From: Cyanophora paradoxa CCMP329
Lineage: Eukaryota; Plantae; Glaucophyta
Length of the DNA stretch: 56,212 bases
Assembly: GCA_004431415.1 (NCBI GenBank)
Contig: QPMI01000620.1
Location: forward strand, 1-56,212
Reading direction: 5' to 3'
The translations under genes and the position numbers were made by a program. Under the pieces are notes generated by a model, which worked only from the letters and a program-made list of their open reading frames with translations, ran no database searches and was not told where the DNA came from. How positions within the stretch are numbered: position 1 is the first letter of the stretch; every line of letters begins with the position of its first letter. This document shows positions 1 through 56,212 of the stretch, piece after piece.

Positions 1-1199
1 GCGGGATCGGGAACCGCCCGTTCTTCGCGTGTCCGGAGATGTCGCGGGCGATCACAAAGAACTCCATCTCCCTGGTCGGTCACGAACGGGGTGCGACGTA
101 GGGAGGCTTTCAAGCGCAGCGATGAGCGCGGAGTGAGCAGTACGAAGTCCGTCATTGGGCGCGTCACGACGGTGTGCCGAGGGAATGGGGCGGGCAACAA
201 GGGTACCATTCTCCTGGCGGCCGACGACATGGGGGTGGCAGTCAGCACACGTCTCGTTGGCGAAAGACAGGTCCCGACGGCGAGGCATGTGCGCATCCTC
301 CGTGAATACCGCGGTACGGTAATTGGAGGCCTGCGTGAAGACGGGGTACATGTTGTCGTGGGGCTTGGGGAAGCGGTGCGCGCGCGCCTCCTCCGAGTCG
401 CCTTCCGCATCGATAGCGTTGCGGACGCGAGCCCAGCAGACACCGGGGCCCTTCGGCTCGAGGTACGTCGTGAGCATCTGGAGGGCGGGGCAGTAAAGGA
501 TGGTACGCGCGTGGATCTGGCGCTGGTCGCTCGAAGGGATGCCATCACGAAGCCAGTCAGTGCACTGGATGCCGTCGACGTGCATGCGGTTGTTAACACG
601 GCGAGTGTGCATGTTGTAAGCAACGTTGTCGAGCCAGTCAGTGCAAAGGGGTACCAAGGACTCGCAGCCCTCGACCGCCGGTAGCGAGTCGATTTCGGGC
701 ATCTTGGCGGGCGGGGCCTTGTAGTTCGGGGTCGGCCGCCCACTTCCCTTCGAGACGTTCCCCTCCTGCTGCGAGGTGGCTGCGGGGAGTCGGTGCTCGA
801 TTTGGAGTTAGCGGGCCGAGTGCAGTGTCCATCGGCGACTCTGTGACGGGTCCCCAGGGCGCAGTACGTCCGGGTCTTCGGCTCCCGCACAGAGTCAGCG
901 TCGGAGTTCGTGCTCTTCGCCGAGGGGGCGGCCGCGAAGGTGAGCGACCTCGTGACTGCGACGCGGGCGACGGGATTGATGGCGTTCGGGCGCGGGCGGT
1001 GCATACGGCCAAAGTTTCGAGTGAAGAGCGGGGTTTTCTTGGACGTGACGGGAGCCAAGGCGGCGGACATGCGAGTGTGGTCGTGCCGGCGGAGGCCAGC
1101 GTTGATGAGGTCGCGGATACTGCCGGCAGTGACGCCCCGCGGGGCTGCGCACACCGAATTGGAACACGGGACTCGGCCGCAGTACGGCTTCCCGTTTCC

Positions 1200-4100
1200 A
1201 TCTCTGTCGACAAGTCAGACGGGGCCGGCGACGACGGGCCGGTCGCGTGAGTCGACGAGGGGACGGCGACGCGGGTTCAGCGACGGGGATGGCGACGGGG
1301 ACGGGGGCCGTCCTCTCCGCCGCCGAAGTTACCGGCTGCGTCGCCGTCGTGGCGTTGACGTCCGAACGAAGTGCGCGATGTCCGATGCCGAGGGCTGCGT
1401 CGGCGTGATCGGGACAGTTTGCACCGGAGCGATCGGTACCATGGCCAGGCTGTCCGTCGTAGCCTCGGTCTCCCGGCCGAGTCAGGACCACCGGACTGCA
1501 CGGCGTCTCCGTGGTCAGTCGGGCGAGGGTTCGGGGGCGGCGCGTTAGCGATGGGGCCGGTCGGGCGCGGAGACGGCGCGTCAGCAACGGAGCCAGTCGG
1601 GCGCGAAGGCAGCGCGTCAGTGACGGGGCCAGCCGGGCGCGAAGACGGCGCGTCAACAACGGGGCCAGTCGGGCGCGAAGACGGCGCGTCAACAACGGGG
1701 CCAGTCGGGCGCTGCATCGGGGCGGGATTGCCGAGGAGGGTGGCGTTAGATCCCGTCCCGCCTTGGCCGCCGCCTCCACCGCCGCTCTGGTAGCCGCCCC
1801 TGCCACCGCCGCGATGGCCACCACGGTGCCGCCGCCTCCTGCGCCGCCAGCACCACCATCGGGGCCACGCTTCGGGGACGGACCGTGTGGGGGACCGCCG
1901 TCGTGCTGGCGCTTGCCACTGGGGCAGCGGTTCTGCGTGTGACCCTCCCTCCGCAGTTGTAGCAGCGCACCGGCTTCGTGCACGCCGACGCGTGGTGGCC
2001 GTGCTCGCCGCAGTTCCTGCAAGGGGCGGTTTGTAGCTGCGCCGGAGCGACGGGTACAGAGTTCGACGGCGGGGGGACCGCGTTGTAGGACGGTGCCTGC
2101 GGGCCGCCAGGGATGAGGCCGCAGAGGCGGGCCGCAGCCAGGACCTCGGGTCTTGGCAGCCTTGGTTGACGAATTTGAGTAGTTCCCGACGGTACGGGTG
2201 AGAGCAACACTCGTGGTAGTCGTCAGAGTAGTGATGGATGTCCGCGGCTCCCAACGACCGACAACGTGTGCAAATGTGATCGTTGGTGCCGGGCCTCACC
2301 CTCGGCGCGCGTCGCGCGGGTAGCCCTGGCTCGTACGGATCGCCGTGACCGTCTGCGTACGGGCGTAATCGTAGGGGCGGCCGATGGGCGGGCGATTGCC
2401 GTAGTCCTTCCCGGGCACCGGTGCGTGCCAGTCGCAGCAGCCGGGGACGGGCTTGTGGCCCGGCGCCGGCTGCTGGGGCGCGGGGAGGGCGGATTGGTAG
2501 ATCGGATTGGTTGTCGGCGGGGTCGACGGCGTCGTGTGGACGAGATTGACCGAAGAGCCGAGTAACTGCGAGTGCGGGGCCGAGGGCGCAGGGGACGACG
2601 AAGGCGGTGGGGTGTACGGAGTGCCGCTGTACGGCGCCGTGTACCGTCGTCGCCATCGTTGTCGTAATCGTACCCGTCGACGTTCGCCGCGTTGATGCTG
2701 GCGCCCTTCTTCGAATTCCCAGTAGGAATCGAGGGCTCCCCAGCAGTCGTCGTCACAATCAGAAAGCCCGCCTCCCGAATGAGCGACTGCGCACGAGTGC
2801 AGAAGAGGTTAAACCAGGTCTCCTTGTCCTTGGGAGTCATCCCATCGGTCGGCGACAGGTCCTGCGCCATCGTCTTCAGCTTCGGCAGTAGATTCAGCGC
2901 CAGGTCGTAATTGGCCTTGCGCTGCTGCTCGTACGGGAGGCCGGAGTACAGGCCGTGGTGTAGCGTCTTGCGCTCCGTGATCTGCTGCTCGAGCGTGTCA
3001 TAGACGTCCAGCGCCTGCACAGTGTGGCCCGTCTTGTCACGCGGCAGGTCAGTGAACGCGATGAGGTCACAGATGTTGGCGAAAATACGGTCCAGTTGAG
3101 TGCCATCGTACGCCGCGATGAGCTCCTCCTTGAGACGCTTGCGCTCAGCGGGGTCAATCATGCGAACGAGGCTCTTAATGTACGAGGGGACGCCGCGAAT
3201 AATGTCCGAGGGCATCTCAGCCCGGAGTTTGTCGACGACGGCCTGTCGCGTCTGGACGGCCTTCTGCGCCGCCTCCTTGGCCGCCTCCTCCGTAGCCGTC
3301 GCGAGTGTCGCCTTCGCCTTCGTGAGCTCGCTCTCTGCGTCGACGAGGTTTTCGACGAGAGACCGGTGCAACTCGACCGTCGAACGGTAGACTTCCGTTA
3401 GTCCGCCGGCAGCGAACGGACACCGAAATCGACGGCGTGGTACGCCGCCTGCGAACCGTCGTCCAGCAGGGAGTACTTCTTGTCTCCGCGAGTAGCCGAA
3501 CGGATGGCGTTGTGATGTTGGAAGACGCCGTTGGGCGAGACGGGAATCCCGGTGGTGTGGCCCATCTTGCCGTCCTCCATCTTGATCGCCTGCGGCGGCT
3601 CCGCGCCCATGACCCGCCGGCGCGCGATCTCCTCGGCGTGCGCCGCTGCGACTCGGGCCGTGCGGTTGAGCATTGTCAGTTGGCCGGGGAAGGTCGGGCC
3701 ATCTCGCCGGAAGTCATGCCTTCGCGCTCCATCACGCGGTCGTTCGACGTAGACGTTGCCGTCGGGCCGCGACCGCAGTACGGTACGCGAGCTGGCCCGT
3801 GACCGTCGTTCGAGTCGGACCGCCGCAACCGATCCCCGATGCGCGCGCGGCACGAACGATGAGCCAGGGAGCTAGCCGATGCCGCGGTACGGCGGGCTGC
3901 TCCCCAACTGCGCGAGTGAGCGGCGGAGGCGCGTCCGAAGCTTCGAGAAGGGAAGCGTCGGCGGCGAGGCGGGTCAGCGGAGTGCGTCCGCCAGTAGCGG
4001 TGCTCTCCGAAAGCGTCAAGCGTTCGCCTCCTCGTAGTCCAGCGGGTTCACGCTCGCGGCCAACGGACGTGCGCAGCAAGTCCGTCAGCTGGCGTGCGCT
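1200..4100 (-). pseudogene. gag: Gag-like nucleocapsid polyprotein with two CCHC zinc knuckles, frameshifted
   Basis: CX2CX4HX4C x2 at ~1915-2020, extra Cys/His cluster HICTRC..H..HECC at ~2190-2280, Pro/Ala-rich linkers; reading frame switches among the listed ORFs; ends approximate. Confidence 0.55.
1541..1712. repeat. 36-bp tandem repeat x~5 (RPTGPVVDAPSS on minus strand) within the retroelement
   Basis: Unit cgcgtcaacaacggggccagtcgggcgcgaagacgg repeated with progressive divergence. Confidence 0.9.
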
Positions 4101-4680
4101 GGTCCCGGCGAGGATGTTTTAGGAGGTTTTATACGTCCCAGTAGACCTTAGCAACCTTCCCGTAGCGTACCAGCAGCAGGCGAGCAGGCTGTCACGTTGC
4201 AAGAGAAAGCTGCTAATCACAGACTACTGTGTACCCTAGGACACGGCTACCGGAAAGTATCAAGCTAGAGTCAGAAAAAGTAGCTAGGGTCGCATCTTCG
4301 TACAGGGGTACAGTGACTCAGGAAATCGCGAGAAGCCGCGGGTCAAGTCACGGTACTACTGCGAACGAAGTGCAAACGAAGCACTAACGGCTAGGAAACC
4401 CTATCGGCAACAATGCATGCAATCACGATCATGATGCATGACGTCGACCACTCGCACGCGTACGCCCCGCGCGGCTCTAGGTCTAGGCCTGATCATGACG
4501 CGCCCTATTCGTGAAATTAAATGCCCCCATAGGCCCGGTACCGATATATATATGATAGCGATCGCCATATATAGCTCTATAAAGCTAGCTTCGTGTCATG
4601 TGCCGGCTTCGCTGACATGATCATGATCATTGTTATAATTGATATTATATTAACTCTGTCGCGTGCATGCGCTTGCGCAG

Positions 4681-5518
4681 GACTGTGTATAGCAGCACCA
4701 CAAAAGTACTTACGGTGGAAGTAACCACGACTGTCGACGTCGGTCTTCTCAAGAGGAAGACAACTGTCAGCGGAAACGGTGCCGAAGCCTCCACGGAAAC
4801 GGTAATCATAACGCATTCGAATTCCGGGGATCCCGGAGTCCGGATCCTTTAGATCTACCTATATATGCGTGACGCCGACATCACTCGCTCACTTCAATGT
4901 CTGGCCTTCCCGTGCGCAGTCGCTCGAGGATCTTGAAAGGTGCAAGCTTGCGGAGGCAGCGGCGGCGGTGGAGGCAGCATTGGGGAAGAGCGGCGAAGGA
5001 ACCAAATTGAACGACGACTGCAAGAAACTCATTGCGGCTGGAAAGGCATGCGCACGCTGTCCCCGGCCACGTCTATATATATGTATGCATTCAATATGAT
5101 GCAAATGTATTGATCTTCGGGCGGGCGGGCGCGGGTCGCAGGCAACGTTGGCCCTCGAGATCATCGCCCTTGTCTTCAATTTTGTTGCGAAGTGCATCTA
5201 CATTTCGACTGCCTTCCGCAACCCGAAGGGCCCGTCTGTCCTGCTGGCAGGCGCGGCCTGGTCCCTCGTCGTTTCTGCAGTCTTGATGATTGTCGGCATC
5301 ATCGTGTGGGGGGCGGTGCGGCCTCAGTTCAGCCATATATATCTATATTAATATTGGTTTTTCTTACCCATCGATATCGACCGCGAAATCGCGCCCAGGC
5401 AATGTACACGACGATTAAGGACATCTCGAACCCGATATCGCCGTCGCTTGGCGCCTCTGCGGGCGTCGATATCGCAGCCGTCGTCCTCAACTTCATCGCT
5501 GCGTGCGCGATTTCCTAA
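4681..5518 (+). CDS. Claudin/PMP22-like tetraspan membrane protein, 5'-incomplete (TM1 exon not in the adjacent DNA)
   Basis: Exons read (W)TVYSSTTK..VDVGLLKR, ..DDCKKLIAAG, ALEIIALVFNFVA (TM), SVLLAGAAWSLVVSAVLMIVGIIVW (TM), SLGASAGVDIAAVVLNFIAA (TM); cgcag acceptor ending at 4680. Confidence 0.4.
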
Positions 5519-5760
5519 TTCTTACATAACTGCCCGGGGGCCGGGGCCGGGGCCGGCACGTTTGAATTCAAATTCGTAGCCCCGGAATTAACATTAATGG
5601 CAATCATGCTGATATGCATTGAATCGCCCATGCGCGCAGCATTGTGGCGTTCACCTTCCGCCGGAGCGACACTGGCCGTGACCATGGCAAGGCGCCCCCG
5701 GCCCCGGCGGCGAACCCCTACGGCTACAAGCAGCCCCCCGCCACCGCGCCCCCCGTCCAG

Positions 5761-5882
5761 GTCACCAAGTGCGTCCGCATGCCCTTGAGAATTTAAATTT
5801 AGACGTCGACGACGAGTCCCATGGCAACGAACGAGCTACTAGTTACTAAATATTGGCGATTTTCGCGCAGCGTGGTGGTCGC
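5761..5882 (+). repeat. Dispersed repeat family A, copy 1 (copy 2 at 9127-9298)
   Basis: Shared aagtgcgtccgcatgcccttgaga...gacgacgagtcccat...ggcaacgaacgag...ttggcgatttt..gcgcagcgtggtggtcgc. Confidence 0.85.
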
Positions 5883-6710
5883 TCCTCCGCCCGCTGGCCA
5901 GGGTCAAATGCTCAGCAACTCGTATTAATCGCCGGGGCACAGCCCCGCCAACTGCGCTCATGATTACTGAGTCAACAAATGCAATCTAGATCAAGATCTT
6001 GAGTTCAAATGCAACTAGCTATAGCTACAGGTCAAGAGTACGAAATAGAATTCACGATGACAAACGAGACCTCTAGATCTGGCTTTTTACGAACTTGTCT
6101 GTCGTCATTTATTCGTATACTTCCTCTTTCATTCAATATACTAGTGGCCCGGCCGCGATTGTCGCGCCGGGGGTGCAAGGGGGGAGCCGGGATCTAATGA
6201 AAGAGTCGTAGTGGGACGCACATGCGTGCGGCAGATCGACTCCGGCCCAGTGCGCGCAGCAGGTTGAAGTGTAAAGATAAACACAGATTATGATTGGAAA
6301 AAATGAAGAGGCCCGATTAGGACACGCTGCGATCAAACCGAATATATGAAAGATTGGTCTGGAGCCAAAAAACGCTGAGCATCAACTGTGTTCGCACGGC
6401 CTACCGCTAACCCTGAACAGCTGGCTAAAAGATGATGGTGCTGTCTGCAGAGGGCTCGCCGTAAACATAGGCGATCCAGGCCTTCTGGAGGGGGTCGGGG
6501 CGGAAGTCGACCATGGGGGTGAGCGGCAGCCAGCGGCGCCGGTCCTGAAGAGAGCCGTCTTGCAAGAGCATGGTGAGGCGGCCCGCCGCCTCGAGCGCCC
6601 GCAGAGCGGCGCGGCTAGCGCTGGCGCTCTGCTCGCTCCCGCCGCGCATCTGGTAGACAAGGTCTTGAGTCGCGATCGGCTGCGTCGGCCCACGGCGCCG
6701 GCCCACGCCG

Positions 6711-6975
6711 GCAGGCGTCAAGGGGCAGGCGTCAAGGCGAGAGAAAACTGGACTTCACCCTCAAAAACCGCTTTTTGCATGAACGGCCGCAGCAGGCTGC
6801 AGCCACGACGGCCGCGAAGCAGCTGCAGCACGCGGCGCTCGAGGAGGAGCTAGCTATAGGCGGTATGCGCCACGCCAGCCCACGGGCTGCGTCGGCTGCG
6901 CCGCACGGCGTTAACGCGCGGCAGGCGTCAAGGCGAGAGAAAACTGGTCTTCGCCCTCGAAAACCGCTTTTTGCA
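6711..6975 (+). repeat. Local direct duplication (~55 bp, 6725-6779 and 6920-6974), probable TE remnant
   Basis: gcaggcgtcaaggcgagagaaaactgg.cttc.ccctc.aaaaccgctttttgca occurs twice. Confidence 0.75.
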
Positions 6976-7306
6976 CGGACGGCCCCAGCGACATACACGT
7001 GGCGCAACCCAATTTCCACTCATTTTTTCCCGCGTTGCATACTGGACCTCGAAAACGGCCTCATAGAAGAATTTTGGCTGAAGCGAGGGAACGGGAAGCA
7101 AGCTGGGAGAAGACCTTCGGTCTTCTTCCCCCCTTGCAATAATTGATTACTGTATTGCAAAGCAGGGAGATTACGCTAGAAGCTTAATTATAAGCTTGCA
7201 GCTTGATGAAGGAGAATTCGAGGACCCGCGAGCAGGTGACGGACTCGGAGGGGGACTCGGAAATGGAGCCCGAATCCTTCGAATTCCGGGAATTTCCGGC
7301 CACTGC

Positions 7307-7642
7307 ACCGCCCTTGGTAGTGGTAGAGCGCCGCACTCTCCACTCTTGAGTCTTGAGCCTCTGGGTTCGAATCCAGGCCGGCCGAAGCAATCCCGCTTCG
7401 AATCCCAGTGTGGTCGTTGGCGGGTTTGATGGTAACCCAACGCTGGGCGGATCCCACAGCCGCACGCACTGGACCCGAAAGGCTGAAGGTGGGGGCGGTC
7501 CTGTGCGCTCCCATAAGCCCGCATAGAGAGAAGGCTGTGCGAGGACGGGTAATCGCCCCATGGCCAGTACGGCCCGGCCCGAGACTCGGGCGGGAGCTCG
7601 AGTCGGGCCGAGAACCCCCAAGGGGAGCAAATTGGTTTTAAT
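7307..7642 (+). mobile_element. tRNA-derived SINE-like element flanked by 14-bp direct repeats (candidate TSD)
   Basis: A-box-like TGGTAGTGGTAGAGC (~7315) and B-box GGTTCGAATCC (~7364), degenerate cloverleaf, ~250-nt body, T/A-rich end; tttccggccactgc at 7293-7306 and 7643-7656. Confidence 0.6.
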
Positions 7643-7878
7643 TTTCCGGCCACTGCGGTGCCGCATGCGCAGAGGCGGCGTGCCGCTGCACTGCCGCACT
7701 GCCGCATGCGCAGAGGCGGCGTGCCGCATGCGCAGAGGAGGTTTTAATTTTTCGGCGCCACTGCGGTGCCGCATGCGCATCATCAGCAGCGCATGCGGCG
7801 CCGGCCGGGGCCCGGGGCCGGCCTCCCTCCTGAACCGTCGGATCCGGAGTCCGGACTCCTGGACCAGCGCTAGCTATA

Positions 7879-8102
7879 CTGTAGGCGTAGTTAAATTGCC
7901 GTGGAGTAAATTTGCCGAATTCGGCCAAAACCGGAATTGCCGTGGCGATAAATTGCCGAATCCAGCGCTCTGCACTATGGCGGGCTTAGAAACTACCGTA
8001 GTACCTACCCCCCAAGCAATTGCCGTGGTGCTAAATTGCCGAATTCGGCCTCTCGGCAATATACGGCAATTATTTACCACGGCTAAAAAACTACGCCTAC
8101 AG
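7879..8102. mobile_element. MITE (~224 bp) with terminal inverted repeats
   Basis: ctgtaggcgtagtt (7879-7892) and its exact reverse complement aactacgcctacag (8089-8102), extendable imperfectly to ~30 bp; internal aattgccg repeats; TA on the left flank. Confidence 0.8.
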
Positions 8103-8400
8103 CAGGCTATAGCTGCAGCCTGCAGGAGATCGCCGCCGGCGCCGGCCGCGGCGCCGAATCAGAGACCTCGCGATCGAGAGGCTCTGACTCTCACAGCTAG
8201 GCTGTTTCGAATCTTTCGATTCTTTCGATGTGAAGAATTCATTTCGAATTGTTTTTGAAGCAAACGATCAAAAGTAAGTGTACGACGAGTCGTCGACGAC
8301 CCGTTGACGCGTACGACTAGCCTGCACTGCAAGCCTGCAACACTAGTACTGCAGCGGCAGTGCAGCCTGTGGGAGGCTGTGGCACCTGTGCAGGGAGTGC

Positions 8401-8645
8401 CAGGGACTGATAACTACGGCCGTAAGTCGTAAGTCCTCTCTCGGGGCACGTAACTTGTGACGTAAGTCGTAAGTCGGAGTCTGTCGGACTTCCACTTACG
8501 GACTTACACGTAAGTCCCGTAAGTCGTAACTTCTCGTAATTATAAGTACACTAGTGGCAAGTTGGCAACACTGGCAAGTTGGCAGAAGTTGCACTGGCAA
8601 GTGGCAAGTAGTGACACTGTAGTGTCACTGACTCACTGGCAACCC
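8401..8645. repeat. Clusters of short motifs (cgtaagt, then tggcaag), typical of DNA-transposon subterminal arrays
   Basis: Repeated cgtaagtcgtaagt/acttacg at 8420-8540 after CAGGG; repeated tggcaag/tggcaa at 8555-8642. Confidence 0.5.
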
Positions 8646-8713
8646 AGCCGTTACCCAGGCCAACCCTATGATGGTCTGGACTCTGGCCATGGGGTGGCGA
8701 TTCACTCAGTGAC

Positions 8714-8885
8714 TGGCGAACTGATTTTTCGGGATGTTGTTTTCTTTGTTCGTGTTTGAGCGTCAGCAAATTGGAAGATGTGACGTTCGCGGCCCCATTT
8801 GTATTCTTATCGACGGTTCGTTGTACACGTCGGACGGGTAAGACCGAGAGTCGAGACTCGAGAACTTTTTCTGTTTTGTTTTGCC
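8714..8885 (+). repeat. Dispersed repeat family B, copy 1 (copy 2 at 10241-10416)
   Basis: Shared tggcgaactgatttttcgggatgttgttt...ttggaagatgtgacgttcgcggccccatt...ggtaagaccgagagtcgaga...ctgttttgttttgc. Confidence 0.85.
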
Positions 8886-9126
8886 CAGGATGAGGGTACG
8901 GAATTCTTCGGTCGACGTGTGCTGCGCTTCACGCTGCGGCGGCTGCGCATGCGCTGCCTGCGCAGCGCTAGCCTAGCTACGGCGCCCGGCGGCCCTTCGC
9001 TAGCGCCTGTGAATCATTGAATATCGATGCGCATGCATCCCTCGGATACAGCGTAACACTCCGCACGCATCGTACAAGCGCTAGCCCGGCGCGGCGCTCA
9101 TATAATTAAATGATCAGCGGCTGAGG

Positions 9127-9298
9127 GTCACCATGGCCAAGCTTAAGTGCGTCCGCATGCCCTTGAGATCTAGAATTAATATTCAGACGCCGACGACGAG
9201 TCCCATCATCAGGACTCCCATGGCAACGAACGAGCTCGAGTTACTATATTACTAAATATATATTGCAATTGGCGATTTTTGCGCAGCGTGGTGGTCGC
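9127..9298 (+). repeat. Dispersed repeat family A, copy 2 (expanded by micro-insertions)
   Basis: Aligns to 5761-5882 with several 6-nt palindrome-forming insertions. Confidence 0.85.
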
Positions 9299-10240
9299 GA
9301 TCGCGGCTGTACATGTCACCTTCCGGATAGCGCTAGCGGATGCATAGTGCCATCCCTAGACGCCGTTGACCTCGTTAAAACGTTAAACGTTAGCGCGGGT
9401 ACCGGTGGTTTCGTTCAGATTTCGTTGTTTATCTGGAGGTTCGATATCGATGACAGAAGATCATTTTTAGGTCGATCCACGTCAAGCTTCAGATGGAAAA
9501 AGCTCAAAGGGCGGCACGCTCCCAGCAGGGTTTTGTATGGGACTGAGAGAACCTCAGTCGGCCAATTTGGTGACTCAGTCGGGTCAGTGAGACCCTCTGA
9601 CTGTGACTGTGAGTGACTGAGGGGCCAGGGGCCAGGGCGGGCCTGGGCCGGGCGGCCAGGGCCTCAATGCCGCCTAGGGCTGTGGTCGCTGGTTGTCGCT
9701 TCGCTCGCGAGGTTCCAGCGGCCGCTACGCTTGGCGTTTTCCGCCAGCGACGCCTCCTCGCTCAGCGTTTTTTATGGCTGACAGGCGCCAAAAAAAGCTC
9801 CATCCCGCTTTTTTCTCATCTGATGGTCGACGTAGGTCGGCGACGACTCGGCGTGGCCGAGCAATCTTGCTAAATTTCGACTGTTTTCGAGCATCCAGGC
9901 GCTCCGCTTCGCCTAAAAGCAGCCTGCAGCTGGCCTCTATCCCGCAGAAATTGATGCATGGCTCGCGGAACCAAGCATTAAATCTGCATTTGCGTCTTAA
10001 AAGCTTGTACGAAATAAACTACTAGTAAACGGAACAGATAGGTTTTCGGTCGGTTTCCAGCAGTTTTTCTTCAGGTTTTGGCGGTACCCCCAGCTCAGCG
10101 ACGGGCCAGCGACAGGCGCCGCTCGCCGGGCTTCAGCGGCCGCTGGGCCCGGCCCCCCCCAGCGAGCAGCGCCGAGCACAGCTCTAATGCCGCCTCATGC
10201 TGCTCTGAGCGACAGTCTCAGCGACTGCACTTAATTTCTG

Positions 10241-10416
10241 GGGTGGCGAACTGATTTTTCGGGATGTTGTTTCTTAGTTCGTGCGAGAACGTCAGCGAAT
10301 TGGAAGATGTGACGTTCGCGGCCCCATTAATATTTGCATTCTATCGACGGTTCGCTCAAACTTCGTTGTCGGACCGGTAAGACCGAGAGTCGAGAACTTT
10401 TTCTGTTTTGTTTTGC
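10241..10416 (+). repeat. Dispersed repeat family B, copy 2
   Basis: Aligns to 8714-8885. Confidence 0.85.
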
Positions 10417-10818
10417 TGGGATGGGGGTACAAAACTTCTTCGTGGCTACAACGTGGCGTGCATGTGCTTGCGGGGAATCGCCGGGGATCGCGCGGATGCG
10501 CATGCATCCCTCGGTTGCAGTGGAACACTCGGGAACATCGGAACCATCAGCGGCTGAGGAGCCTGAGGTCCGACTGTGGTGCTCCTAGTCCTAGCTATAG
10601 GCCTGCAACAGCAACATCCTGCACCGGTCAGCGGCAGAGCGAAGTGAACGCGCCGCGCGCCGGCGCAGCTCGAAGCCTTCGAAATCAGGCTTAAAAGCTT
10701 TCAGGAGCGCGCGCGTGTTCGCCGACCCCGCGGCCGCCCAGCGCGGCCATGCTTGAGGCATCGAGATCCCGCCCCGCCGGCATGCGCAGCACGAGAATTC
10801 GAAGCTAGGCCGGCCGAG

Positions 10819-13800
10819 ATGCAGGCGGTGCTGCGAAGGCGCGGCAGCGTCCCGGATGCGCTCGGCGAGGCGGGCCGGGGGTCCGCACGAGTCCACCCCG
10901 CGGCCGCGCGCGGCTCGGACGAGTCTGAGGAGGCGCTCGCGGCGCGTCGGGGTTCGAGACCCGCTGTGTTCTTCAGCGGGCGGCCGGCGGACGTCTCAGT
11001 GCAGCTGGCGCACGGGAGCGGCGACCCTCCGAGCGCCGGCGAGAGCTCGCATCAGCAGCAGCAGCACCTTCGGGAAGCGATCGAGAACAGCTTGCGGCCG
11101 ACCGGCCGCCTCCGGCTGCGCTTTCGGGACGCGGCGGCCGAGGCGCGGTTCGAGAAGGCGTACGCCGACGCGGGGCGCGCGCGGGTCCGCATCCTCCACA
11201 CCATCGCATCCATCAGCACGTTCGGGGACCGTGCGCGATGGATGGATCCCCGCCTTCGCTCGGGGAGCCGCTGAGCAGCCATTGATTCCGAACCGTTTCG
11301 CGCGCGCGCGCGCAGTGCTCGTCCCCTTGGTGGGCGGATCGGAGATCGCCGGCGCCTCGGCGCCCGGGGCCCGCGCGCCGGTCTCCATAGCCCTCCGCCT
11401 CGGCATCTTCGCCATCTGCTTCGCCCTCGCGCTCTTCTCGTGGACGGAGCGATGCCGGCGGCTCCCGCCGCGCCGCTTCTTCGCGGTGTACACGTGGGGG
11501 CCGGTCGCCGCGTACGCCCTCTTCTGCGTCCGCCGGGCCGCCGTCGTCTACCACGACGCGGGGGTGAGCGCACGCTCCCACGCCCGCCCACCCGCGCGCG
11601 CGCGCCTGCCCGCGGCCGTCCGCCCCCCTCGACTGACCGGGCGATTCGATGGTCGGTGAATCGATCGGTAACGCTTGCAGAGCTACGTTTACTGTGCGTT
11701 ACTACGTTTACTCATCTCGTTCATGATCAGGATTGCGGCACTGATTTAGACTGCGACCGCCGCTTCGAATCCGACGCAGACGACTTCTTTGCGGCGGCGG
11801 TCGCAATCGCGCTGTTCCTGTTCTGCCACATACCCCTCAAGTTCTCGACCGCCCTAGTACCCTACCTCGTATCCATGAGGCGCGCCCTTGCTTATTTACA
11901 CAATGCCGCCGGTCGAAGGACGTAGGGCCTGGACTCCTGTCGAAGCCCCTCTGAGCTTATCCCGCCCCACAGCATCGCGACGGAGCTGGTCGGAGCGTGG
12001 ACGACGCCCTCGCAGGCGCCCTCCAAGCTCCTCATCGCCGGGGCCTTCCAGGCCGTCCTGGGCACCACGACAGTCCTCGTCATCACCGCCGGTGCGCCCG
12101 CTTCGTTAAGTACTTGCCGTTGGTCGAGCTCGAGCTCTCGGGGCGGGGCAGGGGTGCGGTACGAGCTGGAGGCGCGGCGGAGCTTCCTGCAGACGGAGGC
12201 GGTGGAGCGGGCGCGGGAGGAGGCGGTCGCCCGCCAGCGCTCCGCCGTCGCCCTCCTCCGCACCCTCCTCCCGGACCCCGTCCGCCCCGCCCCGCCCCGC
12301 CCGGCCCCGTCCCGCCCGGCCCCGCCGAGCCGACGAGGGGCGGGCCAGGTGATCGAGGCGGTGCACCGGGACGAGTGGGGCCGCATCAACCGCCTCCACG
12401 CCAGCGCCACCGTCGTCTTCGTCTCCGCCGCCGGCGTGGCGGGGGCCGGGGCGGAGCTCGAGGGCGGCGGGGCGCGGGGGGCGCTGGCGGGGATGCGGGC
12501 GCTGATGGCGGCGCTGGAGGCGCTGGCGGAGCGGCACGGCGTCCTCAAGATCAAGTCCATCGGCTCCACCTTCATGGCTCGCCCCCGTCCCCGCCCCGGC
12601 CCCCCGCACGGCCGGCCTCTCACGCCGCCCCCCGCAGGGCGTCAGCGGCATTGCGTTCGACGCGGACGAGGAGGACGAGGTGGAGGAGGAGGAAGAGAGC
12701 CCGCGGGGTATGCGGCCGCGGCTTGGCTCGGGGTACGGGGCGGGGGACGGGCGCGTGCGGGGCCGCTGGCTGCGGCGGGGCGAGGGCGAGGGCGGGGCGC
12801 GGGTGCACCACACGGAGGCGGCGGCGGCCTTTGCGCTCGACGCGGTCGACGCCGCCCGGGCCCTCGCCTTCTCCATCAAGGCCGGCCTCTTCGAGTGCGC
12901 CCGCGACCGCCGCCGCTGCCGCCGGCGCCGGCGCGGCCTCACGACGCCGCCGGCGCAGGGCCCGCTGGTGAGCGGCGTGATCGGCTGCCGCCTCGCCTTC
13001 GACGTCTTCGGCGACGCGTGCGCCCCGCCCGCCCCGGCACGCTGCCCCGCCGCGCCGCTGACCCCTCCCGCCCCGCAGCTGCAACCTCGCGCAGCGGTGC
13101 CCCGCCCCGCGCAGCCCCCCACCGCCCGCCTCCGCCGCCCTGACCGACGCGGGGCGGCAGGATGTGCCTGCACGGGGTCGAGGGCCGCGTGCAGCTGCCG
13201 ACGGCGGCTCGGGACGCGCTGCAGGCGGCCGCCGAGCTGCGCGCCGCCGCCGACCCCGCGGGAGCCCCCGGCGCCCCCGCCTTCGCCTTCTCCCCGCCCC
13301 GCATCGTCCTCGTCAAGGGCCGCGGGCCGATCTCGTCCTGCCTCCTCGAGAGGGGCCGGCCGGGCGCATCCTCCCCAACCAAGGCGCCCGCTCGCGTCCA
13401 CGCGGTCCTGAGCGAAGCGGAGGACCCTTCGCCCGTGACCGCGAAGGGAACGTTCGCCGAGAGCCCGCCGCCCAAGGCCCGCGACCCTTCGCCGCCGCAG
13501 TTCTCCGCCTCGTGCCGCACGCGCCGCGCGAGCAACAGCGCCGCCAGCGACAGCACGGCGGGTAAACCTTCCCCCGCCCCGCCCTTCCGCCCGCAGCGGC
13601 CTCCTTCTGATACCCGACGCCAGGGGTACTCCGCTCTGTGGACGACGGGCCGGACTTTTCCCCCTTCGCGCACCTCAGGCGCGCCCAGCGTACCCCCCTG
13701 ACCAGCCTCTGTCTCCTGATTGCGACGCCCGCCCTCTACCCCCGCAGGATGGGCCTGGACATGCCCGCCGCCCCCTCAGGCCACCCCAGCGAGTCGCCGG

Positions 13801-14703
13801 AGGGGTCGGCGCCCACCACGCGGCGCTCGTCCGGCGCGTCCAGCACTTCCCGGCGCGGCGCGCGGGGCCCCGCCGGCCCCGCGTACCTCCCCTCCGCCTC
13901 CCTCATCTCCCGCCTCCCGACCTTCCCGCGGGCCGATCCCGACCCTCAGGCTCCGGAGGCCGGGCCGGGAGGGGGGCCCCGCACGCCCCGGACGCCCTTC
14001 CGCCACTCCCGCAGCGCCCGCGTCGCGCCGGCCGCCCTGCTCCCAAGAGACGCCACCGCCCCGGGGGGCTCGAGCCCGGACGCCTCGCCCCCCCGCCACG
14101 CTGCCCCGATCTCCCCCCCCTGGTCGCCCTCCCCTTTCCTCGTCCTGGCGGGCCGCCGCCCCTCCGTCGCTAGCCTCGGCCAGCCCCCCTCGCCCCTTTC
14201 GCCCTTCGTCTCCAGTCCCCCTGCCCGCCCGCGGGTGCCTCCGCCCCCGCGCCCGCTCCGCCCCCGTCCGCCCGCCCACTTTCGCCGCAGTCGTTCTTCA
14301 GCTGGAAGCGGAGCGCCCGGGTGCCGATCCAGAGACCCGACAAGAGGAGACGCTCGCACCGCTGGTGGCAGCTGCGATACCTCGATCCCGAGGACGAGAC
14401 TGCGTGCGCCGCTTGTACCCTCCGCAAGTCCCGTACCCCCGCGAGCGACGTGTACCCCCCAGTTATTGGGAGGCGTCGGCTCCGAGCCTCAAGATGGGCC
14501 TCCGGCAGCTGGTTCAGTGGGCTTTTCTGCACACTCTCATCTTTCCGGTACCCTCTTCCGTCCCATGTACCGTACCCCCTCCCTTTCTAATCCATACCCC
14601 GCGCAGATTGCGAAGCTGATGGCGAACAACACGGTTACCAACAAGCTCGTGGAGCGGTGCATACCCCGCCCCACACCCGTTCGCCTTTCCGTGCCCGACT
14701 AAC

Positions 14704-14736
<33 letters not shown>

Positions 14737-16793
14737 CCCCTCTCCCGCGCCCTCCCCCCGGCAGGTACCGCCTTCGAGCGATTGGCTTTCTGTTCATGCT
14801 GGGGGTACCGTCGCGATCTGGAAGTTGCCCCGGATCTCTGTGCGCTCCCCGACAGTCCTCCCCTGCCCCTCTACCCCTGCCCCCCCCCCCCCCTCACCTT
14901 AGCCCCTTCCCCAGCGGTTCTGGCGGCTAGCGGCGGCTCACCTGATCGTGGCCGGAGTGGCCCTCGGACCGTGCCTCCAGTACCTTTTTGAGTTTGGTGT
15001 GTACTGTACCCCGAAAGATTCCCCCTTCCCCCCCCCCCCCGAGAGCGATTCGAACCCCCGCGCAGTGTGGGAGCTCCAGCAGAACCCCCTCGACAGGATC
15101 GCGTACCCCGCCATGAGCCTCAGGTGAGCCCGGCCCAACCATTTCGTCGTGCACGGAAGCGCCGCGGGCGAGGGGCGAGCGAGCGAGCGAACGTTCGCCC
15201 GCTACGTTCGCAGCGACGCCGATGCGACGTTCGGGCTCGTCTTCTCGGCCTCCGTCGGCATGCTACCCTTCTGGCAGACCCAGGTACCCCCCCCCCCCCT
15301 TGGAAGAAACTACGCGCAAGCAGGAAAGCGAGCGAACGCGTATCCGCCTGCGTTCGCAGGCGTGGGTGGCCCCCATCGTGGCGTGCAGCGTCTTCACCGT
15401 TGCGAGCCGCCCCAACGACGTTGTGCCTCTCTGGCTCGGCCTCTTCGCGGCCGTCGTCAGCGCCGCCGGCTACCTCCGCGAGGCCGAGGCACGCAGGTGC
15501 GTCGAGCCTTGAGCTTGTGCGGCGGGTCCGGTTGCTCGCTGACGGCGCCTGACGCGCAGGGGCTTCGAGCTGCGGGGCCGGGCGGGGCGGGAGGCGCGGG
15601 TGGCGGCGGAGGCGGAGGCGGACACGCGTGCGCTCCTCGACCTCTGCCTCCCCCGCGCCGTCCTCCGCCGCCTCCCCGCCCCCTGGCCCCTCGCCCCGGG
15701 CCCCGACAACCCCCTCGCCTCCGCGTGCGCCCGCCGCCCCCGCCCCGCCGCCGTCGCCGAACGCTTTGTCTCACTGGCCATGGGGCCGGCGGCAGCGAGC
15801 TCGAGACGATGGAGTTCGAGAGCGTGGCGGTGCTGCAGAGCGACATCGTCGGCTTCTCGGCGCTCAGCGGCCGCACCGACCCGCACCGCCTCGTCGACGC
15901 CCTCAGTGCCCCCCGCCCCGCCCCGCCCCGCCCCGCCCCGCTTGTCTCACGTGCGCCCCGCCAGACGCGCTCTTCGCCGCCTGCGACGAGATCGCCGAGC
16001 GCCACGGCGTCCAGACCCTCCGCACCGCCGGCGGTCCGCCCCGCCCCTCCCCTTGCCGCACGCCCTGGCCCCCCCGCGTTGCTGAGGCGGCGGCGGCGGG
16101 CAGACTCGTGGGTGGGGCGGTGGGGCTGGAGGGCCCCGCGGGCCCGCGGGAGGTGGGCGCCCTGCTGCGCGCCGCCGACGAGATGCGGGCCCTCTACGAG
16201 CGGACCCGCGTCCTCGCCCGCCGCGCCGCGCCCATGAGCGGCTCGCTGCGCGTCGGCCCCGGCGGGGACGCGCGGGAGCGGCCGGCGGACTTCGGAGAGG
16301 GCAGCGGCCGCCTTGTGGAGGAGCCGGTGCGAGGGCCCGCCCGCCTGCCGGCCATGGCCGGCCGGGTGCAGCTGACGGGGTGCAGATCGCGGCGCGGATT
16401 GGGGTGGGGCTGGGGCGGGCGGCGGGGGCCGTCGTGGGGGCGAAGCGGTGGACGTGGGAGCTGGTCGGCCCCGCGGCGGACGACGCCGGCGAGATGGAGC
16501 GCACGGGCCTCCCCGCCCGCGTCCACGTGCGCTCTGCCCCCTCGCCCGCCCCGCTCTGCCCCCCGTCCCGCCGCCCCCGCCCACGCCGGGCGCAGGTGAC
16601 GGCGGCGGTGGCGGCGGGGGCGGGGCCGGGCTTCGCCTTCGAGCCCCGCGACGCAGACTCCGACTCCCTCCTCCTCGTCTCCTGCCCGGGGTCGAAGCCG
16701 CCCTCGATCCCGAGCCTCGGCCCCGGCCCCAGCGGCGTCGGCGTAGGCCTCAGATCCATCGCCTCGTCAACCTTGCGCGGCCCGCTGGAGTGA
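10819..16793 (+). CDS. Class III membrane adenylyl cyclase with two catalytic domains (multi-exon)
   Basis: TM cluster, then domain 1: VLKIKSIGSTFM, GPLVSGVIGCRLAFDVFGDA|CNLAQR|MCLHGVEGRVQ. Second TM cluster, then domain 2: EFESVAVLQSDIVGFSALS, LRTAG|DSWVG, ARIGVGLG..GAVVGAKRWTWELVG..EMERTGLPARVH; stop 16791-16793. Could be two genes split near 13600-14300. Confidence 0.8.
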
Positions 16794-17642
16794 TTTCAAC
16801 AGATCTAGATAGAACTGTTTATGTAGCGGCCATCCTTTCAAAATCAGTTTAATTTGCGACTCGTCGAGTCCGTTTCGGGCCTCGCGCTGCGTTTGCAGTG
16901 CTAGTGTTCTTTGCAGTCTTCGGCCCATGCGATGGCCATGGCGCCGGCCCTCACACAGTCTACTTGCAATTGGGTACCTTCTTTTGTATGTACGTCTAGA
17001 TGCATATGGCGGTCCTTATATACTGGTTCGAATTCTCAGCATCACCTGTACACTTGCTTTAATTCTCATGCGAAGAGCCTTCAATTAATTGCGCGATGCA
17101 TCTGCTTGTTGATACCGATAAGCGCCTCGAAATCTTAAGCTTCAATGTGTGCGTGTACTTGAACTCGTTGCTGTTTTTGATGCGATCCGATGCATTGGAA
17201 ATGCATGACAGTCAATCGATATCGCCGAGTCGGCGTGCTTTCGAATTCTTTCGCAGTGCCATCATGTACCGCAGTACATATACATGTACGTTAAATTATA
17301 TAAACAAATGCATGATTTATGATTAAATTGATTATAAATTACCCAGCAATCCAGAACGGGGCACAACATTTCGCGATCGCTCGCGATCGGGGGGTACCGG
17401 TCGCTCGCTCGCTCGCTCGCTCGTCGCTCGCTCAATAGTTGGCGGATGCTGGCCCCCGCGCCCCTGGCCATGGCCCGGCCCGCGGCCCCCGGGCCCCGCG
17501 CACGGGGCCCGAGGAGATAGCCCGCCCCCGCGGCGCGGCCGGCCCCGCGGCGGGTACACGTAGACACCGCAGCCGCCCTTAGGATGACGCTCTAGATCTA
17601 AATATCGATATCTATGCGTCTGAACTGCGTGGCTAGAGCCTT

Positions 17643-19252
17643 CTAGGAACTGGGGACCTCCTTGCCCTGCAAGGCGGCGAGTCGGGCCAAGACCTGCGGT
17701 CGACATCGCCCGTGGGGCGTCAGACCGGGCGCGGGGATTAAGGGATGGATGGATGTGGGCGGCGCCGGCGCGCCTGCGGGGGGTGCGTCGCGGCGCGGAC
17801 CTGCACGCGGGCGCGGGGATGCGGTCAGAGGGGGCCGGAGCTCAGCTAACACGAAAGATGAAGCTCCTAGCTGAGCTACTATCTGGAACTTTTCCGGCAG
17901 GGATCTTCTCCGCAACTAGCGCTCAAGCCCGCTTATATTTTTGAATCGAATTCGAAAGGGCGCACGTTCTCGAAGCGCTCGCGGACGACGCCCTCGGGGT
18001 CGATGAGGAACGTGTTGCGCGCCGAGCCCGACCCGAACTTGAAGTCAAGCCTGGGGGTACGCGGTTTCAGGGGATGGAGGGGGGGAGGGGGGCGGGTGGG
18101 GGTGAGTTCGGGGGCACCAGGAGCCGTAGAGCCGTGAGACGGCGCCCCTCTGCGTGAACGGAAGGGGGGGTAAGGGGAACGAAGGTTCAGAATGAGGAGA
18201 GGAAGGTGGGGGTACAACGCCAACGTGAGGAGGGTGGGGGTGGGGAGGGTGGGGGGGGGAGCACCGGTTCTGCGTCGGAGAGGAGCGGGAACCGGAGGCC
18301 GTACTCGTCACAGAAACCTGAAGGGGGCGGGGGGGGGGGGGGGGGGGTAAGGGAAGCCGGAGTACAGGAAGGACCGATGGCGGGGGTACGGCCGCGGCGC
18401 ACCGTTGTGGGACTCGACAGTGTCGGCGGAGACGCCGACGACCTCCGCGTTCAGATCGTGGAACTGCTGCAGCGTCTCTGCGGGATCCGGAGGCGATCGG
18501 ATTGCTCAGGTTCGGGACTCAGGTGAGCGGGGGCGGGCGAGGGCGGGTTCGCGCGCGCCCTGGAACCGCCGCGCTTCGATGGTGCAGCCACTCGTGAAGT
18601 CGGCCGCTGCGTAGCGGCTCAGGTGAGTCCTCTTGAGGAGCGCCACGACGCCGGGGCGGATCAGATTCGGCGCGGCACACGCACGGTAGAAGTAGAGAAC
18701 GACCCAGGACTTGCCCTTGTAGTCGGAGAGCGTCACGGTTCCGTCCAGGCCTGCCGCGAGCGATTTAGCGGACGCGCGTCGTGGGCCGGGGGCGAACAGG
18801 CGGTCCGCGGCCGACTGGGCCGTGCGCGCGCGCGCGCGCGCCGCACCAGAGAGCGTAAAGTCGGGCGCCGGGGATCCGACCTCTGGTAGCTGCGCCCGCA
18901 TGCATATCGTTAGCTAGCGCGCATACGCCCCATCGCCTGTGCCCGCGCTCGCGCTCGCGCGGCGGCACGTGCGTACCTTCGTCGAGGTCGGGGCGGGCGC
19001 CGCCCGGGCAGGGGACGCCCCGGCGAGGCCCGCGGCGGTGAGCGCGAGGATTGCCGCCCTCCGCGAGACCGTTGCGGGTGCCGGCTGCCGGCTGGGGCCC
19101 GCGGACGACGACGCGAGGAACTGCGGCGTGCCCGCCGCGCGCTGGCCGGCCCGGGCGGGCGCCTGGAGATGCTTACGCTTTGCAGGCACCGGCGTGCCGG
19201 CGAACGCCGACGTGGACGAGCGGAGCGCCGGGACTGGCGCGACGAACATCAT
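17643..19252 (-). CDS. PRXQ: Peroxiredoxin Q / BCP, plastid-targeted with Tat-type lumen signal (multi-exon)
   Basis: LPEVGSPAPDFTL, LSDYKGKSWVVLYFY, DFTSGCTIEA, VVGVSADTVESH, FCDEYGLRFPLLSD, RNTFLIDPEGVVR; N-terminal MMFVAP..SAFAG transit peptide and VSRRAAILALTAAGLAGASPARA. Confidence 0.88.
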
Positions 19253-19301
19253 TTTGTGTATCCCGTCTTGGCTGCCTTCAGGTACTAGTGCCTTTTCAGC
19301 A
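19253..19301. promoter_or_regulatory. 49-bp head-to-head spacer between the PrxQ and carboxypeptidase start codons (bidirectional promoter/overlapping 5' UTRs)
   Basis: CAT ending at 19252 and ATG at 19302, both followed by plausible targeting peptides. Confidence 0.5.
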
Positions 19302-22300
19302 ATGCGCGGCCGGCTTCTGGTCCTCGCCGCGGCGCTGGTCTTGCTCTCCACAGCGGCGGCGCTGCGCGGCGAGTCCGCGCAGCGCCCGCTGGGCCCCGTG
19401 CCCTTCGCACCGGTCAAGCAGCATGGACAGGGCGCGCCCAAGCAGGAGCCCGGCGAGGCGCACCGCGTGCTACAGATCCCCGGCCTGGATCCGAAGGTGC
19501 GCTGGGCGCCCCGGCCCGAAAGCGCCGGCGCGCGCGGTTGTGTGCACGCAGCGAGCCAGCTCTTCCACGGCGCTCATACGTGCCATGAATACAGATGTTA
19601 AGCATCCAAACAGAGCGATTCGCCTTTGTTGAACGCGTCGCGCGCAGGCCCTCGGCCCCAGCTACGCCGGCTTCGTTCCGGTCCGATCCTTGCCGCGCCG
19701 CGCTTGCACTCGCGCGGCGCAGCAGACCAACTCTGACGCAGATCAACGCGACGGGGGCGGCGGACGGGGAGCCGGGAATGATGTTCTACTGGTTCGCATC
19801 CCTTCACTTAACTTGGATCCGGAATTTGATCCGAGCCGCCCGGCCGACGATGCTCGCGCCCCGATCGACGCGCGCTCCGCGCAGGCTCTTCGAGGCGGAG
19901 AAGGACGCCGAGAGCGCCCCGCTCGTGCTGTGGCTCTCCGGCGGGCCCGGCTGCTCGTCCACATTCGCCCTCCTCTTCGTGCGCGAAAGCGAATCAGAGC
20001 CCCCCGGATTCGAACCCATGACGCCCGATCCGCGTGCGCAGGAGAACGGCCCCTTCACCATCGACCGCGAGGGGACGCTGGAGACGAACCCGTTCTCGTG
20101 GCACAAGGTGGGCGTACCCCCCCTCCCGCAGCCACCCGCCCGTACCCCCCGTGACGCCCCGGCAGGTCGCGAACGTCCTCTGGGTGGACCAGCCCCTGGG
20201 TACCGGCTTCAGCTACGTCTCGGATCCGAAGGGGTATACCCGCGACGAGAGGACAATCGGTGGGCGTACCCCGCTTCATCTCTGCGCCCCTCTGGCGCCG
20301 ACGCCGTGCCCTCCGCAGCCGAGGATCTGTACTGGTTTATGCAGGGCTTCTTCGCGCTGCACCCCCGCTTCTACCCCCTCCCCTTCTACATTTTCGGCGA
20401 GAGCTACGCCGGGCACTACGGTACCCCCGCGCTCTAGGTCTCCGTGGCCGGTACCCCTCCTCGCCCGACCTCCCCCGCAGTCCCCGCGTTCGCGGCGCGG
20501 ATCCTGACGGCGGGGGCGGCGGGCATGGGGCCGTACCCCCCGAACCTCAAGGGCATCGGCATCGGCAACGGCATGACCGATCCGGTCGTCCAGGTACCCC
20601 CCTCCCTCCCCCCCCCCGCGCCCGTTTTCCGCTCCCTGACTCCGCTCCCTGCAGTACGGACAGTACTCGAAGGTGGGTGGGAGCGTGCGGGGCGGCGGCG
20701 CCCACGGCTGCAGAAAGATGCTTTAGAGGCTTTTACAGCCCGGCGGAGACCGATACCCCGATCGGGGGCTAACCCCGACCCCCGGCCCCGCCCCGCCACC
20801 CCCCCGCCCCGCCACGCCCCGCCCCGCCCCGCCCCGCTCTGCTCGGCTGCTGACCGACCCCGGCCCTCAGTTCGCGTACGCGCACGGCCTCATCGACGCC
20901 AACGCCGTCGCCCAGGCGAGCCCCGCCCCCGCCCCCGCCCCCGTCCCCCGTCCCCAGACTCCACGCTCCCCCGTCCTCCACGCCTCTAGATCTCTAGATC
21001 TAGATCTTCGAGCTCAAGTTTCAAGTCCTGTTGATTTCGACTCCTCGCCGAGCGCGCTGCTGACCGCGCGGGGCGGGGCGCGCGGGGTGGCGGCAGGCGG
21101 ACGCGAAGCACGCGGAGTGCGCGGCGGCCCGCGAGGCCGGCCAGCCCGTGCGCGTACCCCCCCTCCTACCCCCCTCCTCCTCCTCCCCCCCTCTTCTCCT
21201 CTCATCCTCCCCCCCTCCCCCCGGCAGCCCGGGGCGCTCTTCTCGCTCTGCAACGAGGTCTTCGGCGTCGTCCTCGCCGCCGCCGGGCCCGTCAACGTGC
21301 GCGTGCTAAAAGAGGCTGCGATCCGATGCGACAGAGAGACGCTAGCGCGTCGTCAGCGCAAGGGCTGAATGCTTGTACCTTCTTCGCGCGCGCGTTCGAG
21401 TGCTCAGGTGTACGACGTGCGGGACAGCTGCGTGACGCAGGGCGGCAGCTGCTACCAGACCCCGCAGGCCGCCGCCTGGCTCGCCGTGCGCCCCTCGGAT
21501 CGCATCCGATCAGATCTGATGTGATCCGATCGCTTCGTTCGCAGCGGGAGGACGTGCAGGAGGCGCTCCACGTGATCGCCCCCGGCCAGGCGAGCGTTCG
21601 CCCCGCCCCGCCAGCCCCCCCGCGCCCATACCCCCCTCCTCTCTCTACTCCCCACCCCTCCCCCAAATCTGCGCGCGAAGCTCCCTTCGCGCTTTTGCAG
21701 TGATTTCACCGCCGCTCGCCTGGCGCAGGCGACGCGGAAGTGGGAGATGTGCGACATGCGCGTCTACGAGAAGCTGCGGGGCGACTGGTGCGCCCCTAGG
21801 CCTGCGCGGGCGCCCTCTGCACCCCCCTTCCCCTTCCCCCCTTCCTTCGGAACCCCTGTGGCCTCGCCTCCGCCGACCCTGGCCATGGCTCCGCAGGTTT
21901 GTCCCGCAGAAGTTTGCGATCCCCCTCCTCCTCGAGCACTACAAGGTACCCCCCTCCTCCGCCCACCCCCCCCCGCCCGCGCGACGGTACCCCGCAGGTT
22001 CTCGTCTACGCGGGCGACATGGACCTGATCTGCAACCACATGGGCCAGAGCGCTTGGTGCTGTCCCCCCTAGGAGCTGTACCCCCCTTGGGGTACGGGAT
22101 TGAGGGGCGGTTTCCGTGCAGGCTCCAGCAAATGGAATGGACCGGGCGCCCCGGCTTCCTCGCCGCCCCCGTGCGCCCCCTTGAATCAGATCAGACCTGA
22201 TCTGATCTGATCTGATCTGATCTGAGCTGCCGGCGGCTTGGCGGCCCGCAGAGGCGCCTGTGGGCCCTGGGGGACGCCCTGGCGGGGTACGCGCACTCCT

Positions 22301-22660
22301 CGGGGCCCCTCACGTACCTCGTGCGCCGTACCCCTCCCCTCGTCCTCCTCCCCGTTTCGGCCGACGCGTACCCCGGCAGGTCGTGCGGAACGCCGGCCAT
22401 ATGGGTTCGCCGCCCCGCCCCGGCCCTCGAGATCAGATCAGATCTGATCTGATCTGATCTGATGTGAGCAGTGCCTATGGACCAACCAAGGGCGGCCCTG
22501 GGTGCGCGCCAATCCCCTCCTCTCGAAGAAGCCCGGATCATATAAAGTGGGCCTCTGCCTCAGACCCACCATAACGTTGACCGTCGCCCCCGCAGAGATG
22601 CTGCGGCTCTTCGTCACGGACGCCGAGATCGGTTCGGCGTCGGCGTCCCAACCAAATTAG
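19302..22660 (+). CDS. Serine carboxypeptidase, family S10, secreted/vacuolar (multi-exon)
   Basis: Signal peptide MRGRLLVLAAALVLLSTAAA; PLVLWLSGGPGCSS, ENGPF, NPFSW, NVLWVDQPLGTGFSY, GESYAGHY (Ser), GIGIGNGMTDP, VYAGDMDLICN (Asp), RNAGHM|VPMDQP (His). Confidence 0.93.
22186..22463. repeat. Intronic (GATCA)n/(GATCT)n pentanucleotide microsatellites, self-complementary
   Basis: atcagatcagacctgatctgatctgatct... at 22186-22223 and gatcagatcagatctgatctgatct... at 22431-22463. Confidence 0.8.
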
Positions 22661-23492
22661 TCGGCTATATATAGATCGGTCGTATCTACACGTTCCTATG
22701 TACACAAATGTGCACGCTCTGCTGCTGCTGCTGTCCCTTCGAAATTCGAATCCGCGAACCCCGCTTCGCGAGCCGCCTCCGAGCTCCGAGGCTCTGTTCC
22801 AAGTTTGTACACGGGGTTGAAGAGGTATATATATAATCCCCAACGTTAACGTTAATTATATAACCGCGTCTCCTATACAGTGAGCGGTCGACGTCTCTTT
22901 TTTTTAAGCCCTGGCCTGGGGGAGGCCCTTTAATATCCCGGTCGGGCGCGGGTCCCTTCGTCGCCCGGCGGCCGTGCGGCTGCTGCAATGAGCACGAGGC
23001 GTTCCCGCTCGAGCTCTCAGTCGATCAAGGGCCGGGCCCTGCCGCCGCGCACGCGCGCTACCCGGGTCGACCGAAGGGGAGGGTTACCCATATCGACATC
23101 GCTTTCCTTTTTAAGCTTTAAGCTTGGCAATCAAAACAGCAAGAGAAACATCGAGAAGTTAGCCCGGCCGCGGCAATATTTAGTTGCACTCGCCGATCAT
23201 CGGATCGCAAATTCATGCCGGTGCACGTGCACGTGATCGATATCATATGCATGATTGATTGCATCATGGCATTCGAAATTCGCAGAAGACATTGAAACAA
23301 GAAACTGCCAGGGTTGATTGAAACTTCGTATTCATGGGTATGCTGCCATGCTGCGGGTACTGATCGGAAGCGGCGGCTGTGCAGTGCGAAGGCTAGCGGG
23401 GTAGTGTGGAGGAGAAGAGATCTACAATTGGTTAAGGTCTGTACAGCACAGCAACGCACTTACGGCTGGATTCGAAGGGGGGTACGCTATAG

Positions 23493-25997
23493 CTACGAGA
23501 CGGTGCAATGCCCGCGGCTCTTGGAGCGCGATTGGGGCGCGCGCCTCCGGATGACGGGAAGGCCATCGCCGGCGCCCCCGGGCCCTCCCGCGGAGCCTCC
23601 GGGCTGCTGCCGCCGCCCCGCGCCGGGGCCCTCGGAAGGCTCGCCGAGGCCCGAGCCCGAGCCCGACCCCGAGGCGGAGGCGGAGGCCGAGGCCGAGGCG
23701 GAGGCCCGGCGCGCACGCTCCTCCCTCCTGCGGCGGCGCGTACGATTAGTTCGGTTCGAATTTAGGTATCAATGAGAGATCGCTGATCACTGATGAATGA
23801 TCATCGTCGTTTATGTAAGATTAGATCGGATCGCGATCGGGCGCACATCCTGCGGAGGCGGGCGCAGATCTCGGGGAAGTCGGGGCGGAGGGACTGGTCC
23901 CGCTCCGTGCACTCGTCCACCAGGCGCGACAGCTCAGCTGGGCACGCCGGGTCCACCTGGGAAGGGGAGGGGGGGGGGGGGGGGGGGGAGCTCAGCTCGG
24001 CCTCGAGCGTCATTCAGCTGCGGGATGGGAGGGGGGCGGACCGGGAGGGAGGGGGGGTGGAGGCCCTTGTATGCGACCATGTGCGCCGCCTTGTCCACCG
24101 CTGCGCCCGAAAATGTAAGAGGGGGGGGGGTGGAGGGTGAGGGGGGGGGGCAAGCTCCGCACATTGGATGTCGGGGTAGGGGGGCTTTCTCGACACGACC
24201 TCCCACATGCAGACGCTGCGCGCGCGGGCGAGGGGGGGGGGAGGGGGAGGGGTACCGGGTGAGGAGAGGACGCGGGGTCGGGGGGGGGGAGGAGGAACGA
24301 TGGCGGAGCAGTGAGCATACCCCCAACTGCGAGCGCCGCGGGTCAGAGGACTCAGAGGGCGGCGGTGGGTCGGGGGTACGCGAGGCGCACCTATACACGT
24401 CACACGACCTGTGGTAGCGCTCCCCACGCAGGACCTGCATGTAGCCCCCTCTCTGAGAGCAAGCGGGCGAGAGAATCGCGTGCCGCGCACCTCGGGCGCC
24501 TCCCAGCGGTACGATCCCGTGCACGGCTGCGCTCACGACCGCCGCGTCAACAGGCGATCCCAGCGCAAGGCGATCCCAGCAAATGCTAATATCTTGATTT
24601 AGCTCAAGGTAACGCTTGCTCTAGCGTCTCAAGCGCCGCTATCCTGTGGCCATGGGCGCCGGGCGCGGGCGCGGGCGCGCGGCCATCGGGGGCGGCCAAC
24701 GGCGATCCCAGCTTGCTTGCTCGAGGCAAAAGGCGATTCTAGCCCAAGGCAAATTGAAGCTCGCTCGATCATATGAGGGCGCACGGTCATCTTGCCGTCG
24801 CGGGCCTCGTAGCGGGCGAGGCCGAAGTCGACCAGGTGCACGTCCCCCGCCTCGTCCAGCTGCAGGCGAGCGCTTGAGGGCTCCGATCCGAGGCGCGGGG
24901 GGCGGGGGCAGGGGCGGGGCGGGGGGCGGGGCGGGGCGGGGCGGGAGCGTCTAGCTGCAAGGGAGGGGCGGATCGAACGCCAAGCTTAAGGGCTCCGATC
25001 CGAGGCGCGAGGGGCGGGGCGGGGGCGGGGCGGGGGCGGGGTGGGGCGGGAGCGCCCACCAGCAGGTTCTGGCTTTTCTGGGGGCGGATCGGGCCGGGCG
25101 GCGGTCAGGGTGGCGCGCGCGGCGGCCGCGACTCGAGTTCGAATCCGCGCGCGAACGATTCGCGCACGATGTCGCGGTGCAGGATCCCGAGGGAGTGGAG
25201 GTACTCCATCGCGGAGGCGAGCTGCAGGCCGAAGCGTAGGGCGGCCTCCAGGCCCCAGCGCGGCCTCCCGGACTCGTGCAGCTCGTGCCAGAGCGTGCCG
25301 CCCTGGATCAAATCCAGGAGGATGAAGGGCTCCTCGGCCTCCATGCACGTCGCCAGCAGGCCCCTGAGAGAGCGCCCGCGCGCCCCGCGCCGCGTGAGCG
25401 CTAGGCGCCGCTAGCACGCCCGCGCGCCCTCGCGCAGCGGCCGGAGGTTGTTGGTTAGCTATAGCTATGTGTGTGTGTGCTAGACGCGCGCGCGCGAGCG
25501 GGCGGCGGTCCGGCGGGGCTTACACGATGTGCGGATGGTGTATGCGGCTGCAGGAGCGTATACATGCGTCAGGCGGAGGTTCGAGCGGCAGCGCCTAGGC
25601 CTGCCGGTCGGATATCGATCGCCGGACCTTAGGAACAGGACCTCGGTCTTCATCTCAGCGACGGCCTCCTCAAAGCCGATGTGCTTGCACCGCGCCGGCG
25701 GCTTGACGCGCTGCGCAGGAGAAGCTCCGCTCAAACTGGTTGGCGGACCTGCGCGGCATGCGTACGCACGTACGCACCTTCGCGGCAACGATCCGGCCCT
25801 TCCAACGGCACTTGAAGACCGTGGAGCCTCCGCCTGCCCGGGGGTGAGCGGGAGGAAGGCTCCGGCGGGGTCCGCGCGCGCGCGCCTTCGGAAAGCGGGG
25901 CAAGGAACTCCACTTCGGCCGGGGAGCACCTCGGGATGGGCTGCGGGGCCACCTCCCCGGGCTCGGGCCGCGGTTCCATCGCTACGTCGCTCGGCAT
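23493..25997 (-). CDS. Tyrosine-kinase-like (TKL) Ser/Thr protein kinase with C-terminal CaaX (multi-exon)
   Basis: SEG|GGSTVFKCRWKGRIVAAK, HHPHIV, MEYLHSLGILHRDI|KPENLL, VDFGLAR, GSYRWEAPE, SCDVY, MWEVVSRKPPY, LRPDFPEI; last exon ends RRRAPQSRSKSRGHCTVS*. Confidence 0.9.
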
Positions 25998-26328
25998 CGC
26001 TCTAGTCTGTGCTGCGGCTGCTACAGCAGTGCTCCCATAGCATGCTACCCCGGTATACGTATATACGTAGCCGGCACGCAAAGGAGCAACCGCAAAGTGG
26101 CGATATGGAGTCGGTTGCGGGGGACGCCGTCACGAGAGTCACGCCGACGAACCCCAACCGGCCTTTTGCGAACGAAGAGGGTTGTACCCCCAGTAAAAGA
26201 CCGTTACGAATAACCTGCTTGCCTGGCCGTCCCCGCCCCACTGCCAGCGTCCCGCCATCAGAATGGTGTTTGACATCCTTTCCCCGCGCAAGCGCTCGGC
26301 TTTCCCGGCCCAGCAGCAGCAGCCGGTG

Positions 26329-27596
26329 ATGCCTCAGGGTGCGCTGCCCGCCCGCGCCCCGGGTCCCTCGGGGACCGTCCGCCGAGCCTCTAGCCTCTGA
26401 TCGACCATTCTACGCGTCCGTTGCACGGTTCCACTGAGTCGCTGACTGGGGGCCCGCCCCGCATGCAGAGCCCGTCTACGAGTCGGTTGACGTGTGCATC
26501 AGCGGCCGCGCCTTCGTCCCGCCCGCTCCGGCGGCCCAGTCCTTCGAGCCTTACTTCCCTCATTACAACCAGCAGACGACCGCCGAGGCCCCCGCCCCCG
26601 CGTGAGCGCTCACCCGCCGATCCGGCTCGCCTCTGTCCATTGACGCTGACGGCGGCGCAGGTCGCCCTACAAGAGCCCGCGGACCCTGGCGCAGGACCCG
26701 AGCGCGCTGGCCTCGCCGGCCCGCGTGCGCTCGCCCTTCAAGGCGGAGACCGAGCCCCCGCTCCCCGTGCGCTGGCCGCCCCCAAACAAGCCTTCTCTGA
26801 GGCGACCGGGCTAGCCTGACTCGAGTCCGCGCCAGGTCGAGCCGCCGGTGACCTCGAAGCTTGGGGAGGAGCCGACGGTCCCGGCCCCGGCCCCGGCCGA
26901 GGAGGGGGAGGGGGAGCAGCCGGCCCAGCCGGAGGGCGAGGCCGCCCCCATGGACCAGGTGCTGTGGACGATCTCGTACACGATCCGATGATCCGACGCC
27001 GACGCTGAAACCGAACGGCGCGCAGGAGCCGTGCGACTGCGGCGACTGCGACAGCTCCGAGGCGGCGACCACCGAGACCGGCACCGAGGCCGCCGGCGCC
27101 GCGGGGCCGCTCTCGCCCTCCGCGGCGGACAAGGAGAACAACGCCGGCGCCGGGCCGCGGAGCATCTCGGCGCGCAACCTGCCCAACCTCCCCGAGAAGG
27201 TCTACGTGAAGCGGTCCGCAATTCCATCCGTTCCTTCTTATCGTTTCTTTCCTTTTCTCGTCTTATGTCCCGCACCAGCTTTGGCGCGGACCGCGTCTTC
27301 CACACGGACAAGAAGGCGAGCCTCCTCTTCGTGGCCCCCTTGCCTTTTTTAAGCCGCCTCCTGAGACTCGAACCCGGGGCGCAGTGCAAGCGGTTCATGC
27401 AGAAGAAGGCGAAGGAGAGCGCCATCAAGCACCACATGACGCCCTGCGGCAAGGTACCCCCCTCCTCTCCCTTTTCCTTTCCTTGCTTCGAGGGCCTCGT
27501 CTCACCCGAGGCCGCCCCCCGCAGTGCTCGGCGCACCTGGTGCCGGCCCCCAAGGCCCCCGCGGTCACCTCGCCCCTCCGCCAGCCCGCCCTGTAA
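26329..27596 (+). CDS. Hypothetical protein with a C-terminal H-C..PC-x2-C putative Zn module (multi-exon; start uncertain)
   Basis: Spliced reading EPCDCGDCDS..DKENN..EKVYVK|FGADRVFHTDKK|CKRFMQKKAKESAIKHHMTPCGK|CSAHL..; canonical short introns. Confidence 0.5.
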
Positions 27597-28039
27597 ATGA
27601 GGGCCCGGCCGGACGACAAGCTCGCCCCTAAGAAGAAAAGGCACCGAGCTCGTTATTATTCAGCTCCGATATCCTTCGAGTGTAGTCTTCGCAGCTCTTC
27701 CTCTGCAGTTTCATGCTCTGATTTGATTTCGTGGTTGCATCCACACGGCAGTACTAGCTAGGCAGGACTCTCCATGCATGTCAGCCCCGCGTCCGATGCG
27801 TGGGTGTAAATAAAGAACCACTCTTGCGTCGACGTCAGCACGCGAGCAAGACAAGCTCCAAGGGCGAGCAGCCGCCAAGGTCCGAGGGCGAGCAGCTGCT
27901 GCAGCGCGCGGGCGAGACAAGGTCCGAGGGCGAGCAGCTAGAGCTCAAGCTAGGTTGAATCGCCGCAGCTGGCATATGCATGGAAAGCGATCTCATTCGT
28001 TATTATATATAATTACAGATCTGGGCTGGCCCGCCACGC

Positions 28040-28299
28040 GCGCGGCCGGCCATGGCCGCGGGCTGACGTCGACTAGTACTAGACAGGCTTCCGGCGCGCT
28101 AGAAGGGCGGCGGGGGCTGGAGCTAGCCAGCGCTAGCTGAAGGCCCTGAGGATGGCGCCGGCGCTCGACGCGCGCACGCCCGCATATGCATGTGCACAGA
28201 GGCCTGCGCCCCGCCGGCGCCGGCGCTAGCCGGTCGGCCGTGGCCGCCGGCTGACTAGACAGGCTTCGAATTCCGGCGCGCTAGAAGGGCGGCGGGGGC
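28040..28299 (+). repeat. Local duplication (28040-28118 and 28232-28299)
   Basis: ctgac..tagacaggcttc..cggcgcgctagaagggcggcgggggc twice, differing by X-X'-X insertions. Confidence 0.85.
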
Positions 28300-30950
28300 G
28301 GGACGCCGGGGGCGAGAGGCGCGAAGGCAGGCGGGCGGGGCCCGGCGCCGGCGGCCCCGCGCTCGGCCTCCGGCACGGGCGTCGCCCCCGGCACCGGCAG
28401 CGGACGCAGCGGCGGCTGCGGGAGGAGGAGGAGCAAATCGCCGGCGGCCGCGGCCGCGGCTGCCCCGGGGAGGGGCGCCGGCGCGGGGGCGGGGACGGGG
28501 CGGGCCCAGCCTCGAGCTCCGGAGGGGCCGAAGGGGAAGCGGCGGGCGCCGGCTCCGGCTCCGGAGGGTGCAGAGGCGCTGCGGGGCCGCGGGCGCGGCG
28601 CCCCCGGCGCCCTCCTCCGCCTCCGGCTCCTCCTCCGCCCTCGCCCTCGCCTCCACCTCCTCCTCGGCCTCAGCATCTGCCCCCGCCTCGTGCGCCGGCT
28701 CCCGGGCCGGCGACGGCGCACGTCGCCCGGGCCCTGGAGGGCCCCCGCCGGCCCGCCGCGCCGCGTGCTGGGCGAGGTCGGCGGCCGACGCCAAGAGGAA
28801 GACCGTGGTCCGAGCGAGGAGGAGGGCCGAGCAGGAGGGTGCCAGCATCTCCGCCGCGAGACCCGCCGGCGTCCAGATCGTCCCCAGCAGCTGCGCACGA
28901 GGGGCTCGGGCCGGGCGGGGTACAACATAAGGGCGAGGGCGCAGGAGACGCACGGGGTTGTTCTGGATGGCGAGCGCCGCGGCGTGAACAATCTGCGATC
29001 ACGTCATGGGGATTGGACGGGGGGGGGTACGCGAAAGCGCGCACCGTGAAGCCCGGTCGGAAGCTGCAGCGGACGGCCACGGCGGGGGCGCCAGGGGCCG
29101 GAGGGTACGCGCACGGCAGCGCGCCCAGCTGGACGCCGTGCTGGACTATGGCGCGGGCGACGGAGAGCGCGGCGAAGTCGGCCACGGCGGGGCCGAGAGG
29201 CTCAGGGGCCGGCGCGGCGGCGGCGGCGGCGGCGCTGGGGTGCCTCCAGGTCGTCACGGCGGGGGCGGGGGCGGGGGCCGGCGGCGCGGGCTGCGGGCCG
29301 TGGCCCGGCCTCGCCGCGCCGGAGCCGGGGCAGCGAGGGGGGGTGCAGCAGCTGGACGTGCGCTCGGGCTCTGCGTCCCGTCAGCCGGCCACGGACAAAC
29401 GAGCGCGCGCGCGGGCGGGCGGGCGATCGCACTCGCTCTCGGAGGCCAGCGGTGCGCCGCAGAAGCCGCAGCGGGAGCCCCACGGGTGAGCCACCCGCGA
29501 GTGCGCATCCGCCCTGCGCGGAGGGGGGCTGGCTGGCTCAGCCCGAGGCAGGAAGGCCGGCGCCGGGTCGGGGGCTGCCCGCGCACTCTTGGGGGGAGGC
29601 GAAGGCCGCGGCGCAGAATTCGCAGAGGAGGCGTGGCACCGGCGCCGGGCCCCGCCCCAGCTGAAGGCCGCCGGCCCCGACGTCGACGCCGCCGCGCGCC
29701 GCCGGCGGGCCGGGCACGAAGGTCGGTGCAGGCCTCGCCCCCCCAAGCTGCAGGCCGGTCGGGGCGGGCCTAGGAAGCAGCCGCGGCCGTCCGGCCCCGG
29801 GGACGTAGGCGCGGGCGCCGCGGGCGGGCCGGCCCAGGGCGGAGAGGCGGGCCCCGCCCCGCCCGCCCGTCCGGGGCGCGCCGGGGAGCGGAGGCGCGCC
29901 GGGGGTGGCGCCACGCTCGGGACGGAGGAGGCACGCGGCCGCGCTGGCTTCTTCGCGACGTAGGGGTCCGAAGCCGCCGCCCTTCGCATTCCCTCCCAGG
30001 CGCGCGGCCCTGCGCACCGTCCCCAGCCAGCCGTCACGCGGGAAGGGGGCGGGGCCCGGCGCGAATGCCCCCGGGCGCACCGTGGCATCTCATCACGGCG
30101 TCGAGGAAGAGGTGGCCGCCCGCAATCCGGTGGAGCCGCCCGCTGGCGCGGCGCGGCGTCAGAGCCGTGGAAAAGAAGTTTGCGGGCGCGCGAACAGGAT
30201 CGAAGACACGGTGCGGCCCGAGAGGATAGCGGCGACCTGCGCCAAGGAAGAGACGTCAGTTTCGAAGCGCAGAGGAAAGCAGAGGAAGGCTTAGGCGGCG
30301 GGGCCGGGCGGGGCGGGCCCGCGGCTCCTGCGCGAGGGCGCCCTCGAACAGCGCCGTCATGCTCCGGGCGCCCCCAGGGTGAATCGCGCCGATTTCCAGC
30401 GCCCTCCCATACAGCCGCGGCACGGCCACCTGCGCGCGTGCGCGCGCGGGGCAGTCTCAGCGGCCGGCGCGCGCTCGCGCGCCCGCGCGCCGCGCAGCGC
30501 GCGGGCGGACGCGCCGCGACGATCGTCTCGTCCTCTAAAGGCGTGAAGGCCGAATACTTGCGAGCTACGCCCGACCCGCTCGTTGCTCCTCTGGAGACCG
30601 TCGCTGGCGGCTGCGGCTGCGGGGCCGTCGACGTGGGCCGCGCCGCGGCCGCCGCGGCCGCGCCGGGTTCCGGAAGCGGCGCCGGCGGGGCGAGCGATAG
30701 TGTCTGCGACGCCTCTGCTGAGAAGGGCGCGAGAGGGGACGGAACGGAGCCGGCGCTCACGGAAGCGTCCGGCGCGGAGGACGCGCCGACCGGCGAGCCG
30801 AACGCCCGCACCGGTGTCTCGGCAGCTATTGCCGGCACATTCGGAAATAGCGCCGCAAGGGATCGCTTCGCAAGCGCCGACGAGGCGCCTCCGAGAGCTG
30901 GCGAAGCAGGTACGTGCGCCCATCCGTCCGCCGAGGTTGGAGTGCGCTGA
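28255..30950 (-). CDS. Low-complexity protein with probable Myb/SANT-like domain (multi-exon; boundaries uncertain)
   Basis: RKYSAFTPLEDETIVAA ... QVAAILSGRTVSSI resembles Myb helices 1 and 2-3; Pro/Ala-rich flanks; downstream exons HDVIADC, TPCVSCAL, LLGTIWTPAGLAAEML. Confidence 0.4.
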
Positions 30951-31536
30951 GAGAACGAGGGGCAAGCGGCGCTATCGTCAATCCTGCGAGCGGAGCCGAT
31001 ATCAAGAACGAAGAAGAAGACTGAAGCTTAGGAGGAACACGACCCACGCACGCGCAACGATCCTCAGGCCTGCAGCTCGCGCCAGGCCCCGGATCGTCCT
31101 GTTCTATGCATCCCTTGTCCTGCGAGCTCAACGCCGCGCTGCCGCCCTTCCTGCACACACGAAAGGGAGCGCTCAGACTGCGGACGATGCGCGGACACGG
31201 CGCGAATCGCGCGCAGGCGCTGAGCATCGAGCGGTGAAGCTGCAGAAGAGTATGCCCCACACGAATGGGCCGCGCACCGCCCGACGTCGACCCTGCGCAC
31301 GGCATCATCCTCGACCGCCGAGCCGGGGATCGAGCGGGCATGCGCACGCTTCGCTTGACTCCTCTCTACTCGCGCTGGTGCTGTCAGCTGCCTGCATCCA
31401 GCTGAAAAGCTTGCTTTGCGTCTGGGGTACGCGAGCTTCGAGGCTGCTGGTCCCAACCTCGCAAACGCGCACCGGCGAGCAGACACGCAAGCTGTACAAC
31501 CGAGCATCGCCAGCGGGCGGCGCGCGGGAGGGCGGC

Positions 31537-32952
31537 ATGCGGCTGGACCTCGTGGGCGCCGCGTGGGAGGCCGAGGGCGGCGAGGAGCTCTCACGCGTCA
31601 TCGATGGAACTTTCTCGAGCTCCGGTGACGATACCGGCGCAGAGGGCCATGCCGGGCCGGCGCCCAGCCGCGCGGTCGCCGTCGTGCGGGCGAGCGGGGC
31701 CACGAGCGCGGCACCTTGCGTGCTCTCTCTCAAGTTTGGCCTGCGCACGCGGCTCCTGACGGTGCGCCGGCCTCGCGCCGAGTGTGCAGCCGGCGCCTGC
31801 CGCCGACCGGTCGGCTGGGGCTCATTCGACGCGCATGCATCGCAGGTGTCGCTCAGCTGCAGCGCGCGGACCTGTGAGTACTACAACTGGCGCGGCACGT
31901 ACGTAGGCACGTCGCGCGGCGCGGGCGAGGGCGACGCGTTCGCGCACGAGTTCGAAGTGCCCTCCGACGCCGACCTGGGCCCGGCCGCGGGGCCCGGCGC
32001 CGGCGCCGGCGCCAGCGCCCAGGAGAGCTGCTTGCACATCCGCGTACGTGCTGCTGGGTTCCAGCAGCCCGACCCGGCCTGCCCGCCAGCGCCGCTGAGC
32101 CGTCCCGCGCGCGCGCAGCCGGCCCTCCCGGCCGACGCGGCGCGCTTCGTCGTCTCCCGCCTCGCGGCGCGCACGGCGGCGGAGGACGGCCCGCCTCGCC
32201 GCCGCGCCGCCGCGGCCGCGGGCGGCGCCGGGGGCGGCGCGGTGGACCTTGCGTCGGTGCGGACGCTCCTCGCGCAGATGAACGGGGGGCAGGGGGCGCA
32301 GCTCTCGCCGGGGGCGCAGAGCCTCATGCGGATGGTCGAGGCAGCGCAGGCGTCGGGCGCCTCCGCCGGCGCCGCCGCACTCTCCTCCGGCGCCGCCGCG
32401 GCGATGGTGACCCGGCCCCGCCCTCTCTTCTCTCTCGGATTGCGCCTCAGACCACCTCAGATGGCCGGGATGTTCGCCAGCCTTCGAAACGTGGCGTCGG
32501 CTCCGGTGCCGGCGCCCCCGCCGCAGCCGCCAGCTGCGGCCCGGCCCGCTCCAGTCCCGCCAGCCCCGACCCCCGCCCTCGAGCCCGCGCACGCCCCCGC
32601 CCCCGATAGCCCTGCCCCTGCCCCCGCCTCCGCCTCCGCTTCCGTACCCCCCTCGATCCCGTCCGGCGCCGGCCCGGCCCCCGTCCCGGCCTCCACCCCC
32701 GAGCCCCCCCGCACCTCGATCGCGTACCCCCCTCCGGAGTCAGCGGTACCCCCCTTGGCCGCATTCTTCCTCCAAAAAGTTGCCGATGCGGAGGCCCGGA
32801 CCGCCGAGAGGCTGCGCCTCCTCGAGAGGGGGGTACACGCCCGCCTCGACGTCCTGGAGGCCGCCCTCACCCGGCTTGCGCTGTACCCCCCCGGGGCGCC
32901 CGCCCTGCCGTCCGCCCCAGCCCCGCCCCCCGACCCCAGCGAATACTGCTAG
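31537..32952 (+). CDS. PAAT / C10orf88-like protein (multi-exon)
   Basis: SCSARTCEYY..TYVGTSRG and VDLASVRTLLAQM..QLSPGAQSLMRMV match recalled family motifs (SARNMEVY..YCGTSRG; IDL..V....LSPGAQQLM); Pro-rich linker and C-terminal coiled coil. Confidence 0.7.
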   Translation: MRLDLVGAAWEAEGGEELSRVIDGTFSSSGDDTGAEGHAGPAPSRAVAVVRASGATSAAPCVLSLKFGLRTRLLTVRRPRAECAAGACRRPVGWGSFDAHASQVSLSCSARTCEYYNWRGTYVGTSRGAGEGDAFAHEFEVPSDADLGPAAGPGAGAGASAQESCLHIRVRAAGFQQPDPACPPAPLSRPARAQPALPADAARFVVSRLAARTAAEDGPPRRRAAAAAGGAGGGAVDLASVRTLLAQMNGGQGAQLSPGAQSLMRMVEAAQASGASAGAAALSSGAAAAMVTRPRPLFSLGLRLRPPQMAGMFASLRNVASAPVPAPPPQPPAAARPAPVPPAPTPALEPAHAPAPDSPAPAPASASASVPPSIPSGAGPAPVPASTPEPPRTSIAYPPPESAVPPLAAFFLQKVADAEARTAERLRLLERGVHARLDVLEAALTRLALYPPGAPALPSAPAPPPDPSEYC

Positions 32953-33008
32953 CCTTCCTTCATTATGCGATGCGAGGCACAAGAACGCTGCGGGAGGGGG
33001 TACGCCGC

Positions 33009-34108
33009 TCATTCGGACTTGCCGGGCTTGGCGGTCTTGGGGAGGGTAGAGAGATACAGCTTCTCGAGGGTGAGGACCACGGTGAACGCGGCGACTGCGT
33101 ACCCCATGTACTCGTGCGCCTGCGGGGGCCGGGACGACGGATGCTGAGCAAAGAAGAGGCGGGGGGGAAAGCGTAGGGGGGTAGGGGGGAATCGCGCCTT
33201 GTAGACCTTGTCGACGGGCACGCCGAGGGTCGAGGCGACGAGGTCGCCGTTCGTGGCCGTCACGTACTGAGCGATCACCTGAGGCCGGCGCGAGTCAGAT
33301 GGACGCCAGCGAGTCAGACAGTGGGACGGCGAGCTGGAGGAGGGCGCACGAGGCCGCCGAAGCCGATGAAGTGGTTCTTGATCGAGGCAGCCACGAGCGC
33401 GTTCGGGATCTTGCGGAATTTGAGGCCCTGCGCCGCGGCCCGTCCGGCGGTCAGGCCCGCGCCGCCCAACCCAACCCAAGCCGATTAGTACTCGCCCGAG
33501 CGACGATGTAGAACTTCTCGAGGATCAGGAGCACAGCGAAGCCGGCCAGGACCTTGCCCAGCGTCATGTGGTACGAGACCAGCTGGTGCGGGGGGATGCC
33601 CGCTGCGCCGCGGCCGCCGAGCGCCAGTGAGCGAGCGGGCGCGAGGACAGCCGGCGTTGGCAGAAGCTAGTTTTGAATTCAAATAAAGCGCTCACTGGCG
33701 GCGGAGATCTGCTTCTTGTAGACCGTCAGCGCGAACTGAACGGAGACCATCACCAGCATCGAGATCCAGTGGTTCTGCGACGGGACGGCGTGAGCTTCGC
33801 AAGGGGAGAGCTAGCACTGGAAGCGAGCCGCGCGGCAGAGCCGGCGCCGACTGGCGCGGCAGAGCCGACGCGGCAACGGCGAGGCCAGGCGGCCGGCGAG
33901 GCCGCTGGCTTGCCGGCGGCTTATTTCTATCTTTGCCGCGGCTAAATCTAGCCGAGTCGCAGATTCGCGTACGCGGCGGGCGCCGCCCGTGCCAGTTCGC
34001 CGCAGACTCGTTGTCGCCGGCGCGCGCCGGAGCCGGCGGCGGTTACGACGCTAATGCGGGCGGCGTTACCTTGATCGACGAGCGAACGATGGCGTCGAGA
34101 GCCGACAT
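33009..34108 (-). CDS. Small membrane protein made of two homologous 2-TM halves (multi-exon)
   Basis: MSALDAIVRSSIK|NHWISMLVMVSVQFAL..TLGKVLAGFAVLLILEKFYI vs ALVAASIKNHFIGF..VIAQYV..MGYAVAAFTVVLTLEKLYL. Confidence 0.7.
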
Positions 34109-34579
34109 CTTTGCTGGCGAGGCAAGCCGATGGCGCTGATGACGAGTCACGTAGCGGGGGTACCCTCGCCGCTTGGTCGCGCACGAAGCCGCGGGCCGGA
34201 GGCCACATCCGGCTTTAGCTCAGTGATCGGATCGACAATACGGCCTTACCGAGAGACGGGGGCGTCGCTCGTGTAGCTGCCCGGGACCCGCCCTCGAGAT
34301 TTGACCCCTAAAGCGCCGACGTCTCATACGGATCGATTCGGTGAGCGAAGGCGGACAGCGCGCATGCGTAGCTGCTGCTTCATGTAGTCGGCAAGACGAC
34401 GTCGGTGAGACCGCCGCGTGCCCCCTCGGCCTTGCTAGGCTTCGCCAGGCTTTGCGGGCGGCGGCCCCGCCGCTCAGCCCCCGCTGGCGCTGATCGCGGC
34501 GCACAGATTCCATCGTACTCTAAAGAAACGGCGATTTCAGGCAGCTTTGTGCACACGCGGTGGCGGCGAAAAGCTTAAG

Positions 34580-36996
34580 ATGGTCGGCCGGGACCACGAC
34601 GTGCTGCACGTCCGCTGCAGCGCGAGCGATGACGAGGATTGCGACGCCACAGGCCACGGCAGAGCCAGCGGCCTGGAGTGCCGCCCGGTGGCGCGCCGCT
34701 GGCTCATGCTCTTCATTTACAGCTGTCTCGCTTGCGCCTGTGATGTGCTCTGCTTCACGTTTGCCTCCGTCAACCGCGCTTCTAAGGATTTCTTTCACGT
34801 TAGCAACTACTATGTGCGTGTTCCCGGCCCCGCGCGCCGACTTTGATCTCGGATTTGATCCGGACTCGCGAACAGACGAACAACCTCGTCTCCGTCTTCT
34901 TCTTCACGTACATACCCCTCAGCTTCGTTTCCACGTTCTTTATGATCCGCGCTGGTCTCCGAACCGCCGTGCGCGCCCCCTGCCCACCCGCTCGCACGAC
35001 TTCGCCGCGGCCCGCCCGACTCCAGCCGGCACAGGTGGTGCTCGGAGGGGCCCTGCTCGCTGCGGGCGCCTGGGTGCGGGTAGCGGCCTGCTACCTCCCT
35101 GACCCCTGGCCCTACTGGGGGGTTCTGGCGGGCCAAACCGTCTCCGCGCTCGGCGCCCCGTTCTTCTCCGCCGCCCCGCCCCTCCTCTCCGCCAACTGGT
35201 TCCCCGAGCGAGAGCGCACCATCGGTGCGAGAGCGAAGCCGTACCCCCACCCGGCTCCCCCCCCGGCTTTTCCGACCGGCTGCCGCCGCCGCCGCCAGCC
35301 ACAACAATCGCTGTGGACGCCACCCTTCTGGGAGTCGCCGTCTCGTTCGCGGCGGGTCCGTACATCGTCGTCGACGCGACGTACATACCGTGCGCCCCGG
35401 CGAAGGATGAAGAAGCTCGGAGCGCCCCACCTGACTTGCCCCCCGCCAGGACGCTCCTCACCGTGTACGCGGCGGTCGTCTCAGTCGCTGCGTTCGCAGC
35501 CGCCGCCCTCTTCGAGTCTGAGCCGCCTGTACCCCCCTCGCATGCCGGTACGCCTCCGTGCCGCATCGCCCCGGCTCCCCTCGACCCGGCGGGGGGATCA
35601 GCGGCGAAGAAGGCGGAGGACGAGGGGCTCGTCGAGGTGCACTGGCGCGACCTTCTCCAAGTGTTCCGGTACCCCCCCCCTTCCGCTATCCACGTATCCC
35701 TTCCAGCCCCTCACGTCGCGGCCCCGCGCCCCCTCCAGCGTCCGAGGCTTTCCAACCGTCGTCATCGGATTCGCGGTGCGCCGCTGAAGTTTACGCTTTG
35801 CCGGCTGTACCCCGTTCTTTGATCGGAGCTGTACCCCCACAGGTCAGCGAGACGTGCATTAACACGCTGCCCATCATCCTGTATCAGTACCTCGTCCCCC
35901 TGGGCTTCCCCAAGGCGCGCACGACCCCGTACCCCCCACCAAGCGCTCCTTGAACCCCCCCGCAGGGGTACGTGGGCTGGCTCGGCGCCCTCTTCGTAGT
36001 CGCGGGCATCGTCGGCAGCATCATCGTCGGGTTCCTGGTACCCCGTACCCCCCTCCAACTCTTTCCCCGTCTTCTTTGCTTTACACCTTCTCTCAGATCC
36101 GGAGCGCCGATCACTTCCGCTGGACGCTGGCCATTGCGTTCGGCGCCTCCTCGGCAGCCATGGCCGTGTTCACTCTCTGCGTCGGGGCCGCCCTCGTGTC
36201 CGCGTACCCCCGCATCTCACTCCCCCCCCCCATTTCTTAGATCTCCTCCGCAGCGACTGGATCACTTATTCGGTCGCGGCGGTGGGGTTCTTCATCGGCG
36301 CCGTGCGTACCCACCTCCCGACCCCACCCCTGGACGGAAATGATGTACCGCCTCTTCGCAGGTCGAGCCCGTCGCTACGGAGCTCGGCGTCGAGGTCGCG
36401 TACCCCGCCCCGGAGGTACCCCCCATCCATCCCTCTCCCACCCCCGCGGCGAATCCTTTACCCCCGCCGCCCGCCAGGCAACGGTCGCCGCGGTCCAGCA
36501 GCTCGTCGGACAGGTCCGTACCCCTCCTCATCGCCCCCCCCCCCCCCCGCCCTCCCCCCTCTTACCCGTCCACTACAGCTCTTCTGCCTCCTCTTCCTTC
36601 CCCTGATTACTATCCTCGAAGACCCGACTTACTTCTCGGTAGCCCCCTTCCTCTTACTCGTACCCCTCCGACTGTGCAAACCTCACCCCCACGGCAGGGG
36701 GGCGGTGCGGCCGCCTGGTTGCTGACGGGCCTCCTGGCCTTTGGCCTTCCCGCATTCGTCTTCTTGTGCGCCGTACCCCCTTCCCCTCTCTCTCGCCGTA
36801 CCCCGTCCCTTTCGCTGACGGGGGGTACAGCAACGGGGAGACGAGGCGGGCGGATCTCGAGAAGGAGCACCTCCTTGCGTCGCACCACTCGGCGGCCGGC
36901 CCCGAGGAGGGGTACGGCACCGCGCAGCCCCAGCGGCTGCCGGGGTTGTACCCCCCGAAAGACGTAATTGGAGGTGCGGGCCCTGGCGCCTGCTGA
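34580..36996 (+). CDS. MFS transporter, SLC49 (FLVCR/DIRC2)-like (multi-exon)
   Basis: RRWLMLFIYS, NNLVSVFFFTYIP, GLRTAV, GAWVR, GQTVSALGAPF..PPLLSANWFPERERT, PPVPPS, ELGVEVAYP. Confidence 0.88.
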
Positions 36997-37404
36997 CACC
37001 GCATGAGCCCGGCGCCTGCCGGCGACCCGGCAGCGGAGGCAGGCTCTCAGACCGTCGCCGCCTAAAGAAAATCCTTTTTACTATAGAATCTCTGCCTTCG
37101 AGCGCAGCTGTACATTCAGCTGTACAGAGTTGAGGGATTCATCCGCATTATAGCTATAGTGAACATTAGGACGTTTCTTGAAACATATGTAGGCCTGCGA
37201 GTTTTGTATGCATGTCTTCGCTTAAGCTTCAACGTTTGTTGTAGTCTTGCTCTATCGAATGCCAGTGCCCCGCGCGCGGATCTCAGAGTTCCGTGCGCCC
37301 CGCGGATCCCGCTGTGAGGTCGGGTCCGGCCAGCATTTTGATTTTCGAATTTCGAAATTCTCGAGTATCGAATTTCAGGGTGGGTACAGGCTCACTTGAC
37401 GACC

Positions 37405-37959
37405 ATGCCGCCGAAGAAGCAGAAGGCCTCGCCGGCCGCTCCTGCGACGTCGACGGTTCCGGATGTGGCCGTGTACATTCATGTGCCCGGAATCGGTAAA
37501 AAAAGGGCGAACATCTTCCAAGTGGAGGCGACCAAGCTCGGTCCGCGCGCCCCCGCCTTCGCAGCGCGCGCGCGTCCCGGGAAGCTCCAAGTCATTCTTT
37601 ATCTCGCGCATGCAGGCTTCGCGGTGCACACGAAGCTCGAGCCGGGCACCACGCATGTCGTCCTTGGTCGCTCGCTCAACGCCTTCCTCGGCGATCTTCG
37701 ACTCAGCGAGGTTCGCGGAGCGGTCTCGAGCACTCGCGCCCGCGCCTTCGCCTGCGCGTATGCTCGCTTGCAGCTGTTCTTCGATTCGCTAGCGCGTCGC
37801 CGGGCCATGTTTTCTTCAAATGCTACCGGTATTGCAAATATTAATGACGCTTGCACTCAGGTTCCTGCCGTGCACTTCGTGCCTCCGGAGTGGATATCGG
37901 CTTGCGCGACAAAGAAAGAGCGGGTGCCGGAGGCGGACCACCCGCTAGCCAGGCCTTAC

Positions 37960-37999
<40 letters not shown>

Positions 38000-40572
38000 T
38001 CCGCCAGGCGACCCTCGCCAAGACGCCGCGGGCGGCAGCGCTAGCGGCCGCGGCCGCGGGTGCCGGCTCGAGCTCGTCGACCTCGTCGCACGCGTGCGAG
38101 CCGGGCGAGTCTAGATCTGCCGCCGCAGCGCTAGCCGCGCCGGAGACCGCCCCGGAGCCGGAGGTCGACCCGCCGCGCCCCGCGTGCTGCAAGCGGCTCC
38201 GCTACGATCTCGACTCCGATTGCGACGCGGCTCCGTCCAAGAGCGACACGGATCCAACACACGTGGTGCGAAGCAAATTTCTGTGTATGCGTACTACTGT
38301 ATGTTCTTTTTTGGCACCGATTTCGAATACTACGTCGCAGTTGCAGAGTGGAACCCAGAACTACGACCCGAGGGACTTCTCACAGGCCGAGGACCGCCGC
38401 CGCCCGCGCTTCGAGACGAACGCGAAAATGTCAGTTGTTGATCTCCGATTATTCGGTCTATTTCGATATCCCTGTCTGAACTGGAGGACAGAGCGGAGCT
38501 GCTGGAGCAGCTGGGTGATTATTGTGAGGCTCGCGGCTTCAACAAAGACATCTTCAAATCCAATGCCTTCACCCGCGCCGGCAGCAAAATTAAGTACCTC
38601 TCTTGCGAGGTGCGCTTTTATCGTCTGGGAGCTTGTGCTAAATATCCGATATCCCGTCTAATCTTTCTCTCTGATTCTGCATCGAAGCTCAGGGTGCCAT
38701 GCGAGGAAGATCTGAAAGACTTCAAGGGCGTGGGCCCAAGCACATTTGCGCTGGCCCGCCAGGACGCGGCATCCTGGCGTGAGTATCGCCTCTGAGTGAG
38801 CGCACCTTACCCGCAGGTCAACGAATATCTCGAGACAGGCAAGATGCAGAGGGTCCGCCTTTCTATGGCCGCCCTTGTCCCTGCAGACATTTCCACGTGC
38901 AATCTAGATCTATTTCCCGCCCCGCGCCCGTTCAGGTCATTGAAATGTCACGCACGGAGCCGCTCAAAACCCTCCGCCTCTTTAAGACCGTCTGGGGTAC
39001 GTAAACGGATGCGCTCGCAATCGCCGCCTGCGAACCCCTCCCGCCTTCGTCTCACTACGCCGCCGCCGCCGCCGCAGGGATCGGCCTGGAGGAGGCTAGG
39101 AAGCTGTACGGCCGGGGGTACAGGACGATCCAGGACCTCCAACTCCACGTGCGGGCCCCGATGCTGACGAATTGTCTATTCATTCTGAAGGGCGTCTGAC
39201 GTGCACGTGCGTCTCGCGGGCGCAGCGGGGCGAGCTCACGAGAGCGCAGCAGATCGGCCTCCGCCTCCGCGACGTGCGTCGTACCCCCGCCAGCTTCCCC
39301 CCCCCCACTCTCCCGCAGGACTTTCTCCAGCGGATCCCGCGCGCGGAGGCGAGCCTGTACCCCCGCCCTCGATGCCCCCTGCCCCTAACTTCGCCCCAGG
39401 TGAAGCGCGTCGAGGACAAGGTGAAAGAGGCCGCTCGGGGAATCGACCCCGGGTTCCTCGTCCAGTGCTGCGGCTCGTACCGGCGCCTCAAGGTCCGAAT
39501 CGGATTAGATTTGATCCAAATTCGATCCGAATTCGATCGCAGCCGGACTGCGGGGACTGCGATGTGCTCGTCAGCCACCCGACCCTCGTGCGCCGGGGCC
39601 CTCCGTACCCCTCTGCTCCTCGGGCTCCTAATCTCGAATTACTCTTTCGAAATCGCAGCATATGGGCGCCCTGGGGGTCCGCCGAAGCGTCGACGTCGGT
39701 TTCGTACCCCCCTGAAGGCTCAGGATCACGTACCCCCCGGCGCTTCGCAGAAAATCGTCGAGTCTCTCAAGGCGAGCGGGTTCATCACGGACACTCTGAG
39801 GTACTTCGCACGGTCATTTGCGTACCCCCAATTTTCCGCCGACCCCTGTACCCCCGCAGCTTCTCGAAGGGCCCCGACGGCCGACCCCCCAGCGCCGATG
39901 CCCCGCCCCGTGCGGTCCACCGCCCTCGAGCCCCGCCCGCCGCCGCGTCGTACCCCGTTCCCCGCCCGACTCGCGTACCCCCAGTCACGCCGCAGCGGTT
40001 CTTCGGGGCGTGCCGCCTGCCGGACGAGGCGGACCCGTCCAGAATGCTGCCCCACCGCCGCCTGGACATCATCGTCGTACCCCACGAGCAGTGGGCGTGC
40101 GCCCTGCTCTACTTGTGCGCGCTCTTCTGCGTACCCCTCCTCGTGTCCCCCCCCCCTCCCCCCGCCCCGGCGTTCGAGCTCGAGGGGTACGGCGCGGGCG
40201 CAGCACCGGCTCGGGCTTCTTCAACCGGCGCATGCGCTTCAAGGTGGGCCGGCCCTTGGCCCTCCGCACTCGTTCCCTCGCTGTGCGTGATCCGTGCATG
40301 TACATGTACCCCCCGCAGGCCCGCACCCTCGGCATGTGCCTCAGCGAAAAGACAGTCCGCTACGTCACCCGCGACCGCCACGTGCGTACCCGCAACCCTA
40401 CCCCTTTCCCCCTTCGCCCGACCCCATGGCCACCCCCTTCCCTCCCGCCTGTACCCCTCCCTCACGGCGCCGGGCGCCCTCAGATGAATATCCTGACTGA
40501 GGAGCCGCCCATCCCCGTCCGCTCCGAGGAGGTCCGCACACGTACCCCCGGCCCCCTTTCCTGTCCGCTCAG

Positions 40573-40613
<41 letters not shown>

Positions 40614-40676
40614 CAGGACGTCTTTAGGGTCCTGGGGATGGAGTACGAGGCGCCCGAGGAGCGCAACCTCGACTGA
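37405..40676 (+). CDS. POLL: DNA polymerase lambda-like (family X) with N-terminal BRCT domain (multi-exon)
   Basis: BRCT (TTHVV..VPPEWISAC), HhH FKGVGP and VWG|IG, LTRAQQIGL, DFLQRIPRAE, CGSYRR, CGDCDVL, HRRLDIIVVP..WACALLY, TGSGFFNRRMR, EEDVF..LGMEYEAPEERN. Confidence 0.92.
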
Positions 40677-41263
40677 TCTCTTAGGCCTCGAGCCTCGGAC
40701 CGGAGGTGCTCGGCGCCGCGGTTTTCTTACGTCGTGTTATAAAAATTATCCTCGAACACGCTCGCATGCATGCGCGCTCGGCAATGATGCCGGCGCTGCC
40801 GCCGCCGCCGCCGCTGATTCTGTCGATGGAGGGCCCGTACGCGTGGTACCGGTCCGGAGCGCGCGGCTCCGGCGCCGGCGCCGGCGCCGGCGGCGCGCCC
40901 AAGGATCGGAGGCCTAGGGGAGGAGCTCGAGGGGCTCGGGGGCGGGCCGTGGCCAGGGGCGGGCAGGGCGGCTGGGCGCGGCCGCGGGGGTTCTGGCTGC
41001 TCATCGTGTGCTCCCCTGGCCATGGCCATGGCGCCGGCCACGGCCTGCTGCTCGTCGAGCCGCTACCTGCCTCCTCCTAGGCTAGGCCCTCCAGGCTTGA
41101 ATTACATGTTTACCTGCCACAGTGCAGGGTGCAGCCTGGCAGGCTGCGCATGCGCTCGGAAAAAGAGTTCAAAAGACTCGGATCATGACACGTGTACATG
41201 TGAATACGTATACGCGGGACTCGTCGGAGGCTCGGCGGAGCCCGCGCCGGCCCCGCCCTAACC

Positions 41264-41338
41264 CACACATATGAATATTCATATTTTAATCCCTCGGCGT
41301 TCCGCCTCAGGATTAAAATATGAATATTCATATGTGTG
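41264..41338. repeat. Terminal hairpin: perfect 29-bp inverted repeat with 17-nt loop
   Basis: cacacatatgaatattcatattttaatcc (41264-41292) / ggattaaaatatgaatattcatatgtgtg (41310-41338); each arm contains the 16-bp palindrome atatgaatattcatat. Confidence 0.95.
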
Positions 41339-41339
41339 A

Positions 41340-41590
41340 TTCGATGTTATATCAATAAAATCGATTAATTTATTTGAATTTTCACATGAATTTTCATATT
41401 TTTAAATGCATTTTCAATTAATTTAATCGATGTTATATCGATAAACTCGATTAATCGATATTGTATCTTAATTGTAGTTAATCGGAATTATATCTATAAC
41501 TTCGATTAATCTTAATTGAATCCTAAATGAATCTAATCGGAATTATATCAATAAATTCGATTAAATCATGTTCTTTTCCGATTAAATCAA
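41340..41590. repeat. AT-rich iterated imperfect palindromes (~30-bp unit x4)
   Basis: tcgatgttatatcaataaaatcgattaat-like units at ~41341, 41428, 41482, 41538. Confidence 0.8.
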
Positions 41591-41725
41591 TTAAATATTT
41601 AACTTTGTTACCATAAGTGGTCTAAGTTGACTCACTTTTCATAAACATTTTGAACTCTTAGTCTTCTTGAATTTCTTAAGATGACTCAACTTAGTCAACT
41701 TAGTCAACTTTGTTACCATAATCAA

Positions 41726-42442
41726 TCAGGGTGGACTCACTTTTAGATCAACTTTGAAATTTCAAGCAAAATCAACTTATATTTCAAAAGTGGATCTTCT
41801 AAGTGGACTCATAATGTTCACTTTGTGATACATTTAAGTTCTAATGCTTACTGTATATGGTCAGGGTTGACTAAGTGGGGGGAGTTGACACATTTTTCAA
41901 AATCTTTTATAGAATATTCTTTGGATCTCAAAATTTCCTCTGAAATTTGAGTCAACTCAACCCACTTAGTCAACCTTAGCATTGAAATGGTCACATTTTT
42001 ATATACATTTACTCCTTTTACGATTAATATGAATCAACCATGAGTCCACTTAGTATTAAATATCAATCAATGTAAATATAAACAAGGGAATTAAGAGGAA
42101 TGCTTATTGAATATGGTCAGGGTGGACTCACTTTTTCATACAAATCGAATTCCCAAGTAAATTTGACTCTAAACTGTTAGGTGGATCTTCTAAGTGGACT
42201 CAATATGTTCACTTTGTGATACATGTTAGCTCAAATCCTTACTGTTTATGGTCAGGGTTGACTAAGTGGGGGGAGTTGACACATTTTTTGAAATCCTTTT
42301 TAGAAAACTTTAGGTCCCAAATATTTCCTGTGAAATTTGAGTCAACTCAACCCACTTAGTCAACCCTTGCATTGAATTCGTAACAAAATCCATATACTTT
42401 TACTACTTTTACGATTAATATGAGTCAACCTTGAGTCCACTT
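41726..42442. repeat. Two diverged direct repeats (period ~390 bp) built of GTTGACT/GTGGACTC motifs in both orientations
   Basis: 41726-42052 vs 42117-42442; each holds ggttgactaagtggg...cccacttagtcaacc inverted arms. Confidence 0.9.
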
Positions 42443-42718
42443 TAATATAAATATAATATAATAGGGGGAATGTTGAGTTTTACTGTAATGAAATCGAATA
42501 GTATTCGAAATCTTACACTTGTAGGTTTAGGATGCATTCATATTTTGGCTACATCATACAGTAGAATTCTATTGTAAAAAATGTCCGGAATCCGGAAAAT
42601 AATCATTGTAGAAAGCTACTGTAGTAAAAGGATATATTATATCCTTTTGTAACAGTAGCTGATCAATGTTAGTTTTAGAAAACAAAGGAATCCTTTAAAA
42701 ACTCATTATAAAAACCCA

Positions 42719-43117
42719 TCAAAACGGGAATCTATCATGTTTATGTCTCTCAGTCTTCTCAAATGTTAAGAAATTCATTGTTTTATCGATCTCATCTGCA
42801 ACTGCTTGTGTTTTATGCTGAGCTTCTTTACCACAACTGAATATATCAATTGCTAACATGCCTTCATTGGAATAACAATGAGCTGTGCAATGGCTTTCAT
42901 CTAATAGCAGAACCAATGCAAAACCAGGAGGTGATATTTTGCCATCAAATATCTCACAGTGTTTATGAACAATCCTAATGCCTTGTCTTAATACTGCTTG
43001 TTCAAGGGTTCCCATAATCCAATTACCTAGGAAGCTTACATGCTCATGTCCTGTTGCAATAGCTGATTTAGCCTTGTAATCAAGCATAACATGAAAGCCT
43101 CTGTATTTAGTCTCCAT
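42719..43117 (-). CDS. speD: Pyruvoyl-dependent S-adenosylmethionine decarboxylase proenzyme (prokaryotic SpeD/SpeH type)
   Basis: 132 aa; GFHVMLD, FDG..PPGFALVLLLDESHCTAHCY..EGMLAIDIFSCG (E|SH self-cleavage site, catalytic Cys in SCG). Confidence 0.9.
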   Translation of the reverse strand: METKYRGFHVMLDYKAKSAIATGHEHVSFLGNWIMGTLEQAVLRQGIRIVHKHCEIFDGKISPPGFALVLLLDESHCTAHCYSNEGMLAIDIFSCGKEAQHKTQAVADEIDKTMNFLTFEKTERHKHDRFPF

Positions 43118-43140
43118 TAAGAATACCTTAGAAAAATTAA

Positions 43141-43413
43141 CTAGTCAAACCTAATGCAAACATCCCTGTACTCTACTTTGATTGATGAAGTAGCCCTTTT
43201 CCTATAAGCCTGAGAATGCTTTTTGTTGCATTCCCTGCAACCTGATCCCTTCACATGATTAAAGGGATATGTTAGGATCACCTTGTTACATTGCAAACAT
43301 CTAACAGATACTTTCTCTTGAGCTTTGATGTAATGTGTCTCACTGTAATCGAATTTATCTTTACCATGAACTGTCATAGCAGCATCAATAAACTTTTTTG
43401 TTTTAGTATCCAT
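43141..43413 (-). CDS. DUF723-like zinc-binding repeat protein (single unit, no nuclease domain)
   Basis: FIDAAMTVHGKDKFDYSETHY..KVSVRC..C..P.NH.KGSGC..C pattern, as in repeats attached to viral homing endonucleases. Confidence 0.75.
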   Translation of the reverse strand: MDTKTKKFIDAAMTVHGKDKFDYSETHYIKAQEKVSVRCLQCNKVILTYPFNHVKGSGCRECNKKHSQAYRKRATSSIKVEYRDVCIRFD

Positions 43414-43435
43414 ACTCTATATATAACCAATATTC

Positions 43436-44268
43436 TTATGGAGCAGTATCCTGCCCGAAAATGGGGAAATATCGATTTGTGCCATAGTATTCAGCATAGG
43501 TATTCTGCTTTGCAATAAAATCGGTTCTCTCAGCATATAATACACACTTGTAGATACCAAACTTGGTGGCTCTCACCAGAAACTGATAGTCTTCCAAACC
43601 GAAATTGACTCCATGATAAGCAATTCCGAAATTATCATATGGGGTGATCACAACTGCAAAATTAGGAGTTCCTCCCTCTGCTTGACAAAGAGCATAAACA
43701 TCTGGTGGAATATCCACAACTACCTTGTAGTGGTCACCAATCTCAACAAGAGAGTCTACTACTGCTGTTTGTTCATTTACTACAATGGGGAATATCTTTA
43801 TAATGTATGGGGCATTCATGCTGGGGACATAGGTTCGAATTCTTGTGTTGGGATCAATGGGATTGGGTTGATCATTCACAAATAAAGGCGCTCCAACAGC
43901 CCCACCAACCCTAAGACCATCACCAATATAAGCTCCCCCCGATTTGCAGTTAATAGCTCCAGACCTAGATTCAAAAGAATAAGTAGAAAGAGGATCTCCA
44001 TAGCTATCTGGGTCTCCATAATGAGCAGAAAAGTTTGCATTTGTCACAAGTAGCTTAGTCGTCTTAACTATTCCATTATTTTTATCACATCTGAGTTCCT
44101 TTAATCTCAGCTTGTGGGTGGAACCAAATGTGTTCATTGTAGGTTGGACCTCTGTGGATTGGAGACCCTCCACATCATCAAAGGTAGCATGCTGTAAAAC
44201 ATGGTTTGCTGGGGCAGCTAATGATAGTTGAGGTGTAATAATTCGTTCAAGTGGGGTTGCTCAGCCAT
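43436..44268 (-). CDS. Fibre-like paralog A (1-nt frameshift near 44254)
   Basis: Restored N-terminus MAEQP(P)LERIITPQLSLAAPANHVLQH aligns with paralogs; KELRCDKNNGIVKTT..SGGAYIGDG. Confidence 0.7.
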
Positions 44269-44291
44269 TTTACATTAAAGGGATATATCTT

Positions 44292-45137
44292 TTATGGGGT
44301 TGGGTCATCAATTACATCTGGCTCTTGGTAAAACCCTGTTTGAGAAAGAGTATCAGGAGTAACACCTCTAAGAGCTGAGACAGCAGCTATATCTGTTCTG
44401 ATACCCATAACTGTAATTGTATATTTTCCAATATCTGTAACAAACAGATCATAGGTGAAATTGTTATTATAAACACAGAACCCTGTGCCAAAATGATCAT
44501 ATCCCTGAACACTGAAATTGTATCTGTGACCTGGCTGGTTATTGTTGGCTCTACATAAAGAAAGCATTGCAGAAGGAATGACCAGCCCTCTCATTACTCT
44601 TTTGGTTCCTTCAATCAATTCAGAGTTTTCAAGTGTGACAGTATAACCTTGGTAAAATTGAATAAGTGGCTGTTGTGCAACTGGTATATATAATCGAATT
44701 CGTTGGGGGTCTTCAACATTCTGCTCAAGAGTATCTGGGACATCATTATACGAAATTGAGGATGAGAGTTGACCTGAAACTCTGCAGCCACCACCAATAA
44801 ATGCTCCTCCTGATCTCACAGTTACAGCAGCAGTGTTTTTATCATAATCAAGGGCTTTCAGATCAACACTGTAAGCATCAGGACCTCCATTAGTAGGCTG
44901 GAAAAAGTTAGCATTTGTGACAAGAAGTCGAGTTGTTTTCACCACACCTGAATTCTTATCAGCTCTCAGCTCTTTAACTCGAATAATCGAATTTTTATCA
45001 AAGGAGTTGCCATTGGAATTGGGTCTCTCTGTGGATTCTAAACCACGAACCTCATCATTTACTTCATGCTGGCGAAAATGCATTGCAGGGGATCCAAGGG
45101 AATATATAGGCAGTTGAACTCGATTATATTCACCCAT
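44292..45137 (-). CDS. Fibre-like paralog B
   Basis: KELRADKNSGVVKTT..SGGAFIGGG; C-terminal head similar to paralog A (IP..LC..F.V..YD.FG..G.Y....RTD). Confidence 0.75.
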   Translation of the reverse strand: MGEYNRVQLPIYSLGSPAMHFRQHEVNDEVRGLESTERPNSNGNSFDKNSIIRVKELRADKNSGVVKTTRLLVTNANFFQPTNGGPDAYSVDLKALDYDKNTAAVTVRSGGAFIGGGCRVSGQLSSSISYNDVPDTLEQNVEDPQRIRLYIPVAQQPLIQFYQGYTVTLENSELIEGTKRVMRGLVIPSAMLSLCRANNNQPGHRYNFSVQGYDHFGTGFCVYNNNFTYDLFVTDIGKYTITVMGIRTDIAAVSALRGVTPDTLSQTGFYQEPDVIDDPTP

Positions 45138-45172
45138 TGCTTCTTTTACTAAGAAGGAAAGAAAAATAATGT

Positions 45173-45439
45173 TCATTGTTCTTCTGTGACAATGTTATAC
45201 TCGATTGCTTTTTTCACAGTCCCCCTTTGGAATGCCTGTAAAACAATAGCTTCCTTTGAGGTTGGTATTTGAACTCCTCCCGAAATGCAAGACTGAATTT
45301 CTTTCTGAACAATCTCATCAATTGCAATTCTTGCTCTGTTGTGGGCTGCATTGTCAATCCAATTCTGAACAGAAGCAGAGCAATATTCCATTCCCAGTTT
45401 TTCAGTATCTGAGAGGACTACTTGGTAGATATTCGACAT
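45173..45439 (-). CDS. Small helical protein of the type found after C1q fibre genes in aquatic tailed phages (putative fibre chaperone/partner)
   Basis: 88 aa; VLSDTEKLGMEY..SVQNWIDNAAHNRARIAIDEI..QAF..G.VK; family recalled from memory, not searched. Confidence 0.6.
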   Translation of the reverse strand: MSNIYQVVLSDTEKLGMEYCSASVQNWIDNAAHNRARIAIDEIVQKEIQSCISGGVQIPTSKEAIVLQAFQRGTVKKAIEYNIVTEEQ

Positions 45440-45461
45440 TCCTATTTTATGGTGAGAAAAT

Positions 45462-46490
45462 TTATGTGATGCTGATAAGCTCACCTGCAAATGCTGTTTT
45501 AGAAGAATAAACCCCATTTGTATTTGTAACAAGTGTTACATACTCATTAGCAGCAATATAGAGAATACAATTTAGCGAAATGGTTTTGTATCCAGCAGTG
45601 TTTGAGGCAATTACATTTATTGCAACACCACTTGGGTTTGCATCATTTACTTGAAGAGTAAGCTCTATGGGTAGTGATGAGGCTTGTGAGTAGGTAACTG
45701 CTGAAAAACGGTAATGCCCTGAAACAGGAGCAGTAAATCTCCCATTAGCAACTGCAAAATGATTTGTAGGATGATTTAAATGAACGATTCCCCAATTTAT
45801 CAAAGCAGTGGCGCTTGTTGCTGTATGATTATAGTTTAGCTGAACACAGAATCTTGGTTGGGACTGATATTTAAAATAGTTCTGTGTGTTAATTGTCAGA
45901 CAGTTCGATTCAAGCAATGCCACAGTATTGCTATTGCGTTTAAAAAGCAGATTTGTGGCAGATCCAGTATCTATTTCAGGAGTAATCACTTTTGTTAATG
46001 CTTGGATTATCTGTTGGGACTGATTGGGTATCGAAATACCAGCATTTGCTGTCACCAACCCTGTAAATGTGCTTGTTCCTGTTATGTTTACTTGATTGGC
46101 TGCAAGATTTCCATCAATCCTTGCCCCATCTCCAATGTAAGCTCCTCCACTCTTGACAACAAGAGCTGCATTATTGCTTGTGTTGTCAAAATTTATTAGT
46201 TTGGGTGTGGTGAACCCTCCCACATCATCATAAATTGCTGAATCTGAAACAATCGATCCTGATTGGACTTGGTTTTTATTTGATACTATGAGACCTGTGG
46301 TTCTCACCTTCCCATTATTGCGATCACATCTTATTTCTTTGCATCTAATGACAGAGTTCTGAGAGAATGAATCAGCTCCTGTTGTCTCTGTGCAAATAAA
46401 ACCTGGTGTAGCATCTGTGACAGTGTGATTAAGTTGATGTATTTTTGGTGCTGCATAACAGAAAACAGGTACTGCTATCTGAGTAGTCAT
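45462..46490 (-). CDS. Fibre-like paralog C with C-terminal gC1q/TNF-like head
   Basis: KEIRCDRNNGKVRTT..ALVVKSGGAYIGDG; QPRF..INWG.VHLN..F..NGRFTAPVSGHYRFS..FAGELI. Confidence 0.82.
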   Translation of the reverse strand: MTTQIAVPVFCYAAPKIHQLNHTVTDATPGFICTETTGADSFSQNSVIRCKEIRCDRNNGKVRTTGLIVSNKNQVQSGSIVSDSAIYDDVGGFTTPKLINFDNTSNNAALVVKSGGAYIGDGARIDGNLAANQVNITGTSTFTGLVTANAGISIPNQSQQIIQALTKVITPEIDTGSATNLLFKRNSNTVALLESNCLTINTQNYFKYQSQPRFCVQLNYNHTATSATALINWGIVHLNHPTNHFAVANGRFTAPVSGHYRFSAVTYSQASSLPIELTLQVNDANPSGVAINVIASNTAGYKTISLNCILYIAANEYVTLVTNTNGVYSSKTAFAGELISIT

Positions 46491-46512
46491 TCTTTACATT
46501 AGACAGACAATA

Positions 46513-47568
46513 TTATGTTAAACTCACAAGCATCCCACCAAAAAGTAAACGGGAGGGATATGTTGAGTAAGGATAATAAAGTTGTATAGAGTCATTTTGG
46601 GAAAGATTAATTAAAATGTCAAGTCCATAGCAAGTGACTCCACCTTTTTCTTGGTTATACACTTGCAATCCGGTATCTGCTCCATTTTTGTATATCATTA
46701 GATAAAATATTGTCGATGAAGTTCCAATTGAGAAGAAGAACCTGTAACATCCAGCAATTGGTGCTGTAAAAGTGCCTGTTGTGGGGTCAAAGCAATTTCC
46801 CTGATCTACCAACTCTGTTCCATAAGAAGTTATTGGACCAGATCCAGAAGGTATTGTGAAAGTTAAAGCTCCATTTGGCGATTGCTTTGCAGCAAAAAAT
46901 CTTGGGCAACCATTTCTTTTCAAATACTTTTCGTTTGATAGTGTCAGAGTTTCGTAATGAGTGGGTGTCTGTAAATTGGAAGGTATCTTTTCAAGAGAGA
47001 AAATCGTAATACCATTTCGTTTATAGTTCGCATTGGTATCTGATCCATTATCTACCTCAGGTGCATTAATTCTTGTAGTAGCTGTGAGAGTTCCATATTG
47101 GATATTTCCTGAGAGACCACCATTCAAAGACATCAATCCTGTGAATGTACTTATCCCACCCACATTTAATTGATTAGCTGTGACAGTTCCTGCTACATTT
47201 GCTCCATCACCAATGTAGGCTCCTCCACTTTTAACCACAAGTGCAGAATTATTACTTGTGTTATTGAAAGTAACTATCTGTGCTGTGGTAAATCCACCTA
47301 CATTATCATATACTGCTGAATCCGGGACTACCTGACCTGCTTGAACCTGATTCTTATTCGAGATAATAATCCCTGTGGTTCTTATCTTGCCTCCATTTCG
47401 ATCACATCGAATTTCTTTGACTCTGAGAATATTGTTCTCTGTGAAAGAGGTATTGCTTGAAGTTTCAGTGCAAATATACCCAGGGGTTGAATCAACTACT
47501 TCATGAGAGGTGCTATGGAGTGATTTGGCTGCAAGTTCATAGTTTGGGATTTCTAATAGAGAGGTCAT
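46513..47568 (-). CDS. Fibre-like paralog D with C-terminal gC1q/TNF-like head
   Basis: KEIRCDRNGGKIRTT..ALVVKSGGAYIGDG; PRFFA..DQGNCFDPTTGTFTAPIAGCYRFFFS..LSQNDSI..FGGMLV. Confidence 0.82.
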   Translation of the reverse strand: MTSLLEIPNYELAAKSLHSTSHEVVDSTPGYICTETSSNTSFTENNILRVKEIRCDRNGGKIRTTGIIISNKNQVQAGQVVPDSAVYDNVGGFTTAQIVTFNNTSNNSALVVKSGGAYIGDGANVAGTVTANQLNVGGISTFTGLMSLNGGLSGNIQYGTLTATTRINAPEVDNGSDTNANYKRNGITIFSLEKIPSNLQTPTHYETLTLSNEKYLKRNGCPRFFAAKQSPNGALTFTIPSGSGPITSYGTELVDQGNCFDPTTGTFTAPIAGCYRFFFSIGTSSTIFYLMIYKNGADTGLQVYNQEKGGVTCYGLDILINLSQNDSIQLYYPYSTYPSRLLFGGMLVSLT

Positions 47569-47587
47569 CTTTATAATAAAGAAATAG

Positions 47588-50500
47588 TTAAATTGCGACA
47601 GCAATGTAATGAATTGTAACTGGAAATCCAGGTCTGTCAAAAGAACTTAATGGAACTATTTCAAGCTCACATGTGAAATAGCTACTGTAAACTTGTTTAA
47701 GCCTAACATACATGCGGTAGTAGTAGGCTGTCTCATTGTGTTGTATACCGGTTGTTACAATAGGAGGGTTAGCAAAGCTGCTGTTGAAATTAATAGTGAG
47801 GTTAAACCTATGGTCAGGGTTTGCCCAAAGATAAGGAGTAGTGTAAACATACGTTCCTGCTTGAATTTTCCCATTAAAATATGCATTGAGTTGACTGGAA
47901 AGATCTGCTTCTGTGATACATCTACTAATAGTGGAGCTATCTGTGGGGTTCATAGCATAGAAATTCCTTGCATATGCATTTCCTCTGACCAGTAGGGTTT
48001 GATCATAATAATTCTGCGAATTGTGGAAGAACCATGTTTCATCAAACATAGGTCCTGCTGGCTCTACAATCTGACCTGTTCCTACATACATTGTGCTGTT
48101 TGCTCTGATAGTGGTTGCTGTGAATGGATCCAGAGAAGGTCGATCTGTAATATCTCCCCAAAGGTGTGTGTGTGCAAAATCTGTAATTTGAGATTTAGTG
48201 TGAGTATGTGCAAAGTCTGTTATCTCACCTTTGGTGTGAGTGTGTGCGAAATCTGATATCTCACTCTTTACATGGGTATGGGCAAAATCTGTAATCTCAC
48301 TCTTAAGATGATTGTGTGCAAAATCTGTTATCTGTGACTTGGTGTGAGTGTGAGCAAAATCTGTTATCTCAGATTTAAAATGAGTGTGAGCGAAATTAGT
48401 AATATCTGCTCTGGTGTGGAAGTGGGCAAAATCTGTTATCTGGGATTTGGTGTGAGTGTGTGCGAAATCTGTGATCTCTGCCTTTGTGTGAGTGTGTGAT
48501 CTATTATTAAGATCAAGGAAGCTACCTGAATAAGCAACAGGGTGCAGGTTTGCAGCTGTAGGTTTATTCAGGAGATCATTATAATCTCCTGTGAAGGAGA
48601 TTGTTTTTAGTTCACCCCTTCCAACATAATCAGAAGGGAGATCAATCTTGATAGGCATTATAGCAGGATCAACTGGAATCTCATATTCACCTCCTGGGTG
48701 AACCACAGGAAAAGTTTGATTGCTTTCAGTGTGGACAAAGAAGTTGCATGCTGTTACTGTTCCATCAATAATCCCACCTGTGAGAGGGAGGTAATTGCCT
48801 GTGACTCCTATACCTGCAATGACTGTATTAAGTTCTGTTTCATCTATGTAGTTCTGGGCTTGAAGGTAATCCTCTGTCACCACTCTTGATATGGTCTCAT
48901 TGTGAATATTCTTTGCTGCTGCCCTTTGATTAATTTCTAAAACTCCCTCACCCACTCCACCATTATAATTCGTTTTATCCATGCCATCTCACATCTCTTG
49001 TAGTCATCTCGATTTCCTAGAACAGCATCAGGTAACAGTCTCTCTCTGCTAAATATTAATTTTGGTCTTGAACCATCCAAATCACTCACATCAGTAACAT
49101 TAATTTGGATTGCTGCATCTTTGTCATCATAGTTGACTGGATCAGATGGTAGTGATAGTAAACCTCCTGTCATTGGGATGTCATCAGCATAGTAACTGGT
49201 TAAATAGATACCTGGTTTGGTGTCCAATGCTCCAAAGTTTCCACCTGCTGCAATCATCTGCATTCTTGTAGGGGTCTGATGTATAATTCACCTTCCATAG
49301 TGGTCCCTGCATCAATACCCTTTCGATTGACATAATAATCATTTAGTTGTAGCCTCTCAGGTATGGTATTACTCTGGTAAAGACTCACACCATGTGGGAA
49401 GTCTGTTAACAGATTGCCTGCAGATGCAAATTTGGGTTGCTGGTCAATTTCACCCCAAGGGTGTCTGTGATTACAGTTGGTGATCTGGGTATAATCATGA
49501 GTGTGAGTATCAGGAGGGAAGGTGATAGGTTTGTCTACAATATTTGACCAGGCATGTGTGTGATCATCTGGGGAAAAGTCAATGGTCTGTCCACAATATT
49601 CGACCAGGCATGGGTGTGATCAAAATCTATAATTTGGTCTTGGTGTGGGTATGGTTTTGATCCACCCATCCACAACATTTGAAGTTGGATGATGTGGAAG
49701 GTTTGCATTAGATGTAACAGTAAGATAATCAACAGTTATATTACTTGCATAAAGGTTACTTGTGTAAAGGTTACTGGTGACAGTTAGGTCCCTGTGATTG
49801 TTCCACCAGTTTTAAGAAGATACTTTGATAATTCGACTGCAAGTTCATTTTTAGTTACATAATTTGCGAGCATAGCAAGGGTGACTATATTCACAAGAAC
49901 AACAGCAGTAAGGTAATCCTCTGTGACCACTCTCGAAATGCTCTCATTGTGTATGTTTTTTGCAGCCATCCTCTGATTGGCTTCCAGAACCCCACCATAA
50001 TCTGTTTTAATCCATGCAAGCTCTGCCCTCCCATAATTATCATTTGCAGTTCCCACTATGGGAATGTAGGAATACTTATCTCGACTGAAAACTATCATTG
50101 GTCTTGAGCCATCTAAGCTGCTTACATCTGCTACATGAACCTGTATAGCAGAGTTGTAATTTTGGTAGGTTGCTGGGTCTGTTGGGACTCTGAATGTATC
50201 TGTGGGAATGTCAGCCTCCATGTAGCTTGACACAAAGATATTTGGTATGGTCGCTCCTGGTTCAGGTGGTGGATTATAAGAGCCTGGTAATGTCCTAATA
50301 TGAAGTGGTCCTCTCATAGCTGAATTAGCAAGTGTCCCATTCACATGAACATAGTGTTCATTCAAAAAGATCCTTTCAGGGACATTACAAGTCTGGTAAA
50401 GAGAAACCCCCAAGTTATCAAGAGGCTCTACCTTTGCGAATTCTGGTTGGTCGTTGATCTCATCCCAAGTATGTTCATGTTTGCTTGGTGGGAACTCAGT

Positions 50501-51916
50501 TGGAATCCCATCAATTTCACCCCAATCATGCCTGTGATCCTCTGGTGGATACTTCTGAGGTTTGCCTAAGATCTCATCCCAATCATGATTGTGATCCTCT
50601 GGGGGATACTTTGCAGGTTTATTATTAATTTGTTCATAATCAGGAAAGAACTCCCAGATCTCAGGTCGAAATCCATCTGGTAACAATTCCTCATGGGGTT
50701 CATAAGGTTGCTCATAATCAACAGCTGGTGGATCATGCCCATCTGGCAAATACTCCTCATCAGGTTCATAGTTCTGCTCATACTCAAACTCTTGGGGATC
50801 TAAGCCATCTGGTAGTATCTCCTCCTCATTGGGGTCAAACTGATCATATTCATATTCTTGTGGGTCAAAACCATCTGGTAAATATTCTTCCTCATCTGGA
50901 ACGAATTGATATTCATCAAGCTCTAATATATCGACTTCAGGAGGTAAATACTGCTCATCTATTTGCTTTCTGGGTTCAATTATAGGTTTATTGCGAACTT
51001 GCTCCCAACTAACAATATGCTGCCCAAAGGCTACATCTTCAGTTGCTGTGTATTCTCTTCCAGGCTGCTTCTTTGGTGTTAAATCGGGTGGTCCATTGGG
51101 AAATGGAATAGGGAATGGGACTGTTGGTCCATTGGGACCATAATGCTCGATTATTTCCCTTAGAGTTTTCTCACTCACAAGTTTCTCCCCATTTGCATAC
51201 ACATTGCTGCCATGGATATTTCGCCATTGCCTGGTTCGAATTCCAAGGTCTTTCACATTGCTATACAAAGGCAAAAGGTGCCTATCCATTTCGACTAAAT
51301 CAGGGTGTAAATGGATTGCTACTGGTTGACTGGGGCTACTGTTGATTGTAATTGATGGCTTTTTTTGGTGGACATCTTTTGGAGTAAAAAACCCAAAAGG
51401 CTCATTCCTCGCAAAGTCATATGTAATATCCTTGGGGTATACATCATTTGTGTAGGAGACCTGATTTGTGTTGGCAATGGGACCCACTTGCAATACTTGG
51501 GGGACCTCAGCTTTTGCAGTGCTGCCCTCATTGTAAATTCGCAAAGCTGTGTTCTGTTTGCCCTGCTCATCTTGAACATTGAAAACCAGACGACCACTGT
51601 CAAACCTGGAAGGTATATCTGGGTGAGTGCCACTGGTTTTTAGTTTCCTAGGTCTCCTTCTTGTTGCTTTGATCTCTGCCACTTGGTTTGCTTTCACATT
51701 ACCCAAACTAAAAGCAACACTGACATCCTCTTTATCTGGATCAGTTTGATTCACAGATAAAGCATGCTCCCTCGATTGAGTCTTTGATGAATTATCGGAA
51801 CTGTGGTCAATCGAAACTGAACCCTTTACTTTAATATTATCAAAGTTCACATGCTTGGTGCTGCTTGCATTATCATCTTGAATGGTTTCTAGATTTGGTG
51901 GGTAATTGAAGCTCAT
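47588..51916 (-). CDS. Long mosaic fibre (~1440 aa when several 1-nt frameshifts are repaired): acidic repeats, HxH repeats, duplicated ~200-aa module, H-type-lectin-like tip
   Basis: ORFs 49784-51916, ~49260-49790, 48937-49263 and 47588-48982 join up; module GVSLYQ..PER..LDGSRP..FSR..AWIK..NQR.AAKNIHNE.ISRVVTEDYL..TGG.I.G occurs twice; C-terminal FNSSFANPPIV..IHYIAV. Confidence 0.75.
48137..48496 (-). repeat. 10 x 36-bp coding repeat HTHTKS(E/Q)ITDFA (phage tail-repeat-like HxH motif)
   Basis: Counted directly in ORF 47588-48982. Confidence 0.92.
50650..50960 (-). repeat. ~5 x 22-aa acidic coding repeat EEYLPDG.DP.E.EY
   Basis: Visible in ORF 49784-51916. Confidence 0.85.
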
Positions 51917-51959
51917 GGCTTTTACTATATGGATTTATAAAATTCCTGATAAGTAAAAG

Positions 51960-53510
51960 ATGCCTCTCAAGGTCGTTTAAGTCTTTCTGGCGGGGTGCAA
52001 GGGGCATTATCATAACCAGGCTGCTAAAAGAAATCGAAAATCGAACTGGCAGGAGAATAATCGATCTTGTGATCTTGTGAGTGGAACTTCCACTGGTGGG
52101 ATCATTGCAATTGGTTTGAATATAAGGCATCCTGATAGACCAGGTGAACCTAAACTGACAGCAAACGATTTACACAATATTTACCTAACTCAACTGCCCT
52201 TGATTTTCGCAAATCTCGAATATAATCGAAAATGCCCTTTTAATACAAAGTATGATGTGGGACCCTTGGAGACTGCAATCAATTCAGTTACTGGTGAATC
52301 ACTAATACAGGATTCCCTAAAGGACATTGTGATTACATCCTTTGATACTCAGAATATGAAACCAATATTTATCACAAATGACAACAACTACAACTTTATG
52401 CCTTGTAAGATTGCTGCTAGGGCTACTTCTGCTGCTCCTACATATTTCTCTCCTGTAAGCATTGTTGATTTCAATCGGGGAGTATATGTCTGTCTCATTG
52501 ATGGTGCCATTTCGGGAAACAATAATCCCAGTGTGTGTGGTTACAGCCATGCAAAGAAGATTTACAGTGATGATGATGATATAATAGTAATAAGCATCTC
52601 TTGTGGAGAGGTGGACCCACATTTAGAGTCTGATTATGTGGGTTATGCTTATGAGACTGTAAACAGCTGGGGCATTCTCTCATGGATTGCCTCAACAGAT
52701 GGAAGCCCATTGATTAACATGCTCATGGCTGCAAGTGAGCTTTCTGCCCTTGATAAGATGGAGGAGTTGTTACCCTACAACTATGATCAGGATTATGGGA
52801 GATACTATAGGCTATCAGTCCCACTTCCAAATCATATAGTAAGCTCCCTGGATGACACTTCTAAAATCCCAGACATGCTTGCATTCACTGAAACATACAT
52901 TGCAGCAAACAATGATATGATTAATAAGCTTTGCAGCCTACTAGTAGCAAACTATGAACTAAAGAACCCTACAAAGGCTTACATTTCATCCACTCTCACT
53001 ACATCACCTCCTTTGGATGCCAATTGGTATCAGCTTGCAGATGATGCCTTTACTGCCTCATCCTCTGTGACAGGTAAAGAGCCTTTCATGGCTAGACCTT
53101 CAGCATTTGGCTGGGAAGCTGGAGCCTATGCTCCTGAGCAGATATGGGAAACCCCCACTGAATACCTTCAAGTTGCTTTCCCATACACTTTTGAACTCTC
53201 CTCTGTGATTGCCTATGGCTCAGGGGACACCAATGCTTTTATTAAGACTTTCAATGTGGCAACATCCACTGATGGGATCAACTGGTCTTTTATTCGATCA
53301 GATGGGCAAAACAAAATGTATGTCTGTGAGAACATTAACAATGCTCACAACTCAGGTGATGTGGCTTTATTGAGTGGATTCCCTCTCAGCATCAAGGATG
53401 CTTTTTACATAGGTTTTTCTCTCAGAATTAAATATATTCGCATTTATCCCCTTGTGTATGTGAATGCTCCCACAATGAGAGTTGATTTCACAGGTGCCTT
53501 TATTCGATAA
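51960..53510 (+). CDS. Patatin-like phospholipase fused to a C-terminal discoidin (F5/8 type C) domain; three 1-nt frameshifts in the first 110 nt
   Basis: Restored LSLSGGGARG; GTSTG (Ser), ARATSAAPTYF, LIDGA (Asp); FTASSS..W..EYLQV..TS.DG.NW..YIRIYP..MRVD. Confidence 0.88.
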
Positions 53511-54416
53511 ACTCCAACTGAAAAGAATTATCGATTCCATTCATATCAATCAGTTCACCAAAGTAATCTTTAAACTCAACTGTGATTCCCTTATCACCAG
53601 GTTCTGTCATTTATCTGAATGAATTCTGCATGCTCACCACTATGGTAAACATAGCCACCTATATCCTTACTCAATTGCAATCTAAGGATTGCCCCTGTTA
53701 TGTGGTTGCGATTTCGGAACTATATTGTGTCTGCTGGCAAAGGGGCAAGCTCTTTAATGTGCATGTATAGATACTGCTCAGCATTCATATCAGACATCTT
53801 TCTGCTGTCAAAATAATATTGCAAGGCTTAGATGAGAGTCTGGGTCCTGAAAAGGTGTTCCCATGCTGGGTGATCAGGTGTAATAGGTTTGCCATCATAC
53901 TTTAACAGGTTCTCAGGTCGATAGGGTGATCCACCAACAGGAGGAGTGCTATAATACCCATTGGTGTATTCAGTAGAACTTACACCAAAAGCTTCCCTAT
54001 TCTCTGGTTGCTTGCAATAAACGAAACTCATGGTTACTGTAAAACTCCACTTTATAGGTAGTTGGGTTATAGAATATCTTGAACTCAAAAGCTACTGTTT
54101 TGCCTGCAATGGTTTGGAAGCTTGAATAATTCAGCCCATAATTATAAGGGTGTGTTACCCCAAAATGACCCTGATTGATGTAGCCACTGGGAAGGGATAC
54201 ACTTGTTGTGTGATCACTTGGTTATATGAACCATCTTGGTAATTAAACTGAACTGTTAGATGATCAGTTCCCAACTGTTATAGATGCTGTTGAATCTCTG
54301 CATATAGAACCTGCATTCCTTGGTCTCTCTACTGGAGTTGTGAGGGTGACCCTGTAAGAGTTTTCATTTTGTCCTTGGCTTCTATCCCTGCTATCAATAT
54401 TAACGAGCCGGTTCAT
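53500..54416 (-). CDS. Minor capsid protein (penton, single jelly roll) 1, frameshifted
   Basis: N-terminal MNRLVNIDSRDR..NSYRVTLTTP..VLYAEI.NSIY; internal QYLYMHIKEL; C-terminal ITVEFKDYFGELIDMNGIDNSFQLEF. Confidence 0.78.
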
Positions 54417-54445
54417 TTTAATATATAAATATAGATAAAAGAAGA
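54417..54445. promoter_or_regulatory. 29-bp AT-rich bidirectional promoter between the two penton genes
   Basis: tttaatatataaatatagataaaagaaga between divergent ATGs; similar 43-bp spacer at 51917-51959. Confidence 0.6.
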
Positions 54446-55441
54446 ATGCCTGTGGATTACATCGAGGTTAGCTCATTTAATACAATCTCTGGTGATGGTC
54501 CCACATCAAGCTTTGTGGCTAGACTCCCCAGTACTTATGAGAATGTGAGGGCTGTGAGACTGTCTCAGCCGAATTTTATAACAGCATCCCTATGGTGAGT
54601 GGTGAAACCAAAGCAGGAGATATAACAGTTGACAACACTTTTAGTATTTATTATTCTGAAGAGCTTGCGGGAGCTGGAATTACAGGAATTCCAACAACTC
54701 GCCCAGCTGCTGATTTTGAACAATGGAAACAATTCATTGTAAATCGCGAAACCCCCATTCAAAACCACCAACAGCTGGTGAATGTTATAAATGAAAAGTT
54801 TAATGACAGAATCCTAAACCATCTGTTCGCTGCAAATGGGATGAGTCACTGAAACGATTATATTCCATCCGAAAAAAAGTTTTACCTGGCTTTCTCACTT
54901 GCTGTAGACCCAAACCTGAAAACAATCCAAAAGCTGTTAAGCTCAGCTCGACTTTTGGTCTTGATCCTGGAAGATATGGTAATTCCCCAATCAATCACAG
55001 GTCTATGATGCTCTCACTGATGGAATCTTTACTGAACTCGAGTAAACGTATTATATCTTCATTTGAGCCTGAAATGACAGGACAGTGTTTTGTTTGTGAG
55101 AGTAAAGGAGCTGGGTGATCTGGTGCAATGTGGGATGGTCTCCTGACTGGTTACTTCCATAAATAGTGGTCCCTGACAAAGATATGGTGAGCATGTAGTT
55201 TACAATTCGACAGAGGCTCATCCACTTTACAAATACTATAATAAGAAGGTTGATTATCCACTTTCTCGGTGATATTGTGAATGCTGTTAATGAACCAATT
55301 GATTTCGAGGGTCAACCTGTTCATCTTACCTTTGAAATTCGCTATGGTGATGAGCCAGCTGGGGACCCAGTTTATGAATACTATAAGATGAGAATGTCGC
55401 AGCTTCACCCTTCCTATCCAGTTATTACAAACTTCGCATAA
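54446..55441 (+). CDS. Minor capsid protein (penton) 2, frameshifted
   Basis: SSFVARLPSTYENVRAVRL..AEFYNSI; C-terminal LIIHF..NEPIDFEGQPVHLTFEI. Confidence 0.72.
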
Positions 55442-55493
55442 ATTAAGGATCATTGGTAGATTTTTTATGTTGCAGTATAATAAAGAGAATATA

Positions 55494-56212
55494 ATGATAT
55501 CACTTCCACTCTTCAAAGACTTTCGCTGAAAGAAGCCCTAACAACCCCAGAGGAGGCGAAAGCCTTTTTCCTGGATAACTCCCTTATGCTTGGTCTCGAA
55601 TCCAAGTCTAAGCCAGTTCTAGTTGTTGTGAATCCTAGTAATACTTTCACAAATAATGTAGGAAATCGCATTTCCTTCAAGCTACCTCGCTACAATTTCT
55701 GTGGAAAAACTCGAACTTGCTTTCGACCTTCCAGCCATCACTTTTGCTGGTGATACTGATCTAGTTCGCAATGGATACACTCGCCCAGTTGGTGCTTTAG
55801 TTCAGCGACTTGAAATTACCTATGGATCTTACACCTACCATATTCCATCTGATTTCCTTGCTCATTTCCCCCTGGTCTATTATTCGGAGGATCAACTAGC
55901 TAAAAAGAAACGATCAATGGGCATGGTTCATGGCATCCCTGCTCATGGAACCAACCGACTTGGTGGCTCATTTTTCGTTGAAATTCCAGTGCCTTGGCTA
56001 AAATCACTACCTTCCCCTTGGTGCTTTATCTGGTGAAATGGTTGTTACTGTTTGGTTTAAGGATGTTGGAAAAGGCTATGTTGAAACATCCTATGGTGGT
56101 CGTGGTCTTACTGTTGCAGCAGCTGATGTAGATTATTCAAAAGATGATGGTCTTGGAACTGCCCCTGCTGAAACTGTTCTGGCAAAATGTTGGTCAAAAC
56201 ATCACAGACTTT
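55494..56212 (+). CDS. Double-jelly-roll major capsid protein, 5' part (frameshifted, truncated by window end)
   Basis: GNRISFKLPRYNF..KLELAFDLPAI..VGALVQRLEITYG..FFVEIPVPW..GEMVVTVWF; directly downstream of the penton genes. Confidence 0.7.

Follow-up and report, generated by a model that had tools for sequence, protein, structure and literature searches.

In the non-coding DNA of the window (the whole stretch of 56,212 nucleotides of Cyanophora paradoxa analysed here) a three-base word X has very frequently become X followed by its reverse complement X' and by X again, with a gain of six bases, and we propose that these triplications are, on balance, probably scars of a transposon that moves by cut and paste, duplicates its target over 3 bp and, when excised, leaves the flanks sealed as hairpins. 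After removal of simple repeats, 10.7 kb of intergenic DNA contained 120 X-X'-X 9-mers when 4.6 were expected (maximum of 12 in 200 shuffles), or 6.8 with 300-bp local shuffles as the background, a density of about 11 scars per kb. Introns gave 32 against 5.1 expected and exons, the limits of which were placed by hand, 32 against 7.4, the exonic ones being low-complexity stretches; the exons of two conserved genes contained none. The raw count over positions 1-41000 was 259 against 33-41 by chance, GC-rich words supplying many of these matches. Decayed forms with one mismatch were also abundant (58, 84 and 67 against about 26-29 each), and the reverse and plain-complement controls gave far fewer matches, most of which were tandem repeats or the triplication sites read with a shift. 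A sequence-only reading of this DNA had proposed such a count by compartment and had ascribed the dense 6-bp palindromes to the triplications. The excess is indeed present in intergenic, intronic and exonic DNA (a virus-like block gave 8 against 3.9), and collapsing 115 triplications lowers the palindromes from 476 to 252, with 178 expected. As this removes about three quarters of the excess, the triplications explain most of the dense palindromes but not all of them.

The direction of change was provided by three repeat pairs on the forward strand, in which 11 of the 16 indels of four or more nucleotides are exact X-X'-X gains; all the gains cited in the sequence-only reading were recovered. 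In pair 1, copy B (9126..9298) has six private triplications (CCA at 9131, AAG at 9139, AGA at 9166, ATT at 9175, GAG at 9232 and TTG at 9263) together with a looped templated insertion of 15 nt and a +4 (ATAT), and copy A (5760..5882) has a single private one (TTT-AAA-TTT, 5792-5800) at the spot where copy B has ATT, although the two could alternatively be one shared event followed by three substitutions. An older triplication shared by both copies, GAC-GTC-GAC (5802-5810 in copy A), has decayed to GAC-GCC-GAC in copy B. All three indels of pair 2 are triplications, namely the overlapping GAC (28065) and ACT (28072) in copy A (28043..28118) and TTC (28265) in copy B (28231..28300), and the alignment is gapless once they are collapsed. 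Pair 3 contains one exact case (ATT-AAT-ATT at 10326, in copy B, 10244..10442), another with one mismatch (TGT-ACA-CGT, in copy A, 8714..8910) and +7 and +11 indels, the +7 in copy A. Substitutions numbered about 4-5, 4 and 13 in pairs 1, 2 and 3. At three further forward-strand sites of the window, short-read contigs revealed that six bases are missing from sister copies located in other parts of the genome: GCT-AGC-GCT, within a Helitron-like repeat (6614..6622; absence by depth 2583/5202 in run X9, 116/116 in X19, 318/4097 in X2 and 0 in X4), CCA-TGG-CCA (7558..7566; three DNA runs, ∼58% of depth) and GAT-ATC-GAT (9443..9451; 3+1+2 bases missing from a family contig of run X4 only, depth 744). 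Runs X15 and X19, which may be RNA, yielded no comparison between strains over unique DNA. These comparisons of copies show that X-X'-X motifs arise as insertions. The pervasive, stereotyped +6-nt process postulated from the sequence alone is thus borne out by the intergenic counts, the paired copies and the sister-copy sites, the scope being a single window and the sister repeat copies that contigs revealed.

The geometry of the insertions is narrow. The insert reads as the flank's reverse complement and follows it with zero spacer, the palindromes are even, and the intergenic excess at word length three (120 against the local-shuffle 6.8) falls to background at four (1 against 0.6) and five (0 against 0.0); two bases gave 91 against 52.9, an excess. 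An early excess at lengths four to six went down to background after simple-repeat removal, leaving two matches at six. Templated duplications have their maximum at period 6 (81/10.4, 67/20.7 and 51/16.3, observed/expected) and periods 8-16 are almost empty; a class of 8-bp duplication plus one base (33 against 0.6) proved to be a tandem, GC-rich repeat and was gone under maximal-run counting. All 30 testable word classes are present at an equal rate (chi-square p 0.64). No prior inverted repeat is needed, as flanks complementary to X occur at 35 and 31 of 123 sites, with ∼33 expected from base composition. Once the triplications had been collapsed, a +5 class (X, two templated bases, X) stood at 32 against 13.9 (sd 3.8), with untemplated +5 at 73 against 81; the +4 class (48 against 40, sd 6.8) was not clearly enriched and +7 gave 3 against 1.9. 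Short tandem duplications were enriched (7-bp, 11 against 0.6; 5-bp, 17 against 8.5). The excess at two bases and the looped templated insertions (that of pair 1 and another at 9837) show that further inverted-copy processes act too. Clustering of the events is mild and local (spacing of up to 9, 12, 20 and 40 bp: 11/7.8, 16/11.2, 21/20.1 and 49/38.3, observed/expected). The flanks lean weakly towards C/G (C at -1 0.42, G 0.28), a tendency on which we do not rely.

The process is not uniform along the window. Scar density is patchy, with its maximum in intergenic DNA beside genes, and hot zones lie at 9121..9460 (11 triplications in 340 bp), 16795..17600 (intergenic, 15 in 806 bp) and 40679..41259 (intergenic, adjoining the virus-like block, 11 in 581 bp). 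A forward-strand cluster of seven triplication 9-mers, some of them overlapping, occupies a low-complexity coding stretch of a DNA polymerase X gene (38037..38135), where +6 preserves the reading frame. A retroelement-like block (1..4412), an internal negative control, is at background (3 against 2.4 expected), and the AT-rich virus-like block (41260..56212), a near-negative one, is close to it (8 against 3.9, p about 0.04); the context by eye of the protein around two of these eight matches (43834 and 45319) gave no sign of insertion. The virus-like block is decayed and CpG-poor. Other searches of the window returned little: Rfam and tRNA scans gave nothing bar one chance match, Atlas had no usable match for 55701-56033, and polymerase X gene frames that still contain introns had no matches in protein searches. 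Outside control DNA carried 119 9-mers against 141 in one set and 158 against 154.5 in another, the latter being 89 loci found with a chained-triplication pattern, which revealed no second genome with the signature. A repeat-derived pattern had no matches in metagenomes, and a 14-base pattern gave chance matches in viral contigs, used as background only.

Insertion of the proposed transposon would produce X-[element]-X, and its excision would close both flanks into perfect hairpins, in the manner of RAG and Transib. A host nuclease would then open the hairpins 1-4 bases past the tip to give palindromic overhangs which, X being the terminal word of either flank, would be complementary in one register, so that end joining would converge on X-X'-X over most opening positions. 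In a toy model with a 3-bp duplication and opening at +1 to +4, the weights being assumed, the opening range taken from the available text of PMC2175297, and trimming and precise excision ignored, X-X'-X made up 70% of the products and the next class, +5, 8.6%. Hairpin footprints are favoured by the constant word length of three, by palindromes without a spacer, by sites that need no prior inverted repeat and by the minor +5 class, although part of this class could be 1-nt deletions from older X-X'-X. Hairpin opening and template switching had both been left open by the sequence-only reading; hairpins are favoured here and simple template switching fits worse. X stands twice around the joint in the 11 of 16 multi-base indels and at the three sites polarised by family copies. 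The likeliest donor would be an EnSpm/CACTA-type (CMCT) element; both this donor and every enzymatic step are what we infer from insertions whose direction, length, density and spread are observed. According to the accessible sections of the papers cited, DNA transposons prefer intergenic DNA beside genes (PMC5023962), hAT, Transib, MULE and RAG have been shown to make flank hairpins and palindromic footprints (PMC5499845, PMC5873905), and EnSpm makes 3-bp duplications and has catalytic motifs in common with Transib/RAG1 (PMC12730594). Against this reading, the number of scars would require a cycle of insertion and excision for every ∼90 bp of intergenic DNA, a very high turnover, and pair 1 has seven events against 4-5 substitutions. 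Moreover, a search of the 56-kb window for a transposon with a 3-bp duplication, as suggested by the sequence-only reading, found no such element with terminal inverted repeats, nor was any transposase seen there. Of candidates ending in CA..TG there were 16, as against 18-24 in shuffles, and none was convincing; with any terminus allowed, a scan of 4413-10749 yielded 9 against 0-3, all short or GC-rich matches; and among the pairs listed from a permissive inverted-repeat scan (570 pairs) there was no 3-bp-duplication element, the only clear element being a 224-bp MITE, apparently TA-targeted.

The absence of a donor from the window is accounted for by break repair without a mobile element, which we consider rather unlikely. 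A nuclease (host, domesticated transposase or viral) would make 3-nt staggered breaks in open chromatin, and fill-in, then hairpin sealing or in-trans copying by an end-joining polymerase, and finally joining would yield X-X'-X. This would also explain why the length is fixed, why no sequence is preferred and why the density is patchy and gene-proximal, and the enriched 7-bp and 5-bp tandem duplications are such as staggered-break fill-in would give. However, it requires fill-in and then hairpin sealing at one break, whereas transposition supplies both in order, and we know of no enzyme for this sequence of steps; moreover, plain fill-in, were it frequent, should leave X-X as the prevailing product. 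The broader idea that a hard-wired pathway, independent of transposons, turns any three open-chromatin bases into X-X'-X at a rate locally matching point mutation is possible but doubtful; if true, it rewrites promoters, introns and protein linkers and seeds most of the genome's short palindromes.

Decidedly unlikely is template switching during replication, in which X would be copied, the polymerase would jump to the opposite strand, copy three bases back and return to the start of X. On paper the product is the same, replication errors in FEN1/rad27 mutants yield small inverted triplications (in the available text of PMC13334657), looped templated insertions occur in the window, and overlapping or nested events are slightly commoner than under random placement (10 second-round collapses against 5.1, maximum 11 in 100). 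Nevertheless, a spread of lengths would be expected, yet words of four and five are at background; the return point must precede the first switch, a class unobserved among the 794 human-chimp events in those sections of PMC5453318 that were available; the zero spacer and the lack of a prior inverted repeat are unlike the published small inverted triplications; and replication would not be expected to spare the virus-like block, unless the age of this block explains its low count.

That selection maintains the motifs as regulatory or methylation sites, or that they follow from base composition and simple repeats, is highly improbable and largely refuted: they are densest near genes and GC-rich words weigh in the raw counts, but all testable words are used equally with simple repeats removed, the paired copies show motifs arising by insertion, and far fewer matches come from the reverse and plain-complement controls. 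A sequencing or assembly artefact can be practically dismissed, since, even if the evidence consists of contigs rather than raw reads and DNA runs X1 and X4 may themselves be the source of the window, short-read contigs from these runs are identical to it over 4386-6168, 8500-9542 and 10299-12169, decayed copies exist, neighbouring blocks on the window's own contig stay close to background and the two conserved genes lack exonic matches.

Whatever their origin, the triplications are a countable mutation class, locally at least as frequent as base substitution (7 against 4-5 in the 120-bp pair 1; 3 against 4 in pair 2). As a rough extrapolation from one window, ∼11 per kb, applied to the roughly 40 Mb of intergenic DNA, would amount to several hundred thousand intact scars (genome figures from PMC6704402). 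At this density the pattern was undescribed as far as the author of the sequence-only reading knew, and our literature search found no published description of it. It would have consequences for alignment, indel models and motif searches in the genome of C. paradoxa and, as +6 preserves the reading frame, it can lengthen protein linkers. If the transposon reading is true, the scars preserve a record of former insertions whose element has gone, show how a glaucophyte opens hairpins and joins ends in vivo, and would argue for RAG-like flank hairpins in a transposase of the 3-bp-duplication type; if no donor exists, they point to an undescribed repair pathway.

Among the known systems, PIF/Harbinger targets are biased to TAA/TTA, and EnSpm uses targets without a fixed word. 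Given the equal word use and TAA/TTA in 2 of 115 events (2.2 expected), the process is therefore not PIF/Harbinger-like. EnSpm/CACTA elements (CMCT clade), whose lack of a fixed target word the scars share, have the 3-bp target duplication (in the part of PMC12730594 available), but no such element was found in the window, and the literature search, which covered older papers partly, found no report that EnSpm itself forms flank hairpins or leaves X-X'-X footprints. The direct-inverted-direct layout of the scars is also that of small inverted triplications (FEN1/rad27) and of ODIRA-type events; the former have a mean size of 148/160/148 bp, a 30-bp spacer and 6-bp junctions (according to the accessible text of PMC13334657), whereas the scars have 3-bp arms, no spacer and no junction homology. 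Four-point template switches (Loytynoja and Goldman) also make a local inverted copy of neighbouring bases, but the required order (4 before 1) is unobserved in the human data and lengths vary there (in the sections available of PMC5453318), so neither the X-X'-X geometry nor the fixed three-base length fits. The scars also resemble V(D)J coding joints and the P-nucleotide footprints of hAT Ac/Ds and Hermes, of Transib and of the MULE element Muta1, in which short flank-templated palindromic bases lie between two target copies and, as in the proposed model, opening occurs 1-4 nt past the tip with microhomology-guided joining (available portions of PMC5873905, PMC5499845, PMC2921059 and PMC2175297). 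Ac/Ds differs in its 8-bp duplication and in varied footprints centred on one complement base, with three-base additions in just 3 of 128 cases in Candida, and Muta1 in an excision that is >90% precise. Ac/Ds-type footprints are rejected here, templated periods 8-9 being almost empty in intergenic DNA and the dominant palindromes even. What sets the window scars apart from these flank-hairpin systems is a putative 3-bp duplication, even palindromes, one dominant product and a density of ∼11 per kb.

Short inverted triplications, in which a three-base word is followed by its reverse complement and by the same word again (X-X'-X, six bases longer than X), are a real, strong and stereotyped feature of this DNA. 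Repeat pairs, sister copies and compartment counts all bear out the pervasive insertion signature that the sequence-only reading had proposed, and the events it had cited in three repeat pairs were all found in the window. In the first pair (5760-5882 and 9126-9298), six gains are private to the 9126 copy and one to the 5760 copy, and one older triplication is common to both copies and has decayed in one. All three indels of the second pair (28043-28118 and 28231-28300) are X-X'-X, leaving a gap-free alignment when each is collapsed back into X, and the third pair (8714-8910 and 10244-10442) shows one exact event and another with one mismatch. Together, exact X-X'-X makes up 11 of the 16 indels of at least 4 bases in the three pairs, in comparisons that hold about 4-5, 4 and 13 substitutions, respectively. 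We also observed longer templated insertions at 9197-9215, 9837-9847 and 10163-10172, consisting of a looped inverted copy plus a 6-bp duplication, which resemble fold-back synthesis.

The direction of change was given by sister copies elsewhere in the genome, in public-run contigs aligned to the window. The 12 rows listed, of 37 indel rows with a share of at least 40%, were read as eight events: in three of them the sister copies lack six bases precisely where the window has the triplications at 6614, 7558 and 9443 (the last supported by one run), one is a six-base gain from TA to TA-CTAG-TA at 10020-10027, and four are of other kinds. The gain at 10020, whose 8-mer type occurs once in intergenic DNA, would be consistent with the scar of an element that targets TA and has CT..AG ends, for example the 224-bp MITE at 7879-8102, which has perfect 14-bp terminal inverted repeats and very high contig depth. 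As TA precedes its sister copies, this MITE is likely of the Tc1/mariner type. Short-read contigs showed no differences from the window over 4386-6168, 8500-9542 and 10299-12169, these being contigs rather than raw reads and possibly from the same material.

In the host DNA, X-X'-X 9-mers number 259 against 33-41 in shuffles. With simple repeats taken out, compartments drawn by hand from splice sites and expectations from 200 shuffles, the excess over background was strong: 120 against 4.6 in intergenic DNA (10,747 bp), 32 against 5.1 in introns (9,512 bp), 32 against 7.4 in exons (11,825 bp) and 20 against 4.6 in unassigned DNA. The exon cases lie mostly within GC-rich low-complexity stretches, and there are none in the carboxypeptidase-like and transporter-like exons (about 2.9 kb, labelled by eye). 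Internal controls gave 3 against 2.4 (retroelement-like block) and 8 against 3.9 (virus block, p about 0.04); outside controls gave 119 against 141 in 443 kb of viral loci and 158 against 154.5 in 89 metagenome loci (409 kb). After collapsing, one-mismatch forms remain at two to three times background, which points to older events decaying in place. The claim that triplications explain the dense 6-bp palindromes stands for about three quarters of the excess, which collapsing removes, but not for all of it.

Density is uneven: three high-copy repeats have 0-5 events per kb, and the stretch at 9121-9460 reaches 32 per kb. A high-copy repeat at 6140-7147 (minus strand) is Helitron-like, with a TC start that follows A and, at the other end, a hairpin rich in GC and a CTAG that precedes T. 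The retroelement-like block (1-4412, minus strand) is multi-copy at its right end, has CCHC knuckles recognizable by eye and gave no informative Pfam match. A tRNA-like stretch (7310-7385) with A- and B-box-like motifs, broken by a 7-bp duplication and not called by ARAGORN or Rfam, is possibly a SINE head or a tRNA pseudogene. Exact 7-bp tandem duplications (e.g. 7340-7355, 8420-8480, 23110-23125 and 37335-37355) are enriched in intergenic DNA (11 against 0.6), at a ratio above that of 5- and 6-bp ones, 8-bp ones (2 against 0.1) being the exception, and may be a second scar class.

Eukaryotic DNA, rich in GC and dense in introns, makes up the window to about 41250, and PMC6704402 describes a Cyanophora paradoxa genome of high GC and many short introns. 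Of the hand-set gene models, one translated almost to its end, three have small frame slips and a further six are approximate; GC-AG introns are common in them (20916, 21590, 35915, 39349), and two adjacent introns of one gene share an inverted-then-direct 5-bp tandem array (22185-22227, 22425-22467). The stretch at 18980-19252 (minus strand) encodes the 91 N-terminal residues of a peroxiredoxin, every one of them shared with EukProt protein tig00021373_g21073.t1 (100% identity); the protein has the N-terminal phenylalanine described as typical of cyanelle precursors (PMC2222254). The naming style of the EukProt entry, together with the GC content and the short introns, makes C. paradoxa very probably the host. 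Beyond about 41250 lies the AT-rich, virus-like insertion (41260-56212), encoding S-adenosylmethionine decarboxylase, two C1q-domain proteins, a tail-fibre-like repeat protein and a patatin/F5-8 protein. A 75-bp hairpin (41264-41338) lies at its left end together with a 338-bp direct repeat whose copies are 82% alike, its right end is interrupted by stops and frame changes, and CpG is 0.28 of expected. Its X-X'-X count is near background despite this broken, CpG-poor state, which either youth or closed chromatin could suffice to explain; methylation on repeats and viral insertions is reported for this species (PMC12344493).

On balance, we lean towards X-X'-X being the scars of a cut-and-paste transposon with a 3-bp target duplication and flank hairpins on excision. 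An enzyme with fixed stagger would leave a constant three-base duplication, an opened covalent hairpin would leave a palindrome without spacer, and both steps, in the right order, would come from one transposon. Word length is indeed fixed at three in intergenic DNA (120 against 6.8, compared with 91 against 52.9 for two bases, 1 against 0.6 for four and 0 against 0 for five), and local duplications with templated spacer peak at period 6, periods 8-16 being almost empty. Each of the 30 testable word classes is represented, at a rate that follows its frequency (p 0.64), and complementarity of flanking bases to X is at chance level. In a toy enumeration with assumed weights, a 3-bp duplication and perfect flank hairpins opened 1-4 bases past the tip (a range taken from PMC2175297), the two overhangs pair in a single register, X-X'-X makes up 70% of cases and +5 comes second (8.6%). 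After collapsing, X plus two templated bases plus X occurs 32 times against 13.9, with no enrichment of untemplated +5 and no clear enrichment of the +4 and +7 classes. The weak points of the transposon reading are the very high turnover it implies and that no donor element or transposase was found within the 56-kb window. An element-free pathway of staggered breaks seems a rather unlikely source. The DNA polymerase X family gene at 37405-40678 (about 20 introns, PF14792, weak match to polymerase lambda) encodes, as an end-joining polymerase, a candidate for the fill-in step; it adjoins the virus block, probably by chance. Replication template switching, still less probable, fits poorly because X-X'-X lengths do not vary, the switch order required is unseen in human data (PMC5453318) and the small inverted triplications described so far (PMC13334657) contain spacers and exceed X-X'-X in length about fifty-fold.

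Among the papers listed in the literature searches, which left out most subscription journals, none was found to describe this signature, and 'palindrom' does not occur in the main text of PMC6704402. According to PMC5023962, the scars that excision leaves can help to shape a genome in the vicinity of genes. Hairpin formation on the flanks has been demonstrated for hAT, Transib, MULE and RAG (PMC5499845, PMC5873905 and PMC2921059), and EnSpm elements make 3-bp duplications and have motifs in common with Transib and RAG1 (PMC12730594). Naming a family needs a donor; X-X'-X itself behaves like a palindromic excision footprint.

Follow-up and report, generated by a model that had tools for sequence, protein, structure and literature searches.

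The window analysed here, 56,212 nt of Cyanophora paradoxa CCMP329 (contig QPMI01000620.1), ends in a Polinton-like virus (PLV) that is integrated in this alga in many copies; the visible part is the left 15 kb of one of them. The capsid family and entry genes of this virus are already catalogued. We put the probability of this reading at roughly 0.85. An earlier note had proposed a distinct, possibly undescribed lineage: the integrated double-jelly-roll algal virus, its divergent capsid and its numerous attachment genes are indeed present, but the gene set is not novel (Bellas 2023, PMC10120064; Bulzu 2025, PMC12220804). Since the family is already on record, the finding as originally posed adds little. 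The added detail is what appears to be a two-gene phage receptor-binding unit, its order kept, inside a eukaryotic virus and in a minority of copies only. The features of the region are:

37405..40676, + strand: spliced lambda-type Pol X gene of the host, flanking the insertion on the left (separate exons match Pfam HHH_8, DNA_pol_lambd_f, palm and thumb, each below cut-off)
41264..41338, no strand: 75-nt terminal palindrome with a CA microrepeat at its start, left end of the element (41264 or 41265) (fold; other flanks at the same end)
41264..42700, no strand: non-coding terminal region, likely a terminal inverted repeat, holding AT-rich 55-bp repeats and a duplicated stretch of ~390 bp with internal hairpins (repeat analysis; matching right end beyond the window)
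42719..43117, - strand: S-adenosylmethionine decarboxylase-like protein (AdoMetDC), 132 aa, ESH cleavage motif intact (Pfam PF02675, E 2.8e-11; PDB alignment)
43141..43413, - strand: 90-aa fragment resembling the N-terminal part of phage HNH endonucleases (phrog_4605, 681 and 559, E 3e-9 to 2e-8)
43436..44137, - strand: F1, 233 aa, N-terminus of anchor family 1, C-terminal domain without match (paralogue of F2 and the C1q proteins)
44292..45134, - strand: F2, anchor family 1, about 280 aa (34% to its paralogue F1 over 217 aa)
45173..45439, - strand: 88-aa gene, partner of C1q fibres in phages and likely an assembly factor (42-49% to phages DC33 and S-SRM01)
45462..46490, - strand: C1q-a, 342 aa, C1q head on anchor family 1 (Pfam PF00386, E 5.1e-7)
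46513..47568, - strand: C1q-b, 351 aa, C1q head on anchor family 1 (Pfam PF00386, E 2.2e-9)
47588..49811, - strand: H-lectin fibre, anchor family 2, 12-aa phage-tail repeats (8 x 36 bp), H-type lectin head (PF12789 at cut-off, PF09458 just below)
49784..51916, - strand: 710-aa acidic-repeat protein (PHROG tail-fibre repeat matches, best E 2.6e-8)
51962..53510, + strand: patatin-like phospholipase fused to discoidin (F5/8), GTSTG and DGA motifs intact, N-terminus frameshifted (Pfam; motif alignment)
53500..54419, - strand: penton-like gene B, candidate, several breaks (end motifs as in virophage and PLV minor capsid proteins; no tool match)
54480..55441, + strand: penton-like gene A, candidate, several breaks (position ahead of the capsid gene and a C-terminal motif; no tool match)
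55470..56212, + strand: major capsid protein (MCP), truncated at the window end so that the N-terminal half is present, spread over three frames (52-67% to P0001 by tblastn, E 2e-67)

The GC content is 67% over positions 1-41263, versus 30-42% per gene block in the AT-rich island that follows. The island, previously placed ~590 bp past a host Pol lambda gene, begins 588 bp after the Pol X stop (40676); the Pfam pieces of this host gene all fall below the curated cut-off because each represents a single exon. The junction at 41263/41264, where the earlier note had seen the risk of a chimeric assembly, is crossed in 3/3 DNA runs examined by unbranched contigs without a mismatch to the window. 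These run from 40864 to 41292 (X1, X4) or 41290 (X14), i.e. 29 and 27 letters into the element, at depths (94.8, 44.8 and 59.3) that equal the host single-copy depth. Such a reach is just under our bridging rule of 31 letters, as it might be if the assembly had falsely joined host DNA to the AT-rich sequence of a free virus or a contaminant. However, we regard this as very improbable given the identity, depth and lack of branching in all three runs, and contigs that end inside the repeated hairpin are expected for a multi-copy element end.

The element thus integrated starts with a hairpin terminus, as the earlier note had described: the fold over 41264-41338 has an energy of -31 kcal/mol (z -14.5), and 0 of 200 shuffles are equally good. 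The same end is found joined to other flanks in runs X15 and X17; only one end lies within the window. Terminal palindromes are a known feature with a precedent from 2026. In virophages and PLV subtype 4 of Halocafeteria seosinensis, a palindrome at the extreme end of the terminal repeat is proposed as a replication primer, and Halocafeteria elements with terminal palindromes tend toward rve and non-pPolB replicases (bioRxiv 10.64898/2026.07.28.741278). Those elements belong to another host, and the palindrome illustrated there measures 52 nt versus 75 nt in Cyanophora. The main texts of Bellas 2023 and Bulzu 2025 do not mention a hairpin, and an exact-word scan of IMG/VR, which is weak evidence of absence, returned no match to the exact terminal motif.

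The capsid gene is borne out by its homology to P0001, a published capsid of C. paradoxa, and lies on the + strand from about 55470. P0001 is its best relative, with only two credible relatives found among 1.84 billion representatives, and is listed as a capsid in Table S2 of Bellas 2023 (HHpred 98.47% to an iridovirus capsid). The same study reports 366 hits in C. paradoxa, with the capsid family in Tables S2 and S4, and visual comparison of a second capsid listed there with the window gives 54 matching residues of 63 at the N-terminus. The window's capsid falls in the Cyanophora cluster. Together with this homology, the Atlas features, which link the MCP at 0.98 to NCLDV-type capsid clusters with a recognition value below the Atlas's reliable level, point to a double-jelly-roll capsid as in PLVs. 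The AlphaFold model of P0001 is unusable (pLDDT 36), and no Foldseek match reached E<=0.001, with double-jelly-roll capsids at ranks 1 and 3. P0001 has no Pfam match, the capsid profile matched no PDB sequence, and word-based protein searches returned no capsid or penton relatives. P0002 and P0004 were dropped as repeat-driven chance matches. The capsid clade of the Cyanophora elements has no name and escaped the standard Polinton capsid profile, which matched in 2 of 156 glaucophyte elements and missed the other 154 (Bulzu 2025, Table S6). No free-living relatives were found in IMG/VR (capsid piece, patatin, P0001, A4 and anchor alignment as queries) or in JGI metagenome scans; both require exact short words and are therefore weak evidence of absence.

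Several of these observations would also fit small viruses related to NCLDVs (mriyavirus-like or dwarf NCLDV) that form a family-level lineage of their own, in place of PLVs. In HHpred the Cyanophora capsids best match those of iridovirus, ascovirus and Pyramimonas virus, the Atlas neighbours are Capsid_NCLDV clusters, and the scarce matches to the Polinton capsid profile compare with 15/156 for the NCLDV-type penton profile, with a maturation protease listed in 0/156 elements. We nevertheless consider this assignment improbable. NCLDV capsids are commonly the nearest annotated matches of PLV capsids. Mriyaviricetes and dwarf Nucleocytoviricota are marked by an HUH replication protein, VLTF genes and the position of their capsids in trees, and neither an HUH replication protein nor VLTF genes occur among the genes in the visible part of the element. 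Against an NCLDV assignment, the glaucophyte family carries a PLV-type ATPase (107 of 156 elements; a packaging ATPase in 139), an rve integrase (85, with tyrosine recombinase in 0) and pPolB (49), along with D5_N (40) and a PIF1-type helicase (34) (Bulzu 2025, Table S6). The element is also unlikely to be a virophage (Maveriviricetes), as a virophage capsid or protease is matched in 0/156 elements of the same table.

Assignment to the PLVs agrees with the remaining gene content. The patatin-discoidin fusion (patatin E 6.4e-13, discoidin E 1.8e-6, same frame) and AdoMetDC (above the Pfam cut-off) are both as first described. They do not mark an undescribed system, since glaucophyte PLVs already have patatin-discoidin, PTR-H-lectin, lipases (89/156) and AdoMetDC (66/156) (Bulzu 2025). 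The window's Pfam matches give this same inventory of phospholipase, discoidin, AdoMetDC and PTR-H-lectin. With the endogenous PLVs of C. paradoxa (PMC10120064, PMC12220804) the element shares the capsid family, AT-rich multi-copy insertion, the patatin-discoidin fusion, phage-tail repeats with an H-lectin head, AdoMetDC, an HNH-type gene and the absence of a visible protease. Unlike Gezel-14T, a giant-virus-dependent PLV of Phaeocystis, the Cyanophora element has no known helper. DUF723, a further claim, was not returned by the searches; the 90-aa ORF instead resembles the N-terminal part of phage HNH-endonuclease families, with no nuclease domain detected in it. Nor were the two proposed pentons confirmed: genes A and B are candidates by end motifs which we take to be those of virophage and PLV minor capsid proteins, and Pfam, PHROGs, PDB, the homologue search and A-versus-B blastp were all blank.

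The fibre-like block (43436-51916) spans 8,481 bp, close to the ~8.5 kb first given for five genes, but holds six long genes and one small one. It makes up 56.7% of the visible island, so that the proposed use of over half of the sequence for receptor binding holds as a figure; as a share of the element it is too high, since the element extends past the window, with the ATPase, integrase and replicase outside. Many fibres are not unusual either, as long phage-like fibre proteins occur in most PLVs (Bulzu 2025), contrary to the earlier note. As judged from sequence, the fibres are modular, with two virus-specific N-terminal anchor families bearing different heads. The H-lectin fibre is split over four reading frames in the assembly, its pieces being collinear with the 710-aa protein; the C-terminal half of that protein and the N-terminal half of the fibre are paralogues. 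F1 and F2, two of the six long genes, have no domain match; F1 matches nothing in Pfam or PHROGs, and its AlphaFold model (pLDDT 33) is unusable.

The C1q heads and their small partner gene were probably taken from aquatic tailed phages, judging by gene content and order. In Synechococcus phage S-SRM01 and Limnohabitans phage DC33 (Mizuno et al. 2014, PMC3909814), a C-terminal C1q domain that varies among relatives is directly followed by the same small gene, and S-SRM01 has the order of the Cyanophora element: C1q gene, C1q gene, small gene. Relatives of the 88-aa gene occur in 243 IMG/VR stretches; its upstream gene in viral contigs is C1q-ended in 42 of 47 distinct cases and its downstream gene in 2/35. 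Although frequent in aquatic viral contigs, the 88-aa family matches nothing in Pfam or the PDB and has no real match in PHROGs. In a tree of 78 columns the 88-aa protein falls with sequences from viral contigs without joining a supported group, and therefore no donor can be named. In contrast to the phage modules, the Cyanophora heads are carried by an N-terminal anchor that is virus-specific, and the virus itself lacks a tail and belongs to a eukaryote; this anchor has no relative in the IMG/VR or JGI scans, which need exact short words. Neither the main text nor the two supplements of Bulzu 2025 contain the term C1q (0 occurrences), and the partner gene is likewise unmentioned there. The C1q-headed pair with its 88-aa gene was not found in print, the C1q search having covered Bulzu 2025.

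Contigs for F2 and the H-lectin head stand at 32-43x the single-copy depth in 3/3 DNA runs. With the other flanks at the same end, this shows the element family to be multi-copy, and GC content, depth and flanks agree with an integrated, low-GC PLV island. The 14 DNA runs bear one shared organism label and are not independent genomes. Exact-match contigs of the C1q genes lie at about 5x, versus the 32-43x of their neighbours, and fibre cassettes therefore likely differ between copies. It is possible, though we rate it as rather doubtful, that the integrated copies form a library of interchangeable fibres, in which phage-derived heads (C1q with its partner, H-lectin) are grafted on the virus's own anchors and reshuffled by recombination between copies, in a glaucophyte-specific capsid lineage meriting its own family. 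Should fibre cassettes be exchanged between hundreds of copies integrated in this cultured and sequenced alga, a single genome could serve to study how PLV host recognition evolves.

The frameshifts toward the right side are probably mostly assembly errors. The window copy shows at least 12 indels relative to sister copies, and its small HNH-like ORF appears truncated, as would be seen in a dead, decaying provirus with real breaks in the capsid, penton-like, patatin and H-lectin genes. That explanation is a serious one but the less probable of the two, and it bears on this single copy, not on the family. The breaks are concentrated toward the window end (11 of the 12 listed indels lie beyond 52000), while the six left-hand genes are intact and exact-match contigs cover the C1q genes. 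At three of the listed indels, the window's form is absent from the contigs (90% likeness) in all three runs; as Logan contigs drop rare variants, real breaks in the window copy could still exist. Assembly artefacts of the frameshift kind are described by Bellas 2023.

In C. paradoxa, 32% of CpG are methylated, and the methylation is located on repeats and viral genes (PMC12344493). In 8/8 intact ORFs, codon-boundary CpG reaches 0-0.27 of the expected level; the host CpG value is 1.13. Ongoing CpG decay between copies was considered and is unsupported: 7 of the 38 listed transitions lie at CpG sites, which equals the 18% background, and recent methylation damage is therefore not visible.

A life cycle may be proposed. 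An rve integrase encoded beyond the window would have inserted the element, which the host likely silences by CpG methylation. Upon reactivation it would excise and replicate, with hairpin priming plus a primase-helicase being somewhat likelier than protein priming, and an A32 ATPase would package the genome into the double-jelly-roll capsid. Trimeric fibres would bind cell-surface glycans, and the discoidin-targeted phospholipase would breach the endosomal membrane.

We do not take as expression evidence the coverage in four runs guessed to be RNA, which may be read-through from a host gene into one or two copies; it spans 41265-44600 and 52720-53680, with the same other-copy variants and little else.

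The AT-rich island at 41264..56212 is, with a probability of roughly 0.85, a real endogenous Polinton-like virus (PLV) of a glaucophyte group that is already catalogued, though nameless. The modest new details are a phage-type module of C1q genes plus a small partner gene and a likely variable fibre cassette. At 41264, GC content falls from 67% to ~39% and remains low up to the window end. The proposed position downstream of a host Pol gene is borne out, as the stop of a spliced Pol X gene lies 588 bp before this drop. A hairpin terminus had also been proposed, and the island indeed opens with a 75-nt palindrome of -31 kcal/mol, a stability equalled by 0 of 200 shuffles. The palindrome is followed by 1.4 kb of non-coding repeats. 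The 55-bp repeats of this terminal region (41340-41570) are CpG-rich (1.65 of expected in 41264-41763), whereas the genes are CpG-depleted, and these repeats may be protein-binding sites under selection. Bases 41254-41263, directly before the insertion point, would contain the left target-site copy; a single telomere-like unit found there (CCCTAA then CC) may be due to chance.

Of 24 sequencing runs listed, 14 DNA runs under one organism label contain 67-72% of the words of 38500-48400, and contigs from 7 of the 24 were mapped to the window. The earlier note called for long reads crossing 41263/41264. Contigs that match the window exactly from 40864 onwards cross this junction in DNA runs X1, X4 and X14, each with the depth of a single-copy sequence (94.8, 44.8 and 59.3, respectively). 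The contigs stop 29, 29 and 27 letters into the element, inside the repeated hairpin, which is below the 31-letter rule. Other flanks are joined to the same element end in runs X15 and X17. Furthermore, contig depth on F2, a fibre-like gene, and on the H-lectin head is 32-43x that of two host contigs, a ratio that GC bias may inflate. The element is therefore an integrated copy of a multi-copy family. In four runs guessed to be RNA, other copies are represented by contigs that cover AdoMetDC, F1 (a second fibre-like gene) and the patatin-discoidin end (42703-44600, 52720-53680), with identical variants each time. They carry 20 other letters in place of 42629-42703, and one contig runs 807 letters into foreign flank; these contigs possibly represent read-through into a deleted copy. 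A hairpin with 23-bp arms lies at 42614-42660, downstream of AdoMetDC.

Features of the visible element, in order after the terminal repeats
AdoMetDC gene
90-aa HNH-like fragment
Fibre-like block: six long fibre-like genes and, between them, a small one; the next three entries belong to this block
45173..45439, minus strand: 88-aa gene, the small partner of the C1q genes
47588..49811: H-lectin fibre
49784..51916: 710-aa protein
Patatin-discoidin fusion
Two broken penton-like genes
First half of the capsid gene

The patatin-discoidin fusion and AdoMetDC are thus both present as described. A fibre-like block is present as well, but with six long genes plus one small gene rather than the five reported. 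At 8,481 bp, it does take up over half of the 14,949 bp in view (56.7%), but the share would be at most 42% in an element of at least 20 kb. F1, F2 and both C1q proteins have a common N-terminal domain (anchor family 1), and the H-lectin fibre and 710-aa protein have a second one in common (anchor family 2); we infer that both domains are anchors. No recognised head is found in F1 or F2.

Among 67 indels, 11 of the 12 listed lie beyond 52000. For three of these 12, the window's form is absent, in three runs, from contigs at 90% likeness, and Bellas 2023 (PMC10120064) describes assembly artefacts of this sort; assembly error is thus the likelier cause of the frame breaks, bearing in mind that contigs drop rare variants. 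CpG is at 0.14-0.45 of expected per gene block of the island (host, 1.13) and at 0-0.27 over codon boundaries of intact genes. CpG methylation on repeats and viral genes of C. paradoxa is described in PMC12344493. Transitions between copies fall at CpG in 7 of 38 listed cases against a background of 18%, i.e. without enrichment, so CpG appears to have been lost long ago and across the lineage.

When the largest capsid piece was used as query in a full HMMER search, 4 proteins were found, and two of them were rejected as repeat-rich chance matches. P0001, a 456-aa Cyanophora paradoxa protein, is aligned over residues 2-218 by the window's three capsid frames (52-67%, E 2e-67), and P0003, a 431-aa relative from a Logan assembly, is 40% identical to P0001. 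By eye, P0003 is near other Cyanophora capsids in Table S2 of Bellas 2023 (PMC10120064). The capsid list of that study includes a 456-aa protein with the contig tag of P0001 (HHpred 98.47% to an iridovirus capsid), which by eye is P0001 over the part shown, and a second capsid nearer to the window, agreeing by eye at 54 of 63 N-terminal residues. The same study gives 366 capsid hits in C. paradoxa, with two clusters under ‘Iterative HMM searches’ and no group name (PMC10120064). By its features in the Atlas, P0001 sits next to NCLDV-type capsid clusters (0.98); the recognition value was lower than the Atlas counts as reliable. Judged by its capsid relatives, the virus thus likely has C. paradoxa as its host.

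Bulzu 2025 (PMC12220804) reports long fibre-like proteins in most PLVs and, for one C. paradoxa PLV, a protein of PTR-PTR-H-lectin type. Discoidin domains are described there from glaucophyte (n = 11) as well as rhizarian PLVs; they are single, paired or patatin-fused and have a proposed discoidin/patatin role in entry or endosomal escape. Table S6 of that study covers 156 glaucophyte elements: AdoMetDC is found in 66, lipases in 89, A32 ATPase in 139, minor capsid in 97 (by the authors' own profile), rve in 85, tyrosine recombinase in 0, pPolB in 49, D5_N in 40 and a Polinton-type capsid profile match in 2. Terminal palindromes occur in Halocafeteria virophages and one PLV subtype, those of Halocafeteria being linked to rve and non-pPolB replicases, according to a 2026 preprint (bioRxiv 10.64898/2026.07.28.741278). 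There is therefore precedent for every oddity in the earlier note, three of them within the glaucophyte host lineage, and its proposal of an undescribed system is not borne out: the capsid family is catalogued (Bellas 2023), the entry genes and AdoMetDC are known from glaucophyte PLVs (Bulzu 2025), and the palindrome has its precedent in the preprint.

The 88-aa gene comes after the C1q pair. Its counterparts in two freshwater phages (3 records), at 42-49% identity, also sit after C1q-ended genes. As in the element, the order in S-SRM01 is C1q gene, C1q gene, small gene. Searching IMG/VR with the 88-aa protein gave 243 stretches, and the best 80 were analyzed. An upstream ORF of at least 100 codons is present in 76 of these 80 (47 distinct); 42 of the 47 have a C1q end, another 3 encode phage tail-assembly chaperones, and the remaining 2 lack a match. 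Downstream ORFs encode C1q in only 2 of 35 cases within the same best 80 of 243. Neighbours in these loci include tail collar and S74 domains. Nothing in the best 80 of 243 is related to any of 16 further queries, which were drawn from the element and from relatives of its capsid. C1q proteins are variable receptor-binding candidates in marine phages, according to PMC3909814. Our literature search found no paper pairing C1q with PLVs, and C1q is not mentioned in the main text or both supplements of Bulzu 2025. The many phage-side relatives lead us to infer transfer of the module from phage to alga virus; the tree of the 88-aa protein picks out no donor. Based on gene order, our guess is that the 88-aa protein is an assembly factor. 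Pfam gives no match for its phage copies and two sub-cut-off matches for a 114-aa frame, PHROG gives a weak match in 1 of 48, and PDB gives none for the 88-aa protein. Common in IMG/VR and devoid of a real PHROG or PDB match, the family (L003-L082) is a candidate new phage fibre-assembly family. The record of Limnohabitans phage DC33 (L001) is filed under Inoviridae, yet has 39 kb with endolysin and tail-fibre-like genes.

Exact-match contigs on the C1q genes have 4.6-5.3x single-copy depth, and patatin and capsid exceed these genes in summed depth by a factor of 10-20. Joints in register between paralogues link C1q-a residue 101 with C1q-b residue 101 and the H-lectin fibre with the 710-aa protein; another, from the family-1 anchor motif to the H-lectin shaft, is seen in 3 of 3 DNA runs. 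The joints listed are 15 of 36 and 15 of 41, with short sides, where given, of 23-55 letters, so they could be diverged paralogues aligning in pieces. Even so qualified, the joints suggest that fibres may be reshuffled between copies.

Left of the element, a retroelement-like region at 52-3900 has long ORFs and, on the minus strand at 1746-2222, a gag-like frame with a CCHC zinc knuckle. A host gene at 10600-16800 shows by eye two adenylate/guanylate cyclase-like motifs, and a serine carboxypeptidase-like gene lies at ~19500-22200.

What the first reader, a model, noticed from the sequence alone, without database searches (positions are those of the whole stretch)
41264..41338. Element begins exactly with a nested-palindrome hairpin
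Seen: the compositional boundary coincides with a perfect 29-bp stem and a GC-rich 17-nt loop (itself ggcg..cgcc); each arm contains a 16-bp palindrome. Known: canonical Polintons end in simple TIRs used for protein priming, whereas hairpins are substrates for HUH nicking, telomere resolvases or tyrosine recombinases. Inference: this is the origin, resolution or attachment site and points to a non-canonical integration or replication mode.
Basis: partly seen in the sequence, partly recalled or inferred. Interest (0 to 1): 0.7.

Follow-up and report, generated by a model that had tools for sequence, protein, structure and literature searches.

The report
Fixed-orientation hairpin caps algal endogenous virus
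A 73-base fold-back sequence forms the exact first bases of a capsid-encoding virus-like element that sits at many places in what is probably an algal genome; it likely serves as the end signal for insertion, and because its lopsided loop appears to point the same way in nearly all copies it likely does not prime copying in the way parvovirus or poxvirus hairpins do.

Summary
Real and terminal. The window holds a perfect 29-bp stem, 17-nt loop and nested 16-bp palindrome at the GC step. Short-read contigs carry the hairpin unchanged at about 90 times host depth, and 7 other host-like flanks join at its base. The element starts at 41265, so the family stem is 28 bp; the 29th pair is a host base. 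The element encodes a double-jelly-roll capsid whose nearest relative is a Cyanophora paradoxa endogenous-virus capsid already catalogued. No integrase, Rep or polymerase lies in the window (0 of 83 frames); the other end is out of reach. New evidence: depth arithmetic in one run indicates one loop orientation in at least 90%, probably about 98%, of ends, against the flip/flop expected of hairpin-primed replication; flanks share no target motif. Terminal palindromes on endogenous virophages and Polinton-like viruses were reported in a 2026 preprint. Best reading: a conserved end-recognition signal for precise, untargeted integration (enzyme inferred). A mriyavirus-type HUH nick-and-join mechanism remains open.

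The parts
41265..41337 (+). Terminal palindrome of the element (28-bp arms, 17-nt asymmetric loop); first 73 bases of the element
41264..41264 (.). Last host base; its pairing with 41338 makes the 29th pair at this locus only
   Evidence: varies among flanks; C share at most 0.57
41293..41309 (+). GC-rich loop with a 4-bp inner stem and 3 CpG; same orientation in nearly all ends
41269..41284 (.). 16-bp palindrome in the outer arm (mirrored at 41318-41333); likely binding site of a dimeric protein (inferred)
41384..41399 (.). Degenerate third copy of the palindrome (2 mismatches), outside the hairpin
41433..41564 (+). AT-rich subterminal tandem repeat, period 55, 2.4 copies
41726..42507 (+). 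Two 391-bp units (303 of 403 columns identical), each with a 15-17-bp inverted repeat around an 80-nt spacer; part of a 1.45-kb non-coding end region, possibly a TIR (other end not seen)
42719..43117 (-). S-adenosylmethionine decarboxylase gene, first gene of the element
   Evidence: Pfam AdoMet_dc E 3e-11
45462..48982 (-). Three fibre/adhesin-like genes (two C1q, one tail-repeat plus H-lectin)
51981..53510 (+). Patatin-like phospholipase with F5/8 domain
53828..54420 (-). Frameshifted penton-like gene; the label rests on a recalled motif, no call confirmed it
   Evidence: translation; no Pfam/NCBIfam hit
55484..56212 (+). Double-jelly-roll major capsid gene, in three frames, cut by the window end
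   Evidence: 67%, 64%, 52% identity to P0001; P0001 near Capsid_N/Capsid_NCLDV clusters and listed as MCP in PMC10120064 Table S2
37396..40690 (+). Host family-X DNA polymerase gene (intron-rich) left of the insertion; bounds approximate
   Evidence: Pfam DNA_pol_B_palm; sequence

Best explanation
The hairpin is the nucleotide-exact, unvarying tip of a multi-copy endogenous virus with a double-jelly-roll capsid, and it likely acts as the end signal that an element-encoded integrase (probably of the retroviral/DDE kind) binds and joins to host DNA without target preference, while replication likely runs by a route that does not invert the loop. Shown: terminal position, conservation, many insertion sites, capsid gene. 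Computed from one run plus one contig: fixed loop orientation. Inferred: that the 16-bp palindromes (three copies near the end) bind a dimeric protein; that the enzyme is RVE-type (by analogy with Halocafeteria elements); that a matching end lies at the other side; that replication is protein- or primase-primed (the end begins with a dinucleotide repeat, as protein-primed ends often do: recalled knowledge).
For: Seven other flanks join at 41264/41265 or the mirror position (5 of 6 distinct loose-end contigs; 2 in X15). Hairpin contigs at depth about 5900-7200 against 64-78 for the host flank (ratios 81-159 by choice of contig), no other letter at 1% or more in 41190-41400, whereas listed differences begin at 41495. 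The last five host bases of 8 flanks share no motif beyond C or G at -1 (read). In X9 the bin sums solve only if one unbranched contig runs 41308-41339 at about 5850, 98.8% of loop depth; contigs leaving at 41337 total at most 576 (the same sums return 6000.0 for the unlisted 41294-41324 contig, matching its neighbour). X15 has one unbranched contig 41265-41822. In Halocafeteria, terminal palindromes adjoin target-site duplications on elements with RVE integrases; related virophages show no target preference.
Against: No integrase or replication gene was seen (0 of 83 frames in the window), no other end, no empty site and no target-site duplication: no two of the 8 flanks are reverse complements over their last 4-6 bases, but only 8 of about 90 ends were seen. 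The end does not read TG...CA or AG...CT (recalled retroviral and Polinton ends). The virus class is unresolved: Atlas neighbours are mostly labelled Nucleocytoviricota and mriyavirus-related regions, which carry HUH and no known integrase, are reported from a glaucophyte assembly. One X9 contig joins host-like DNA at 41337 (an inverted loop or a remnant) and one breaks at the loop apex. The orientation result rests on summed contig depths of one run, from a tool that filters some records.
Confidence: 0.5

Rival explanations
1. The element is mriyavirus-like; its HUH endonuclease nicks at the base of the outer arm, starts rolling-circle replication there, and the same enzyme joins the 5' end it holds to host DNA, which would give exactly host-arm-loop-arm-element in one orientation.
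For: Mriyavirus-related regions are reported embedded in a glaucophyte assembly; all mriyaviruses encode an HUH endonuclease most like that of SIRV1; rolling-circle copying keeps one ITR orientation in AAV; nearest capsid clusters are mostly Nucleocytoviricota; junction at the stem base resembles the AAV nick site next to the palindrome.
Against: No HUH, VLTF2/3 or other mriyavirus marker in the window (Pfam may not hold them); whether the reported glaucophyte regions are this family was not visible (figure and supplements not seen); no target motif in 8 flanks, whereas HUH transposases usually have one (recalled); no circovirus-type nonamer.
Confidence: 0.22
2. The palindrome folds back after excision and primes DNA synthesis (rolling hairpin), or is an opened, covalently closed telomere, as proposed for Halocafeteria elements.
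For: Very stable terminal hairpin; same model proposed in print; one contig compatible with an inverted loop and one broken at the apex.
Against: Terminal resolution gives both loop orientations independently; here at least 90%, probably about 98%, of ends share one. Survives only with an asymmetric resolution or an integration step that selects one isomer.
Confidence: 0.13
3. The hairpin is a tyrosine-recombinase attachment site: two arms bind the recombinase, the asymmetric spacer sets direction.
For: [quoted passage not shown]
Against: The crossover lies outside the arms, not in the spacer; 17 nt is far above the 6-8 nt of such sites (recalled); no shared core such as the phaeoviral CC among 8 flanks (2 of 8 end in CC for certain, one is unread).
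Confidence: 0.1
4. Assembly fold-back or a neutral, locus-specific palindrome.
For: The window has frameshifts typical of error-prone assembly; X1's flank contig stops at 41263.
Against: Short-read contigs of X1, X9 and X15 carry the hairpin, at thousands-fold depth in X1 and X9, and seven other flanks join at its base.
Confidence: 0.02

Closest known systems
Terminal palindromes of endogenous virophages (subtypes 1, 2, 5, 6) and PLV subtype 4 of Halocafeteria seosinensis (bioRxiv 10.64898/2026.07.28.741278; section 7 and passages read)
   Same: Palindrome at the very end of an integrated double-jelly-roll virus, next to host DNA; similar size (52 nt there, 73 here).
   Different: Here a 17-nt asymmetric, structured loop (their screen allowed gaps up to 10) and a nested palindrome; the loop lets the hairpin-priming model be tested, and the orientation found does not fit it. 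TIR, TSD and integrase not seen here.
Cyanophora paradoxa endogenous viruses of Bellas et al. 2023 (PMC10120064; passages and Tables S2, S4 rows read)
   Same: P0001, the nearest relative of the window's capsid, is listed there (HHpred 98.5% to an iridovirus MCP); 366 capsid genes in two clusters marked 'new'; another listed capsid begins almost as the window's does (by eye).
   Different: No description of the ends was found in what was held (Table S5 is cut before these rows).
AAV inverted terminal repeat (PMC11575299; passages read)
   Same: Terminal palindrome with nested symmetry; boundary at the stem base.
   Different: AAV ends occur as flip and flop under rolling-hairpin replication; here one orientation dominates; dsDNA element of more than 15 kb; no Rep seen.
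Mriyaviruses (PMC11253617; passages read)
   Same: Mid-size genome with a capsid closest to Nucleocytoviricota; reported in a glaucophyte assembly.
   Different: No marker gene could be checked; the paper's main text has no occurrence of 'integra' or 'hairpin'.
Phaeovirus attL/attP and telRL sites in Ectocarpus (PMC13236599; passages read)
   Same: [quoted passage not shown]
   Different: Those insert at a fixed CC by tyrosine recombinase and have the resolvase palindrome inside the genome; here no fixed target and the palindrome is the end.

Membership tests
Endogenous double-jelly-roll virus (PLV/virophage/mriyavirus grade) | DJR major capsid gene | tested here: met
   52-67% identity to P0001; Atlas 0.98 to Capsid_N/Capsid_NCLDV clusters, recognition value low; published HHpred assignment of P0001. 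Own fold was too poor to use (pLDDT 35).
Endogenous double-jelly-roll virus (PLV/virophage/mriyavirus grade) | Integrated at many loci with a sharp GC contrast | tested here: met
   67% to 30-41% GC; 8 flanks including this one
Polinton / RVE-type PLV | RVE integrase and pPolB (or primase-helicase) genes | not testable with these tools
   None in 83 frames of the 15 kb in view; rest of element not held
Polinton / RVE-type PLV | TIRs at both ends and 5-6-bp target-site duplication | tested here: inconclusive
   Other end not in window; no reverse-complement pair among 8 flanks of about 90 ends
Rolling-hairpin or closed-hairpin replicon (AAV, poxvirus type) | Terminal palindrome able to fold back | tested here: met
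Rolling-hairpin or closed-hairpin replicon (AAV, poxvirus type) | Flip and flop loop isomers at similar frequency | tested here: not met
   One orientation in at least 90% of depth in X9; unbranched contig in X15; one possible exception. Indirect: summed contig depths.
Tyrosine-recombinase attachment site | Crossover inside a 6-8-nt spacer and shared core with the target | tested here: not met
   Junction outside the arms, spacer 17 nt, no shared core in 8 flanks; spacer length of known sites is recalled
Circovirus/geminivirus-type HUH origin | Nonamer in the loop, nick in the loop | tested here: not met
   0 matches to the recalled nonamer pattern in 41200-41500; junction at the stem base
Mriyaviricetes | HUH endonuclease, VLTF2/VLTF3, capsid clade | not testable with these tools
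   No reference sequence could be fetched; genes lie beyond the window if present

The most novel reading that the evidence does not exclude
A mriyavirus-like virus that has colonised an algal genome about a hundred-fold by letting its HUH replication initiator nick the base of a terminal hairpin and join that end to host DNA: an integrase-free route for a double-jelly-roll virus, with the fixed loop orientation as its signature.
Probability: 0.2. Interest if true: 0.8.

Novelty: new variant of a known kind. Interest (0 to 1): 0.5.

Why it matters
How mid-size endogenous DNA viruses of protists replicate and insert is largely inferred from gene lists. A 2026 preprint proposed that terminal palindromes prime replication and asked for tests. 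A palindrome with an asymmetric loop records whether it has been through terminal resolution, and a family of about 90 ends gives the count: here the loop seems not to flip. That narrows the models and can be settled with existing raw reads and one complete copy, probably in a cultivable alga.

Tried and rejected
No whole genome is held, so other copies, the other end and the empty site could not be read. Exact searches for the end found 0 in viral contigs and 0 in metagenome contigs; capsid-based locus searches found no confirmed relative (viral; 40 metagenome). Protein searches gave only P0001 and P0003 as real relatives; P0002 and P0004 are repeat-rich chance hits and were dropped; the C1q protein had no hit. 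Structure prediction from two sequences failed (pLDDT 35) and its fold search was meaningless; PDB sequence searches blank. Rfam gave only sub-threshold microRNA-precursor matches, which any long hairpin gives. No RNA holder listed; X15 is only guessed to be RNA, so transcription is not claimed. X1's contig ending at 41263 was first read as an empty allele; no continuation was laid, so this was dropped. X1 bin sums were too fragmented to solve for orientation; X16 laid nothing. The CCCTAAC just left of the junction looks telomeric, but the other 7 flanks lack it and it occurs 3 times in the window: rejected as a target signal. Two papers sought by recalled id were not held, so SIRV and parvovirus left-end details are recalled only. 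Earlier scan notes by place and sequence were empty.

Full report
Observation. The sequence at 41264-41338 is a perfect 29-bp inverted repeat around a 17-nt loop, with a 16-bp palindrome in each arm. It is the longest perfect stem in the window (next 17 bp); shuffles of the terminal 1.45 kb reach at most 13 bp in 200 trials and the nested palindrome arises in 38 of 20000 arm shuffles. It folds at -31.7 kcal/mol, z -14.8. GC falls from 67% on the left to 30% in the next 1.45 kb and 39-41% beyond, and the likeliest change point is 41258-41268. The second palindrome is only the mirror of the first.

It is the real end of a multi-copy element. No genome is held, so I used public short-read contigs (24 runs listed, 20 holding part of the stretch; six laid). 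Host flank contigs have depth 39-95; hairpin contigs have 5917, 6000 and 5923 in X9 and 7229 in X1, with no other letter at 1% or more between 41190 and 41400. The ratio is 81-159 depending on the host contig chosen; depth is a rough guide only, so 'of the order of 100 ends'. Of 6 distinct loose-end contigs, 5 join host-like DNA at the base of the stem and 1 at the loop apex (41300); X15 adds 2 more at 41264 and 41265 (where 192 further loose ends were not shown). The shared contig begins at 41265, two flanks end in G at 41264, and C accounts for at most 57% of junction depth. So the element begins at 41265 and the family stem is 28 bp. At this locus contigs of X2, X11 and X9 run from host DNA to 41292 without mismatch, 28-29 letters into the element, which is under the tool's 31-letter rule; X1 stops at 41263 with nothing laid after it; X16 laid nothing.

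What the element is. To the right lie 1.45 kb of non-coding DNA with 55-bp and 391-bp repeats and further inverted repeats, then genes for an AdoMet decarboxylase, C1q and lectin fibres, a patatin, penton-like frames (label from a recalled motif) and a capsid gene broken into three frames at the window's end. Its pieces are 67%, 64% and 52% identical to P0001, a Cyanophora paradoxa protein listed as a major capsid protein in Bellas et al. 2023, Table S2; that genome has 366 such genes in two clusters marked new. The Atlas places P0001 at 0.98 near Capsid_N/Capsid_NCLDV clusters, with a low recognition value. The host is therefore probably Cyanophora or a relative (inferred from this relative and from composition; not tested directly). 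The class is open: PLV by the Bellas scheme, but a preprint reports mriyavirus-related regions in a glaucophyte assembly (figure and supplements not seen). None of 83 stop-to-stop frames of 50 aa or more in the element matched an integrase, recombinase, Rep or polymerase family; such genes may lie beyond the window.

The loop as a recorder. Because the loop is asymmetric, its direction relative to the element shows whether ends pass through terminal resolution, which in AAV gives flip and flop independently, whereas rolling-circle copying keeps one orientation (PMC11575299). In X9 the summed depths per bin and the 8 listed records can be solved: the unlisted contig 41294-41324 comes out at 6000.0, equal to its neighbour; contigs starting at 41308 and 41309 must satisfy 2a+b = 11704 and a+b at most 7267; and contigs ending at 41337 or 41338 satisfy g+2e = 1152. 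This is possible only if one contig runs unbranched from 41308 to 41339, at about 5850 or 98.8% of loop depth. An inverted end with host DNA would branch there or at 41337; those leaving at 41337 total at most 576 (under 10%), and one such contig was seen. X15 agrees: one contig spans 41265-41822, though only two flanks feed it. The limits are plain: one run solved, contigs rather than reads, and a tool filter that drops some records. X1 was too fragmented to solve.

Target sites. The last five host bases of the 8 flanks share nothing beyond C or G at -1 (6 C, 2 G, biased towards C by how they were laid); no pair is reverse-complementary over 4-6 bases. That fits untargeted insertion, as for mavirus-like elements, and not a fixed core as in phaeoviruses. 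Eight of about 90 ends cannot show or exclude a duplication.

Mechanism. Shown: a precise, conserved, multi-copy end. Computed: one loop orientation. Inferred: the palindrome, with a third degenerate copy at 41384-41399, is a binding site for a dimeric element protein; the end is cut and joined at the stem base by an integrase, most simply RVE-type as in the Halocafeteria elements whose palindromes adjoin target-site duplications; replication does not invert the loop. I give this 0.5. An HUH nick-and-join route, if the element is mriyavirus-like, explains the same junction and orientation (0.22). Hairpin priming or a closed telomere (0.13) needs an asymmetric step; the two odd contigs are its only support. 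A recombinase site (0.1) fits poorly. Artefact is excluded (0.02).

What is known. Terminal palindromes on endogenous virophages and a PLV were reported in July 2026, with a hairpin-priming model (section 7 read whole; passages; figures and supplements not seen). Searches returned no paper on the ends of Cyanophora elements or on loop orientation in such ends; the library lacks most subscription papers, and Table S5 of PMC10120064 is cut before the Cyanophora rows. Passages only were read of PMC12220804, PMC13236599, 10.1101/2025.10.09.676808 (55), PMC11071308, PMC12344493, 10.1101/2025.04.19.649669 (section 10 whole, 84), PMC11253617, PMC12210455, PMC8547959 and PMC11575299. Two earlier notes of this scan describe hairpins at or near the ends of such elements in other protists; they are unchecked leads.

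Verdict. What is added is the exact terminus, the spread through the genome, and a test that the published priming model appears to fail here. New variant of a known kind; interest 0.5.

Noticed in passing
window 41300 (contig in X1 and X9): One locus, depth about 94 in X9, joins host-like DNA at the loop apex: a truncated end, an excision remnant, or a hairpin opened at its tip.
   Followed up: partly
window 41337 (contig in X9): One contig leaves the hairpin at the mirror position of the terminus: a rare inverted-loop end or a solo hairpin between host flanks.
   Followed up: partly
window 42719-56212 versus 1-41264: CpG observed/expected is 0.24-0.26 in the element's coding part, 0.68 in its end region and 1.13 in host DNA; the loop keeps 3 CpG. 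C. paradoxa methylates CpG on repeats and viral genes.
   Followed up: partly
window 43436-47646: Four adjacent minus-strand genes share an N-terminal stretch with no Pfam match (seen; repeat D10); the first has only unnamed viral look-alikes at 0.93.
   Followed up: partly
window 42614-42660: A further 23-bp hairpin (87% paired) just before the first gene, in a region that varies among copies.
   Followed up: no
window 55484-56212 and 53828-55441: Capsid and penton-like genes are frameshifted; whether by decay or assembly error was not tested.
   Followed up: no
window 36500-40600: Host introns carry a recurring GTACCCC-type motif and long C runs before the acceptor, with many short introns in the family-X polymerase gene.
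   Followed up: no
window 22185-22463: Two GATCT-type tandem arrays that form palindromes in host DNA.
   Followed up: no

What the first reader, a model, noticed from the sequence alone, without database searches (positions are those of the whole stretch)
43436..47568. Tandem array of four fibre paralogs: constant N-terminal module, exchangeable heads
Seen: all four share a ~100-130 aa N-terminal region (H-x3-H..D..G..TE..F....R.KE(L/I)R(C/A)D(K/R)N.G.(V/I)(K/R)TT.(L/I)..N.N..SGGA(Y/F)IG). They form two subpairs: A/B with one head type, and C/D with gC1q heads that are much more diverged from each other than their N-termini. Known: gC1q/TNF folds are trimeric ligand-binding heads. Inference: a capsid-anchoring domain displaying a repertoire of receptor-binding tips, for host-range hedging or for docking on both the host cell and a helper giant virus. 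I do not recognise the shared N-terminal domain as a named family.
Basis: partly seen in the sequence, partly recalled or inferred. Interest (0 to 1): 0.82.

Follow-up and report, generated by a model that had tools for sequence, protein, structure and literature searches.

The report
Swappable-tip fibres of an endogenous virus
A virus inserted in a microbial eukaryote's genome carries four related genes that share an unnamed front module but end in different tips, likely trimeric attachment fibres whose phage-like tips get swapped, a design already proposed for a virophage but here seen in a new protein family.

Summary
Four minus-strand paralogs in an AT-rich viral insert share a 119-126 aa N-module (37-61% identity) that matches no named family. 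C and D end in C1q domains only about 26% identical. A and B share a second head, predicted to be H-type-lectin-like. Two corrections: an 88-aa gene sits between B and C, and gene A's start codon lies in another frame.

New evidence: (1) Cyanophora paradoxa gene models carry the module at 84-98% mutual identity on three unrelated head folds (four variants), so swapping is real in the family. (2) A's head is as conserved as its module in two orthologs, so not every head varies. (3) A folds as a homotrimer in a model (0.72 versus 0.00 for controls); residues 1-50 stay outside the confident interface and are a candidate capsid anchor. (4) Homologs of the 88-aa gene follow C1q-tipped fibre genes in phages, so tip plus partner looks phage-derived.

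The design has a direct precedent in Zamilon Zav_1/19/20. Ligands, virion location and giant-virus docking are untested. Verdict: new variant of a known kind.

The parts
41264..41338 (.). Left end of the AT-rich insert: 75-nt hairpin with a 29-bp perfect stem
   Evidence: GC falls from 0.67 to 0.39 here; fold z -14.8, 0 of 200 shuffles as good
43436..44268 (-). Gene A: N-module plus predicted H-type-lectin-like head; frame break just after the ATG at 44268 (open frame 44260-43439, 274 aa)
43511..43813 (-). Head of A (residues 150-250 of the open frame), beta-sandwich
   Evidence: pLDDT 72-86 per block of ten over about residues 151-250; VIA top hits Z 5.3-6.2
43904..44260 (-). N-module of A
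44292..45137 (-). Gene B (281 aa from the likely start; ORF open from 45176): N-module plus A-type head
   Evidence: 35% identity to A over 256 aa
45173..45439 (-). 88-aa partner gene directly after C; homologs follow C1q-tipped fibre genes in phages; likely a tip assembly partner (inferred)
   Evidence: 42-51% identity to phage proteins; adjacency
45462..46490 (-). Gene C (342 aa): N-module, shaft, C1q head
   Evidence: Pfam C1q at 214-336
46513..47568 (-). Gene D (351 aa): N-module, shaft, C1q head
   Evidence: Pfam C1q at 247-347; PDB C1q-fold hits
47588..49784 (-). Gene E, in several frames: phage-tail-repeat (PTR) array and H-lectin C-terminus; does not carry the N-module
49784..51916 (-). 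Gene F (710 aa): fibre-like, shares a second domain with E
   Evidence: PHROG tail/fibre hits; tblastn to E
51981..53510 (+). Patatin phospholipase fused to a discoidin (F5/8) domain; likely entry protein (inferred)
53500..56212 (.). Frame-broken genes read as two penton-like genes and a major-capsid-like gene (motifs recalled, not confirmed by any search)
   Evidence: no hits
42719..43413 (-). S-adenosylmethionine decarboxylase and a small endonuclease-associated zinc-finger-like ORF, downstream of the array

Best explanation
A-D are paralogs in an inserted viral element and are likely short homotrimeric virion fibres of a Polinton-like virus, in which a shared N-module likely fixes the fibre to the capsid and an exchangeable C-terminal head likely binds surface glycans or proteins. 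SHOWN: shared module, two head classes here, C1q in C and D, the same module on further unrelated heads in Cyanophora paradoxa models, and the C1q-tip-plus-small-gene arrangement shared with phages. PREDICTED: trimerisation of A, with module residues 51-132 as an intertwined shaft and 154-250 as a trimeric head; an H-type-lectin-like fold for the A/B head. INFERRED: residues 1-50 (invariant H, H, G, E, F; no confident self-contacts) bind a penton or capsomer, so all paralogs would use the same docking site. New heads would arise by recombination just after the GG-x-x-(I/V)-x-x-G shaft repeat, where all family members diverge, with tips drawn from the phage fibre pool. The 88-aa gene would help C1q tips fold or assemble. 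One particle, or a population of particles, would thus display several specificities, with the patatin-discoidin protein assisting entry into the host cell. A is a conserved fibre and the C/D class is the variable one.
For: Paralogy and head classes. Trimer: ipSAE 0.72 against best control 0.00, runs agreeing in at least 55% of contacts, partner pLDDT at least 54. The mark was reached by 21 of 30 proteins solved as pairs and 0 of 23 solved as single chains (eukaryotes 17 of 29 and 0 of 30); the job held three copies, unlike the calibration, and the alignment was not used. A head: of the top 7 VIA rows, 5 are H-type lectins or H-lectin-like fibre tips (2ccv Z 6.0, rmsd 2.8, 85 aligned; 6cu2 5.4; 4mtm 5.3; 6cl6 5.3; 2w94 5.3), one is a cyanophage tailspike domain (7eea Z 6.2, rmsd 2.2, 69 aligned) and one is unrelated (grouping by fold recalled). 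Swaps: among 6 full-length C. paradoxa models the module is 84-98% identical. Heads are unrelated in 11 of 15 pairs (z -1.2 to 0.3), 38% identical in the C1q pair and 97-98% in the 3 pairs of the same type. One such head is 40-44% identical to the C-terminus of phage proteins, one of which has a weak beta-helix match. Partner gene: 19 of 24 phage homologs with a visible upstream ORF follow a C1q gene (12 of 15 distinct); Pfam confirms C1q in 10 of 13 distinct upstream ORFs tested. Context: PTR, H-lectin, tail-fibre and patatin-discoidin neighbours, as described for glaucophyte PLVs (PMC12220804 section 13). No transmembrane-strength hydrophobic segment in 13 sequences.
Against: No call shows virion location, capsid binding or any ligand. 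VIA Z is under 8, which the tool says may mean only a common arrangement, and Foldseek found no PDB match at E<=0.001. The trimer pass may come partly from memory of solved lectin or fibre trimers. Monomer models of the module are unreliable (pLDDT under 50). The A-type head is conserved (62-68%) in both orthologs, against a generally variable repertoire. The six family C1q heads fall on one side of a branch against 15 phage heads (92/91, bootstrap not settled), which fits one old capture followed by divergence rather than repeated capture. The C. paradoxa sequences are gene models whose DNA I could not see: false splicing could join a module to a neighbour (P0022 is such a fusion), and 17 of 23 module-bearing accessions are short or fused. 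The capsid-like genes, E and the start of A are frame-broken, so this copy may be dead. The capsid genes were identified from recalled motifs only.
Confidence: 0.7

Rival explanations
1. The paralogs are fixed, co-assembled parts of one appendage or of distinct capsid sites (for example a branched fibre built on E/F). Each has a set job, and they are not alternative tips competing for one site.
For: A is conserved end to end in independent elements. The paralogs are old (pS 0.60-0.72). E and F form a second fibre-like pair upstream, and a PTR-bearing gene also precedes a module gene in a C. paradoxa model (P0022).
Against: Near-identical modules on unrelated heads in C. paradoxa fit interchangeable parts better.
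Confidence: 0.15
2. The heads serve mainly to dock on a helper giant virus's fibrils, or on bacteria used as vehicles, rather than on the eukaryotic host. It concerns the target only and is compatible with the fibre architecture.
For: Proposed for Zav_1/19/20. The tips resemble phage tips that face bacterial surfaces. A virophage tail protein binding Synechococcus LPS is reported (PMC12724248, search listing only).
Against: No helper virus is known for this element. PLVs with fibres and lipases are argued to enter on their own, and this element has patatin-discoidin.
Confidence: 0.2
3. The array is duplication debris of a decaying provirus; the heads differ by drift and have no repertoire function.
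For: Frame breaks in A, E and the capsid-like genes; many short copies in C. paradoxa.
Against: B, C, D and the partner gene are open. pN is well below pS in the module (0.24 versus 0.72 for C/D). Unrelated folds cannot arise from one another by drift. Decay of this copy says nothing about the ancestral function.
Confidence: 0.07
4. Non-virion proteins: secreted or cell-surface decoys or adhesins expressed from the provirus.
For: C1q and H-type lectins are also cellular recognition domains.
Against: No transmembrane-strength segment and no long N-terminal hydrophobic core (a hydropathy scan only); the genes sit inside a structural gene block.
Confidence: 0.05

Closest known systems
Zamilon/Sputnik virophage fibre set Zav_19 (V8), Zav_20, Zav_1 (bioRxiv 10.1101/2023.01.23.525297; abstract and sections 7-9 read)
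   Same: Several fibre paralogs share an N-terminal domain and differ in their beta-sandwich heads. Zav_19 is a trimer. The authors propose capsomer anchoring and recognition of different ligands, including giant-virus glycans.
   Different: Their shared domain is a 52-aa beta-prism; ours is about 120 aa, with no sequence match in the PDB. No collagen stalk here. The heads here are C1q and H-lectin-like, the genes are clustered, and the element is endogenous.
Phage-like fibres of Polinton-like viruses (PMC12220804, section 13 part 1 of 2 read; Ltf of PgVV/Gezel-14T, bioRxiv 10.1101/2022.07.28.501842, passages)
   Same: Modular fibre genes with phage-type domains; PTR + H_lectin and patatin-discoidin are described in glaucophyte PLVs; Ltf was found in virions.
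   Different: Those are mostly long single proteins. C1q occurs 0 times in the PMC12220804 main text and in its 2 held supplement files. The passages I read describe no array of short paralogs on a shared module.
C1q-tipped fibre arrays of aquatic phages (PMC3909814, PMC7468147, passages; loci L001-L025)
   Same: Tandem fibre genes with variable C1q tips and a more conserved N-terminus; the same 88-aa downstream partner; the order C1q, C1q, partner occurs in L001 and L024 as in D, C, partner.
   Different: The phage N-terminal motif is not detectably homologous to our module (hhalign probability 0.4%; best E 0.46 among 167 ORFs). The host domain differs.
Adenovirus fibre (recalled)
   Same: Short N-terminal tail binding the penton, trimeric shaft, trimeric knob; some adenoviruses have two fibres.
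   Different: No sequence match found; different head folds; four or more paralogs here.

Membership tests
gC1q/TNF-fold head (C, D) | Pfam C1q above the curated cut-off | tested here: met
   30.4 and 38.0 bits versus 23.7; PDB C1q-family hits for D
gC1q/TNF-fold head (C, D) | Homotrimer of the head | not tested
H-type lectin / gp53-like fibre tip (A, B) | Same beta-sandwich fold | tested here: inconclusive
   VIA Z 5.3-6.0 to 2ccv, 6cu2, 4mtm, 2w94, under the tool's bar of 8; no Pfam hit
H-type lectin / gp53-like fibre tip (A, B) | Trimer through the head | tested here: met
   In a model only: confident contacts among residues 154-250; 0.72 versus 0.00
H-type lectin / gp53-like fibre tip (A, B) | Sugar binding | not testable with these tools
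   needs a binding assay
Zav_19-type virophage fibre | N-terminal beta-prism homologous to Zav_19 1-52 | tested here: inconclusive
   No such chain among PDB hits at E<=10 with 4- and 10-sequence profiles; no reliable monomer model of the module for a fold comparison
Zav_19-type virophage fibre | Several paralogs with a shared N-domain and different heads | tested here: met
Viral fibre / receptor-binding protein | Present on the virion and bound to penton or capsomer | not testable with these tools
   The capsid-like genes are in pieces; no complex with them was modelled
Polinton-like virus | Double-jelly-roll MCP and penton genes | tested here: inconclusive
   Fragments at 53500-56212 resemble them by recalled motifs; no hit in Pfam, PDB or viral contigs
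Polinton-like virus | Packaging ATPase, integrase, terminal inverted repeats at both ends | not testable with these tools
   The window ends inside the element and no genome is held; only the left end is seen
Polinton-like virus | Compact intronless insert of distinct GC in a eukaryotic genome, with PLV-type accessory genes | tested here: met
   GC 0.39 versus 0.67; eukaryotic genes in pieces on the left; patatin-discoidin and PTR + H_lectin

The most novel reading that the evidence does not exclude
The many endogenous copies of this virus family act as a head library. Recombination at a fixed shaft repeat reshuffles phage-derived tips (C1q with its own partner gene, H-lectin-like, tailspike C-terminal, others) onto one constant capsid anchor, so reactivated particles display several specificities and can track changing hosts, helper viruses or bacterial carriers.
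Probability: 0.3. Interest if true: 0.75.

Novelty: new variant of a known kind. Interest (0 to 1): 0.52.

Why it matters
How Polinton-like viruses attach to cells, and what sets their host range, is largely open. This locus gives a small testable kit: one 50-residue candidate anchor, four natural fibres, and family members with near-identical modules on different heads. It also shows a eukaryotic virus holding a phage C1q tip together with the phage's neighbouring small gene, which points to uptake of whole tip cassettes from bacteriophages. The N-module is a new, rare marker family (7 hits among 1.84 billion representatives). The general design is already in print for Zamilon, which limits the surprise.

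Tried and rejected
No named family for the N-module: Pfam (4 members, E<=10, best 0.086), PHROGs (10 members, no family hit twice), NCBIfam on whole proteins, PDB sequences, ESM Atlas (unnamed small phage clusters at 0.91-0.93 with low shared-feature counts). A single-sequence search with D 1-135 found nothing among 139 candidates. No genomic context for relatives: scans of viral contigs with array proteins or profiles and metagenome contigs gave no locus; capsid-like fragments likewise. C and the A head had no match among annotated phages. Homology of the module to the cyanophage fibre N-terminal motif was considered and not supported. The single-sequence AlphaFold model of D was unusable (pLDDT 37). 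dN/dS could not be estimated because synonymous sites are near saturation, so positive selection on heads is untested. The P0006 head resembles the phi29-type autocleaving chaperone from memory, but Pfam gave no hit. Reads could not be obtained, so frame breaks (assembly error or decay) and variation among copies of this element stay open. Literature searches with no paper: virophage + fiber + C1q, Polinton-like virus + C1q. Most subscription papers are outside the library, and bioRxiv supplements and any cut parts of the PMC12220804 tables could not be seen and may list C1q or this array. Three look-ups of earlier findings returned nothing.
Full report
Setting. The window is GC-rich eukaryotic DNA up to about 41262 (GC 0.67; pieces of kinase, carboxypeptidase, peroxiredoxin and X-family polymerase genes). 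After it comes a compact insert of GC 0.39 that runs off the window. The insert starts with a 75-nt hairpin and subterminal repeats. It carries an AdoMet decarboxylase, the array, two further fibre-like genes E and F, a patatin-discoidin fusion, and broken genes that I read from recalled motifs as two pentons and a major capsid protein. PMC12220804 (passages, section 13 part 1 of 2, and a two-term supplement search) describes patatin-discoidin fusions in glaucophyte PLVs and a PTR + H_lectin protein in a Cyanophora paradoxa PLV. A Polinton-like virus in a protist, possibly a glaucophyte, is the likely reading; the host was not established and no genome is held.

Observation. It is confirmed. 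The module spans 119-126 residues, with 37-61% identity and z 27-73 in 6 of 6 pairs. The parts after the module are related within A/B and within C/D, and unrelated in 4 of 4 cross pairs. C and D have C1q domains that are 25.5% identical over their last 140 residues.

The module's family. No library names it. A profile search of 1,835,955,588 representatives gave 7 hits. A second profile search among longer proteins gave 6 hits of 7,996 scored, two of them new. A search with the A head gave 2 of 43 candidates. The named hits are all C. paradoxa gene models. Of 23 module-bearing accessions, 6 are full length with a head and 17 are short or fused. Among the six, modules are 84-98% identical. The heads are two C1q variants (38% identical), one type in three copies that matches the C-terminus of phage proteins at 40-44%, and one unknown type; 11 of 15 pairs are unrelated. 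All diverge just after the GG-x-x-(I/V)-x-x-G repeat, as do the window's intronless paralogs. This is the best evidence for exchange, with the caveat that these are gene models whose DNA I did not see. Against a general repertoire, A's two orthologs match it at 61-63% in the module and 64-68% in the rest. On a tree of 15 modules the A/B head type is one side of a branch (90/85), while C1q needs 4 changes (at least 2 forced by well-supported branches).

Structure. AlphaFold on a 10-row alignment placed only the A head with confidence. A wide structural search put H-type lectins and related fibre tips in 5 of the top 7 rows, at Z 5.3-6.0, below the tool's bar of 8. Foldseek found nothing at E<=0.001 in the PDB and 5 viral models, of which one is a minor tail protein, one is uncharacterised and three are unnamed. 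Three copies of A scored ipSAE 0.72 against a best control of 0.00. The runs agreed in at least 55% of contacts and partner pLDDT was at least 54. The mark was reached by 21 of 30 solved pairs and 0 of 23 single chains, the job is unlike the two-copy calibration, and a pass may come from memory. Confident contacts cover residues 51-132 and 154-250 but none in 1-50. I infer that the later part of the module is the shaft and that the first 50 residues, with invariant H, H, G, E and F, are free to bind a capsid protein. The tool warns that unnamed residues are only uncertain, so this is a lead.

The partner gene. The 88-aa protein is 42-51% identical to phage proteins (3 of 50,697 phage records; 23 viral-contig loci). 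Across 25 loci there are 27 homologs; 24 have a visible upstream ORF and 19 of those are C1q genes (12 of 15 distinct, with a local profile built from these same heads). Pfam independently confirms C1q in 10 of 13 distinct upstream ORFs tested. As background, 19 of 55 distinct ORFs of 200 aa or more in these loci are C1q, and the loci were selected by the partner. These loci are tandem fibre arrays; the S-SRM01 region is annotated with tail-fibre-like, virion structural and endosialidase genes. PMC3909814 and PMC7468147 (passages) report C1q domains as variable putative receptor-binding proteins of aquatic phages. A phage origin of tip plus partner is inferred from this linkage. The direction was not tested: the tree had no cellular outgroup and placed the 6 family heads apart from 15 phage heads (92/91, unsettled). 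The partner's role as an assembly helper is inference.

Mechanism and rivals. The most likely reading (0.7) is short trimeric virion fibres on a common anchor, with heads replaced over evolutionary time, a conserved A-type fibre and a variable C1q class. Fixed parts of one appendage (0.15), debris (0.07) and non-virion proteins (0.05) are less likely. Whether the targets are host cells, a helper virus or bacteria is untested. The entry-type enzyme next door and the arguments in PMC12220804 and bioRxiv 10.1101/2022.07.28.501842 (passages) favour the host cell. Synonymous sites are near saturation, so selection on the heads could not be measured.

Comparison and novelty. The design is therefore known. 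What is new is the module family, the C1q and H-lectin-like heads in a clustered array of a eukaryotic virus, near-identical modules on unrelated heads within one genome, and the retained phage partner gene. Searches for C1q with virophage or Polinton-like virus returned no paper in a library that lacks most subscription journals. bioRxiv 10.1101/2025.10.09.676808 and PMC12344493 (passages) added only context; the latter reports giant-virus inserts in C. paradoxa, so the context of the C. paradoxa copies is not certain. PMC12724248 was seen as a search listing only. Verdict: real, a new variant of a known kind, interest 0.52.

Noticed in passing
window 41264-42454: The insert begins with a 75-nt hairpin (29-bp perfect stem), then five ~50-nt repeats and a ~390-nt tandem duplication; a hairpin at an integrated element's end may bear on how it replicates or integrates.
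   Followed up: partly
window 48940-49800 and 53500-56212: Frame breaks cluster in gene E and the capsid-like genes, while 42719-47568 has one; assembly error or local decay is undecided.
   Followed up: partly
window 47588-51916: E and F are a second fibre-like pair sharing a domain (41-48% identity) unrelated to the A-D module; F has acidic repeats, E has about nine 12-aa His-rich repeats.
   Followed up: partly
window 53500-55441: Two divergently oriented penton-like genes (recalled motifs); two pentons could offer distinct fibre docking sites.
   Followed up: no
window 42719-43117: S-adenosylmethionine decarboxylase near the element's end (Pfam E 2.8e-11).
   Followed up: no
L009:2946-4273 versus L011:3136-4273: The same slot in near-identical phage loci holds a non-C1q fibre with its own small gene in one and a C1q fibre in the other, with the 88-aa homolog downstream in both: a tip swap that leaves an orphan partner.
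   Followed up: partly
L009, L011, L012, L017, L021, L024: Phage fibre arrays in which most fibre genes are followed by a 70-110 aa small gene that seems specific to the tip type.
   Followed up: no
window 1-3700: Retroelement-like region with a zinc knuckle and 36-nt repeats.
   Followed up: no
window 21494-22474: Clusters of GATCT-type pentamer repeats in host DNA.
   Followed up: no
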